This document shows, piece after piece, positions 1 through 64,000 of a stretch of 64,000 nucleotides of DNA. The stretch lies in NCBI RefSeq assembly GCF_006345805.1, contig NC_043009.1, positions 42,098,001 to 42,162,000 on the forward strand, in the 5' to 3' direction. Source of the stretch: Octopus sinensis (taxonomy: Eukaryota). The position numbers and the translations under genes are program-made. The notes under the pieces were generated by a model. That model had not been told where the DNA came from and ran no database searches. It worked only from the letters and a program-made list of their open reading frames with translations. Every line of letters starts with the position of its first letter. Within the stretch, counting starts at the first letter, position 1.

Positions 1-211
1 AGAATCGGTTAGCATTGATAGCCTTTATAAAGATCTTTTTACAAATTTGTTACACTGTTGCAAATAGTCGTTATTAAATACATTAATACATTAACACATT
101 AAAGTTTTGCGATATTACGAGGCTATCATAGTAGTCTTAATCGGCATGCACCACACACACACATACATGTATGTATGTATTTATGTATGTGTGTATGTAT
201 GTACATGTATG

Positions 212-253
<42 letters not shown>

Positions 254-1105
254 CATATATATATATATATACACATATATATATATACATACATATATAC
301 ATATATATACATATATATACATTTATATACATATATATATATAAGTAAGGAAAAATCTTTTTAAAAATGCAGAATGCTCAAATGAAAGAAAATTTTAATA
401 AAATGAGAAAATGATAAAATATATAAATATATTTTATTCAACCGGTTTTCGTCATTGTATGACTTGTCAAGAATATTTATGTTTTAAGAAGTTATTTTAA
501 AAATTAGAAAGGGGAAAAAAAGAAAATTGCATTGTTTTTTGTAAAAGAATAATGATAAAAATGTACAAAAATTAAAAAATAAGTTCTCCGATACTTGTGA
601 GTTCGTTGTGTATCTTGAGTTTTATGGTTGTTTACCAAAAAATCACCTTGAGGTGTTAAGATCCAAAGGGATTAAGAGCATGTGATGTGTTGTGTTGTTA
701 AATTCAGCATGTTGCAGGACAGGAAGTAGTAGTAATTGTGGTCCTGATTCTTCAGTTCCTGTGTTGTCGGTAAGGGGAGACAACTCTTTTGAGTTCTTCA
801 ATAAAACCCAAATTATAAAACTATCATTTTAGCTTCATTTGCATTATCTTTTTTATATATAATTGCTTGTTAACTTAACTTTCAGATTTTAACACTTTAT
901 TTATATTATTTTCTAATTAATAAATCTGCATAGACAATTGCATTTCAAATTGTCATATCATTTATAATAAAAATGATAGTAATAACAACAATAGTAAAAT
1001 GATATTTAAAGAATATAAGTTTTAGCTTGAAGTGATGAATGCATGGTATCTTTATATATTGTGTTAGTCCATCCATGAAGAGTGAGGTAGAGAAAGGAAG
1101 TTTGA

Positions 1106-1458
1106 TCAACGAGGAGTTTGCATATTAAGTTGTGTTTGGAATTTTTCAATAAAGAGATTCTCCTTGTTATTCTCTCCTGTGTGGTGATCCCGTCTTTACT
1201 TGGTAGAAGGGGAATATATAGAATTTGGGGTTTAAGTCTTTAGCACATGAGTCTAAGTGGTCACTCAGTGGAATTTGTCGGTATTCCGGGAGATTTATTT
1301 ATTCTTATGCACCGTTACTCGTTTACGTAACGGGAGACTCGTTTGTCCAACATAATTATGTTGGCAACCAGCGCATGTGAGAACGTAGATAAGGTTCTCG
1401 GAGGAACAGGAGAAGTTAGTCTTGATTTTAAACTTCGTACCTTGTTTGAAGGTAAATT
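1106..1458 (-). pseudogene. GIY-YIG endonuclease C-terminal remnant of a PLE (Neptune/Poseidon-type with CxxC insert), frameshifted
   Basis: Manual minus-strand translation gives EFTFKQGTKFKIKTNFSCSSENLIYVLTCAGCQHNYVGQTSLPLRKRVTVHK...PEYRQIPLSDHLDSC...FYIFPFYQ...QERINKENLFIEKFQTQLN. This shows the LIY/YVG motifs, CxxC, two His, and the catalytic R, E and LN positions. Confidence 0.88.
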
Positions 1459-2162
1459 CAGGAGAGAATTAACAAGGAGAATCTCTTTATTGAAAAATTC
1501 CAAACACAACTTAATATGCAAACTCCTCGTTGATCAAACTTCCTTTCTCTACCTCACTCTTCATGGATGGACTAACACAAATATATAAAGATACCATGCA
1601 TTCATCACTTCAAGCTAAAACTTATATTCTTTAAATATCATTTTTACTATTGTTGTTATTACTATCATTTTTATTATAAATGATATGACAATTTGAAATG
1701 CAATTGTCTATGCAGATTTATATTATTAGAAAATAATATAAATAAAGTGTTAAAATCTGAAAGTTAAGTTAACAAGCAATTTATAAAAAAGATAATGCAA
1801 ATGAAGCTAAAATGATAGTTTTATAATTTGGGTTTTATTGAAGAACTCAAAAGAGTTGTCTCCCCTTACCCACAACACAGGAACTGAAGAACCAGGACCA
1901 CAATTACTACTACTTCCTGTCCTGCAACATGCTGATTTAACAACACAACACATCACATGCTCTTAATCCCTTTGGATCTTAACACCTCAAGGTAATTTTT
2001 TGGTAAACAACCATAAAACTCAAGATACACAACGAACTCACAATGTATCGGAGAACTTATTTTTTAATTTTTGTACATTTTTATCATTATTCTTTTACAA
2101 AAAACAATGCAATTTTCTTTTTTTCCCCTTTCTAATTTTTAAAATAACTTCTTAAAACAAAA

Positions 2163-2203
2163 TATTCTTGACAAGTCATACAATGACGAAAACCGGTTGA
2201 ATA
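2163..2203 (+). ncRNA. Minimal type I hammerhead-ribozyme-like motif (C3U/G8A-type variant); mirror copy at 435-475 (-)
   Basis: TATTC-TTGACAA-GTCA-tacaa-TGAC-GAAA-accggtt-GAATA: stem I, core variant, stem II, palindromic stem III. There is one extra A relative to the canonical spacing. Confidence 0.55.
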
Positions 2204-2483
2204 AATATATTTATATATTTTATCATTTTCTCATTTTATTAAAATTTTCTTTCATTTGAGCATTCTGCATTTTTAAGATTTTTCCTTACTTATCATTTCT
2301 CCACGTGCGGTCAACACAACCCCACCATTAATTGATCTATAATATATATATATATATATATATACATATATATATTGGCCTGCTCGCTTAGCCAGCGGGG
2401 TGGCATCATTTGAAGGCTAAAACAATGCGAACACATTGTGACCAGCGATGTGTAACATCTGATGATCTGGTCGGTCACGTGAT

Positions 2484-2537
<54 letters not shown>

Positions 2538-2814
2538 AGGTCTAATGCTCTTAGGTTAGACTTTTTGGGGGATAACCAGATCGAATCATACCAAGTGTAA
2601 CTGGCTTCTCGTACTTTGCCTGTTCTAATTGTTGTTTCTCTTGTCCGCCTTTGTGTCGTCTATCTGTCCGAACGTTTTAATGCACTCTTTTGCGTTTTCG
2701 TTCCATTTATATATATATATATAATATATGTATGTGGTGTGTGTGGTTGAACGAGTTCCGAGTGTCTGTTACTTTGTGTAAGGTAAACGATGCAATTAAT
2801 TTCATACCATATTA

Positions 2815-3200
2815 GAAGGAAGCACTCCGTCGGTTACGACGATGAGGGTTCCGGTTGATCCGAATCAACGGAACAGCCTGCTCGTGAAATTAACGTGTAT
2901 GTGGCTGAGCACTCCACAGACACGTGCACCCTTAACGTAGTTCTCGGGGATATTCAGCGTGACACAGAGAGTGACAAGGCCGGCCCCTTGAAATACAGGT
3001 ACAACAGAAACAGGAAGTAAGAGTGAGAGAAAGTTGTGGTGAAAGAGTAGAGCAGGAATCACCACCATCCCTGCCGGAGCCTCGTGGAGCTTTAGGTGTT
3101 TTCGCTCAATAAACACTCACAACGCCTGGTCTGGAAATCGAAACCGCGATCATATGACCGCGAGTCCGCTGCCCTAACCACTGGGCCATTGCGCCTCCAC
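2815..3200 (-). mobile_element. tRNA-derived SINE, family C (tRNA-Arg-like head; possibly Octopus OR-type), full length with 13-bp TSD
   Basis: The head GGAGGCGCAATGGCCCAGTGGTTAGGGCAGCGGACTCGCGG...GGTTTCGATTTCC has A and B boxes. TSD tcataccatatta lies at 2802-2814 and 3201-3213. Homologous copies occur at 9931 and 63058. Confidence 0.85.
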
Positions 3201-5002
3201 TCATACCATATTATTAATATACAGGCATATGATTGAATAATAACGATCCTCAAGAGTTGAAAAATACATCCATTTTTACCTTTACATTATCAAACCTTGC
3301 CACGTATTTAATCAAAATATGTAACTTATATTCTATACATTTTACACTGACGTTTTCGATACAGAAATCTCGAGAAAAGGAAAGATTCGAAACTGCAACT
3401 TTATTGCTTAAACAACAAATTGATGTTGTAATAATACCTCACCTGCAATCAAACTGATTGTTGCTCTCCTTTCATTCTCTTTGCAGAACAAAGAGTCTTT
3501 GTACTGTCAATCAAGACTGTGGCCAGTAGAAGGGTTTATTAACCAGAAAGAATAGTTGGCTTTTCCAGTTGAATACCTTAACAAGAAACGTCGTTCATTT
3601 TTAACTAATCAACTGTCTGAACGGAACAATTGATTGTGGCTGTCTTTTAATTACTTGGCGACATCAAACGATGTTGCCTTAGTAATTAATGTCACATTAA
3701 TTTCAAAATCTCACCAAATTGTTTAAACCAACTGTTAATTCTTAGAACTTAATATAAAGAAAAGGCTATTGCCATTTTACAACTTTCTACAGGTTCCTCT
3801 TAAGAATGATTCATTTATATTAAGTTCACTGTGAACGGGTGGACAACAGAGTTACCTAAAAGAAGGCAGTGGTGTGAGTATCATTATCGTGACCGAAAGG
3901 ATTACGAAAGCTTGAAGTCCACTCTATAAGAGAGCTATCAAAGTTCTTGTTAATTGCACAATACTATTCCGCCATATTTTATAGCAGTAAAAAATGTACT
4001 TTCTATCTCACTCTCTCTTTCTCTCTTTCTCTCTCTCTCTCTCTCTCATTATCTTTCTCTCTATCTCTTTCTAACTCTCTCATTCTCTTTCTCTCTTTCA
4101 CTTTCTCTTTCCCTCTCTCCCTCTCCCTCTCACTCTGAGTGTGTCTCTTTCTCTGACCGTATCTATTTACAGTTAAGCGACATTATTCAAAGGAAGTTCA
4201 GTATTTTTGGTTTCGGTCACACTACAGTGCAGTAATGACATACCAAGCACCGACTGTTCGGCGACGCGTCCGCTATGCTGTCGACTCGCTTATATAAAAC
4301 TTCTTTCAATAAGAATAATTAAATAAAAGAAGATATCCGTCTCGAACATTAAATCAAATTCATAAGACTTTATGTATCGCGTATCATTTCTTAACATTGA
4401 TATGAACAAACCTGCGAATCATTAATGAATAGCATATGGAAAGTTGTGGTCTTCATGTCTTCCAAAACTGCGCTCGCAAATCTAAAGTGAAATAAAATTC
4501 CTCCAAACCTGGATTCCATATTGCTGCGTGGATGCACCACACTGAGAGAGTTTTCTCCCCAATGAGTTTTCGTTAATCCTTCAATTGCATGGACATAAAT
4601 CCTCAGACATAAAACTACAAATCCGTAGGAAATGAGAATATAATTGAGTGACGTATATGATTTTGTGTGTCATTAGCAACATTAATAAAGTAGATTGACT
4701 TGAACATGTGATTAAATCTGGGTCAATGAGTCTGCTCCACATGAGCTTACCTTATAATGGCATCATGGTGATTTCCAATCTCTTGTAATTAATTGATTTC
4801 TTTTGACTAATCTGAAGGTTGCTAAATTAAAGGGGGAATAGTGTATATGTTTGTGGAAGGGACACCTTTCTTCTATGGCCATTAGCTACATAATTGAAAT
4901 GTGATAGCATCACCCGAGAATCGAAACTGTATAGCGTAATCGGTAAGTGGATATATTATCTATTGTTCTTCAAGGTTCGTTACCCTAAAATTAATATGAT
5001 AC

Positions 5003-5710
5003 TAATATGATACTTAACAAAAGGCAGTGAGCTGGCAGAATTGTTAGCAAGCCGGACAAAATGCTTAGCAACACTTCGTCCGTCTTTTATGATCTGAGTT
5101 CAAATTCTGCAGAAGTTGACTTTACCTTTCGGGATCAATAAAATAAGTGCCACTTGATCACAGGGGTCGATTTAATCTTCACATGGTCTTCCCCAAGCCT
5201 GCTAGCCATGTGCCAAAATTTGAAAATACCATGATACTTAGCAAACAAGGCAGCGAGCTGGAAGAGTCGTTAGTTTGCCGGGTAAAGGCGCCTAAGCGGC
5301 ATTCAGTTCTACTTTACGCTCTGTGTTCAAATTCAGTCGCGGTCGAATTTACATTTCCTCATTTCGGGGCCAATAAAATAAGTACCAGTTGAGCACTGGA
5401 GGGTCGATGAAATCGACTTAATCGCTCTCTAGAAATTTTTTGTCTGGTGCCAAAATTTGAAACCAATATGTTACTTGGCAAAGAGAGCAGTGAGCTGGCA
5501 GAATCGTTAGCATGCCGGACAAAATTCTGCGAAGCATTTTATCCGACTCTACGTTCTGAGTTCAAATTTGAGGTCGGCTTTACTTTTCCTCATTTCAGGG
5601 GCGACAAAATAAGTGCCAGTTGAACACTGGGATCGATGTAATTAATTCACCTCTCCTACCGAAACTGCTGGCCTTGTGCCAAAATTCGAAACCAATATGA
5701 TAATTACCAA
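5003..5710 (+). mobile_element. Three head-to-tail diverged SINE family B (B2 3' end) copies separated by a repeated ~18-bp spacer
   Basis: Heads ggcag(t/c)gagctgg start at ~5023, ~5249 and ~5486. Each unit ends gtgccaaaatt(t/c)gaaa. The spacer aatatgatactta(a/g)caaa-like occurs four times. Confidence 0.75.
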
Positions 5711-5786
5711 CATAGTTACAGATTAATATTTAAATTTAGCGTTTAAACAAAGAAAGGTAACAAACGATTGAACAGAAAACTTTTTT

Positions 5787-6017
5787 CCTTATTGCCCACA
5801 AGGGGCTAAACATAGAGGGGACAAACAAGGGCCGACTAAAGGATTAAGTCGATCGATTACATCGACTCCAGTGCGTAACTAGTACTTAATTTATCGACCC
5901 CGAAAGGATGAAAGGCAAAATCGACCTCGACGGAATTTGAACTCACAACGTAACGGCAGACGAAATAGGGATAAGCATTTCGCCCGGGGTGCTAACGTTT
6001 CTGCCAGCTCGCCGCTT
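5787..6017 (-). mobile_element. SINE family B (B1 3' end), full length
   Basis: Reverse complement reads gcggcgagctggcagaaacgttagc...gagttcaaattccg...gcctttcatcctttcggggtcgataaattaagtact...tttagccccttgtgggcaataa. Confidence 0.8.
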
Positions 6018-8254
6018 TAATTGTCCTTGAACAGAAACCTTATTCGAAGAGTATTTTGCTAAGGTGTGGCAAATTAAGTACCAGTTACGCACTGGGGTCG
6101 ATGCAATCGACTTAATCCTTTTGTCTGTCCTTGTTTGTCCCCTTTATGTTTAGCCCCTTGTCCCCACCACCGCATGATAACCAGTATTGATGTGTTTACG
6201 CCCGAATAATCTTGCGGTTCGGCAAAAAAGACCAGGTTTGAAAAGGAAAACTAAAATAATGATAATATGTAATAATTCGACAAAAAAGTCTTCAAGGTGT
6301 TGCTCCGGCATGGCCGCGCTCTAATGATTGAAGCGAGTAAAAGATAAAAGTATTTACAAATGTGAGCAGTGATGTGAAATGTATGATCTGTAACGCAGCT
6401 GCTGTGATGTCATATCTCCTTGGCTATTACACGGTGCTAGTGGCGTCGTAGAACTATGTAGGTAGTTGAACTGTGTAGAAAATATCTGGAGACTTAAGTG
6501 ATTGACTTCAGCCTGACACCAGCATGAATTACTAACCATTTATTCTGCTTCAGAAGAAGAAGAAGAAGAAAACTATTTATTTGTTTCTCCCTCACCCTGC
6601 ATCCCCTCTTTTTTATTCTTTAAAAAAAAAAATGTGGTTAATTAGCAAAAACTCTTCTTTTGCTTCAGTTTGTAAGAACAATTAGATGCACTTAGACTAA
6701 CTGCTTGACTTTTGACCTGGTTTTGCTTCAAAGAGGAAATGAAAGTACAAAAATTGGTTCAAAATGTCCTGTAAGTGGTAAGTGGTACTGCTATTATCAC
6801 TTAAAACTTGCTACGAATGAATAAATATTGATTTCTCCGTGACTGTGTTGTAAAGATCTTGACATTGTTACGAAGTCGGTTCGTTCACAGCATGAAACAT
6901 GTCCGTAATTAAATCAACTCTAAACACACAAGCTGGTGAAATACAGAAATGTCTCCGTTGACTGTTGTAGGATTCTTAAGTTAACTACTTGAACAATACA
7001 TAAGTTTCATTTGTTTGTTGTTATTCTAGTTGTTGTGGTTGTTTTTATTGTTGATGTGTTTAAATTTCTCCTTAAAATTTCTCCTTACACCCCGCACTCA
7101 CCGTAACTTCACTAAAACAATCAGGAAATAAGGTTAAGCTCTACAAGAGGGAACCAAATGACTCACAGACCTCACTATTAGAAGAAATGACCGAATTCTT
7201 TAGCCAGTTGTTTATTTCTCTTTTTATTATTTCTTACAATTTCTCATTCATTTTATTTTATTTTATTTTTTTGTGAAGATTCATTGAGGTTTCACGCTGA
7301 AACGGATGTCAATGAAACTGTTCCATTCTGGAATCTAGTCATCTGTCAATGATTTGTTTTGTAGTGCAGCAGCGAATTGATAAATTGTGTTGTTGAAAAA
7401 TCACAGCGGCTGTGACTGCTTCTGATAACGATTCTACTGCAGCTGCTTACATAACAAGAATTTCAGTTAAAACTGAGAATCGAAATTAAGTAGCAGATTT
7501 CATTGCATCCAATAATAACTCTTGTCTTTAATCTTTCACTTGTTTCAGTCATCAGACTGCGGTCAGTAGTTCTCCTTTAAAGTCTATTTATTCTGTCGTC
7601 TCTTTTTGACGAACCGCTACGTTGCGGGGACATAAACAAACCAGCACCGGTTGTCAAGCAGTGGTGCAACACATTCGCAGGAAAAAAAAAATTTTTAATT
7701 GGTTAAATCGTTCCCACTATATTACAGGTATTTTTTTTTTCGCCTCAAGTAGTGTGAAAGGTTAAGATAACCGTGGTGAGTTTGTGAGCTCAGATTGTAT
7801 GGAAACTTCTTTAGATACTGGGGAGTAAATGCGTTTTATCTAACGCTCCACCGATTCAGATATTCAGTTTCTAACAATAAGAATATTTATTCCTGACTTC
7901 GACACAAGTGCTTAAATTTATGAGAATGAGTCCAATAGATATCAACTCGATAATGATGAAAAGTAAAATCAACATCGGCCGAATCTGAATTCGGAATATC
8001 GCATTAACAGTTCTGCCAATCCAAAACTCTAAACAAAAACCTTGATTTCAAATTTAGCGCAAAACCAGCAATTGAGGATGCGGTGAGTCGATTACATCGA
8101 TCCCAGTGCTCAACGGGTACTTATTTTATCGACTTCGAAAGGATGAAAGCCAAAGTCGATCTCGACGGAATTTGTACTTCGAGCGTAAAAGCGACGAAAT
8201 GCAGCTGAGCATTTTGCCCAGTGTGCTAACTGTTCTGCCAGCCCGCAGCCTTAA

Positions 8255-8475
8255 CCCTTTAGTGTTCTCATTATTCTGCCAAAATGAATCCTTTTTTATC
8301 CACATTGCCTTGAACTAATTAGTCATTATCTTGGCGCTATGAGATTTTGATGAGGTAGCAGTTAATTTTTAAAACGATATTGTAGGGCTGTCGTGAGAGA
8401 CCAGATCTGGCCAATTTGAACATAAAACAGGTAGAATACTTTGGGCCGGATATGGCCGGTTTAAATGCTAAAGGG
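8255..8475. mobile_element. piggyBac-like MITE with TTAA target site duplication
   Basis: TTAA|CCCTTTAG ... CTAAAGGG|TTAA, with TTAA at 8251-8254 and 8476-8479. Confidence 0.75.
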
Positions 8476-8576
8476 TTAATCTAAGCTAAAATATTAAAAT
8501 ACTAAGACAAAAAAAAAGTGAATGCCATTAAAATTACAATATCAGAAAATTAAATTTAGCATAGATTCTCTATATT

Positions 8577-9375
8577 GTTTTCTACTCTAGGCACAAGGCC
8601 CGAAATTTTGGGGGAAGGGTGTCACTCGATTAAATCGACCCCTGTACGCTACTGGTACTTAATTTATTGACCCCGAAAGGATAAAAGGCAAAGTCGACCT
8701 CGGCGGAATTTGAACTCGGAACGTAAAGACAGACGAAATACCTATTTCTTTACTACTCATAAGGGGCTAAACACAGAGGAGACAAACAAGGACAGACAGA
8801 CGGATTAAGTCGATTACATCGACCCAAGTGTGTAACTGGTACTTAATTTATCGACTTCGAAAGGATGAAAGCAAAGTCGACCTTGGCGGAATTTGAACTC
8901 AGAACGTAGCGGCAGAGGAAATACCACGAAGCATTTCGCCCGCCGTGCTAACGTTTCTTATTTCTTTATTGCCTACAAAGGGCTAGACATAGAAGGTACA
9001 AACAAGGACAGACAAAGGGATTAAGTCGATTACATCGACCCCAGTGCGTAACTGGCACTTATTTAATCGACCCCGAAAGGATGAAAGGCAAAGTCGACCT
9101 CGGCGGAATTTGAACTCGGAACGTAGCGACAGACGAAATACCTATTTCTTTACTACCCACAAGGGGCTAAACACAGAGAGGACAAACAAGGATAGACAAA
9201 CGGATTAAGTCGATTACATCGACCCCAGTACGTATCTGGTACTTAATTTATCGTTCCCGAAAGGATGAAAGGCAAAGTCGACCTCGGCGGAATTTGAACT
9301 CAGAACGCAACGGCAGACGAAATACTGCTAAGCATTTCGCCCGACGTGCTAACGTTTCTGCCAGCTCGCCGCCTT
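8577..9375 (-). mobile_element. Tandem array of four SINE family B units (three B1 bodies plus a terminal B2 end)
   Basis: Repeated ~190-220 bp units. Junction aagaaatag|gtatttcgtctg occurs twice and aagaaata|agaaacgttagc once. Confidence 0.85.
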
Positions 9376-9430
9376 CATAGATATTCTCTATATTTTAAAC
9401 AAAGTACTCCAGACTATTTCATTCATTGAA

Positions 9431-9843
9431 CTCTTTTACTCTTTTACTCTTTTACTTGTTTCAATCATTTGACTGCGGCCATGCTGGAGCACCGCCTTTA
9501 GTCGAGCAAATCGAACCCGGGACTTATTCTTTGTAAGCCCAGTACTTATTCTATCGGTCTCTTTTGCCGAACCGCTAAGTGACGGGGACGTAAACACACC
9601 AGCATCGGTTGTCAAGCTAGGGGGACAAACACAGACATACAAACACATACACACACACTTATATATATATATATATACATATATACGACAGGCTTCTTTC
9701 AGTTTCCGTCTACCAAATCCACTCACAAGGCATTGGTCGGCCCGGGGCTATAGCAGAAGACACTTGCCCAAGATGTCACGCAGTGGAACTGAACCCGGAA
9801 CCATGTAGCTGGTTAGCAAGCTACTTACCACACAGCCACTCCT
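9431..9843 (-). mobile_element. tRNA-derived SINE family A, full length
   Basis: Head aggagtggctgtgtggtaag...gggttcagttcc, then cttgggcaagtgtc (CORE-like), an internal (TA)/(TG) tract, and tail ggtgctccagcatggccgcagtcaaatgattgaaac(aagagta)n. Confidence 0.85.
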
Positions 9844-9930
9844 TTCATTTTCTGAAATAAAAGAGTTGAACTGAGGACGATTTCCTTGACATTGCAAGCA
9901 GATGTTTCAAGCGCTTGCTCGTGAGTTGAA

Positions 9931-10463
9931 GTGAGGGCGCGTGGCTTAGTTGTAAAGGTATTCAGGTCACGATCGTAAGGTCGTGAGTTCGATTCTTGAT
10001 GGCGCGTTGTATCTTTGAGCACAATGCTTTATTCCACGTTGCTCCGATCCACTCAGCTGGCAAAAACAAACAAAAATATTACTACCTGTAAGTCAAAGGG
10101 CCAGCCTTGTCGCATTCTGTGAAGTGTACCTATTTCTTTACTAACCACAAGGGGCTAAACACAGAGAGAACAAACAAGGACACACACACGGATTAAGTTG
10201 ATTATATCGACCCTAGTGCGTAACTGGTACTTATTTAATCGACTCCGAAAGGATGAGAGTCAAAGTCAACCTCGGCGGAATTTGAACTGAGAACGTAACG
10301 GCAGACGATAAACGGCTACGCATTTCGCCCGGCGTGCTAACGTTTCTGCCAGCTCGTACCTGTCTAGTGGAGTGCCCCAGCCACTTGCACGTTAATTTCA
10401 CGAGCAGGCTGTTTCGTTGATTGGATCAACTGGAACCCACATCGTCGTAATCGACGGAGTGCC
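9931..10463 (+). mobile_element. SINE family C copy interrupted by an antisense family B1 SINE (10131-10356)
   Basis: The family C head and 3' body align with 2815-3200 on both sides of a B1 unit. Confidence 0.75.
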
Positions 10464-10570
10464 ACTTTATCATTATTATTATTATGTTGAAATAATGATG
10501 ATGACGACAACGACAATGATGATGACGACGACGACGACAATGATGATGATGAGGACGGTAACGATCAGCC

Positions 10571-11115
10571 AGGCGGCGAGCTGGCAGAATCATTAGCACG
10601 CCAGGCATGGTTAAAGGCATTTTGTCCGTCTGTACGTTTCGTGTTCAAATTCCGCCGAGTTGAAGTACCAGCTACGCACTGAGGTCGATGTAATCGACAA
10701 TCCCCTCTTCTCACAAATTTCAGGCCTTGTGTCCATAGTAGAAAGGATTATTATTATGTTGAAATGATGAGGGTGACGATGATGATGATGATGAGGACGA
10801 GGAAGAGGAGGAGGAGGAGGAGGAGGAAGACGACGACGACGACGATGACATTGATGATGATGATTATGATGACGATGATGATGATGATGACGACGCTAAT
10901 GTTCAGCTGGGTGGCGATCTGGCAGAATCGTTAGCACGCCGGGTAACATGCTTAGCGGCATTTCGTTGTTCTGTACGTTCTGAGTTCAAATTCCACCGAG
11001 GTCAACTCTGCCTTCCATCCTTTCGAGGGAGATAAATTAAATACCAGTGAAACACTAGGGTCAACTAGTCCCCTCCCACCAAATTTCAGGCCTTGTGCCT
11101 TTAGCAGAAAGGATT
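10571..11115 (+). mobile_element. Two SINE family B2 copies (10571-10750, 10909-11115) in tandem with a duplicated (GAT)/(GAC)-rich flank
   Basis: Both begin gg(c/t)ggcga(g/t)ctggcagaatc and end aaatttcaggccttgtg...agaaaggattatta. The flank attattatgttg(a/c)aat occurs three times. Confidence 0.7.
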
Positions 11116-11221
11116 ATTATGTTGCAATGAGTAATACCACAATTACGCTGCTCTTCTACTGACGAATGACAAAGCAACATAGTTTAAAGAAAGCCTATGT
11201 TGTTTATCAACCTATGTGCTT

Positions 11222-11432
11222 TTTATCTTTTATTCTTTCCAGTTACTGGACTGCGGTCATGCTGAGGCACTGTCCTGGAGAGTTTGGTCAAACAAATCTA
11301 CCCCAATATTTATTCTTAGGTATATCGGTTTCTTTTGCCGAACCGCTAGGTTAAGGGGACGTAAACAAAACAACACCAGTTGTCAAGTGGTGTCAGAGGA
11401 CAAAGACAAAATCAACAAACACACACATTCCC

Positions 11433-11473
<41 letters not shown>

Positions 11474-11601
11474 CCCACACACACACACACGCACATATAC
11501 ACACAAATATATGTATGTGTGTGTGCACGTGTGATTATGTATGCATATATACGGCACGCTTCTTTTAGTTTCTGTCTGTCAAATCTAGTCACAAGGCTTT
11601 G

Positions 11602-11635
<34 letters not shown>

Positions 11636-11822
11636 GTGCTTGTGTGTATGTATGCATGTATAAGCTACGCTTCTTTCAGTTTCTGTCAAACAAAACTACC
11701 CAAAAGGCTTTGGCCGGCCCGGAACTATAGTAAAAGACCTCTACCCCAGGTTCCACGCAATGGGACTGAACCCGAAAACATTTGGATGGAAAGCAAACTT
11801 CTTACCACACAGCCATGCTTGC
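11222..11822 (-). mobile_element. SINE family A, diverged, with internal partial duplication
   Basis: Family A tail and head motifs are present; the segment cgcttcttt(t/c)agtttctgtc...aaggctttggc occurs twice. Confidence 0.7.
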
Positions 11823-11971
11823 GCTGGATACAATGGATAATATGCTGAAAATAGTATCAGTCAACCAATGAATGTGTCATCTGTCCTAATTAGAATTTAT
11901 TATGGTTAATTATCTTAGATTCACTCATTTCATGTATAATGGTCGCTGCTGTGTTTATAAAATATACACAT

Positions 11972-12385
11972 AGGCGTAGGCGTAGGAGTGGCTGAGTGGT
12001 AAGTAGCTTGCTTACGAACCACATGGTTCCAGGTTCAGTCCCACTGCGTGGCACCTTGGGCAAGTGTCTTCTACTATATCCTCGGGCCGACCGAAGCCAT
12101 GTGAGTGGATTTGGTAGACGGAAACTGAAAGAAGCCCGTCGTATATATATATATGTATGTATGTGTGTGTATGTGTTTGTGTGTCTGTGTTTGTCTCCCA
12201 AAATCGCTTGACAACCGATGCTGGTGTGTTTACGTTCCCGTAAATTAGCGGTTCGGCAAAAGAGACGGATAGAATAAGTACTGGGCTTACAAAGAATAAG
12301 TCCTGGGATCGATTTGCTCGACTAAAGGCGGTACTCCAGCATGGCCACAGTCAAATGACTGAAGCAAGTAAAAGAGTAAAAGAGT
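11972..12385 (+). mobile_element. SINE family A, full length
   Basis: Runs from aggcgtaggagtggctgagtggtaag to gactgaagcaagtaaaagagtaaaagag. Confidence 0.85.
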
Positions 12386-12604
12386 ATATATTCTCCCGTG
12401 TGTGAGCATCAAATTTTCAGTTAATCAAGTCCTACTCGCGTTGGATAGTTGCAAATAAAAATATTTGTCCACAGTTTTTGCATTATTTGCACTTCACGCT
12501 AAGATCGAACTGGGAACAACAATGTTGTGAAGCCATCTTGTTAACCTCTGAACATACACATATTTTTTTTTAATTTCCATGCAAAGAATACCATATTTTC
12601 TATC

Positions 12605-12990
12605 ATTACCTCTGCCTTCGCTAAGGCGGAGGTATTGTTTCAGTCGTGTTTGTTTCTTTGTTTGTCCGTGGACAAGATATTTCAAGAACCGCTTAATGGA
12701 TTCGAATGAAACTTTCAGGGATGTTTGGCCTCGTGACTGGCACGAACTCATTAGATTTTGGGATCGATTCGGTACCGGATAAGCATTCTAGATTATATTT
12801 CCTGTATTTTTATTTTTTTACTTAAATTTTGAGCGCGCTCGGGTTCATTTTTTTTTTTACTATTCTTGTTTGTGAGAGCAGTTGAGTTTATTTCAGATAT
12901 TCTCATTTTAAAAATCATCTCTGGCTAATCGTTGAGATGACGTTGGCGTTGCCTTGGCGGATGCTTGCGCTATCTGAGTACTCTCGTTTA
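12605..12990 (+). mobile_element. Helentron/DINE-like non-autonomous element (HINE)
   Basis: 5' hairpin acctctgcctt-cgct-aaggcggaggt, a tgttt micro-repeat, a ggattcgaatgaaactttcagg motif, and 3' subTIR ccttggcgga followed by a gcgctatctgagtac stem. This matches the established HINE layout. Confidence 0.65.
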
Positions 12991-13535
12991 TTTTAAATCT
13001 GTATATAAGAAAGAATAAGTATACAAAATATTTCGGATCAGTTATGATATATTATGAAGGTACTGATAGAAATAATAGTTACTGATAGTTATTGACAGAA
13101 AACGGAAATAACATCTTGAACGAAGTATTTCGGGTTAGGAATAAGTGACAGATACCTCAGAGTACACTGAACGTATATTTTCGTTCAAATATATATTTAC
13201 TAGACATCTTTGAATGAAAATATACGGGATAATATGTTGAGAGGTTAATCAAACCGAGAATTTAAACTTTAGCATCTTTAATTTATCGGTTTTTACAACT
13301 ACGCTACTGCGCGCTAAAATACAACCTTACACATATACATGCGCGTGCGTTCACACTCTCAGAGGGCATACAGAGATATACGTACACTTACATACACGCG
13401 AGCACACACTCATACACACAAACTCACACATATACATGAATATACATATATAAGATATATATATACATACTCATATATAAATATGTGCATATCTACATAT
13501 ACCGGACACGCATACATATACATGAACATACATGA

Positions 13536-13594
<59 letters not shown>

Positions 13595-13715
13595 CGTATA
13601 TATATATATGTTTGTGTGCGTATACACACACAAGCCCCTAAATAAGTATATGTATTTATATGTGTTTGTGTGTGTATACAAATATACAAATATACATATA
13701 TATACATAAATATAA

Positions 13716-13764
<49 letters not shown>

Positions 13765-14067
13765 ACCCTTTAATTTGTGTCTGTTAGATGTAAAACCTGT
13801 GAAGATTAACAGAATTCGTATTTTGACAAGAATACGTAAACTACAAACGAAATAAAGGAGAGAGAGAGAGGATGGGGAGAAGAATCAAATAAAATAGTTC
13901 TTTGTGGAAAGAAGCTTTACGATTACCAAAATAGTTGTGTCCGCAGACGAAGCATTTTGCTTTTACTTTTCATACCGTTTAATGATACTCACTGGAATGT
14001 TACAGTGTCATTGGAGAAGATAGTTTCGTTAAAGGTGAACACTGTGCTCATAACTTGTTAATGAATA

Positions 14068-14464
14068 TCTTTATATATAAAAGTAAGGTTGTGTGTCTGT
14101 CTCCTACGATTTAGATTCCTAACTACTCCCACATTTTGCGGTGCAGTTTAACCAAAACCGGGTATCTTATAGCCGTGATTCATATGGAGCCCTTCTGGGT
14201 ATTAGCGCGCGTCTGCGATGAGTCTACGATTTAAAAAATAATTTACCATCATTTTTTCCATTTTAATGCATTTTTTCGCTATTATATAAGGGAAGTAACT
14301 CTCTAAAAATGTCTACGATGAGTCAACGATTAAAAAAAAAATTACCGTCATTTTTTTTTTCCATTTTTAATGCATTTTTTTGCTATTTTTTGGCTATAAC
14401 TCTCTAAAAATGCTTTATAATTATTTCCCTTACAAATCCGAGCAACGCCGGGTGATACTGCTAG
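14068..14464 (+). mobile_element. Non-autonomous Helitron
   Basis: A|TCTTTATATATAAAA 5' end; 3' hairpin ccgagcaacgccggg then CTAG|T; no TSD; internal ~100-bp tandem duplication. Confidence 0.8.
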
Positions 14465-14639
14465 TACATATATATATGGGTTTTGATTTGGATAAAACAA
14501 TGAAGATGAATAAATCCTGCGTCAATACGTTGTTATAGGTGTTGTTGTTATTCTTCCTGTTCTTATTGTTGTTGTTTAACTTCAAGTCGCCTCCATTATG
14601 ACCAAATGCTTTTTGCGCGCGCGCACGTGTGTGTGTAAA

Positions 14640-14712
14640 AGGTGGAAAAGGATCACACGAGTTGAAGTTGATACTCACTTTCGACACTAACAGTGTATAT
14701 ACGTACATATAC

Positions 14713-14756
<44 letters not shown>

Positions 14757-14880
14757 TTGTGTGTGAGTGTTTAGATGGTAGAAAAAGAACACATGAGTTG
14801 AAGTTGATACTCACTTTCGACACTAACAATGTATATACGTATAGATATATATATGTATATGTATATATGTGTGTGTGATA
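14640..14880 (+). repeat. Local tandem duplication of a ~130-bp unit
   Basis: cac(a)(c/t)gagttgaagttgatactcactttcgacactaaca(g/a)tgtatatacgta occurs at ~14655 and ~14790. Confidence 0.8.
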
Positions 14881-15410
14881 TACGTACGCGTGTGTGTAAG
14901 CGTGCATGTTTGCTTGTATGTATGTATGTATACAGGTATGTAAGTATATCTATCATGCTGCTAATGTATACTTCGAGATCCATTGTTCCATTAAAAATAT
15001 GCGTATATATTTCTGTGTGTGTGTGCGTGTGTGTGTATACACACATATAATTCTAAATATAAAATTAGTGAACATCTAAGCATAAAAGAGGTGACCCTAA
15101 CAGGACACCTTACATGCTAGAAGGAATAGTCGAAGTCCAAATTATCATAAAGAGCAATTTCGAAGGGAATGGAAAATAAAAACATTTTCAATATTTTCCA
15201 CTTGTACCTAGGTTTCTAACAATAAATGAACAAATAAAATAATTTGTTATGCATGTTCTCATCAGCAAGGGTGCCAAAAATTAATATATAATTATGAGAC
15301 AAATAGCACAGGTCTCATCTTTATGCATTATAATTTTTCAAATCCACCGCGCAAGCGCAGTAATAGACGGAAGGAAATAAAAATGTCGACTTACTACAAA
15401 ACTTCTTTTC

Positions 15411-15446
<36 letters not shown>

Positions 15447-15570
15447 ATACATACATATATACATACATATATACATGCATAATATATACATGTATATACA
15501 TATATATATATATATACATATATTATATATATATATATAGTATGTATATATGTATATATCTATGTATGTA

Positions 15571-15642
<72 letters not shown>

Positions 15643-15660
15643 TTGAATATGTGTGTGTGT

Positions 15661-16041
15661 AGAAGGTAGAAAATGCAAACAATTTTATCATGAAGAACAT
15701 TTTAGTACCGGTTCTAGACTTTGCGACTTCATCAACTTAGAGTAAACCATGTAAAGCCATTAAAATGTGGGAAAATTAAATGAAATGTTTCTTAAAAAAT
15801 TTCCATAGTTTTCAAATGCAAGGGACATTTTTCCTCCTTTCTGTTTGTCTCTGTCTCTATTTTACTCTTGTGGGTCCTTGAAACGTGCATCTGAAAACTA
15901 TGGAAACATTTTAAAACAACATTTCATTTAATTTTTCCACAATTGTTTTACCATGATTTACTCAAAGTTGAAAACGTCGCAAAGACTGAAACCAGTACTA
16001 AAATGTTCACATCATAAAATTATTTTAGCATTTTCTACCTT
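15661..16041. mobile_element. Fold-back element (diverged ~160-bp inverted arms), each arm with a degenerate hammerhead-like motif; probable PLE pseudo-LTR relic
   Basis: aggtagaaaatgc...tttccatagttttcaaatgca pairs with tgcatctgaaaactatggaaa...gcattttctacct. The two-arm consensus is AG-TTGATGA-AGTC-gcaaa-GACT-GAAA-CCGG-TA-CT. It is flanked by (TA)/(TG)n. Confidence 0.7.
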
Positions 16042-16043
16042 GT

Positions 16044-16133
<90 letters not shown>

Positions 16134-17554
16134 TAGTGGCACAAATAACATGAGTATGCGTATAATACATCATGTCCAGTATACGAAAACACGTGATTGA
16201 TATAACGCAAATTATAAAGCAAAAATAAGCAATCAAAGACTTATACAGTGAAGATAAATAGACCCAGAGAAGAAAACAGGAGAAAATGAAGAATTTTTTA
16301 CTGAATTGAAATTTTTGAAATATATATACATGCATGGTGCTCGAGTTTATTTTGACAGACGATAGGCCGTGTTAATTTCTACATCATCCTTTTAATCTCT
16401 ATCACGTCTGTGTGCTTTGAAATGACTCTTTGCCACCATTTCTCGATCCCTGCAGAATTTCATAAAGAGACAAGGTGAACTAGATGGAATGAGACATCTG
16501 TTCGTCATTGGATTAAAGTGGTATAATTCTGTACGACACATATTCCATTCACAAAGTATCAGTAACAAGAATTCAATGACAAGTATTGCAAGATGGCTGG
16601 CAGTTATATCAACGGCAGGTTTGATTCCAGAGTACCTTCTCTGAGACATTTCCATCAGAAGGTACCGCCTACAAGTCAGCATGGATTTCAAGAAGGCATA
16701 TTTGCACATAACTAGATGATAGCTATAATTACATACCTGTATGTATACACACAATCCCACACATATCTATACGCATATTTTTAATGGAACAATGGATCTC
16801 GAAGTATATATTAATAGCATGATAGATATACATACATACCTCTGTACATACATGGGGTAGAAAGGGCTCCTTAGCCGTAGTGAAGGCAATCTATCTAGGG
16901 AGATAACCTCACAATAAATCACTCGGTCCGTAGCTTAGAAATACTGGGTTGACGTCCAGCGGGAACAGCTTTGTTTCATGGAGGAGGAAAGATCTTCTTT
17001 AGTATTTAGATGTACAATGCTTTCCAATGTGTGTAGTAGTGGCGCGCGCACACATTATTAGCCATTTGAAAAGACTATGAAAGTCTCGACCACGGTCGAA
17101 CAATGTACATACATATATACATAACGCCATTGACTCATTGAGTCCATCCTTACTTTTGCGGCCTTTATTTTTTTCATCCATCAAGGTATCTAAACATCAT
17201 TTTCTTCACCAAGCACGCACAGTAGGGTTACCAATTAAGGTGCGCACGACCCGACTATGTAATAATTCGTATTGGGTTACATGTTACGAGTAACACTGAT
17301 GGATCAAGAATGACCTGATGCACCTGAGATATCCATTCTCAGTTACATGCACGAATACCCACAAACACACATACTCACACACGCCCGTGCACCCGAATAT
17401 AGATAGATACATACATAAATACATACATACACATACTCCAAGGCTGTGAAAGTTTTCAGAGCATTTATAAAGACAAGGTCTATATATAAGTAACGCAGGT
17501 GAATAGCACCTGCGTTTGACTCCATTTCTTAATTTATATATATATATATATATA

Positions 17555-17928
17555 CTAGCAGTATCGCCCGGCGTTGCTCAGGTTTGTAAGGGAAATAACT
17601 ATAAAGCATTTTTAGAGAGTTATAGCCAAAAAATAGAAAAAAAATGATGGTAAATTTTTTTCCAGAGTTAAAAAAGGTGGAGTTGCGCCCCCTAGACGGT
17701 CTGTGGTTTGTGTTTCTGATTCTCGACCCCATGTCGAATTTATCGTTTTTTTTCAGAACTGGGGGAACTTTTCAAAATTTTCGCTGCGTCAGTTTTGAAT
17801 TATGACATTGGGCTATGTGTGTGTCAAGTTTCATCAGAATCGGTTGAAAGCCGTGGTCAGAGTGAGGGTACGAGAAAACAGACACACAGAAACACGCACA
17901 GACAAACTGCCGTTTATATAGAGAGAGA
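17555..17928 (-). mobile_element. Non-autonomous Helitron sharing its 3' end with 14068-14464
   Basis: The minus strand starts A|TCTCTCTATATAAACGGC and ends gagcaacgccgggcgatactgCTAG|T. Confidence 0.8.
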
Positions 17929-18859
17929 TATATACAATAGGCTACTTTCAGCTTCCGTCTACCAAATCGACTCACAAAGCTTTGGTTGGTCCGGTGTTAC
18001 AGTAGAGGATACTTGCCCAAGATACCACGCAGTACGACTGAAACCGAAACCATGTTGTTAGCAAGCAAACATTTTACCACACAACCATGCGTGCAATATA
18101 GGTATACTTTTATGTGTGTATGCGTGAGTGTGTGTGCGTGTATGTGAGTGAGTGAGTGAGGTGTGTGTGTGTGAGTGTGTGTGTGTATACATACATGGGT
18201 ATATATACTCACGCTTAAGTGAGAACATATCACTCTAATAACGGTTTCGAGCAAGATACAGCAGTGCACACATGTCTCTTGTTAGCCTTGTTAATAAAAT
18301 ACAATGACAGACAATGTGATTTATTGAGGTTTGAACTATATTATCGCTATTTCTTATCGCTGTGTTTTATCGCTGTTTGTTATCGCCGTGTCATTTAAGT
18401 GATTATCTGTTTAGCAATGTGTAAGACTGTGGCATACAAAGGCATCCAAGTACATCGCCGGAAAATGCTTACTAATTTGGGAGTCACAAAAAAAAAAGGT
18501 TAAATGAAATAGATTTGAAAATAAGATGTGAGAGAGGTGCATTTGGTATGTGATTTACTTCGCAGTTGCTGTTGTTGCTGCTGTTGTTGTCGGTTGTTGT
18601 TGATGTTGTTGTTGTACTTGTTTTTGTAGCTGTTGTCGTTGTTCTTTAGTAGGTGTAGTTTTTTGTTCTTGGTAGCAATGGTGATTACACTACTAGCCAC
18701 AGTCTACTACAAGAAACAAATCGCCTATGATGACGATGACGACGACCTTGAAGATGTTGAAGACGACGATGATGATGAATATAATGATGATACTGATGAT
18801 GACGATGATGATGGTGATCCCTCCTGAAGATGAAGATGTAGGTGGCAAGTTTTTCCCGT

Positions 18860-19050
18860 CTTCTGATAGAACGCTAACCACTATAAATTCTTTATTTTCT
18901 CTCTGTTTCTTTCTGTGTTCCTTTCTGTGGAAGAGCGTAGGCTCGAAACGTTAAAGGCTTTTTCACTACCCGAACGTTATACTAACACATCTGTCTGTTG
19001 TCTACATCACCTGTCTTCGTCTTTTGTTTTTTTGTTAATTCTCCCCCTAT
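18860..19050 (+). mobile_element. Short PLE pseudo-LTR-like element with a minimal hammerhead-like motif at 18921-18956
   Basis: CTTT-CTGTGGAA-GAGC-gtag-GCTC-GAAA-CG-TT-AAAG; ends at (TA)n; second copy at 53031-53220 (-). Confidence 0.65.
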
Positions 19051-19391
19051 ATATATAGACACACACTTATATATATATGCATTCATATGTGTGAGTGTGT
19101 GTAAATGTATGGATGTATGTATATATGCATGAATTTTTATAGGGGAAACGTTTACATGGCAGAGAAATGAAGTGTGAAAGAAGGGAATAAGCGAAGGTGT
19201 AAGAAGAAGAAGAATGGAATGGAAGTATGAAGTGTAGGGGTAATTGTACAGAAAAAAAACTAAGAGAAAAGGGAGCAAAAAACAAGAGACGATGAAGAGA
19301 TGATGGAGAAAGAAGAGAAAGAAAACGACCACGCTGACGTCGAAGACGACGGAAAAGGAGAGAAAAGACAGGCAACAACAACGTAAGCAAC

Positions 19392-19393
<2 letters not shown>

Positions 19394-19450
<57 letters not shown>

Positions 19451-19481
19451 GTAGTAGTAGTAGCAGCAGCAGCAGTAGTAA

Positions 19482-19518
<37 letters not shown>

Positions 19519-19592
19519 GGTGGTGGTGGTGGTGGTAGTAGTAGTAGTAGTAGTGGTGTTGGCGGTGGTGGTGGTGGTGGTGGTGGTGGTAA

Positions 19593-19630
<38 letters not shown>

Positions 19631-19665
19631 ATAGTAGCAGTAGTAGTAGTAGTAATAGGAGGAGG

Positions 19666-19703
<38 letters not shown>

Positions 19704-19705
19704 GA

Positions 19706-19736
<31 letters not shown>

Positions 19737-19870
19737 TGATGAAATTGATGCTGCTGCCACTGCTGCTGCTACTGATGATGATGATGATGGTGGTGATGGT
19801 GATGATCATGATGATGAAAATGATATCTCCTTGTTCATCATCGTCAACATCATCATCATTATCATCATCA
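19394..19870. repeat. Compound microsatellite (TAG)n/(TGG)n/(GAAA)n/(GAT)n
   Basis: Visible directly; it generates the spurious 309-aa ORF. Confidence 0.95.
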
Positions 19871-20416
19871 TCACTTTCTTCACCCGCTTCACCATCTTTT
19901 CTGCGTTTCACCTGTATATCAATATGTCTCCTAATATCCGTTTATATATGTGCATAGTTTTTTGTAAGGGTACGTGTACATATGAGTATGTGAGTATGTA
20001 TATATGTCGATTCAATAAGAGCATACAGTATACGTGTGTACAGGTACTGGTGTAAGCATATGTACTCGTATATATATACTAGTACGTGTAAGTAAATGTA
20101 TACGTTACATGGCGAAGTGTATGCGTGTGTATAGGTGTTCGTATATATGAGTATGTATATAAATGTGTACGTATATGTTTGAGCATGTATATGTGTGTAT
20201 ATGTATGGAATATGGAAGAGGAGACTGCAATAACACTTAATCATTAATGAGGTCTTCCGTAAGTGGTCTCTATATTCAAGTGAATAATAATGGCAGACGA
20301 CATCACCTCTTTCTCAACGTATCTTTCTCTGCGTCTCTCTGTCTGTCATTTATCTCCCCACATACATATATATATATATAATATATATTCTATATATAAT
20401 ATATATATATTATATA

Positions 20417-20454
<38 letters not shown>

Positions 20455-21398
20455 TATATAATGGTAGTGCCCCAGCATGGCCGCGGCCTTCGGGCTAAAA
20501 CATTTTTAAGGATTAAGGATACATATAGCGATAAACATTATGTAAGTGATCAGCATTTAAACTAAGCAAATATCTATAATGATAATGAGTCCAAAACCAC
20601 GTTAGCCACTAATTAGCGGATTTAATATGTATTCTAAATCAAACTTCACAATACTTCTTATGCAATATATCAGACGTATTAAGGAATTCAATAAACACTG
20701 ACGCAAAATTATATATTCAACAAAATGAATTATAGACATCAGGCTGAATAAGTAAATCTGTAAATCTCTCAAAGATAACATGCAATGATATATATATATA
20801 TATTATATATATATAATATATTATATATATATATATTATATATATATGTACTAATACGCTTGTATGCTTGTGTTTAGTGTATGTATAATTAGATATGCAT
20901 ACAGATATATACATACAATCATATATATATATTGTATATAATATTAATCTTACTAAGAAGAATGTGAACAACCTTATGGCTAATTCTTCGAAATCTACTT
21001 TGTATAGTATTTCAAAGGTTTGACTGAGAAAGTATTGAAAAGAAAAAAAAAATGAGCAGAAATGAAAAAAAAAACAACAAAGAAAACAAAAATGAATGAG
21101 AAAAAAATATTCTATATATCAGCATTTTTATAAAAAATTCTTTTATGCGGCATATTTGCTTATTCGCGTCACTTTCGTGTTTGTTTTCGTTGTCGTTGTT
21201 GCTGCTTCTGCTGCGGTTGTTGTTGTTGTTGCTGCTGTGGCTGATGATGATGATGATTATGATAGCGATAATGACGACGGCCAATTTTTTTTATTATTTG
21301 TCCTCTGCTCTGTTCTTTTCTAATGCAGAAACTGCGCGTTATGTGGTCATATTATATATATATATTATATATATATACATACCACACCATACATATAA

Positions 21399-21457
<59 letters not shown>

Positions 21458-22077
21458 GATAGATATATAGATAGATGATGGATACATATATTTATATGTA
21501 TACACATATATAATACATCCATATATATATATACACTCACATACATACATAGATATACAAATATACATATATATATGTGTGCGGGTGTGTGTGTGTGCAT
21601 GCATGTATGTATGCATTTATATATGTATGAGTGTGCGTGCCCGTTTGTATATGTTTATACAGGTATATACAATCAATACATATATATATTACGTATTGAT
21701 TGAGATTAGCTAGCAAGTAATATAATAGTATATACATACGTAACGTACATTGACAAAGGCAAGAAACATATAGAAGACTATCTTGTCTAATCAGTAAACC
21801 AAAGATACAAAGGAGATTACATGTGAAAAGTAATTAAGTTAAAAGAAACGGTGGCTTCCTGCATAACGAAAATGGCGTCTCGGTAAGACACAAATTTAAG
21901 CTAATTTTCATTTCTCTTAAATAGCTAACTTTTAATATTAATGAAGGCGCTCAATACATGCATACATGCGCGCGCACACTCACACACATACATACATGTT
22001 TTTTGATACACCACCCCCACACACACACACAAACATATATATGTATGTGTGTGTGCATATATATATGTATATGCATG

Positions 22078-22108
<31 letters not shown>

Positions 22109-22194
22109 ACATATATAATATATATGCACATAGATAGATAGATATAGATATAGACATGCATACAAACATATATATATATAATGTATGTATGCAC

Positions 22195-22233
<39 letters not shown>

Positions 22234-22239
22234 GTACGT

Positions 22240-22620
22240 TTATATATTTGTTGTGCAAGATTTTTTTATATGAAGTCGTGTGTTGATGAACAGATATTGT
22301 TATATTTTGGAATGGTCATTTTGCCAGTTTAGCCAATAAAACACACGCACTATATATTTTGTGTTATTTTGCTTCAGTGTTATTTATTTTTTGCATTAAT
22401 CTTAATCTTATTTCGGCCAGAGTTCTTTCGTCACACTCCTGTGACCGCACCAGTGGTCCTTTGTTTCTTCTTTCTTATTGTGTCTCTCTTTACTAACCGT
22501 CAGCCATTTTGTATTTCTATTGTTATGTCTTCATTTGCGCATGCTTATATCCCTATGTGCGTCTACCAAATATATAGTGCGTGTGTTTTTATTGGCTAAA
22601 CTGGCAAAATGACCATTCCG

Positions 22621-22626
<6 letters not shown>
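22240..22626 (-). mobile_element. Fold-back element (58-bp arms 22302-22360 / 22568-22626) with a degenerate hammerhead-like motif at 22415-22459 (-); probable PLE relic
   Basis: ggaatggtcattttgccagtttagccaataaaa pairs with ttttattggctaaactggcaaaatgaccattcc. The minus strand reads CCA-CTGGTGC-g-GTCAC-aggagt-GTGAC-GAAA-gaac-TC-TGG. Flanked by (TA)n. Confidence 0.6.
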
Positions 22627-22655
<29 letters not shown>

Positions 22656-22845
22656 TACACATGTATAGTGATTTCAAATTTTCGGCAGAAAGCCAGCAAT
22701 TTCGTGGGACGTGCTAAATCGATCACATCGAGCCCAGTGAGTAACTGGTATTCATTCTTTCGAACCCGAAAGAGGGAAAGGCAATGTCGACGTCGGCAGA
22801 AGTTGAACACATAACTTAAAGTCGAATGAAATGCCGCTAAGCAGT

Positions 22846-24182
22846 AGGCGTAGGAGTGGCTGTGTGGTAAGTAGCTTGCTTACGAACCACATGGTTCCGG
22901 GTTCAGTCCCACTGCGTGGCACCTTGGGTAAGTTTCTTCTACTATAGCCACGGGCCGATCAAAACCTTGTGAGTGGATTTGGTGGACGGAAACTGATAGA
23001 AGCCCATTGTATATATATGTATATATATATATGTGTGTGTGAGTGTGTGTGTGTGTGTGTGTGTGCGTGTGTGTGTATACATTTGTGTGTCTGTGTTTGT
23101 CCCCTCAACATCGCTTAACAACCAATGCTAGTGTGCGATCACGTCCCCGTAACATAGCGGTTCGGCAAAAGAGGCCGATAGAACAGGTACTAGGCTGACA
23201 AAAAAATAAGTCCTGAGGTCGATTCTCTCGACTAAATGCGGTGCTCCAGCATGGCCACAGTCAAATGACTGAAACATGTAAATGAGTAAAAGAAACATTT
23301 TGCGTGCTAAAGATACTGCAATCTCGCCTTCTTTAACTACGTGTACATTGACATGCATACACATAGATGTACTTTCTATGAAATGCCGCTAAGCAGTAGG
23401 CGTAGGAGTGGCTGTGTGGTAAGTACCTTGCTTACGAACCACATGGTTCCGGGTTCAGTCCCACTGCGTGGCACCTTGGGTAAGTTTCTTCTACTATAGC
23501 CACGGGCCGATCAAAGCCTTGTGAGTGGATTTGGTAGACGGAAACTGAAAGAAGCCCATTGTATATATATATATATGTGTGTGCTCGAACAAATGCTTCC
23601 GTACCAATCTATTATCTGCTGTTAAATATTCTTTTGACAGCAAACACGAAGTTTTGCGGCGAACCGTCTAAGCATGCGACATGTCTAGTTACTAGGACAC
23701 AAATATATACATAAATGCATACACCTGCACGTATATTTGTATATAAAATATATACATGCCGCAGGAGTGGCTGTGTGGTAAGTAGCTTGCTTACCAACCG
23801 CACGGTTCTGGGTTCAGTCCTGCTGCGTGGCACCTTGGGCAAGTGTCTTCTACTATAGCCTCGGGCCGACCAAAGCCTTGTGAGTGGATTTGGTAGACGG
23901 AAACTGAAAAGAAGCGTCGTATATATGTATATATATGTATGTATGTATGTGTGTGTGTATATGTTTGTGTGTCTGTGTTTGTCCCCCACCCCCACCCAAA
24001 TCGCTTGACAACCGATGCTGGTGTGTTCATGTCCCCGTAACTTAGCGGTTCGGCAAAAGAGATCGATAGAATAAGTACGAGGCTTACAAAGAATAAGTCC
24101 TGGGGTCGATTTGCTCGACTAAAGGCGGTGCTCCAGCATGGCCGCAGTTAAATGACTGAAACAAGTAAAAGAGTAAAAGAGT
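22846..24182 (+). mobile_element. Cluster of SINE family A copies (22846-23295 full, 23397-23570 head, 23759-24182 full)
   Basis: Family A head and tail motifs. The first two share an identical upstream flank, atgaaatgccgctaagcagtaggcgt. Confidence 0.85.
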
Positions 24183-24938
24183 ACATGTAATATTGTACGA
24201 CGGATGAGTATTCCGTAATTTTTTGATAGATAATTACACAGAAGACGAACAACTAATACATATATATGCATATATAAATGTGTGTGTGTGTGTGGTGTGT
24301 GTGTGTGTAGGTGTGCATGTGTATGTGTGTGTGTGCATTACACTGTCTGTGTACTTGTCCTCCACCACCGCTTAACAACCAATGCTGGTGTGTTTACGTC
24401 CCCGTAACTTAGCAGTTCGGCAAATGGGAATGTACTAAGCCTAGTACATAGAATGTACTAAGCTTAAAAAAAAGTGCTGGGGTCGATAATTCATTCGACT
24501 AAAAGTTCTTTAAGGCGGTAACTAAAACATTTATGAAGGAAATAAAGAGTAAAAAGATATGTGTGTGAGTACATACATATATACGGACATATATACACAT
24601 GCGTGTGTATATATATATATATATATACGCGCGCGCATACATACACACACAAAAAGGAGAAAGAAATCTTTCTCTATGCATATTTGCGTATTTGAGTATG
24701 AACACAATGACGATTTCAACGGACTTTGAACAAGAAACCCGAAGTCAGTTGTAAAGTATTTAAAAAGCCCAAACAATAAGTAATCCGAGCAAAACAGCAA
24801 AACCATGGATTCACGCACGTATAAATATATGTATGCATATATAAGCATAGAAACAAACAAACAAACACACACACACACACACACGTACGCACACAAAAGA
24901 CACTCACACAAATATATATATATATATTATATATATAT

Positions 24939-24972
<34 letters not shown>

Positions 24973-25596
24973 ATATACATGGAACAGAGCAAGGAAATGC
25001 ACACGTCCCGTTTTCCTTAATCCAAGCAATGTCACTTAAGTCCTTCAACCAAATAACCTAGATCAACTTAAAAAGACACCACACCTTATATTCTTCAGCA
25101 TATCGTGAGATAAAGAACAAGCTAGACAGTTCTCAAGTCCTGAATAGAAAGAAGATAATAAAATACATACATCGATTCTTTAGTGTAAAGTATTTATTTT
25201 ACTTCGTGATTGAAAAGGACAATTCTTATTATTTTGTAATAGTCAAAGCCGTTTATCGTGACAAAAGCTGAAGGCTTTAGAATTGGGAAAATGTCGCGGC
25301 ATATATGTATACATACATATATACATACATACAAATATACATGTGTATCATATATAGGTGTGTGTGCGCTTTTGCACGCGTGTGTTTGTCTAGATAGATA
25401 AATGTCTTTATTACCCAAAGGGGGCTAAACATAGAGGAGACAAACAAGGACAGACAAAGGGATTAACTTGATTACAGCGACCCCAGTGCATAACTGGTAC
25501 TTATTTAATCGACCCCGAAAGTCTAAAAGGCAAAGTCGACCTCGGCGAAATAGATACATACAAGCATACACTTAAAAGTGAATATACTTACACACC

Positions 25597-25666
<70 letters not shown>

Positions 25667-25941
25667 TAGAAGGTTTGGAGGTGATGTACAGATATTGTAT
25701 ATTAGAAAAAAATAAGGTACTCAGAAATCAGGATGGTTGTACATTTACAGATTTTTATTAATATGTCACATGATTTTTAAATCATACATTAGCGCTTGCA
25801 TCTACTCTAATATCAAATCTGAAGAATCTACTAGAGTAGATGCAAGCGCTAATACACGATTTATAAAAACATGTGACATATTAAAAAAAATCTGTAAATG
25901 TACAACCATCCAGATTTCTGAGTAATTTATTTATTCTAATA
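25667..25941. mobile_element. Fold-back element (110-bp arms 25700-25809 / 25832-25941) with a hammerhead-like motif at the fold (25817-25853); probable PLE relic
   Basis: The arms are reverse complements. The motif reads CTGAAGA-ATCTAC-taga-GTAGAT-GCAA-GCGC-TA. (TA)n lies on both sides. Confidence 0.7.
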
Positions 25942-25964
25942 TATATATATATATACAGGGAGAA

Positions 25965-25999
<35 letters not shown>

Positions 26000-26294
26000 G
26001 AGAGAAAAAACAATGCGATCAAGAGAATCCCAATAAAGAAAACACTCAGTAGCGCTCATATGATTTGAGCTTACACAATGATATCTTCATAGAGGACCAA
26101 ATCGGTTAGGCAAAGACTGGCTATAAGAGGAATCCCAGTGAGCAGATACGGAAACAATAATTCAAATACGCAGATAAGTTCTTGGGTATTAATGTATAAA
26201 ATATACATACAGGTATACATGCTTATATATTTTGTGCATACATGTCTACATATTTTGTACATTAAAACTCAAGGCTTTATCTGTTCATTTGAAT

Positions 26295-26344
<50 letters not shown>

Positions 26345-26816
26345 TTCTCTGAATATATAGCCCCTTAACTACTACTTCGGATTCTTATCTCCAGCCTCAG
26401 CTATGAGCTTCGAACTTTACGGATGACCGATGACGCAGCGTACCTATTAGTTTAGATCATCTGTGAACTAAACCCCTCATATTCTCATATTCTCTCTATA
26501 TATATTGTTTATTTAATTTTGTGATTTTTAGAATAATATTGAAATATAATTAAAATCTTCTATCCTTAAATCCTTAAAAGTGTTTTAGCCCGAAGGCCGC
26601 GGCCATGCTGGAGCACCACGGCTGTTCTATATTTATTTATTATAGATAATATCTTTCACTATTAATTGAATTACTTAATAGGGGTTTTATCTATTAATTA
26701 TTAACATAAATTATATATTGTGAAATTTGATTTAGTATTGCTAAAGTGAATTTTTCCCTGCAAGTTTGGAATTTCATATTCCCTACTGCTAATTATATAT
26801 ATATATATATATATAT

Positions 26817-26981
26817 AGGTGTAGAAGTGGGTGTGTGGTAAGTAGCTTGCTTACGAACCACATGTTTCCGGGTTCAGTTCCACTGCGTGGCACCTTGGGT
26901 AAGTGTCTTCTACTATAGCCTCGGGCCGACCAAAGACTTGTCAGTGGATTTTGTAGACGGAAACTGAAAGAAGCCCGTCGT

Positions 26982-26982
<1 letters not shown>
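26817..26982 (+). mobile_element. SINE family A 5' half
   Basis: Family A head through gaaagaagcccgtcg. Confidence 0.75.
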
Positions 26983-27040
<58 letters not shown>

Positions 27041-27519
27041 TGCCGTTGTCGAGTGGTACCCGCGTATAGGGACCACTCGGAAGAGAAGAGCTCCAATCAA
27101 GTGGGAAGATGATTTAACAAAGATTTTGGAACAACGTGGAAGAGAATGGCGAGAGCACTAGGGGAATGGAGCGAATGTTGTAACCATATGTATATATATA
27201 TGCCTGAATATAAGTGTGTATATATATATATCTATATCTACCTATCTATCTGTATATATATATATGCAAACACATACATACACACACAACACATGTATAC
27301 AACACGCACACAAATATATTACAGAAGTAAATAGACCTCCTGATAATCGTTGAAATTTATCTTAATCTGAAATTATACATTAAAATTATTTATTAATTAT
27401 TATTATGTGAATATCTAATATATAGAATACATACCTTTTTCATTTTCAATGCAAGAATCCTATTAGGCCGTCTGAAAAGATAACGAATATTCTCTTTCGG
27501 AATTTCTTGCCAAGTTTCA

Positions 27520-27795
27520 ACTTGGTCTGCTATGTCAGAGGCTCTGCAACAAGGATTATCCTCCAGACTTCTTTTGATAAAGCAAAAGCTCCTGTCAAAG
27601 AGCTCTCGTTGACCTAGGCGAGGTGATGTCCACTCCTTCCCTTCTCTGGTGAATTGCACAGTCATTCTATTAACTGTAGAAAGCGGGATCCCAAGGTTTT
27701 CTGCGATTTTACGGTAAGACCACTTTCAGATTGACCCATAGTACGGTCGCTTTGAAATTCGGACAGTTTGACGTCTTCTCTTAAACGTGGTATGA
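27520..27795 (-). pseudogene. Tc1-like transposase N-terminal HTH remnant
   Basis: Minus strand gives PRLREDVKLSEFQSDRTMGQSESG / RKIAENLGIPLSTVNRMTVQFTREG...PRLG...IKRSLEDNP (frameshifted). Confidence 0.6.
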
Positions 27796-28039
27796 TTAAC
27801 ATTAACTCTAGATGTACTAACATTTCTTACTTCCTACTAGAGTCATAGTGTCACTTTTGACCGGCATTAAAAATCTTATTGGAAAAAAATTACTTACAAA
27901 TATATACATACATACATACATAAATATAAGAGAGTAACCACTATGTGGTCGACTCTAGCACTAAAGATAGATCCGCTAGGTTTCAGCCACAAAGAATTGT
28001 TTCCGATGAAAGTTAGCACGACTACTAGCGCAAACTAAC

Positions 28040-28190
28040 AGGGCAATATATAAGACAACAAAAGAATGAAAGAGACTTCGATATTATGTAAATAGAGGAA
28101 TTTATCTGTAAATGTAACATGTGACAATTATTCGGTAGCCATGATAAAACTCCGAGTTTCGGATGCCGAGGTGGAAATTCACGCCGCCGT
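28040..28190 (-). mobile_element. Fragment of the PLE 3' pseudo-LTR family seen at 54700-54870
   Basis: Reverse complement ...ttccacctcggcatccgaaactcggagttttatc...ataaattcctctatttacataatat aligns to 54735-54870. Confidence 0.7.
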
Positions 28191-28334
28191 AAACAAACAA
28201 ACGGAGTTTGCTATAGAAGCGTTGAGATGTCTTAGAAAGTTAGCGAAGTGATTTTAAATTCTCAAACGCAGGATAATGCTAATAATATAGCCTGAACAGG
28301 ATAAGCTACCCCTATTTTGCAGAAAAAAATGTTG

Positions 28335-28408
28335 TCAGCCGGCTATGAGACTCGAACTCACACCTCCGTAATTACGCGTCGGGGTGCTCTGAACCATTAA
28401 GCTGAATC
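28335..28408 (-). pseudogene. tRNA-like sequence (tRNA pseudogene or isolated SINE head; CGT in the putative anticodon loop)
   Basis: tcagcttaatggttcagagca (A box/D arm) ... tgagttcgagtctca (T arm/B box); the acceptor stem is incomplete. Confidence 0.45.
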
Positions 28409-28476
28409 ATATATATATATACACTCACACACACACATATATATATATAATACATACATACAAACAATATATATGT

Positions 28477-28515
<39 letters not shown>

Positions 28516-29439
28516 CATACATATGAAATGTTGTTTCATGATCACATGAATAACAGTCGTAGAAATTAAAGACGAAAATCAAAAAGCAATAACAGTCATA
28601 AATGACCGCTCGGTTCTTCCAGCGTTAAACAGTCACATAGATAACCCTAAACATAAAAATGTCAATTAATAAAATATATTAACCTTTCAAGTTAAAATAA
28701 AGATAAAACGATGTTTTATAGGGTGTCTATTTACTTCTGCCATGCATGTATATGTATGTGTGTGTGTGAATATATATATATATATTCATTCAAATATACG
28801 CGCATGGACATACACATAATGTTATCACAGATGACAAGTTACAAAAAAGAAAAAAGGAACAAAACCGTCGGAATATACAAATGATTATGATGAGGAGGAT
28901 AATGGTGACTATGATGATGTCTGCGACAGCCACAACAAATTCCAGCACAACACCTCCAACAACGACACCCATTATACCAGAAACAAAATAAATTTTATGA
29001 AACGCACAGAAATTTCGAATCATTAATAATTTAGTATAAGATTACAAATCTCAACCGTTTAATCGCTGGAAGGATATAAAAAATTAAAGATGGAGTTTAT
29101 TAAATAAAGGGAAGCACAATTCGATCTTCAATACTTAAGTATGGAATGTCTGCAACAAGGGTCTATTCTTATAATCAGTTATTCTGATAACCAGATTGGA
29201 CGTGGGAATAACTCGAGGCCTTTCCAGTGCATTTGCTATCCGAATTTATTTGAATTAAATTAGTACAGAAACCAGATTCAGTACGGAAAGATTTGAGGTT
29301 TCGTATAAGAATACGTCTACGTAAACAATGCGATCAAAGAGGAATCTTTTTGGACCTAAACAACAACTGTAACAACAATTTAGTTCCCGTTTAGTTCCAG
29401 CTTGGTGTATAGATATGTACATATGCAATTTCATTCTTG

Positions 29440-29900
29440 ATTGCCAGACATGTTATCATCAAAGTTAACAAAACTTGCCCTCTTTAGGGAATATGCTGAG
29501 AGTATTCTTCTATACGATGGCGAAACCTACGCTGACGAAAGAAGTTTCAAAATCGACTTCAAAATATGTATACTGGGATTCTCAATTGGGTTCAAAATAT
29601 CTCATAGTTTGAGCATAAGACACGTTCTACACATCTCTAGTTTTCTTGTTCAACTCCTGGTAGACTTTGTTGCAGGCCACAAGCTATCGTGCTGAACAAT
29701 AGAGCGTATCAGATGTAATATACTGGAAACTTTTGCAACTAATATTGTGTGAAGACCCCCTCAAATACATTGATGTTATTGATAGAGAATAACAATATGA
29801 ACTTGAAGATCTACCAAAGTAAATGGATTCTTAGCGTAGCATTGTTACAAAATCTGTTAAGTCTTAAATCAGAGTCCAACAATCGCTTCGTTTGGGACGG
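29440..29900 (+). mobile_element. Highly degenerate RTE-clade LINE ORF2 3' fragment
   Basis: KLALFREYAESILLYDGET resembles the RTE K..LF...VESVLLYG.ETW motif; AGH.YRAEQ..VSDVIYWK follows in shifted frames. Confidence 0.5.
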
Positions 29901-30204
29901 GTGTTGTGATTACTTTCAAATATGTAATACTACGGAATAAACAATCATACAGATACACATACATATAGATACATGTATGTATATATTTATGTGATGTTGT
30001 TTAGCTCTTGACTAGTAAGCAGAATGAAAAAAGATGTTCACCTCATAATCCTTCTATTTTTACTCTGTTATTTTCCAAGTTAAATCATATTAACCAATGG
30101 ATCGTTCTCCTCTTTTCAATGATGATGGATCGTGAACTGAGTTGGATCTAGCAGCTATTTCTTGCGCAGCGCTTCGAACACATTAAAACTGCCCCATCAA
30201 CTCG

Positions 30205-30237
<33 letters not shown>

Positions 30238-30239
<2 letters not shown>

Positions 30240-30428
30240 TCTGTCTTCCCTCCCTGGGATCTTTCCTTCTCCTTGTTTCCGACGAAGAGCTCCGCTCGAA
30301 ACGTTAAACCCTCCTTCCCTTCTTTCCTGAGCATCAATAATACTTTAATTGTTCCACGTCCTGCGTTGCTGTGTTTTTTTCTCTTTTTTCTCTTTTTTTT
30401 CTGTGTTTTCTTGTTTGGATTAACTTTA
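30238..30428 (+). mobile_element. Short PLE pseudo-LTR-like element between (TA)n tracts with a minimal hammerhead motif at 30275-30309
   Basis: GTTT-CCGACGAA-GAGC-tcc-GCTC-GAAA-CG-TT-AAAC. Confidence 0.7.
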
Positions 30429-31345
30429 TATATATATATATATATATATATGTTCAATTTGCATAGGCTTCAACATACTAATTTTGGGATGCTTCCTTAT
30501 GATAATATATCCAATACTTCATCATATCTGTAGGTAACTAACATTAAGAACCAAATATCCTTATTCAATAACAAACACGTCTAACATAGCCACCAGGTCG
30601 CTAATACAGGAGCTAACATCTAACCGCTAATCAAATCGATTTCACTTATTGACTGATACTGTTTTTATGAACCTCGAAAACCTCAGCAGTCTTTGATCAC
30701 CGGTTGATCAAAACAACAACTTGCTTCACTATATTTTATATCATCAACGGTTTTACTGTTGAATAGATTGCAGTCCATTCTATGTCTCTGGCTTCGTTGT
30801 TTGGCCACAAGTCAACCTTAATTGAGCCAACATATAATCAAAAGCAATTGATCCAAGACAAGCTTGACTGTTGAGGGGCATCTAGAGCATGGTCATTAAA
30901 TATCTCCTTTCTTGTTTAACAATATGGCTGACTGAAAATACCTCAGAGTAGCATTTTATTTGTTAGTTACATATACAGTAGGTCTTTACACGTGCAATAG
31001 AATGCGATAAAGAACTACAACGAACGGAGTGTGTCTATGCAATTAGTGGACGAAATCACCATCCAGCGATGCTTAAAATTCTATAAAGCAACAACAAGGG
31101 AGATAACTATAACAATATAAACTAAAATCAGTTTTGAAAAATAAAGACGATGTGATAATGACTGAGGTTTTCCTCTGAGTAAAACTGAAGTAAGGAGCCT
31201 AAGCGTTTCGATATGTTGCTAGATCTTATAAAAAAAGTATATTCAGTGCTGTTGGCATGAGGTTGAAGTGAACATTTTGAGAGCGTGTGTATGAGTGTGT
31301 TCATATGTATGTCTGCATGCTTGTATGTATATGTGTCTGCATATA

Positions 31346-31438
<93 letters not shown>

Positions 31439-31728
31439 TGTGTTTGCGTATGTATGTGTATATATACACATTTATAGATTTGTATATCTATGCTATACAT
31501 CTATATCTGTGTGCGTGTGTGTTATATATACATACAAGCATACATAAATAGATACATACATACGTACACACATACATACATACATACATATATATATGCT
31601 TGCACACGCACGCACACACACACACTCACACACACAGAAACACACACACATGTATATATAAAGAGAGAAAAAGAGAGACAGAGAGAAAGATAGGTATATA
31701 GATAGATAGATTGATATAGATAAATAGA

Positions 31729-31764
<36 letters not shown>

Positions 31765-31853
31765 AAGGCAGGAAGACAGATAGATAGATAGATCGGCAGA
31801 CAGACAAACAGAAAAACAGACACACAGACACACAGACACACAAACAGACAGGC

Positions 31854-31927
<74 letters not shown>

Positions 31928-32586
31928 TAAAGCTGATTAAGAATATCCTCAGTATGAGTAGGGTTAGGGTTAGCGTTCACGCTAAATACATGTATTTTTC
32001 AGAAAAACTAACAAAACCAAAATCTGCCTCTATGTATGTTTAAGACATAACAGAAACTTTCAAGGGAGATAATTGCTGTGAATTCAGCTGATCGAAATGT
32101 TCAGCAAATAATGATGACGATGATATTTGGTAGGTGTTTGACTGAAGGTAAGTATCGTTTATAGAATTTCAATAATGACAATAGGACTTTGCTCTCTATC
32201 TCTTTTCTTATATTTATGTTTTAGGGTTATCTAAGGCCATATTATTGAATGCGACTGCAGAGGGCTGGTTTGGATGAGATTTGGCTGTTATTTTCAGCAT
32301 GTCTAGCGATCACATATGGGGGTTCATTTGCTCGATCGAGTGACATTTGAGAGAAGTGGGTCGAATAACAGAGTCGACAGTGCATCGACTTGCGGTATTT
32401 TTCTGCCTTTTATTTATTTTTAAAAACATTTTACGCTCTGGTTGAAGTCCGGCGGAGGTCAACATTGCTTTTTATTCTTTCAGTCTATAAGATACACTTA
32501 AGTTAAACTTAGGACGGTGATATGAAAAACCAATAATGCTTAAGGGACGTTTAAGAAAGAAATCAACGGAATTTTAGTGTCTAGGG

Positions 32587-32783
32587 CAATGGTTTTCAAC
32601 CAGGTTTCCGCGGAGCCTTAGGGTTCCGCAAGAAGTTACAAAAATGCTAAAATCGACAGTAATTTTTAATTCTCCTGTACAGATATTTGTGCATAAGACA
32701 ATTACATTATTGCACAGGGGTTCCTCGAGCCAGTGAAATGTTTTCTTGGGGTTCCGCTCCAGCAAAAAGGTTGAAAAGCACTG
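32587..32783. mobile_element. hAT (Charlie-like) MITE with 8-bp TSD
   Basis: TIRs caatggttttcaacc / ggttgaaaagcactg; TSD gtctaggg at 32579-32586 and 32784-32791. Confidence 0.85.
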
Positions 32784-34671
32784 GTCTAGGGTATTAAATG
32801 GTGGGAAATTGGAAGTGTGATTAAAGCTACGTATTAAATGCACTGAGGTAGTTGTTCTGACACTTTTCCATTAGGGCTCATATCATGCCGAGGTCAGCTT
32901 TGTCTTAAGTCCTTTCGGGGATCGATAAACGAACAACCAATCCAGGATGGTGAGTTGGCGGAATAGAAAGAATGCTGGGTTCAATGACTTGTGGTATAAG
33001 CAAGGGAGTCTTAAGGTATGAGTACAGTAGGCGTTGTCCAGGGGCCTCATGATTATGATCTATGTATATTGTAGTTTGTTGTCAATATAATATACTATAA
33101 GACCCAGTGTACAGATTTGCTCGGAGACCATAAAAGCTGCTGAGATGGCCCCCGAATCAATATTTCGCCTCTGCGTTCTGAGTCAAATCTAGCCGCTGCT
33201 AACATGAGTGGGTTACTTAATCTGTTACCTGCTTCAATATGATCTTCTGGCCTCTGGGATGCCTTTAGCAAAGCCCGGTATGTTGCATGCATTCGGACCT
33301 GGTTTCTAGCTTGAAGATAACACTGTCCTTCTCCCATCCCGCCAGTCTCGAATGGCATGTAAAATATTATGATCAATGCCTTCTCTCCTGATAAGATAAA
33401 AAAAACAAACTTCCCAAGGTGCATTCGAACTATTGACCTTTTGGCCGGTATACCGTCATAGTATCGACGCGGACAGCAGCGATTCCCAAAATCGCAACTA
33501 ATTTCATGATTAAGTCGTCGCTAACCGTATCGACGTCTATGAGGTTATATATAATTGAAATAATCTGGTGATTAACCTGAGGTAATTTTTTTTTTTCACC
33601 CCGATTCCACCTGCGTCACGCATTTAGAGAAACGAAACGAAACGATTCAAAAAGAAACGTTATTCGTTCATTTTTCTTTTCTCTTCTGTGTCTTACGTTT
33701 TAAGTAAAAATTCTACACCCCTTGCATTTTCAAAAGTTCCACATTCACCCACTACCGTTCAAAGAACAAACGCTAATTGTGTCCTCCCTATTTCAGTAAG
33801 TGACACTTTTCTGTCCCTTAATAACCAAAGAACGCTCTTGTCAACTATTAGCAATAGTCTACCTTATAATTTCTAAGAACTGTGTTTAAAAATTGAAGCA
33901 TCAATCGCGTGCTAAAAGAAAAAAACAAATAAATATATAAATAAAATAAAATAAAATAAAATAAACCAAGTAATTCTTATAATTAAAGAGTGTTTCAATG
34001 GTGATATTAGAGAATTTTCTTTCTTCAGAAAACATTTATTGAACTGTCTGTATTGTATTTTATCTCGCCAACATTACTCGTAAATCTTCGTTTTGTATTT
34101 TAGATGTTATAAAATGGCAGGAATATTCTTGCCTAATGTTCTGCTGTTGACTTGTTTGCTTACTCTAGTAATTCTAACTAATTTATCATCATTATTTCTC
34201 AGCTGTCAATTATCATACAATTTTTATGTTGAAATTCGCCAAACATTTCTTTCGGTATTATTACAGATAATATTCTTCCGTTGATGTTGTTACTACTACT
34301 ACTACTACTACTACTACACTACTACTACTACTACTACTACTTCTGATAATGATGATATTGTTGTTATTGTTGATGCTACTGTTGTTGTCGTAGGAAAAGC
34401 AGCAGCAGCAGCAGCAGCAGTTGTAGTAGTGGTTATTGTTGTTGTTGTTGTTGTTTTTGTTGTTGCTTGTTATTGTTGCTGTAGTTGTTGTTGTTGTTGT
34501 TGTTGTGTTGTTTTTGTTGTTGCTTGTTATTGTTGCTGTAGTTGTTGTTGTTGTTGTTGTTGTTGTTGTTAATCTCTGACTGGCGCTACGGTGTTATTAT
34601 TGAAAATAAACACAACAAACAGTCAGGTCAAGTTTTATAGCGACACTAATTGTCACACTCAAACACAGGGG

Positions 34672-34706
<35 letters not shown>

Positions 34707-35947
34707 AGGAAGGACAGAAGGAAAGAACGATAAAATAGGCAGAGAAATAAAGAAAGAGAGGAGAGAGAGAGAGAGAGAGAGAAGTGCAAGACAAGGCGAG
34801 AGAGAGGGAGAGAAAACAAATACACACCAACCAACAAACAAACAAACAAACAAAAAAGATGACAAAAATAAGACGAAATTGTGAATTGCAATTTATTTAG
34901 TTTTCCTTCTTTTCCTTTTTAGCCAATCAAGAGTCAACAAAATGCTTTTGTGAAACCCTCAAAGAACTCTCAAAAAATCAGCAGCCATTTGTGATATATG
35001 ATGAATAGTGTTACACCTTGTGTTGTGGTTTGTTTTGTTGTTGTTATTGTTTTTTTCTTTTTTAAATTTATATCTGTGTTCGTGAGTACCTTTTTTTTAT
35101 TTTATTTTATTTTATTTTATTTCATTTTGTTTGTGTTTGTATTATTTGCCTTTAGATGTAACTGAAATAAAATATTCCTTTTCCTGGATAACGTTTCCAA
35201 GTAATCGAGCGTGTGTGATTGTATGTATATAATACGTGTGTGTGTGTACGCGCGCGTGTGTATACATATATACATGAACGTATATATATATATATGTATA
35301 TATATATATAATATATTAATAAATAAAACATATGCATATATATATATACATATATGTACGTACCTACCTCTACATGTATATATACACGCATATATGAGTA
35401 CAGGACACCATGTATATATATATATGAGAGATATGTATAGGTGTATCATGTATGTACGTAAAATTAAATACGTATACATGTGTGTGTGTTTGTGTATGTG
35501 TGTGTATTCATATGTCTATGCGTGCGTAGGTAGGCGTTTCTGTGTCACTGTACTTTTGTGTGTGTATGAGAGAATATGTATGAGATAGATAAATAGATAG
35601 AGAGAGAGAGAAAGAGGGAAAGAGAATGAGGGAGAAATGGAGAGTGAGAGAGGGTGGCAGACGGGGAGAGAGAGAGAGATGAGTGAGAGAGAAGTAATGG
35701 ATTGCTTAATACCCATTGATATATCAGGTATGAAGTACCGAAATTCCCACTTAAGAGTCAGAAGGCGGTCAACGACAATTGTTCAAATGAATGACGTAAT
35801 TTTATTAATTCGACACCAGTTACAAAGATAAGACGCCAGAAGAAGAAGAAGACGGAACTGGAAAGTCTCTGAAACAGGAAGTGAAAAGCAGGGTGTGGAA
35901 ACAATACACCTACATGTTCCGACACTTCTAGCATATCTACGATTATA

Positions 35948-36088
35948 TTAGGTTGTCCCAAAAGTTCGTAAACACTTGCGAAAATTGAATTTTTACTCGC
36001 CAAGTACTAACAAAAACAACAAAAATTATTCCTCAAAATAAAGACCATTATTTTCCAAGACTTTCTACGAACTTTTGGGACAACCTTA
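35948..36088. mobile_element. Mariner-type MITE with TA TSD
   Basis: TIRs ttaggttgtcccaaaagttcgta / tacgaacttttgggacaacctta, flanked by TA. Confidence 0.8.
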
Positions 36089-36339
36089 TAGCATATGAAG
36101 TAAAGAATACATTCGCCAAGATTTAAAGGAGAGATTAATCATCAATGAATCTGAAATGGAAAATAAGAAAATGAGCCAACCAGGCATGACTGTTCGGTTC
36201 AGAATTTCACTTTCCAACGATATGGTTTCGAGTTCGGGTGCTGCCCTATCCGTGACAATTTGGGCAAATGTCTTCTACAACAAATCCGGGCTGGTCAGTG
36301 CCTTGTGAGTGTATTTGAGGCACATATACAAGGACTATT

Positions 36340-37893
36340 TTTTTTCTACTCTAGGCACAAGGCCCGAAATTTTGGGGGAGAGGGCCAGTCGATTAGATCG
36401 ACCCCAGAACACAACTGGTACTTAATTTATCGACCCCCTGAAAGGATGAAAGGCAAAGTCAACCTCGGCAGATTTTGAACGTTAGTTGATTAACATTTTG
36501 GTAAAATAGTGATTTCGACTATCTTACGTACGGATAACCGATATAAAAGTATAAGGCTTAAAAGAAAATAAGGACGGGCCTGATTTGTTCAGCTAAATTC
36601 ATCATAACGTTACTCCAGCATGGCTGCAATCCATTGACCAAAGCAAGTAAAAGTTAGATTGTTGGTTCATTTCGCATCAGGTTAGTCCTAACCAAGTCAA
36701 CTGATCATCATAAACAAAAATATTCAAAAGCATGTCTTAGTAATTTATTTTCATGACACCTAAAGGATGAAAGGCAAGGCCCACACCAACAAGTTTCGAA
36801 CTCAGAACGCGAAGAAATGGAACAAATATCAAAAGAACGTTTACTCAAAACCTTTAATGATGATGCGACTAATTCAACGCTCTAAGTCGTAACCAAATAA
36901 CGAATAATACAGAGTTGTTTCAAAGTTTGACACAAGGCCAGCAACTTCAGTGAAGTGGGTGAGTCGATTACATCAACCCAGGTAATAATTTTGTCGATCC
37001 CTAAGGATGAAAGGCAAATTCAACCTTGACAGAACTTGAGCTAAGAACGTTAAAACTTGAAATATTGGAAATGATTTTGCTCGGTTTGCTAACGATTTTT
37101 CCAAACGCCATATTGGTAAAATAGATATTGATTTTAAATTTTGGCACAAGGCCTGCAATGTCGAGGAACGGTGTAGGTCGATCACATTGATCTTAGTGAT
37201 CAACTAGTACTTATATTATCGACCCCCCACACTCAAAGATGAAAGCTAAAGTGGACCTCAGCGGAATTTGAACTCAGAACCTAAAGACGGACGAAATGTC
37301 GCTAAACATTTTTTCCGGCGTGCTAACAATTCTGTCAGCTCACCAACTCAATGCCAGCTCTCTACATTAATAATAATAATATAATAATAATAATAATATA
37401 ATAATAATAATAATCCTTTCTGCAATAAGCACAAAGCCTGAATTTTGTAGGAGAGGGATAATCGATTACGTCGACCCTAGTACTCAACTGGTACTTATTT
37501 AATCGACCCCGAAAGGATGAAAGGCAAAATTGACCTCGGCGAAATTTGAACTCAGAACGTAGCGGCAGACGAAATACCTATTTCTTTACTACCCACAAGG
37601 GGCTAAACACAGAGAGGACAAATAAAGGACAGACAAACGGATTAAGTCGATTATATCGACCCCAGTGCGTAACTGGTACTTAATTTAACGACCCCGAAAG
37701 GATGAAAGGCAAAGTCGACCTCGGCGAAAGTTGAACTCGGAACGTAGCGACAGACGAAATGCCGCAAAATATTTCGCCCAGCGTGCTAACGTTTCTGCCA
37801 GCTCGCCGCCTTCATGCCAGCCCTCTGCCTTAATAATAATAATATAATAATATAATAATATAATAATAATATAATAATAATATAATAAATAAT

Positions 37894-37944
<51 letters not shown>

Positions 37945-37954
37945 AATAATAATA

Positions 37955-38008
<54 letters not shown>

Positions 38009-38742
38009 CCTTTCTGCAATAGGCACAAGCCTGAATTTTGTGGGAGAGGGATAATCGATTACGTCGACCCCCGCACTCAACTGCTACTTATGTTATCGAT
38101 CTCGAAAAAATGAAAAGGAAAGTCGACCACGGTGGAATTTGTATTCAGAACGTAAAGACGGACGAAATACCGCGAAGCATTTTCGTCCGGTGTAATAACA
38201 ATTCTGCCAAGCTCGCCATTTTATTGAAGATGTAGATATTGACAATAATAGTCAGAATCCTCGTCTTCATAGTTACAAACATTATATGAAGATGTAGATG
38301 TATGAAGTAGACTTTAACATTATATTGTTATCTTACTTTTGAAGGCCACAATATCTTTTCGTCGGAAGGAAAATCAAAATATATTTCTTGTTTCCTCAAC
38401 TTTTTGATATGGATGAAGCTTCAATGAAGAGAATTGTGGTTTTAAGATTCCGGATGAAATATTAAAAAATTCCAATGATAATAAAGACAAAAACACACAG
38501 ACATGCACATACCTATTTCTTTACTACCCACAAAGGGCTAAACACAGAGGGGACAAACAAGGACAGACATAGGTATTAAGTCGATTACATCGACCCCAGA
38601 GCGTAACTGGTACTTAATTTATTGACCCCGAAAGGATGAAAGGCAAAGTCGACCTCGGCGGAATTTGAACTCACAACGTAACGCAGACGAAATACCGCTA
38701 AGCATTTCGCCCGACGTGCTAACGTTTCTACCAGCTCGCCGC
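36340..38742 (-). mobile_element. Cluster of SINE family B copies (incl. 37413-37812 B1/B2 dimer, 38008-38218, 38512-38742) interspersed with (TAA)n/(CAA)n
   Basis: Multiple cgaaaggatgaaaggcaaagtcgacctcggcggaatttgaactc motifs; gaaatacctatttc junction at ~37571-37585. Confidence 0.8.
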
Positions 38743-39004
38743 ACATACCATTGACACATACATATACATACCTACGTTCGTATATTCATAATGTACGGAT
38801 GTACGTAGGTTCTTGGAGGAGAGAATGAATCTCGTTTATTCATATACTACAAATATTTATGATATCTAGGTCAATAAAATTCTGCAATACTTTCTTTAGA
38901 TTTAAAAAGTGATGAAGAAATCAAAGAGCTTTCTTTCACAAATTTGCTACCAAGCTGATGTATAAATAAATTTAAATCCAGATTGAAAAGAGAAAAAGAA
39001 AATA

Positions 39005-39398
39005 TACATACATACATACATACATACATACATGCATGCATTCATGCATACATGCATCATATATACATACATACATTCATACATACATACATACATCATA
39101 TATACATACATACATTCATACATACATACATAGATACATAGATACATACATACATGCATGCATACATGCATACATACATACATACATACATACATACATG
39201 CATACATACATACATCAAATATACATACATACATACATGCATACATGCATACATACATACATACATACATACATGCATGCATACATACATACATACATAC
39301 ATACATACATACATACATACATACATTCATACATACATACATACATACATACATACATACATACATACATACATACATACATACATACATGCATGCAT
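39005..39398. repeat. (CATA)n tetranucleotide microsatellite
   Basis: Visible directly. Confidence 0.95.
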
Positions 39399-39696
39399 AG
39401 TTTGCAAATCTAGTATCCAAGATACACTTTCAGCTTCATACCTATTATTATTGGAGCATTAAGGCACATACCAACCTACCCGAAGCAAAGTATGGCTGAA
39501 CTTGAGTTCTTGAGAGAGAACGCAAATCCTTAATTCATACACTACAACGGATCACGATATCTGGGATGATAAATCTGCAAGATCTTAATTAAGATTTAAA
39601 GGATAATGAGCAAAACAAGGTGCTTTCCTTCACAAACTTGCTACCAAGAAGATGATCAGTCAACTCTAATCTAAATTAAAAAGATAAAAAGAATAT

Positions 39697-39741
<45 letters not shown>

Positions 39742-39749
39742 CATGCATA

Positions 39750-39948
39750 CTCTTTACTCTTTTTACTTGTTTCAGTCACGTGACTGTGGTCGTGCTGGAG
39801 CACCGCCTTTAGTCGAGCAAATCGACCCCAGGACTTATTCTTTGTAAGCCTAGTACTTATTCTATCGGTCTTTTCCCGAACCGCTAAGATACGGGAACGT
39901 AAACACACCAGCATCGGTTATCAAGCGATGTTGGGGGGACAAACACAG

Positions 39949-39979
<31 letters not shown>

Positions 39980-40153
39980 CATACATAGATACGACGGGCT
40001 TCTTTCAGTTTCCGTCTACCAAATCCACTCACAAGGCTTTGGTCAACCCGAGGCTATAGTAGAAGACGCTTGCCCAAGGTGCCACGCAGTGGGACTGAAC
40101 CCGGAAACATGTGGTTCGTAAGCAAGCTACTTACCACACAGCCACTCCTACGC
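39750..40153 (-). mobile_element. SINE family A, full length
   Basis: Head and tail motifs as at 9431-9843. Confidence 0.85.
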
Positions 40154-41279
40154 CAATATACATACATATAACATCTATATGAATAATAATTGATGCACTT
40201 GGTTTTGTAAGTAAATGCCTAGCTGTCAGTCTGGATAAGCTTGGATTTTCGGATAAAGACATCAACCGACTGATTCGCACCTTCCTAATACAATCTGTAA
40301 GCGGAACAGTAGAACTATGCAAGACTTTTCTCAGGTTTAAAATGTGACATTGTTTTCGTTATCTACATTTAAAAGATGGCTCTTTGTATCTTTGTTAGAA
40401 ACCTGATTTTTTTTTATCTTCGAAGGAAAAATTTAGGTAATTAAAAACAGAAAAGAACATACACATATACATAGATAAATACATATATTTGAGATTACAT
40501 ACAAAAAGCAAAACATACATACCTGCATGTGCACTGACTCCAAATACTGCTCATACGCATGCACATACATACATACATACATACATACAATCATATATAC
40601 ATACATACAAAAATGTTCATTTTTGCCAGCAGAGTGGACTGGAGCAACGTGAAATAAAGTACCTTGCTAAAGAACACAACGCTCCGTCAAGAATCGAACT
40701 CAAGATCCTACGATCGTGAACCAAATGTCCTGGCGACTAGGCTATACGCCTTCACCAAAACCTCTTGTCGCAGAATTTGGGCATCTCTCTCAGTACTTCT
40801 TTCATACTAAGCGGTCAGTCTACGATCTGAGAGAATACTCCATGCTACATATACAACGCACGCACAGACACACACACATACAAAAATACACATATACAAA
40901 CACACACGCGCGTTATAATTTAAGCAACTTTTATCTAGGGTTTCCAAGATCACGGATAATCTTCAGCAAACAACAGCAATAATCTTATCACCACAGTCTG
41001 ATATTTGGATAAAACTCCTTAATTCTTAATTTCTCAGTCTAAGAGTACGCTGCCTTAGATGATGAGAAATTCTACTAAAATATTAAGATTCAAACTTAAT
41101 TAAGATGGTGGATACAATGCATGTATTACCAATAGGAATTGCATGGAACTTACGGAGAGAACCTTCAAGATAATATGTAACAAGAACGCATACTGTTTTA
41201 GCTGAAGAGATAAAATAAGTTCCAGCACTCTGTCAGGACATGACTAGAAGTTAACGTATATTATAATTTTAAAAGCACC

Positions 41280-41700
41280 AGGAGTGGCTGTGTGGTAAGT
41301 ACCTTGCTTACCAACCACATGGTTCCAGGTTCAGTCTCATTGCGTGGCACCTTGGACAAGTGTCTTCTACTATAGCCACGGGCCGACCAAAGCCTTGTGA
41401 GTGGATTTGGTAGACGAAACTGAAAGAAGCCCGTCGTATATATGTATATGTATATGTATGTGTGTGTATATGCTTGTGTGTCTCTGCTTGTCCCTCCAGC
41501 ATCGCTTGACAACCGATGTTGGTGTGTTTATATGCCCGTAACTTAGCGGTTTGGCAAAAGAGACCGATAGACTAAGTACTAGGCTTACAAAGAATAAGTC
41601 CTGGGGTCGATTTGCTCGACTAAAGACGGTGCTCTAGCATGGCCACAGTCAAGTGCCTGAAACAAGCAAAAAAAAAAAAGAAAAGAAAAGAAAAGGAATA
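41280..41700 (+). mobile_element. SINE family A, full length
   Basis: Head and tail motifs as at 11972-12385. Confidence 0.85.
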
Positions 41701-42304
41701 AAAGTATAACGTGATGGAAGTGGATGAAATTTTGCCTATCTGAGGTATTTTGTAATCTAATGAAATCGAAGCAGACGGATAAATAAGAAATCTGAAATTA
41801 TATATTCTTGGAAGCAGACGAAAAAATTATTATTACCATCATGCAAGGTCCACAAAGTGTAAATTCGCTTGAAACTATTAAATAAGATGTTACATACCAA
41901 TCTATTTTCCTCCAGCGATCTTATTAATTTTTTTCTCTGCATGAAGAATTATACCCAAATAATCGCATTCATTAGCAAAGGCTCCTTACCAGAGCATACT
42001 GTAACTGTCCACTTGACCATTATCGATTTTCACAAATCGTTGGGGCACGTGTTCGCATTCAGCACTAACCAAAATGTTGTCATTGCTAATTTGTCATTTG
42101 AACGATCGCGTGTTCGAAACTACTCAGAGTAGCAAGTCAGCAGAGTTTTTTTCAAATGAATCCTACGAGTATTGTGCATTTTAACTTGTGCATGCTGTCA
42201 TCTCTCCCTTTGCAGAAGTCTTCCCACGCGCTATATATATTTTTAAATATTTTGTTTCTCTCTCTACCTTTTCTGCATTACTATTTCATCTTCGACTACG
42301 TTGT

Positions 42305-42660
42305 TTACTCTTTCACTCTTTTACTTGTTTCAGTTATTTGACGGCGGCCACGCTGGAGCACCATCTTTAGTCTAAGAAATCGACCCCAGGAAGTATTCTT
42401 TGTAAGCATAGTACTTATTCTATCGGACTCTTTTGCTGAACCGCCATGTTACGGGGAACGTAAGCACACCAACAACGCAGACACACACACATGCATGTAT
42501 ACGACGGACTTTCTTCAGTTTCCCTCTACCAAATCCACTCACAATGCTTTGGCCAGCTCGAGGCTATAGTAGAAGACACTTGCCCAAGATGCCACGCTGT
42601 AGGACTGAACCTGGAACCATGTGGTTGGAAAGCAAGCTTCTTAACAAACAGCCACGCCTG
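42305..42660 (-). mobile_element. SINE family A, diverged
   Basis: Family A motifs on the minus strand. Confidence 0.75.
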
Positions 42661-43156
42661 TTTGCTGTTTTTCCTTCATTTCTTTTTGTTTCTTTTTTGT
42701 GCAGAATGACAACACTAAGGCATTAGTGCCATGTTTTCTCCAGGGAAAATTTATCGGCTCAGCGTACGATAATAAAACCTCAGATTTTATACCTAACCTT
42801 TATTTTCCACTTATTATTTTTTATAACTTGCACCAACTTTGTAACTTGTTCTTTGTAATTGTAGATATTTTTCTCAACTACTAAACCGTTTTCTTTGCCG
42901 ATTTTCCCCTCTTTCGTCTACCACATTCACATCCTACTCAAATCCAGCTAACCACCAGCACCCTACACCCCCTTCACACAACAGTGTCCACCATGAGACA
43001 CCTATTGGCAGTGGTACACTTACACCAATATTCTCTTACATTAGCACACAATATCAGGCTTCTAACACTCTTATTAACCATTCCCCATGGAGTTATATGC
43101 TTAGCCGAACACTAAGCTGTCTTTGTTTTTCGGTCCACCACCGTTCTTCCTTTCTC

Positions 43157-43193
43157 TTTTCTGATGAAGGATTTAATGTCCGAAACGTCAAAA
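43157..43193 (+). ncRNA. Minimal type I hammerhead ribozyme motif with an intact core
   Basis: TTTT-CTGATGA-A-GGAT-ttaat-GTCC-GAAA-CG-TC-AAAA: canonical CUGAUGA and GAAA with a GUC cleavage triplet. Confidence 0.72.
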
Positions 43194-43303
43194 ACTATTT
43201 TCCCTTTTCTGCTCAAAGCGTTGTGAAAACTTATTCCCCTTGAAATTTTCTTCATATTTTCATTGTTGTTCATTCATCACACACACACACAACACACACA
43301 CAC

Positions 43304-43339
<36 letters not shown>

Positions 43340-43384
43340 ACATAATACATATATATTTTAAGTATATAAATAGTTGTGCATGCG

Positions 43385-43418
<34 letters not shown>

Positions 43419-43486
43419 GATATTTAAGCGCTTATATATATACGTACATGTATACATATGTGTATGCACACAAAGATATAATTATA

Positions 43487-43535
<49 letters not shown>

Positions 43536-44151
43536 TACAAAGATACCTACAAACGTACATACATACGTACATATGTATGTATCGATGTATGTACCTTAAT
43601 GCATCTGAGCGCGTGTGTATATGATTATACGTATATGTGTTTGCGCGCATATATGTGTACGTGTTTGTGAGCGAATGTGTGAAAATGAGTGAGCATGCGC
43701 GTAGTGGTAGTTAACCGAGAAGAAGAAATAGAGACACAGAGGGAGAAAAACAAAACAAAACAAAAAAATAACAACAACATACATTGACATTAAATATAGA
43801 GAGAATCAAAAGAAAAAAAAAAGAGAGTGAAGTGGCTGCTTCCGGACACAAACACACATACAAACACATACTCACGCACACACTTGCACGCGCGCGCACG
43901 CAAACACTTGCACGCGCGCACACGCACACACTTACACGCGCGCACACGCATGCACAATATGAGACAGCTGTTGACAGTGATACTCGTATACGAAATCAAA
44001 CGATTGCTCTCAGCTAACAGCACGCATGTAATTTATAGCCATCGCATATGGAATACGTAGGCATGAGCATTTACGCACAGGCGTACACACGCGCGCGCAC
44101 AGATAGAAAGAGAGAGAGAAACAAAGAGAAAGAGAGAGAGATAGAGAGATA

Positions 44152-44189
<38 letters not shown>

Positions 44190-45172
44190 CACAGCTCACA
44201 TAGTGAGGGGACAAAAGTACTAAATACGTGTAACAGAGTTTATTTATTCTTTCTCAGCTAATGATTCATTCAGAATGCATGCGTATACGCATGTATGTAT
44301 ATGAATATGTGTGCATATATGCTTAAATATATGTGTATGTATACACTCACACACACACACACATATATATAATATGATATATATATATATATATATATAT
44401 ATATTACTTGTATATATATATATATATATGCATATATTATATACGTATATATATATGCGTGTGTATATATATATTTGTATATATATATATGTATATATCT
44501 ATGTATATGTTGTTTTGTGTGTGTGCGCGTGTGGTGTGTGAGTGTGAGTATATATTTTTATATGTATATGTGTGCCTGTATGTGTGTATTTGTGTATTGG
44601 TGTAGTGGCATAGATAGCTATATGTTCATATATATATATATATATATATAAACAGACATGTATAAAAATGTGTTCGGGTATATATTCTTTTATTCTTTTA
44701 TGCTACTAACTTTCTTCAGTCATTTGTCTGCGCTTATGCTGGAGCAATATGTATATATATATATATATATTATATATATATATATATATAGTATATATAC
44801 ATATATACATATATATATATATAGATACATATATATATATATATACACGCACACACATGTACATATATGTTACAGATATATATGTATATATAAATGTATA
44901 TATATATATATATATTATATAGATATATATATATTGTATATATATATATATATATATGGATATTATATATATATAATATATAATATATATTATATATATA
45001 TCTATAATATATGTATATATATATATATATTATATATATATATATATAATATAAATATATATATATACTATATACATATATATATATAGATACATATATA
45101 TATATACACGCACACACATGTACATATATGTGTACAGATATATATGTATATATAAATGTATATATATATAAA

Positions 45173-45203
<31 letters not shown>

Positions 45204-45944
45204 TATATATATATATATAGACACGTATCATATATAATGTAACGTACGTTCGTATATATATATATATATATGCATATATATGTATATATATATGCATGTA
45301 CATATATATATGCGTATGTAAATATATACTTATTTACATGCATATGTGCGAGTGTGTGCGTGTGTGTGTGTAAGTACATATACATATGCGTATATATTTA
45401 CATACGCACACACACACATATATACACTCATAAGTGGGTGAGTATATACTGAAACTAGAATAAGTGGGGCGTCTACTACCCTTACACTCACACATATATA
45501 CACACACACATTCATACACAGACAAACACGCACACACGCACACACGCACACATACACACATACAGGCACACACTTCATCAAATAAACATGCACTAACGTA
45601 CCTTTATATTCTCAAACCCACCTACACACGTTAACACGCATATGTATATGTATATAATATATATATATATATATATAAATATGTCGTGGGTGGGTATCTA
45701 CGTCTATATTTTTCTATATTCTTTTATCTCTTTATCTCTTTCACTCTCTCACTTTCCGTGTGAGTGTGTGTACGTACGTATGTATGTATGTATGTATGTA
45801 TGTATGTATGTTTGTATGTATGTATTTATGTAAGCATGCATGTATGTTTATATATATACATATATATATATAATATATATATATATTATATAATTATATA
45901 TTATATATATATATAATATATATATATATAATAGATATATATAT

Positions 45945-46021
<77 letters not shown>

Positions 46022-46234
46022 CACAGACAGACATAAACATGTATGTACGTATAGCGCTGTACACGAAAATTGTCGTTCTGGGTCTGTCTACTCTAGCACC
46101 GACGCACTCATATGAAAGACAACGTAAGCACATCCCATCATCACCACAGAGATATGTACACACACATACACACATGCACGCACATACACACACACACACA
46201 CACACACTCACACACACAAACACGTTGCACACGT

Positions 46235-46265
<31 letters not shown>

Positions 46266-47169
46266 GTTGCACACGTTACACACACACACACACGCAGATT
46301 TCCCTTTCTGCACTCACATAATAATCGCAAGCATAATCGCACCATATGATTGCGGCAGACGTGCCTCCGCAAAAATTAAGACAGATACACACATAGACAT
46401 TCATCACCCACACACACACACACACACACACACATGTATATAATATATATATATACTTGTGTGTGTGTGTATGTGCGTGTATATATGTGTGTGTGTGTGT
46501 TTGTGCATAATTATACTGATACATTTATATTGACATAAACAAAGTGAAGCCGATAGTCATGGTGTAATCATATACAAATACACTTGCATACTCTGATGCG
46601 CATATATACACCCAATATACACATACATACTCCCGCAACACACATATTTATGTATGTACCGCTTGAGTTTATATATATATATAAATAGGCCTGTGCTCGT
46701 GTGTGTGAGGAGAGCGTGTATGTATACATGTATACATGTGTGTACGAGGTTTGTACATGGGTTATCCCGAAAGTAAACAAAAGTGGACACAACTAATGCT
46801 ATAAGGTCGTTTAAACTGCACATATTGGGAACTTTTCCTTTATAGCAATATTCCTCTTCTTCTCTGTTCTAGAGAAATAATGGGTTACAAGTAGAAGCAA
46901 CATGAAATCATAAAATGGTGCAGGTTGGTCGACTTTAACAAAAAGCAACTGGTTGCTTATGAAGATGACATTATTGTCATTGTGCAATCAGATACAAATA
47001 CACTTGCACACACGAGCACATACTTAATTACGTATATATATACTCAAGCCGTACATACGTAAATATGTGTAATGGGGGCGTACGTATGTATATTGTGCGT
47101 ATATATGCGCATCAGAGTATGCAAGTGTATTTGTATATGATAACACCATAACAATATTGTCAATGTGCT

Positions 47170-48112
47170 ACACAAATGGATGAAGTGGTTTAAAGAAGGA
47201 TAAAACCAGCATCGAAGAAGGCATAAAACGAATTGAAAGACCGTTAACTTTGACCACTTATACGAATCGTCAGCAAGGTGACGAACTGATTTACGCAGAC
47301 AGACGAGTAACATTCAGTAAGTTTGCTTCAACGTTGGGCCGTGCTCAATATGCTCTACATAATGTTTTCGAAGTCTTGGTGTATCATAAAATTTGTACAA
47401 AGTGTGTATTTTATATCCCGAAGGAGTTAAAGGTGGAATTTTGTTCAGATCTGCAGGAAAAGTTTGAAGCCAAAGAAAGCCAGAGAAGACACATTTGTTG
47501 GGGGTTCTCTTTCCTCTTTTTCGGAAAATTGGTTCAATCTGTAGAATGATGTCACATCTCTTCTCCGTGGCCTAAGATGTTAAAGAGCTAGCGATCGACA
47601 CAGAAAATTTTGGTGATTGATTTGCTGAGCAAAAGAGCGTCATTCTTCTTGATTTTCTGGAACGTGGCTGTATCTCGAACAGCGAGCGTACACTGAAACA
47701 CACAACAAACTTAAAGAGGAGGAGATAAAAAATCTTACGAGAAATTGTTCAAACAAATATCATGATCACAAACATCTTTGTCAACAAATCAGCCAATCGA
47801 CAAACTCAGCTGATCAATGGTCTTCCAACCATCTAACAACTTGGATGTAGGAGCCTCTAGATTCCTTCTGCTCGGTCCAATGCAGGACAAACTTCAAGAA
47901 CAATATTTTTATGGCACGAGGAGAAGTGAAAGCGTCTGTAAAGAAGTGGGTGCAACAGTGCAGACCTAAGAAGATGCGAGAGTTTCGTTCAAGGAAGAAA
48001 CAGAGGGAGACTACTTTGGGTAATACATTTGTATGTAAAAAAAGTTTGAACGATCTATGTCAGTTAATAAAAATGTGTACCCAGTTTCGTATTATTTTCG
48101 AGGCAGACCTTG
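47170..48112 (+). pseudogene. Degenerate mariner transposase remnant
   Basis: Eroded HPPYSPDLAPSDF.LFG-like motif at ~47820-47890, followed by EVKASVKKWVQQ; IYADRRVT...LVYHKICTKCV lies upstream. Confidence 0.5.
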
Positions 48113-48301
48113 TGATGCACATATGTGTATATATATATATTCATGTGTGTGTGTGTGTGTGTGTGTGTAGTAAGAAGTTGCTTCCCAACCACATGATTCA
48201 GGGTTCAGTTACACTGTATAAGATATTGGGCAAGTGTCTTTTACTATAGCCTTGGGCCGACCAAAGCCTTTCGAGTGGATTTCGTAGACGGGAAATGAAG
48301 A

Positions 48302-48401
48302 NNNNNNNNNNNNNNNNNNNNNNNNNNNNNNNNNNNNNNNNNNNNNNNNNNNNNNNNNNNNNNNNNNNNNNNNNNNNNNNNNNNNNNNNNNNNNNNNNNN
48401 N
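48302..48401. other. Assembly gap (100 N)
   Basis: Run of N. Confidence 1.
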
Positions 48402-48512
48402 CAGTACCAGTGAAACCCTGGGGTCGATGTAATCGACTAGTCTTCTCCCCCAAAATTTCAAGCCTTGTGCCTTTAACAGAAAAGATTATATGTATGTATA
48501 TCGATAGATAAA

Positions 48513-49195
48513 TATTCCTTTATTCGTTTCAGCCATGTGATTGCGGTCATTCTGAAGCGCCACTATAATTTTGTACTTTTTAATATCATTCTTCTTTGGC
48601 TGATTTCTTCAGTGTGATAGGATCTCATATCACCACTCCTGTATGTGCTTTTCCCTTTGTCATTGTTCACCCATTTGGTGCACCAGCATGTTTGATACTG
48701 CTGCCCTCGTCTGTACATCATGCCGGGCCGTTGGTTCATCCGGTATTCTGGAGAGGAGAATGTCCTGTTCTATTTTGAAGACATCGACATCCACATTCTG
48801 CAGGTTTCTTAATTATTTTCTTCTTTTTTTTTGCTGGGCTTTGAAGAGCTGTAGTCCTTTGGACCCCAAGCTACTGCAATATAGGATCTTGACTTTAGAT
48901 GGAGTGGATAGAACCTTTGGTATAAATGGCGTCCAGTTCGGGAATTTTTATAACACTCAATGCCGAAATTAGCTTCTAGGCTTTCCAGAATTTTCCATGT
49001 GTAGATTAATACATATTTGTCGCATATTCGCATTAGGGAGTAAAAGTAGTTTTTTTCAACCTCTCCCTGTTGTTTATCTGCTGCACTGGTACAATCTTTT
49101 TAGTATAGTGATGGTGAACCGCTTCAAGCTCTGCTAATAGTTTGTCGCCATATGATGACCATTGCCTGGAATTGCCTTGCCTTTGGATCCTATCT
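48513..49195 (-). mobile_element. CR1/L2-like LINE 3' fragment
   Basis: Minus strand gives YVLIYTWKILESLEANFGIECYKNSRTGRH...GP...RNLQNVDVDVFK...IPDEP, ending in gtggcgcttcagaatgaccgcaatcacatggctgaaac. Confidence 0.7.
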
Positions 49196-49459
49196 TGTAT
49201 ATGCATATACATACATGCATACGCATTTATATGTATATGTATATATATATATATATTATATATATATATATTTTGTATATATATATATATAATATATATA
49301 TGTATGTATGTATGTATTGTGTGTATTATGTATGTATATATACATGGCTTTTATCGAGATAATTGCACAAATATATATCAGAACGTAATAAGCCGGAAAA
49401 ATGCCGCCGACAATTCTACCAGCTCACGGCCTTGTAATAGAAATGATACGTAGTAGAGA

Positions 49460-49935
49460 TAATCAGGGGTTCTTCAGAGAATAAGCCCCCACCTTTAAGC
49501 AGGTGTTTCAGCCCTTAACTCCTTACCCTCATAAGCCCGGTCAGTAAGCAGTTCATTGATACCTACATAATCTTCCGCTGTCGTATTCTTTGCCACTGTC
49601 TATAATGTAACCCTCCTGGATTTTAAGGTGCCTTAGAATCAAGGTACCTTTATGTTGTAACTAATTCATTCGAGATGCCAGTTTGTTGTAAGGTAAATTA
49701 TGCCTTCTGAAATTCGCCCCCATTTCTGTTTGTGCAGCTCCAGTTGCAACTTTTCTCAGCTACTTCTGCCATAGCTTTAGGAGCTCCGATTCTCTTGCTT
49801 CCAGAAATCGAGGGATGGTTCATGAGATCATTGGCACATTTGCCCACAACCCCTCTCGTTCCCACCTCTATGGTGTGGACTTTGATTTGGAAGCCAGATT
49901 TTCTCAGTGGGACAACTAAACCGCCATATTTTTCA
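49460..49935 (-). mobile_element. HERO-like (RLE-bearing) non-LTR retrotransposon 3' fragment
   Basis: EKYGGLV..LRKSGF.....IEVGTRGVVG.....AMAEVAEKSCNW matches the KY..L / EVG.RG / AE.AS.W pattern at the end of the restriction-like endonuclease domain. Confidence 0.6.
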
Positions 49936-51330
49936 GTCATGTATATGTGGGTTTCGTCCAATAGCAGTTCAAAGAAAGAAGAAGAAGTGTAAATGTTCAT
50001 GATTGGTCAACTACTTAAAAACGATTATAAATTAGTTTATGTAGTCTCGTTCGTCATGATTAATTAATCACTGGTGATTCGGGATAGTACAGCACGCTCA
50101 ACAGTGAAAGCGAATTACATTTATCATGGATTGATCTGTGATAATACGGATCGGTTATCAGTCGTAGATTCTTCTTATACCGAATAAAAGCACCCCACTG
50201 ACCAACCATATTTTCTCAGCTACGTAGAATGCAATGACTATCGCTTGAGTTTACATGTCTGAACTACGAGGTTATATGTTTTTTTATACGGATCTAGGTA
50301 ATCGTAGCCATCAATATTGAACCGCTGAACAGAAAAGTATGAAGGCGCTTGATTCTATCAATCGACGGACGCGAAGGTATTCTCTACAGAAAAAGATACA
50401 GATGATCCAGAAAATACGCGATGTTGGAATCTTCGTAGCTGTAGGTCGTGAATTTGATGCCAATGAATCTATTTATCCTTCGTCCCACTTAACAGCGTGC
50501 ATGGAGATGATTACTTTATCGCTGATTCATTTATCACTGTAATAAACGAACTAAACTTCGTGATAAACGAAGACACCTGTATTTGTTAAACGGATACTGA
50601 TAAAACACGATTGCCTAATAGTGATTGCTAAATAGCAATTGTTCAGTAGTGGTTGTTACATAGTTTTATGAACGATTCCTGATAGAGTGATTGCTAGATC
50701 GGTCTTGAGGAACGCAATAAACAACGATTGTTAAGTACAGGATTGTTAAATAGTGCTAGAGTACCTCGTTAGTCATAGCTAAATATTGATTGTTAAATAG
50801 TGTATAACGAGCGAACTTATATCATACATTCTTCATTTCCTTTTATAACTGTGTGTTTACGTAGAACTTCAATTTACAGAGACGTAAATACACAGATACA
50901 CACACACATACTCGTGCACACTCGCATCATTAACTTCTGTAAAGAACTAACACATTGCAACATTACATGCAAAAGCTTGTCTATGTGTATAATAATGCGT
51001 GTGTGTAACTGTGTGTGCGTGTATATGAATGTTTGTGTGTGTGTCTGTGTGTGTGTATATAAATATATTTTGCGACAAAATTCTATAACAGGAAATTGAT
51101 TGAGTCAGACAAAATTTAGCTAAAGTGTACACACACTTATACATATATTTATTCTTATATATTTGGGTGCGTATATGCATGCATATATGTATGTATACAA
51201 GGAAATACACGCATATATATGTATGCGTGTGTATATATGTGTGTGTGTGTGTATGTATATTTACCTGCTGCGCGTGAGAACCAACGATAGTGAGCCTAGA
51301 TTTTATGATTGCAATGTTATAAGTACTGTG

Positions 51331-51366
<36 letters not shown>

Positions 51367-51857
51367 TCATTCAATAACACCTAACACACACAAACATACA
51401 CATACATACACACATGCACACAGACACACACACATTTATAAGACATAGACAAATACTCCAAACTCGCATACATGTCCACAGGCAAACTAGCTTCAATACA
51501 TTCCTATATACACCTAAATATACTTGAATGCAAACATGCATAAATACATATGCATACCAATGCATATACATACATACACATACATACGCGTATAAATGCA
51601 TTTACTCACACATTAATTTATTCGTAAACAAATACATGTATACGCATCCATTTTTGCATACAAACTTATAAACATACGTATATGCGTTCATAAATTTGTA
51701 GAAAATATAGAATTATACGTACATATATAATATATATATAATATATATTATATATATATATATATACGTGCCCATATATATTTAGCTTTATGCATATATA
51801 AATATATATGCATATAAAATAATAATAAATGCGAATGCGCCTTTAAAAGCCTAGCCA

Positions 51858-51995
51858 GGCATTGTGTGTTGTAAAAGTTCCCGAAATGGACGCTATTTAT
51901 ACCAAAGGTTCTATCCACCCCATCTAAAGTCAGGATCCTGTATTGCGGTAGCTTGGGGTTCAAAGGCCCACAGCTCTTCAAAGCTAGCAAAAGAA
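51858..51995 (+). mobile_element. Short internal fragment of the same CR1/L2-like LINE as 48513-49195
   Basis: Reverse-complement match to 48830-48964. Confidence 0.75.
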
Positions 51996-52941
51996 AAAAA
52001 ATTATGAGTAACGTGAAAATGAAGTGTTTTGCTCAAGAACACAACGCGACGCCCGGTCCAGGAACCGAAACCGCAATCTTAAGATCAGGATGCTGACACC
52101 CTAACCACTAAGCCACGCGCCTCGATATATACTTATTTACGTGCATTAATATATACATAGCTTTATGCACAGGTAAAGATATATAAATATACATATTATG
52201 ATGATTGCCTTATCTAGTCAAACGATAGCCGTCTCACGTTCAATTTGATTCTTCTCATTACTTTCGTCCTTAAATATGTGCGTATATGATTTTCGCGGCA
52301 CGCATCCATTGCCATAGGACTTTATAAAATACAAAATGGATATCAAGTAATGAAATGATACCGAGACGTTTGCACACCTTCAGATTTAAGTGTGAAAGGT
52401 TGTACAACACTTTTATCGCTCTCAGAGTCATCATAGTAGGTTCTAGTCATACGCATTGCAAGATGACTGATGCTGTCTTGAATGCTGTGTCTTTCTCATA
52501 GAAGTTCTATCTTCCCTACAGCGTCGTAGAGGCGCGTGGCTTAGTGGTTAGGATGTTAGATTCATGATCGTAATATTGTGATTTCGATTCCTGGACCGAG
52601 CAACGCGTTGTGACTTTGACCAAAAGCTTTCATTTCGCTTTGCTCTATTTTACACAATGAGCAATCCAGTGATGGATCGGCGTCCCGTCCAAGTGGGGAA
52701 CATATATACGTCATGGAAACCGGAAACCCGGCCCTTATAAGTCAGCATGACTCGAGAAGATAATCTTTACCCGTTACTTTGCCCTACGGCTTTACCAAAA
52801 ATAACGGAAGCCTCCTCTGCTCTGCAGAACTCTGTTTAACCTATAAATGAAACACTGACAGGTATCACCTTTCTGGGTTTGAACGGACCGAAGAGCAATG
52901 ACAACTCACGCTCCTTACAGCTTAAAAGCTCCCTGTTCTCG

Positions 52942-52981
<40 letters not shown>

Positions 52982-52982
52982 C

Positions 52983-53030
<48 letters not shown>

Positions 53031-53035
<5 letters not shown>

Positions 53036-53220
53036 GGGAGAATTTACAAAAAACAAAAGACGAAGACAGGTGGTGTAGATAACGAACAGATATATTAGTA
53101 TAACGCTCGGAAAGTGAAAAAGTCTTTAACGTTTCGAGCCTACGTTCTTCCACAGAAAGGAACACAGAAAGAAACGAGAGGAAATAAAGAATGTGTAGTG
53201 GCTAGCGATCTGTCATGATC
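53031..53220 (-). mobile_element. Second copy of the 18860-19050 hammerhead-bearing element (motif 53124-53159)
   Basis: Reverse complement contains ctttctgtggaagaacgtaggctcgaaacgttaaag, and the flanks align. Confidence 0.7.
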
Positions 53221-53410
53221 TATACACACACATCACACACATTATATAGATATATATATATAATATATATTATAATATAATATATTATATGTATATATAT
53301 ATATACATGCACGTATGTATGTATTTATGTACGTATATCAATAATTGCATACGTATATAAGTGCATATTATTAGTAACAAATACATATACATATATGCAC
53401 ATTATATATG

Positions 53411-53454
<44 letters not shown>

Positions 53455-53475
53455 CTTATATATATAATATATATA

Positions 53476-53514
<39 letters not shown>

Positions 53515-53537
53515 TATATATATATAATATTATTATA

Positions 53538-53568
<31 letters not shown>

Positions 53569-54872
53569 TCTATACAATATGTTACATTACTCGGTAGTCA
53601 AGATAAAACTCTGAGTTTCAGATGCCGAAGTTGAAATCCACAACACCATCTCTTCGGTTATCTGGCTATTTGAAAACGTTATGAAAAAATACCGTTAAAA
53701 ATGAAGGGAAATTACTCTGTTATAACTCTGCTTTGCCTGCGTACTTATAATCGCATCGCTCGCATTTTTCGTCATAAAAATTATATAAAATACATAAAAA
53801 ATATTAAAAATATATAAAAATATATAAAATCTTCTTGGGACATAACACAGAAAGCATGTCTATCCGTTTTCTTTAGGGACCAAAAACGTAACAGAAATAG
53901 TTTAGTCACATGTGGGCATGATCCGAAAAGCTCTGTCCTTGTATTTAGACATGTGGTAGGGTCTAAGCTGCTTTCCAGATAAGCCATCTCTCCATGTCGC
54001 ATAAACCGCACCTTCCGCTGCCGTTAGTATAGGGCTTACATCTGGCCAAAATCTTCCATTGTATGTTATAATCGACAACCTTTATCTCTTAAAGACCAAT
54101 ATGATTGGATAATTGTGTCGCTTTTCTTTGTTTCCAGTGCCTAAAGCTCAAAGTGTGGTTATTGAACCTGGCTTGAAATTACCCTCTGTCAGGGTAATTT
54201 CAAGGCCAGGTTCAATAACCACACTTTGAGCTTTAGGCACTGGAACAAAAGAAAAGCGACACAATTATCCAATCATATTTGTCTTTAAGAGATAAAGGTG
54301 TCGATTATAACATACAATGGAAATTTGGCCAGAATGTAAGCCCTATACTAACGGCAGCGGAAGGTGCGGTTTATGCGACATGGAGAGATGGCTTATCTGG
54401 AAAAGCAGCTTAGACCCTACCACATGTCTAAATACAAGGACAGAGCTTTTCGGATCATGCCCACATGTGACTAAATTTCTGTTACGTTTTTGGTCCCCTA
54501 AAGAAACGGATAGAACATGCTTTCTGTGTTATGTCCCAAGAAATTTTTTATATATTTTTATATATTTTTATATATTTTTATGTATTTTTATATAATTTTT
54601 ATGACGAAAAATGCGAGCGATGTATAAGTACGCAGGCAAGCAGAGTTTAACAGAGTAATTTCCCTTCATTTTTAACGGTATTTTTTCATAACGTTTTCAA
54701 ATAGCCAGATAACCGAAGAGATGGTGTTGTGGATTTCCACTTCGGCATCTGAAACTCAGAGTTTTATCTTGACTACCGAGTAATGTAACATATTGTATAG
54801 ATAAATTTCCTCTATTTACATAATATTGAGGTCTCTTCTTTCTTTGTTATCTTATTACTTACCGTTTTATCA
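53569..54872. mobile_element. Penelope-like element, 5'-truncated, near-perfect palindrome (arms 53569-54185 / 54191-54801, 5-nt spacer, ~70-bp 3' tail), in (TA)n
   Basis: Both arms encode a GIY-YIG C-terminal half: TEGNFKARFNNHTLSFRH...TQLSNHIWSLRDK...WKILARCKPYTNGSGRCGLCDMERWLI...CLNTRTELFGSCPHVTKFLL (stitched across 1-bp indels; tentatively Nematis-like). Hammerhead-like motif at 54708-54768 and mirror 53602-53662. Confidence 0.88.
54708..54768 (+). ncRNA. Type I hammerhead-like motif with extended stem II
   Basis: GATAA-CCGAAGA-GATG...CATC-t-GAAA-CTCaGAG-TT-TTATC; stem I gataa/ttatc. Confidence 0.55.
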
Positions 54873-54903
<31 letters not shown>

Positions 54904-55261
54904 AATGGGGAAGGCCTTTATGGGATCCCTTGGGTTTCCGTCCCTAAAGGAAGAGGTCTTAGGCTAACACGTTTTGAGGCGAAATACAGAATTGTGAAAC
55001 TTATAGCGTTTAAAAACCATCAAACTAAGGACGCAGCAAATGAGACAGGCGAGTTAAATCTTGCCAGCCCTGTGTTAACGAAAACCGTTTGTCGTAAGCT
55101 CCAGTAACCTGGTTACTATAGGAGTGGTGCAATTTCAAAACCTCTCCCCTCTCCAGCGGCATGAATAATCGGAAGAGAAATGGAGTCTAGATTATCAGAA
55201 ATTATCATGGTTCAATGGAACAATATCATCGTCTCTCATGAACCATCATTCAACAAGTTAC

Positions 55262-55762
55262 ACAAAGATCAATACAATGTGACATAGAAGCTACTGGGAG
55301 AGGCTGAAAGAGTTAAAACTCTACTCCCTGGAGCGAAGGCGGGAAAGATATGAAATAATATACATCTGGAAATCCTAGAAAAATTTGTTTCAAATTTGGC
55401 ATTGTCACTTACACAAACAGCAGAATGGGGTCGCTACTACACGGTACCAAATGTCCCAAAATTGCCATCAGGATACAGGACCAGTTACTGCAGCAGCTTG
55501 GACTTCAAAGGCCCACTGCTCTTCAATATAGACAAAGCCTGAGAGACTTGCATGGCATGGATGTAGGCTTTTGCAAAACAAAACTAGATCTCCTTCTGTC
55601 AAAAGTTCCGGATGAACCTACCTCTAGGCAAGAAACACAGATGAGGGCAGCCACGCCAAACACCCTCATCCACCAAATGTCACATATCAGAGAAGGTTGA
55701 GTGAAAGTGTAGCAAAGTAAACGGTGATGCCCCAGCATAGCCACAGTCCTTGAACTGAAACT
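55262..55762 (+). mobile_element. CR1/L2-like LINE 3' fragment
   Basis: YWERLKELKLYSLERRRERYEIIYIWK...KTKLDLLLSKVPDEP...NTLIHQ, then tail ggtgatgccccagcatagccacagtccttgaactgaaac. Confidence 0.8.
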
Positions 55763-55790
55763 TATATATACATATATATATATATATACA

Positions 55791-56010
55791 CACGATGGGA
55801 TGTTGAGAAGTTTCTGGATTTGGGTAAAAGAAAATACAAGAAGATCAGTTAATCATGATTTTATTCAACATATTCCCTCTCTGATTCACATGCTTATAGC
55901 AATGGTCCTTCGGTTTTTCTTCTAAGCACCGTAAAAGAAGTCGGAATGTTAAGCTCCAGTTAGGCCCTTCGTGACACCGTTAAAACCAGGAACTTTTCAA
56001 CAACCTCACG
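55791..56010. mobile_element. Mariner-type MITE (diverged TIRs)
   Basis: cgatgggatgttgagaagtttctgg / ccaggaacttttcaacaacctcacg in a TA context. Confidence 0.55.
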
Positions 56011-56042
<32 letters not shown>

Positions 56043-56509
56043 ATATAATGCATGTACTCATAAATAAATATATACGTACGTATATATATTTATATGTAAC
56101 GTTTTATGTAGCCTGATTAGGTTTCTTCTGCTCTGTGGAGTGCATGCAATTCCATTGTATCGTTCCTCACCCACTAGGGAACAGCGCAGATGTAAGATGA
56201 AACGATCATAGTGCTAAATAAAGCTTACAGTACACTGTCTTCTCTATCAATTATTTAAAATATAATAAACGTGCACTGAGAGAAATCCCTTACGCAGTGC
56301 AGTACCGCTGATGACACCTGCTAACCGTATGGGGTGAATGTACCCTATCTCAAGGCATGCTATTAGGGATATGCTCAAAACAAGGCTTGGATAATACATC
56401 TTAATTTCCTATCTTAACTTTCATTTTAGACATTATATACACACACACACACACACCACACACACACACACACACATACATACATATATATATTATTATT
56501 ATTATTATT

Positions 56510-57346
56510 CAGTAGTTTTATTTTTATAGCGTGCTTTCACTTCACTACCGAGCGCAGCTCTGTGTGCCTTGGGTATGTTCTGTGATTTGTTGTGATGCTC
56601 TGATGGTTATTGTATGGAAAGTGTTCTGCGTAGGATGTGTGCAGTGCCTAGTAGTGCAATTTTCTGTATGTTATATGTGTTTGTAAGTCCTGGTGTTTTT
56701 GTTATGTATTTGTCTGAATATTTTTTTATCAGCCTATGCACCTACTATGATAGGAATTGTTCTGTTTTCAGGTTCCACATTCTAGTTACCTCTATTTCCA
56801 GGTCTTTGTATTTTGAGAGTTTCTCCATTTCTTTTAGAGACACTTGTCATCTGCCGGTATTGATACATCAATTAGAAAGCATTTTTTTTCTTCATGATCT
56901 CTGACAACTATATCTGGCTGTTGGCCTTAATTTCTCTATCTGTGTGTATCGGCATATCCCAGAGTATGGTTGCTTTCTCGTTTTCTGTGACCTTTTCTGG
57001 TGTGTTCCTATACCATCTTTTTTCTGTTTTATTCCATAATGTTGGCATAGCTTCCAATGTATGTAGGTTCCAACTCTGTCATGTCTGTGAATATATTCCT
57101 TCTTAGCCAGGACTGGGCAGCTAGAGATAATATGATTTATTGTTTCTTGTCCATCTCCACATATTCTGCAGTTACTTGTAATATTTCTTTTCATTACATG
57201 TTTTTGGTAATTTCTGGTGGGGAGGCTTTGGTCTTGTGCTGCAATTAAAAATCCCTCTGTTTCTGCTTTGAGTCCTGAGCTTCTCAACCATTGCTGGGAT
57301 TTTTCTTTGTCTATTTCTTTTGCGTTCTTTGTCTATTTCTTTTGCG

Positions 57347-57347
<1 letters not shown>
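56510..57347 (-). mobile_element. R4/Dong-clade non-LTR retrotransposon, 5'-truncated, in (TAA)n
   Basis: LKAETEGFLIAAQDQ..CRICGDGQETINHIISSC (CCHC knuckle)..RHD..; ILWDMPIHTD..PDIVV..CFLIDVSIP..EKLSKYKDL..IPIIVGA..ALLGTAHILRRTL* (RLE domain; stop 56607-56609). (TAA)n lies on both sides. Confidence 0.9.
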
Positions 57348-57390
<43 letters not shown>

Positions 57391-57408
57391 CATTATTATT
57401 ATTATTAT

Positions 57409-58228
57409 GGCTGCTCCCTCGTTATCGAGTATGGCCATTGCACGAAGCTTAACTGTTACTGGTGCTGTGATCGAATGTGACTTTTTAGCCCAGCCAAAGA
57501 TCTACAATGTCTTGTACAGAATTGGCAACTAAAACCTTTACCGGTAATAGCCGGCTGTAGTTGTAACTGGGCTTCATGTACCTTTGCATGTCGTTTAAGT
57601 CCTCCTGCCGAATTAAACTCTCTTCCACATGCCTGACAGATATGATTAGTATGGTGTGTAACACCACTACCAGTGGCCAGGTTGTCACTCATCTGTCTCG
57701 CTTTATGACTACGAAGATAACTCTTGAGTCTAGCTTTACTGAGGCAGGGTCTTGCACAGACTGCATGTCAGCATCATAGGAAGACCCTTCCCATCTAGAA
57801 GTGTAACAGCGATGCCCTTCCTGACATCCATCCTTAATTTCTCATGTGCAATTCGAGATTTCTCAAAAGTGGCTGTCCCCTCGTGCACAATCCTTCTCCA
57901 CCTGCTACGATCAATAGCTATGCCTTCCAATGTGTCAGAAGAAATGCAAGCATCTCTTAAGGAAGCCTTCAACAAGTTCTTATACCTTAAACAACTGGAA
58001 CGTTTCCATCAGATTTGCCTCAGACGGATCTATGGCATTAAGTGGAAGGACCGCATCAGTGATCTTGAAATATTGGAAGGCTCTTGGTGTGAAAGTATAG
58101 AAGCTCTTGTGTTAAGGCAAAGACCCAGACGGAGTGGTCATCTGGTCAGGATGAAGGATTCAAGGATGCCAAAACAACTCTTTTATGGAGAGTTAGCTAA
58201 AGGAGAACGACATCCTCATAAACCAAAA
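57409..58228 (-). mobile_element. RTE-clade LINE 3' end with inverted 5' segment (3' part 57409-57990 on -, 5' part 57987-58228 on +), C-terminal C2H2 fingers, (TAA)n tail
   Basis: Plus strand: [25 protein letters not shown]...[31 protein letters not shown]. Minus strand continues [11 protein letters not shown]...DRSRWRRIV...CQACGREFNSAGGLKRH...CQFCTRHCRSLAGLKSHIRSQH. Confidence 0.88.
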
Positions 58229-58244
58229 AAAATATTATATATAT

Positions 58245-58299
<55 letters not shown>

Positions 58300-58425
58300 C
58301 GTGTGTATGTATGTATGTATATATGTATATCAAATATGTATAAATATACGTCTGTATATATATTTATACATATATATACATATAAAAATACATGTATATA
58401 TATATATGTATGTATATATATTATA

Positions 58426-58497
<72 letters not shown>

Positions 58498-58644
58498 TGT
58501 ATGTATACATATATATGGATATATATATATACCTATTTATATATATATCTAATATAGGATAACATTTTCGAAGAAATTCTATCAATGGCCAGCATATTAA
58601 AAAATACCTTTAAAGGTTAAATTCTTTTGCCCTTATTTATAAGT

Positions 58645-58684
<40 letters not shown>

Positions 58685-59079
58685 GTGTGTGGTGTGTGTG
58701 GTGTGTGTGTGTGTGTGTGTGTATGTAAGTATGTATGTGTATCTGTGATTCATGTGTGTATATTTGACCAAACCCCTATCGTAAACAATTTTCATTGCAA
58801 GCATACCTTCTATGCAGATAGATAAACATAAACACACCCTGTTACGGAACGGAAGTGCTGCTCAAGATGCACGAGTCATAGAAAATAAATCGAAAATGTG
58901 AGAGACATAGATTTTCAAGCCTTTTCATCGAAAGACAAGTAAGTTTAGTTGTTAATGATTTGGATAATTATAAATGAAATATAGATAACCGCATATGTAT
59001 AGGTCCGTCTACCCAAGCATATACATATACGCTGTGATAAATAAATAAATAAATAAATAAATACATATATATATATATG

Positions 59080-59123
<44 letters not shown>

Positions 59124-59252
59124 CAACCACGAAATATCGTTCAATTTAAATTAATCACAAAAAATAATCTCCTGAAGTCCTATTAAATATATCTGTGGAT
59201 GGGTGTATGTTTGCATGAACATGTATACGCGTGTATGTGTGTCTTACGTGAT

Positions 59253-59294
<42 letters not shown>

Positions 59295-59410
59295 TGTGTA
59301 TGTTGTATGTGTACTTGTGTATTTTCATTCATAATGTCTTAAAATTTCTATGCAGCAAAACGCATTTTCCCCTCTGTATTTATTATGATAATTTTATATG
59401 TCGAATTATC

Positions 59411-59450
<40 letters not shown>

Positions 59451-60251
59451 TGTGGTGTGTGCATATGCGTGTATGTGTATGTGTATCTAATACATCTATG
59501 TGTCTATGTATTTATATATGTTACACACAGAAGATACATGTGTGTGTTTACGTGGTCGTATGTATGCTGCATAAATGCATGTGTTTGTGTTTAAATACAT
59601 ACATATATGTGTTTCAGTGTGTGCTTGTATGTATACACATATATATACACAGTCGAACATGCCTTTCAGATAAGTGCAAGTATGTTCTGCCTAAGTAAAT
59701 AGATATAGTGATAGATAAAAGGCGAATTAGATGCTGATTTTCTTGTATGTCGAGGTTTTTGCCGCCTAAACAAACACATGATTGTGAATGAGTCCGTTGA
59801 TTTCAAGATATGTGTACATAGCTTCTGCAAGATAAGTATTTACATGTATATATGCAGATAATTCTTGTTTCTTACAATCATTCAGAATACTGATATTCAT
59901 TCATTGACAGTATTCCAAAGATTAAATGAGCCACTCCATACTCAGTAACCTGTGAAACCTGATTCCTAAACTCGATTTTATTAAGTAAATACCACACCCT
60001 TGAAGAGCTCCAAAGAGCTCTAATAAATATCGGTTCTTATTTATGGTTTCTTAGTATGTTAAATGAGTAACTGTTACATCTTTCTTCTTGATAGGGCGCC
60101 ATTTTATGAGTTGATGATACTCATTGTGCGAAGGTGCGTAGCTAAGTGGTTAAAGATATTGGTCTCGCGATCGTACAGTTGTTGTTTCGATTCTCACACC
60201 GACCGGGGAGTTGTGTTCTTGAGCAAAGATACTTCTTTTCATATTATTTTA

Positions 60252-60817
60252 TTGGGTTGTACGGAAAGTTCGTGCCGATTTATAGTAGCTTACATTTCGA
60301 CTTATTTTAGAAAATGGTTGAGTTCATAAAATAGGATTTGACTACACCTCCATTTAGAGCACAGTTTAAGCTATCTTTTCGTGGAAGAAGATTTATGTTC
60401 CTATAACCTGTGTTAATTCTGTAATCCTTTAAAATGGAAGATAAGAAAGTTCATTTTCGGCTCTTGATGCTTTGAGAACCAGACAAAAATTGCTGCAGCT
60501 CGGCTAGGATGTGTTACCCCACCCTCCATATTCACCAGATATTGCTCCTTCGGAATTCCACTTATTTAGGTCTCTGCAGAATAATCTTAATGGTAAAAAT
60601 TTCAATTCCTTGGATGACATAAAAAGATACTTTGATGAATTCTTTGCCATGAAACCACCTTAATTCTGGGAAGAGGGTATTTTCAAGTCAAAGGAAAGAT
60701 GGAGACACATTGTGCAACAAAATAGTTCATATTTTGTTGATTAAAAATGTAATGGCAAGTATTTATTGACCTTTTTCTTTCCTTTAAATAGCGGCATGAA
60801 CTTTCCGGACAACCCAA
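60252..60817 (+). mobile_element. Internally deleted mariner element with TIRs and TA TSD, inserted in a family C SINE
   Basis: TIRs ttgggttgtacggaaagttcgtgccg / cggcatgaactttccggacaacccaa. Translation VLPHPPYSPDIAPS/FHLFRSLQNNLNGKNF...FWEEGIFK..ERWRHIVQQN. Confidence 0.9.
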
Positions 60818-61154
60818 TAGTTTACTCAGCTAAAAATAAGTACCAGCAACATCTTCAACCAATAGGCCTGCCATACAAAGGTTGATAGCATTGTAATCTC
60901 AGTTACATATGCGAATTAAAACTGGGTATAAGGCCCAGCGTGATGAGTATATACGCTTGTGACAGCCTACTGATCCAAGAAAATCCATCGGCAATTCTTC
61001 ACATCACGTATCCACAACAGCTGGGCAGGCGGCCAAAGGCAAAAATTCATTGCAACGTAATAACCTCAAACACCGATAGAGACATTGAACTCAAGACCTG
61101 TGGAGCTGCAATCCAATATCTTGTCCACTTAGTTTTATATCGCATTTACAAGTA

Positions 61155-61539
61155 TTCTTTTATTCTTTTACTTGTTTCAGTCATTTGACTGCGGCCATAC
61201 TGGAGCACCGCCTGAAAGGGTGTTAGTCGAAAAATCAGCTTCAGAACTAATTTTTTTAAACCTGGTTCTTAATCTATCGGTCTCTCTTTGCCGAACAGCT
61301 AAGTTACGGGGACGTAAACACACAAACACCAGTTGCCAAACGATGGTTAGGGATAAACACAGACATTAAGACACACATACACAAAGATACAGACATACAC
61401 ACATTAATAATATGTATATTTATTATATATATATAGATATATATATATATATATATTATAGATATGTATATATATATGTATATATGTATATATATATATA
61501 TATATCATTATATATATTATATATATATATATTATATAG

Positions 61540-61573
<34 letters not shown>

Positions 61574-61608
61574 ATATATATATTATATATATATATATAT
61601 TATATATA

Positions 61609-61639
<31 letters not shown>

Positions 61640-62052
61640 TATAAGGCGGCGAGCTGGCAGAAACGTTAGCTTGCCGTGCGAAATGCTTAGCGGTATTTCG
61701 TCTGTCGTTACGTTCTGAGTTCAAATTCCGCCGAGGTTGACTTTGCCTTTCATCCTTTCGGGGTCGATAAATAAAGTACCAGTTTCACACTGGAGTCGAT
61801 GTAATCGACTTAATCCATTTGTCTGTCCTTTTTTGTCCCCTCTATGTTTAGCCCCTTGTGGGTAGTAAAGAAATATATATATATGTTTATACGACGGGCT
61901 TCTATCAGTTTCAGGTTACCAAATCCACTCACAAGTCTTTGTTCGGCCCGAGGCTATAGTTGAAGACACTTTTCCAAGGGGCCACGCAATGTTACCGAAC
62001 CCGGAACCATGTGGTTGAGAGGCTGGCTTCTTACCACATATCCACGCCTGCG
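61155..62052 (-). mobile_element. SINE family A split by (TA)n and a plus-strand family B1 SINE (61644-61873)
   Basis: Family A tail 61155-61370 and head 61890-62052, with a full B1 unit between them. Confidence 0.75.
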
Positions 62053-62214
62053 CTTATGTAATGAAGTTTAATTTTAATTTTATTTTTTACAAATATTCAG
62101 TTTTGGATATCGCATGATAACAAAATGATGCGTTCATATTTACAAGCGCTGTGTAATATGCATTATGTATGTATGCATGTATGTGTACATTTCATATATG
62201 CGTGTATGTATGTA

Positions 62215-62440
62215 TTTATTTCTTTATTGCCTACAGGGGGCTAAACATAGAGGGGACAAATAAGGACAGACAAAGGGATTAAGTCAACTACATCGACTCC
62301 AGTGCGTAGCTGGTACTTATTTAATTGACCCCGGAGATATGACAGGCAAAGTCGGTGGAATTTGAACTCAGAACGTAACGGCAGACGAAATACCGCTAAG
62401 CATTTGTCCGCGTGCTAACGATCCGGCCAGCTCTCCGCCC
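62215..62440 (-). mobile_element. SINE family B1
   Basis: B1 motifs on the minus strand. Confidence 0.75.
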
Positions 62441-63057
62441 TGTATGTATTATGTACGCATTATGTATGTATATGTGTGTGTATGTATGTATTATGTACGT
62501 TGTGTGTATGTATGTATGTATGTATGTATGTAGGTATGTATGTATGTATGCATGTCTGCATATGTGTATGGAGGCGTCTATGCATGTATGTATATTATGT
62601 CAGGCCACTTTTAGTTCCATTGGGCACATATAAACCAGAACGTCCTGTCACATGTTTGAACTGTCGGCGACTAAACCGGTAACCAGAACAACCCTGCTTG
62701 GTAAAGAGGGTTGATTTCGTTGGACACCTGACAAGGCAAAAAATAAATCCTGTCAAAGGGTAGAAGAACTCATTAGAGCCAACGACCATCCAACAGCTGG
62801 GAGTGAGAGACTCCTAGTCTTTGTTTAGATAGCTCTGTAGAAGAAGGAAATACCAAAATAACACTCGCTCCATTGCGAATCCGCACTACTTGGGCTTATG
62901 CGTGAGAATTTTTTTGGTGTTGTGCAAGCTGTTATTGACCTTATGTTTCAGCACAGGCTTTGCTGCAAGACGTTATCGTTAACAAAAGTACGGGATAATT
63001 TGTCGGTGATGGTTACACTCTCATAGATATTGACATCCACCATGTATCTATATAACG

Positions 63058-63368
63058 TGAAGACGCGTGACTTAGTGGTTAGGGCATTCGGCTCGCGATC
63101 GGAAGGTCGTGAGTTCGATTCCAGGTGACGCGTGGTGCAAGACATTTTATTTCACTTTGCTCAAGTCCACTTAGCTGGCAAAAATGAGTTGTACCTGTAA
63201 TTGAAAGGGCCAGGCTTGTCACATTCTGAAATATACTGAATCTTTCTCAAAATCACATTAAGATTACGTGTATCTGTGGAGTACTCAGCCACTTGCACAT
63301 TAATTTCACTTGCAGCCTGTTCTATTGACTGGATCAACTGGGACCCTCGTCGTAACCGACGGAGTGCC
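63058..63368 (+). mobile_element. SINE family C
   Basis: gtgaagacgcgtgacttagtggttagggcattcggctcgcgatc...gagttcgattcc...gtaaccgacggagtgcc aligns to 2815-3200. Confidence 0.8.
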
Positions 63369-63769
63369 AATAAATATATATAACACCAGGCGATGGACTG
63401 ACAGAATCGTTAGAGAGTCGGATAAAGTGCCTTACACCATTGCTTTCAGTTCTTTATGCTCTGAATTCTGAGTTCGTATCTTGCCGATCTCAACACTGTC
63501 GTTCTTCTCTCTGGGGTCGATAAAATAAAATACCAGTGAAATCGATGTGATCTCCTCAAAAGTCGATGATTCTCCTGAAATCCTCTGATTTGGGTATACA
63601 TTAGAAATACACACACGCACACACATAGACACACGCAGATATCTAATTGCTAGAAATTACAAAGTGACTCGAGGACCAATAGTTTCGTGTATTGACACTT
63701 ACCAAGCTGGTTGCCAAACCTTCATGTGTGAGTATACTGTGTCTGTATACCTACCCCAACCTTACACAC

Positions 63770-64000
63770 AGTCATTAGACTGCGGCCATGCTGGGTCACT
63801 GTTTCGAAGAATTTTTAGTCGAATGAAATGATTCCAATACTAAATTTCTTAAAGCCTGCTACTTATTCTATCGGTTTCTTTAGGCAAAACACTAAATTTC
63901 GGGGACGTAAACACACCTACACCTGTTGTCAAGCGATGGTGTGGGGCAAACACAGAAACACACACATATATATGACAGGTTTCTTGCAGTTTCTATCTAC
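63770..64000 (-). mobile_element. SINE family A 3' portion (runs off the window)
   Basis: gactgcggccatgctgg...ggggacgtaaacacacc motifs. Confidence 0.65.

What the first reader, a model, noticed from the sequence alone, without database searches (positions are those of the whole stretch)
341..54872. A family-spanning set of (TA)n-embedded, hammerhead-bearing fold-back Penelope-like elements
Seen: five independent fold-back elements of unrelated sequence (341-2338, 15661-16041, 22240-22626, 25667-25941, 53569-54872) and four non-folded short pieces (18860, 30238, ~43100, 53031). All abut (TA)n or (CA)n tracts and each carries a minimal hammerhead-like motif, about 12 motifs counting mirror copies. 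Established: PLEs carry minimal type I hammerheads with palindromic stem III in their pseudo-LTRs and can form inverted pLTRs. Inference: this genome hosts several microsatellite-targeting PLE lineages plus non-autonomous ~200-400 bp hammerhead 'mini-foldbacks' that may be mobilised in trans, resembling retrozymes or MITEs. I do not know of this being described for cephalopods.
Basis: partly seen in the sequence, partly recalled or inferred. Interest (0 to 1): 0.75.

Follow-up and report, generated by a model that had tools for sequence, protein, structure and literature searches.

The report
Penelope retrotransposon stumps with hammerhead ribozymes
Eight of these nine repeats are cut-short ends of ordinary Penelope-type jumping genes that sit in TA repeats, often head to head, and not a new mini-element class; elsewhere in this genome U6 RNA is joined exactly at the predicted ribozyme cut site of three of the lineages, which likely means these weak ribozymes do cut in living cells.

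Summary
All five fold-backs and about 12 hammerhead-like motifs are real. Eight of the nine pieces run colinearly, in other copies, into GIY-YIG (mostly RT + GIY-YIG) coding sequence of seven Penelope-like (PLE) families: one Hydra family and six with a CCHH-type nuclease. Their 3' ends are fixed at (TA)n (288 of 328; background 5%), their 5' ends are ragged, and 51 of 52 fold-back junctions differ, so they are not MITE- or retrozyme-like units. This layout is published, including a hammerhead-bearing, (TA)n-targeting Hydra element from Octopus. Extras: 55 of 59 fold-backs pair one tailed with one tail-less arm; one family breaks off preferentially inside its hammerhead; five of eight families have a non-consensus core. 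U6 snRNA is joined at the first base after the predicted cut in three lineages (6 + 1 + 1 loci; the six may share one source), a likely fossil of cleavage in vivo. This scan noted the same stumps and U6 joints before, on other DNA. Verdict: new members of a known kind; the U6 joints are the part worth pursuing.

The parts
341..1461 (-). E1 long arm: 5'-truncated 3' end of a young RT + GIY-YIG PLE with CX4CX2C linker and CCHH nuclease; tail-less end at 341
   Evidence: 98% identical to family copies that continue into a 782-aa frame
1109..1459 (-). C-terminal GIY-YIG coding remnant (frameshifted); this is the 'spacer' of the fold-back
   Evidence: tblastn E 8e-35; maps colinearly to the family
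1459..2338 (+). E1 short arm with 45-nt tail (2294-2338); hammerhead core at 2168 (U3-A8 pair, extra A after GAAA); mirror motif at 470 on minus
15663..16048 (.). E2: old fold-back (arms 15663-15878 minus, 15886-16048 plus) of a degenerate PLE related to E1; hammerhead core at 15968 (U3-A8, 2-bp helix I); both ends eroded
   Evidence: 85-88% family; copies L108 and L120 reach linker and GIY-YIG
22237..22627 (.). E3: tailed arm 22237-22565 (minus, hammerhead core at 22453, family core A9C) plus 63-nt tail-less arm without hammerhead
   Evidence: L142 and L164 reach RT thumb and GIY-YIG
25667..25947 (.). E4: tailed arm 25667-25812 (minus) joined inside the hammerhead to tail-less arm 25813-25947 (plus, core at 25819, GCAA in place of GAAA)
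   Evidence: L319 reaches RT + GIY-YIG, 58% to E1
53569..54876 (.). E5: Hydra-clade fold-back; tail-less arm 53569-54193 (minus), tailed arm 54191-54876 (plus); hammerhead cores at 53657 and 54713 (U4C); nuclease remnants 53865-54187 and 54178-54508
18864..19045 (+). solo 5'-truncated 3' end, same family as 53031; hammerhead core at 18925 (A6U)
53035..53217 (-). solo 5'-truncated 3' end; decayed A6U hammerhead at about 53124-53159
   Evidence: family of 3133 candidates; L200 reaches a CCHH GIY-YIG frame
30237..30425 (+). solo 5'-truncated 3' end; hammerhead core at 30279 (U4C)
   Evidence: 2195 candidates; L308 and L311 colinear through a 2.6-kb CA-rich UTR into RT + GIY-YIG
43135..43275 (+). 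old solo piece with a consensus minimal hammerhead (core at 43161); 5' limit uncertain; not linked to a coding frame
   Evidence: 16 relatives at 73-85%; tblastn on 17 loci empty

Best explanation
Eight of the nine pieces are 5'-truncated 3' ends of seven endonuclease-bearing Penelope-like retrotransposon families that sit in (TA)n tracts, and each fold-back likely forms anew at insertion, when two copies started from the element's 3' end are joined head to head. Shown: fixed 3' ends at (TA)n, ragged 5' ends, colinearity with coding frames, one tailed plus one tail-less arm, unique junctions, either arm the longer. Inferred: the RT-nuclease nicks both strands of a TA tract, primes one cDNA at the distal start site (with tail) and one at the proximal site (without), both stop early, and host end-joining fuses the stumps; both arms likely come from one RNA or its cDNA, because a rare U6 joint is present in both arms of the same insertion. 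The hammerhead rides along because it lies close to the 3' end; it likely cleaves a fraction of transcripts in vivo but is not needed for insertion, since most copies read through it.
For: Coding links; Pfam RVT_1 E 1.1e-7 on the E1 frame. 3' ends next to (TA)3 in 288 of 328 distinct arms against 5.4% of random positions. Fold-back lengths 183 to about 5900 nt. Tailed + tail-less in 55 of 59 scoreable pairs; tailed arm longer in 18, tail-less in 22, within 10 nt in 10 of 50. 51 of 52 junctions distinct; by the BLAST ends 23 overlap, 20 have inserted bases, 8 are blunt (counted). Partial tandems exist (L092, L096, L101). Contig depth of run X15 falls about 50-100-fold from the 3' to the 5' end of E1, with TA loose ends at both 3' termini (a poor copy measure). 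Two RT start sites defining the tail and extension of both strands are shown in vitro for an anole PLE (PMC11167929). U6 joints at the predicted cut.
Against: The 43100 piece has no coding link. Pfam GIY-YIG scores are below the cut-off and RVT_1 was not found on the E5 frame; assignments rest on motifs. 4 of 59 pairs break the tail rule. Copies examined are the top 30-40 hits per query, biased to young and long copies. 5' ends are not uniform: E4 clusters in the hammerhead (11 of 25) and 53031 near 190 nt. No U6 joint by exact pattern for E1, E3, E5 or 53031. TA-flanked copies starting at the 30238 cut site (9) are not clearly above two control positions (5 and 0). The six E2-lineage U6 loci share derived letters and may stem from one event. 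The two-priming step itself was not observed.
Confidence: 0.88

Rival explanations
1. The 200-400 bp fold-backs are non-autonomous units (MITE- or retrozyme-like) that are transcribed and re-inserted whole in trans.
For: E4 fold-backs cluster at 213-299 nt; the 53031 family has several 5' ends near 190 nt; U6-headed copies of the E2 lineage share an odd U6 duplication in two loci with different flanks.
Against: 12 of 12 E4 junctions and 51 of 52 overall differ; the one repeat (L335/L336) shares its flanks. Families continue into coding frames. No arm among 540 alignments at >=80% identity (duplicates included) shows A-to-G hyper-editing, which a re-copied hairpin RNA might carry.
Confidence: 0.06
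2. The second arm is made by snap-back of the first cDNA on itself, and the nuclease then trims the tail from the returning strand.
For: U6 joints in both arms of single insertions need one template (L481, L427, L480, L482, L483). Some E4 junctions are centred on the helix II palindrome (L174/L330, L172/L346). Craig et al. ascribe the tail to nuclease resolution.
Against: A snap-back arm cannot extend further 5' than the strand it copies, yet either arm is the longer about equally often (18 versus 22 of 50), and the longer arm's extra part is ordinary upstream element sequence.
Confidence: 0.15
3. The palindromes are assembly artefacts or later rearrangements, and the motifs are chance.
For: Long-read assemblies can create palindromes (own knowledge); monomer folds are not better than shuffles (z -0.1 to -1.8).
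Against: Arms differ by up to about 20% and by a family-specific tail; both 3' termini appear in contigs of another run; motifs sit at a fixed place in each family and exceed shuffles.
Confidence: 0.02

Closest known systems
Insertion units of EN+ Penelope-like elements (pLTR, inverted 5'-truncated copy, one-sided tail; Craig et al. 2021, PMC8557442)
   Same: 5' truncation, partial tandems, inverted copy, tail at one end, (TA)n bias, hammerhead near the 3' end.
   Different: New families; tails here measure about 30-70 nt; the tail rule is counted (55 of 59).
Hydra clade, Hydra-1_Obim of Octopus bimaculoides (PMC8557442 text and supplement)
   Same: E5 has RWK, DKT, CxCX5C, CxxC and CxH, no CCHH, about 2.6 kb, (TA)n; 39 of 64 residues match Hydra-1_Obim in one RT stretch compared by eye; helix III equals that listed for Penelope-3_HM.
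   Different: A different family; core U4C; at least 1689 candidates against the few copies noted for Hydra-1_Obim.
Minimal type I hammerheads of metazoan PLEs (Cervera and De la Pena 2014, PMC4209133)
   Same: Short palindromic helix III, extra base before helix II in several families, U3-A8 variant, opposite-strand pairs 100-700 bp apart.
   Different: Five of eight families carry a near-fixed change at an invariant position (U4C twice, A6U, A9C, A13C).
U6/LINE-1 chimeric pseudogenes (Moldovan et al. 2019, PMC6789731)
   Same: U6 3' end with 4-5 T joined to a 5'-truncated retroelement RNA and retrotransposed.
   Different: The joint is at one defined base, the predicted ribozyme cut, which would supply the 5'-OH itself; the carrier is a PLE; products are often fold-backs.
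Non-LTR retrozymes (bioRxiv 10.64898/2026.07.22.740005)
   Same: Short hammerhead-bearing sequences derived from PLE pLTRs.
   Different: Retrozymes are head-to-tail tandem arrays; these are solo or inverted stumps with unique junctions.

Membership tests
EN+ Penelope-like elements | RT followed by C-terminal GIY-YIG in family copies | tested here: met
   E1, E3, E4, E5, 30238 have both in one copy, E2 as degenerate sequence, 53031 the nuclease only; 43100 no link
EN+ Penelope-like elements | partial tandem pLTRs, 5' truncation, inverted copy, tail | tested here: met
EN+ Penelope-like elements | RT phylogeny with reference PLEs | not tested
   reference proteins were only readable in a supplement, not loadable
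Hydra clade (E5) | RWK and DKT motifs, CxCX5C linker, no CCHH, CxxC and CxH, under 3 kb, (TA)n | tested here: met
   (41 of 46 ends at TA)
Hydra clade (E5) | canonical hammerhead | tested here: inconclusive
   architecture matches the listed Hydra motifs but core is U4C in >=90% of 29 copies
Neptune or Nematis clades (E1-E4, 30238, 53031) | CX2-5CxxC linker plus CCHH nuclease | tested here: met
   linker seen in E1, E2, E3, E4, 30238; 53031 copy truncated before the linker
Neptune or Nematis clades (E1-E4, 30238, 53031) | tree position separating Neptune from Nematis | not tested
   'Neptune-like' is a motif-level label only
Minimal type I hammerhead | consensus core C3 U4 G5 A6 N7 G8 A9, G12 A13 A14 A15, U16 H17 (list from PMC3088659) | tested here: not met
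   met in 43100; documented U3-A8 pair in E1 (plus an extra A) and E2; not met in E3, E4, E5, 30238, 53031/18860
Minimal type I hammerhead | helices I and II paired, short self-complementary helix III | tested here: met
   helices pair with different sequences in all eight families; helix I only 2 bp in E2 and E4; helix III not palindromic in E3; no formal covariation statistic run
Minimal type I hammerhead | self-cleavage | not testable with these tools
   indirect support from U6 joints in three lineages
Non-LTR retrozyme | head-to-tail tandem of two or more hammerhead units | tested here: not met
   none in the window; only isolated two-copy tandems among loci (L368, L256)
Non-LTR retrozyme | circular RNA | not testable with these tools
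   only contigs available
MITE-like non-autonomous unit | fixed boundaries and repeated identical units in new flanks | tested here: not met
   51 of 52 junctions distinct

The most novel reading that the evidence does not exclude
Minimal PLE hammerheads, including cores that break the consensus (U4C, A13C) or have a 2-bp helix I, cut their RNA in living octopus cells; the cut 3' piece is joined to U6 and retrotransposed; both arms of a fold-back are copied from one RNA using the two start sites that define the tail; and one U6-headed piece of the 15661 lineage has itself spread as a small non-autonomous element.
Probability: 0.5. Interest if true: 0.7.

Novelty: new member of a known kind. 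Interest (0 to 1): 0.42.

Why it matters
The fold-backs themselves matter mainly for annotation: they are PLE stumps and should not be called MITEs, retrozymes or miRNA hairpins. Two side results touch open questions. Whether PLE hammerheads cleave in vivo is unsettled (weak activity in vitro, no RNA-seq ends at the cut in the anole study); U6 joints at the exact predicted base give a genomic record and name the variants to assay. How inverted PLE insertions form is also unsettled; near-obligate tailed/tail-less pairing, either arm longer, and one rare joint in both arms constrain the mechanism.

Tried and rejected
First descriptor was mis-indexed and found nothing; replaced. Rfam cmscan gave only microsatellite-driven miRNA matches among the rows shown. 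Single-strand folding of eight motifs was not better than shuffles and did not give the hammerhead fold, as expected for motifs without a stable helix III. ARAGORN found no tRNA in the window. Sequencing runs: no RNA holder listed on record; contigs of three runs guessed to be RNA cover 16-28 of 30 bins of an E1 copy, which shows neither strand nor ends. A cut-site hot spot for TA-flanked 30238 copies was inconclusive because the site is also a TA microhomology. The planned 1-Mb random sample stopped at 400 kb, so genome-wide density is rough: 6 motifs against 0 in one shuffle and 10 family hits. Dropped before the 55-of-59 count: two ambiguous E4 pairs (L322, L352), three E5 pairs cut by the locus edge (L062, L067, L071), duplicate loci, mis-paired neighbours, and five rows of the 30238 and 53031 families, for which I defined no tail; scoring was by hand. 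Eight of 60 loci gave no junction. No tree was built. A Pfam scan of the partial frames of E3, E4 and 30238 failed on my coordinates and was not repeated.
Full report
Observation. The window lies in G000:C13, a 2.7-Gb microsatellite-rich animal genome, probably an octopus (inferred from the likeness of E5 to Hydra-1_Obim). Self-BLAST confirms the five fold-backs, called E1 (341), E2 (15661), E3 (22240), E4 (25667) and E5 (53569), and shows that 18860 and 53031 are one family. Hammerhead-like motifs exceed shuffles: 3 strict hits against about 0.06 per 64 kb, 10 relaxed hits against 0-1 (descriptor tuned afterwards); with two decayed copies the count is 12.

Families. Each piece was searched in G000. 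Candidates of the first look (not copy numbers): E1 1456, E5 1689, E2 1751, E3 1043, E4 1352, 30238 2195, 53031 3133, 43100 17; 17-40 candidates per search were scored and 17-30 fetched. The 3' ends are fixed, with two alternative positions (tailed and tail-less) in E1-E5, and lie next to (TA)3 in 288 of 328 distinct arms against 5.4% of random positions. The 5' ends vary: with queries that stop short of the hammerhead, 30238 copies end between 116 and over 900 nt and E4 copies between 131 and over 600 nt; 53031 copies found in the flanks of other loci end between 65 and 805 nt.

Link to coding elements. E1 continues into a 782-residue frame with RVT_1 (E 1.1e-7) and a weak GIY-YIG match, lying between 1084-nt direct repeats in L092; the window's 'spacer' 1180-1458 is nuclease-coding sequence of the longer arm. 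E5 continues into a 2.6-kb element with every Hydra motif listed by Craig et al.. E2 (L108, L120), E3 (L142, L164), E4 (L319), 30238 (L308, L311) and 53031 (L200) also reach nuclease or RT + nuclease sequence. E1, E2 and E4 form one group (49-58% in the nuclease), 30238 and 53031 another (53%). Only 43100, old and divergent, has no link.

Fold-back anatomy. Lengths run from 183 to about 5900 nt. 55 of 59 scoreable pairs have one tailed and one tail-less arm (binomial p 8e-13 against one half); either arm may be the longer (18, 22, 10 ties of 50). 52 junctions were located in 60 loci; 51 are distinct, and the repeated one (L335/L336, 20 kb apart) shares its flanks. By BLAST ends, 23 overlap by 1-16 nt, 20 carry inserted bases, some visibly templated, and 8 are blunt, as in microhomology-type end joining (inference; BLAST inflates overlaps). 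So the mini-foldbacks are made one by one. E4 explains why they look like a family: 11 of 25 insertions stop within a 21-nt stretch covering the 5' half of the hammerhead (p about 2e-6 against a constant-hazard null, a rough model), each at a different base; RT stalling at the 6-bp helix II is the likely cause (inferred).

Hammerheads. Family majorities over 16-29 copies: 43100 consensus; E1 and E2 U3-A8, a documented covariant; E5 and 30238 U4C; 53031/18860 A6U; E3 A9C; E4 A13C. A sister subfamily of 30238 keeps U4. U4C is reported to lower activity in vitro yet suffice for a viroid in vivo (PMC3088659). In the anole PLE the hammerhead needs the protein and is dispensable for insertion in vitro, which fits the many copies here that read through the site.

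U6 joints (outside the window, same lineages). L380, a 30238 copy, is a U6 snRNA (Rfam E 3e-28) ending in five T followed by the first base after the predicted cut; 1-2 T could come from either side. Of 13 dispersed U6 copies fetched (17 further loci were a tandem U6 array), 2 are joined to PLE ends (L380 itself, the query, and L427), 9 to the starts of abundant SINE-like repeats, 2 to neither. An exact pattern for the E2 cut gave 20 matches: 7 matches at 6 loci are E2-lineage ends, 12 SINE-like starts, 1 unrelated. With the gap left free (0-30 nt), 4 of 4 matches are at the cut. One E4 locus has the joint at offset 0 with no microhomology. E1, E3, E5 and 53031 gave none, and no second 30238 joint was among 40 scored hits. 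Against over-reading: the six E2-lineage loci share derived letters, and L427 and L480 share an odd duplication at the U6 5' end with different flanks and junctions, so they may descend from one chimeric source; the minimum is three events. RtcB ligation of U6 cyclic phosphate to a 5'-OH end is shown for L1 (PMC6789731); a template jump at the RNA's 5' end would also fit, notably for the SINE-like cases. Either way the joint marks an RNA 5' end at the cut. Five of these loci are fold-backs with U6 in both arms, including the E4 locus that was the only exact match in the genome, so both arms likely derive from one RNA or its cDNA.

What is known. PMC8557442 (passages, section 11, supplement rows and part 2 of 59 seen) describes inverted 5'-truncated copies, one-sided tails, (TA)n bias and Hydra-1_Obim with its hammerhead. 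PMC4209133 (parts 1-2 of 4) describes minimal hammerheads and opposite-strand pairs. PMC11167929 (parts 1-2 of 4) gives the two RT start sites. bioRxiv 10.64898/2026.07.22.740005 (part 1 of 5 and passages; its supplements not seen) defines retrozymes as tandem derivatives of pLTRs. PMC13282606 (passages) lists 31 recently active Penelope-like families and one U-type SINE family in Octopus vulgaris without mentioning ribozymes; its supplements, not read, might hold these families or the U6-headed element. PMC3088659: passages. PMC6789731: abstract and first part of the discussion. Searches for hammerhead + octopus, Penelope + tail + twin priming and U6 + hammerhead + Penelope (0 papers) found no account of the tail pairing rule or of U6 joints at PLE hammerheads in the held library; subscription papers and Repbase reports are not covered. 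Earlier notes of this scan report the same stumps in this and other genomes and U6 joints in other genomes; I saw L380 before reading them.

Verdict. Interest rests on the side results.

Noticed in passing
L380 (1385-1494), L427, L463, L465, L466, L469, L470, L479: U6 snRNA 3' end joined at the first base after the predicted hammerhead cut of the 30238, 15661 and 25667 lineages; five are fold-backs with U6 in both arms.
   Followed up: yes
L427 and L480 (G000:C3, 360 kb apart): Two U6-headed fold-backs share a duplicated U6 5' segment but differ in flanks, junction and which arm has the tail: possibly a U6-headed non-autonomous PLE derivative.
   Followed up: partly
L424, L426, L428-L432, L434, L435, and 12 of L461-L478: U6 3' ends joined to the 5' starts of several abundant SINE-like repeats.
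   Followed up: no
L436-L452 (G000:C1 about 141.93-141.96 Mb): Tandem array of more than 20 U6 copies spaced 1.1-1.4 kb.
   Followed up: no
window 28051-28182: Tailed 3' end of a Hydra subfamily related to E5, broken inside helix II.
   Followed up: partly
window 46553-46705 and 47007-47155: Another imperfect inverted repeat (86% over 153 nt) around about 300 nt of other sequence; no hammerhead by my descriptors.
   Followed up: no
L308 and L311: The 30238 family has a 2.6-kb CA-rich 3' UTR between coding frame and hammerhead, which hides its link to the ORF; E4 has roughly 180-nt internal repeats in its 3' UTR.
   Followed up: partly
window 5021-12386, 22845-24183, 39751-42660, 61523-62549: Many 180-400 nt dispersed SINE-like repeats, some in inverted pairs and one 184-nt tandem (8959-9325).
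   Followed up: no
window 55359-57767, 47184-47546, 27396-27725, 49701-50006: Short frames that look like remnants of LINE and Tc1/mariner-type elements (label by eye, recalled).
   Followed up: no
L092 4160-5352 (minus), L091 3061-4128: The E1 element has about 1.1 kb of proline/histidine-rich coding sequence upstream of the RT frame, in a different frame in these copies; no Pfam match.
   Followed up: partly
window 15663-16048: E2 arms show 10 T>C against 2 A>G changes on one strand, a weak hint of RNA editing.
   Followed up: partly
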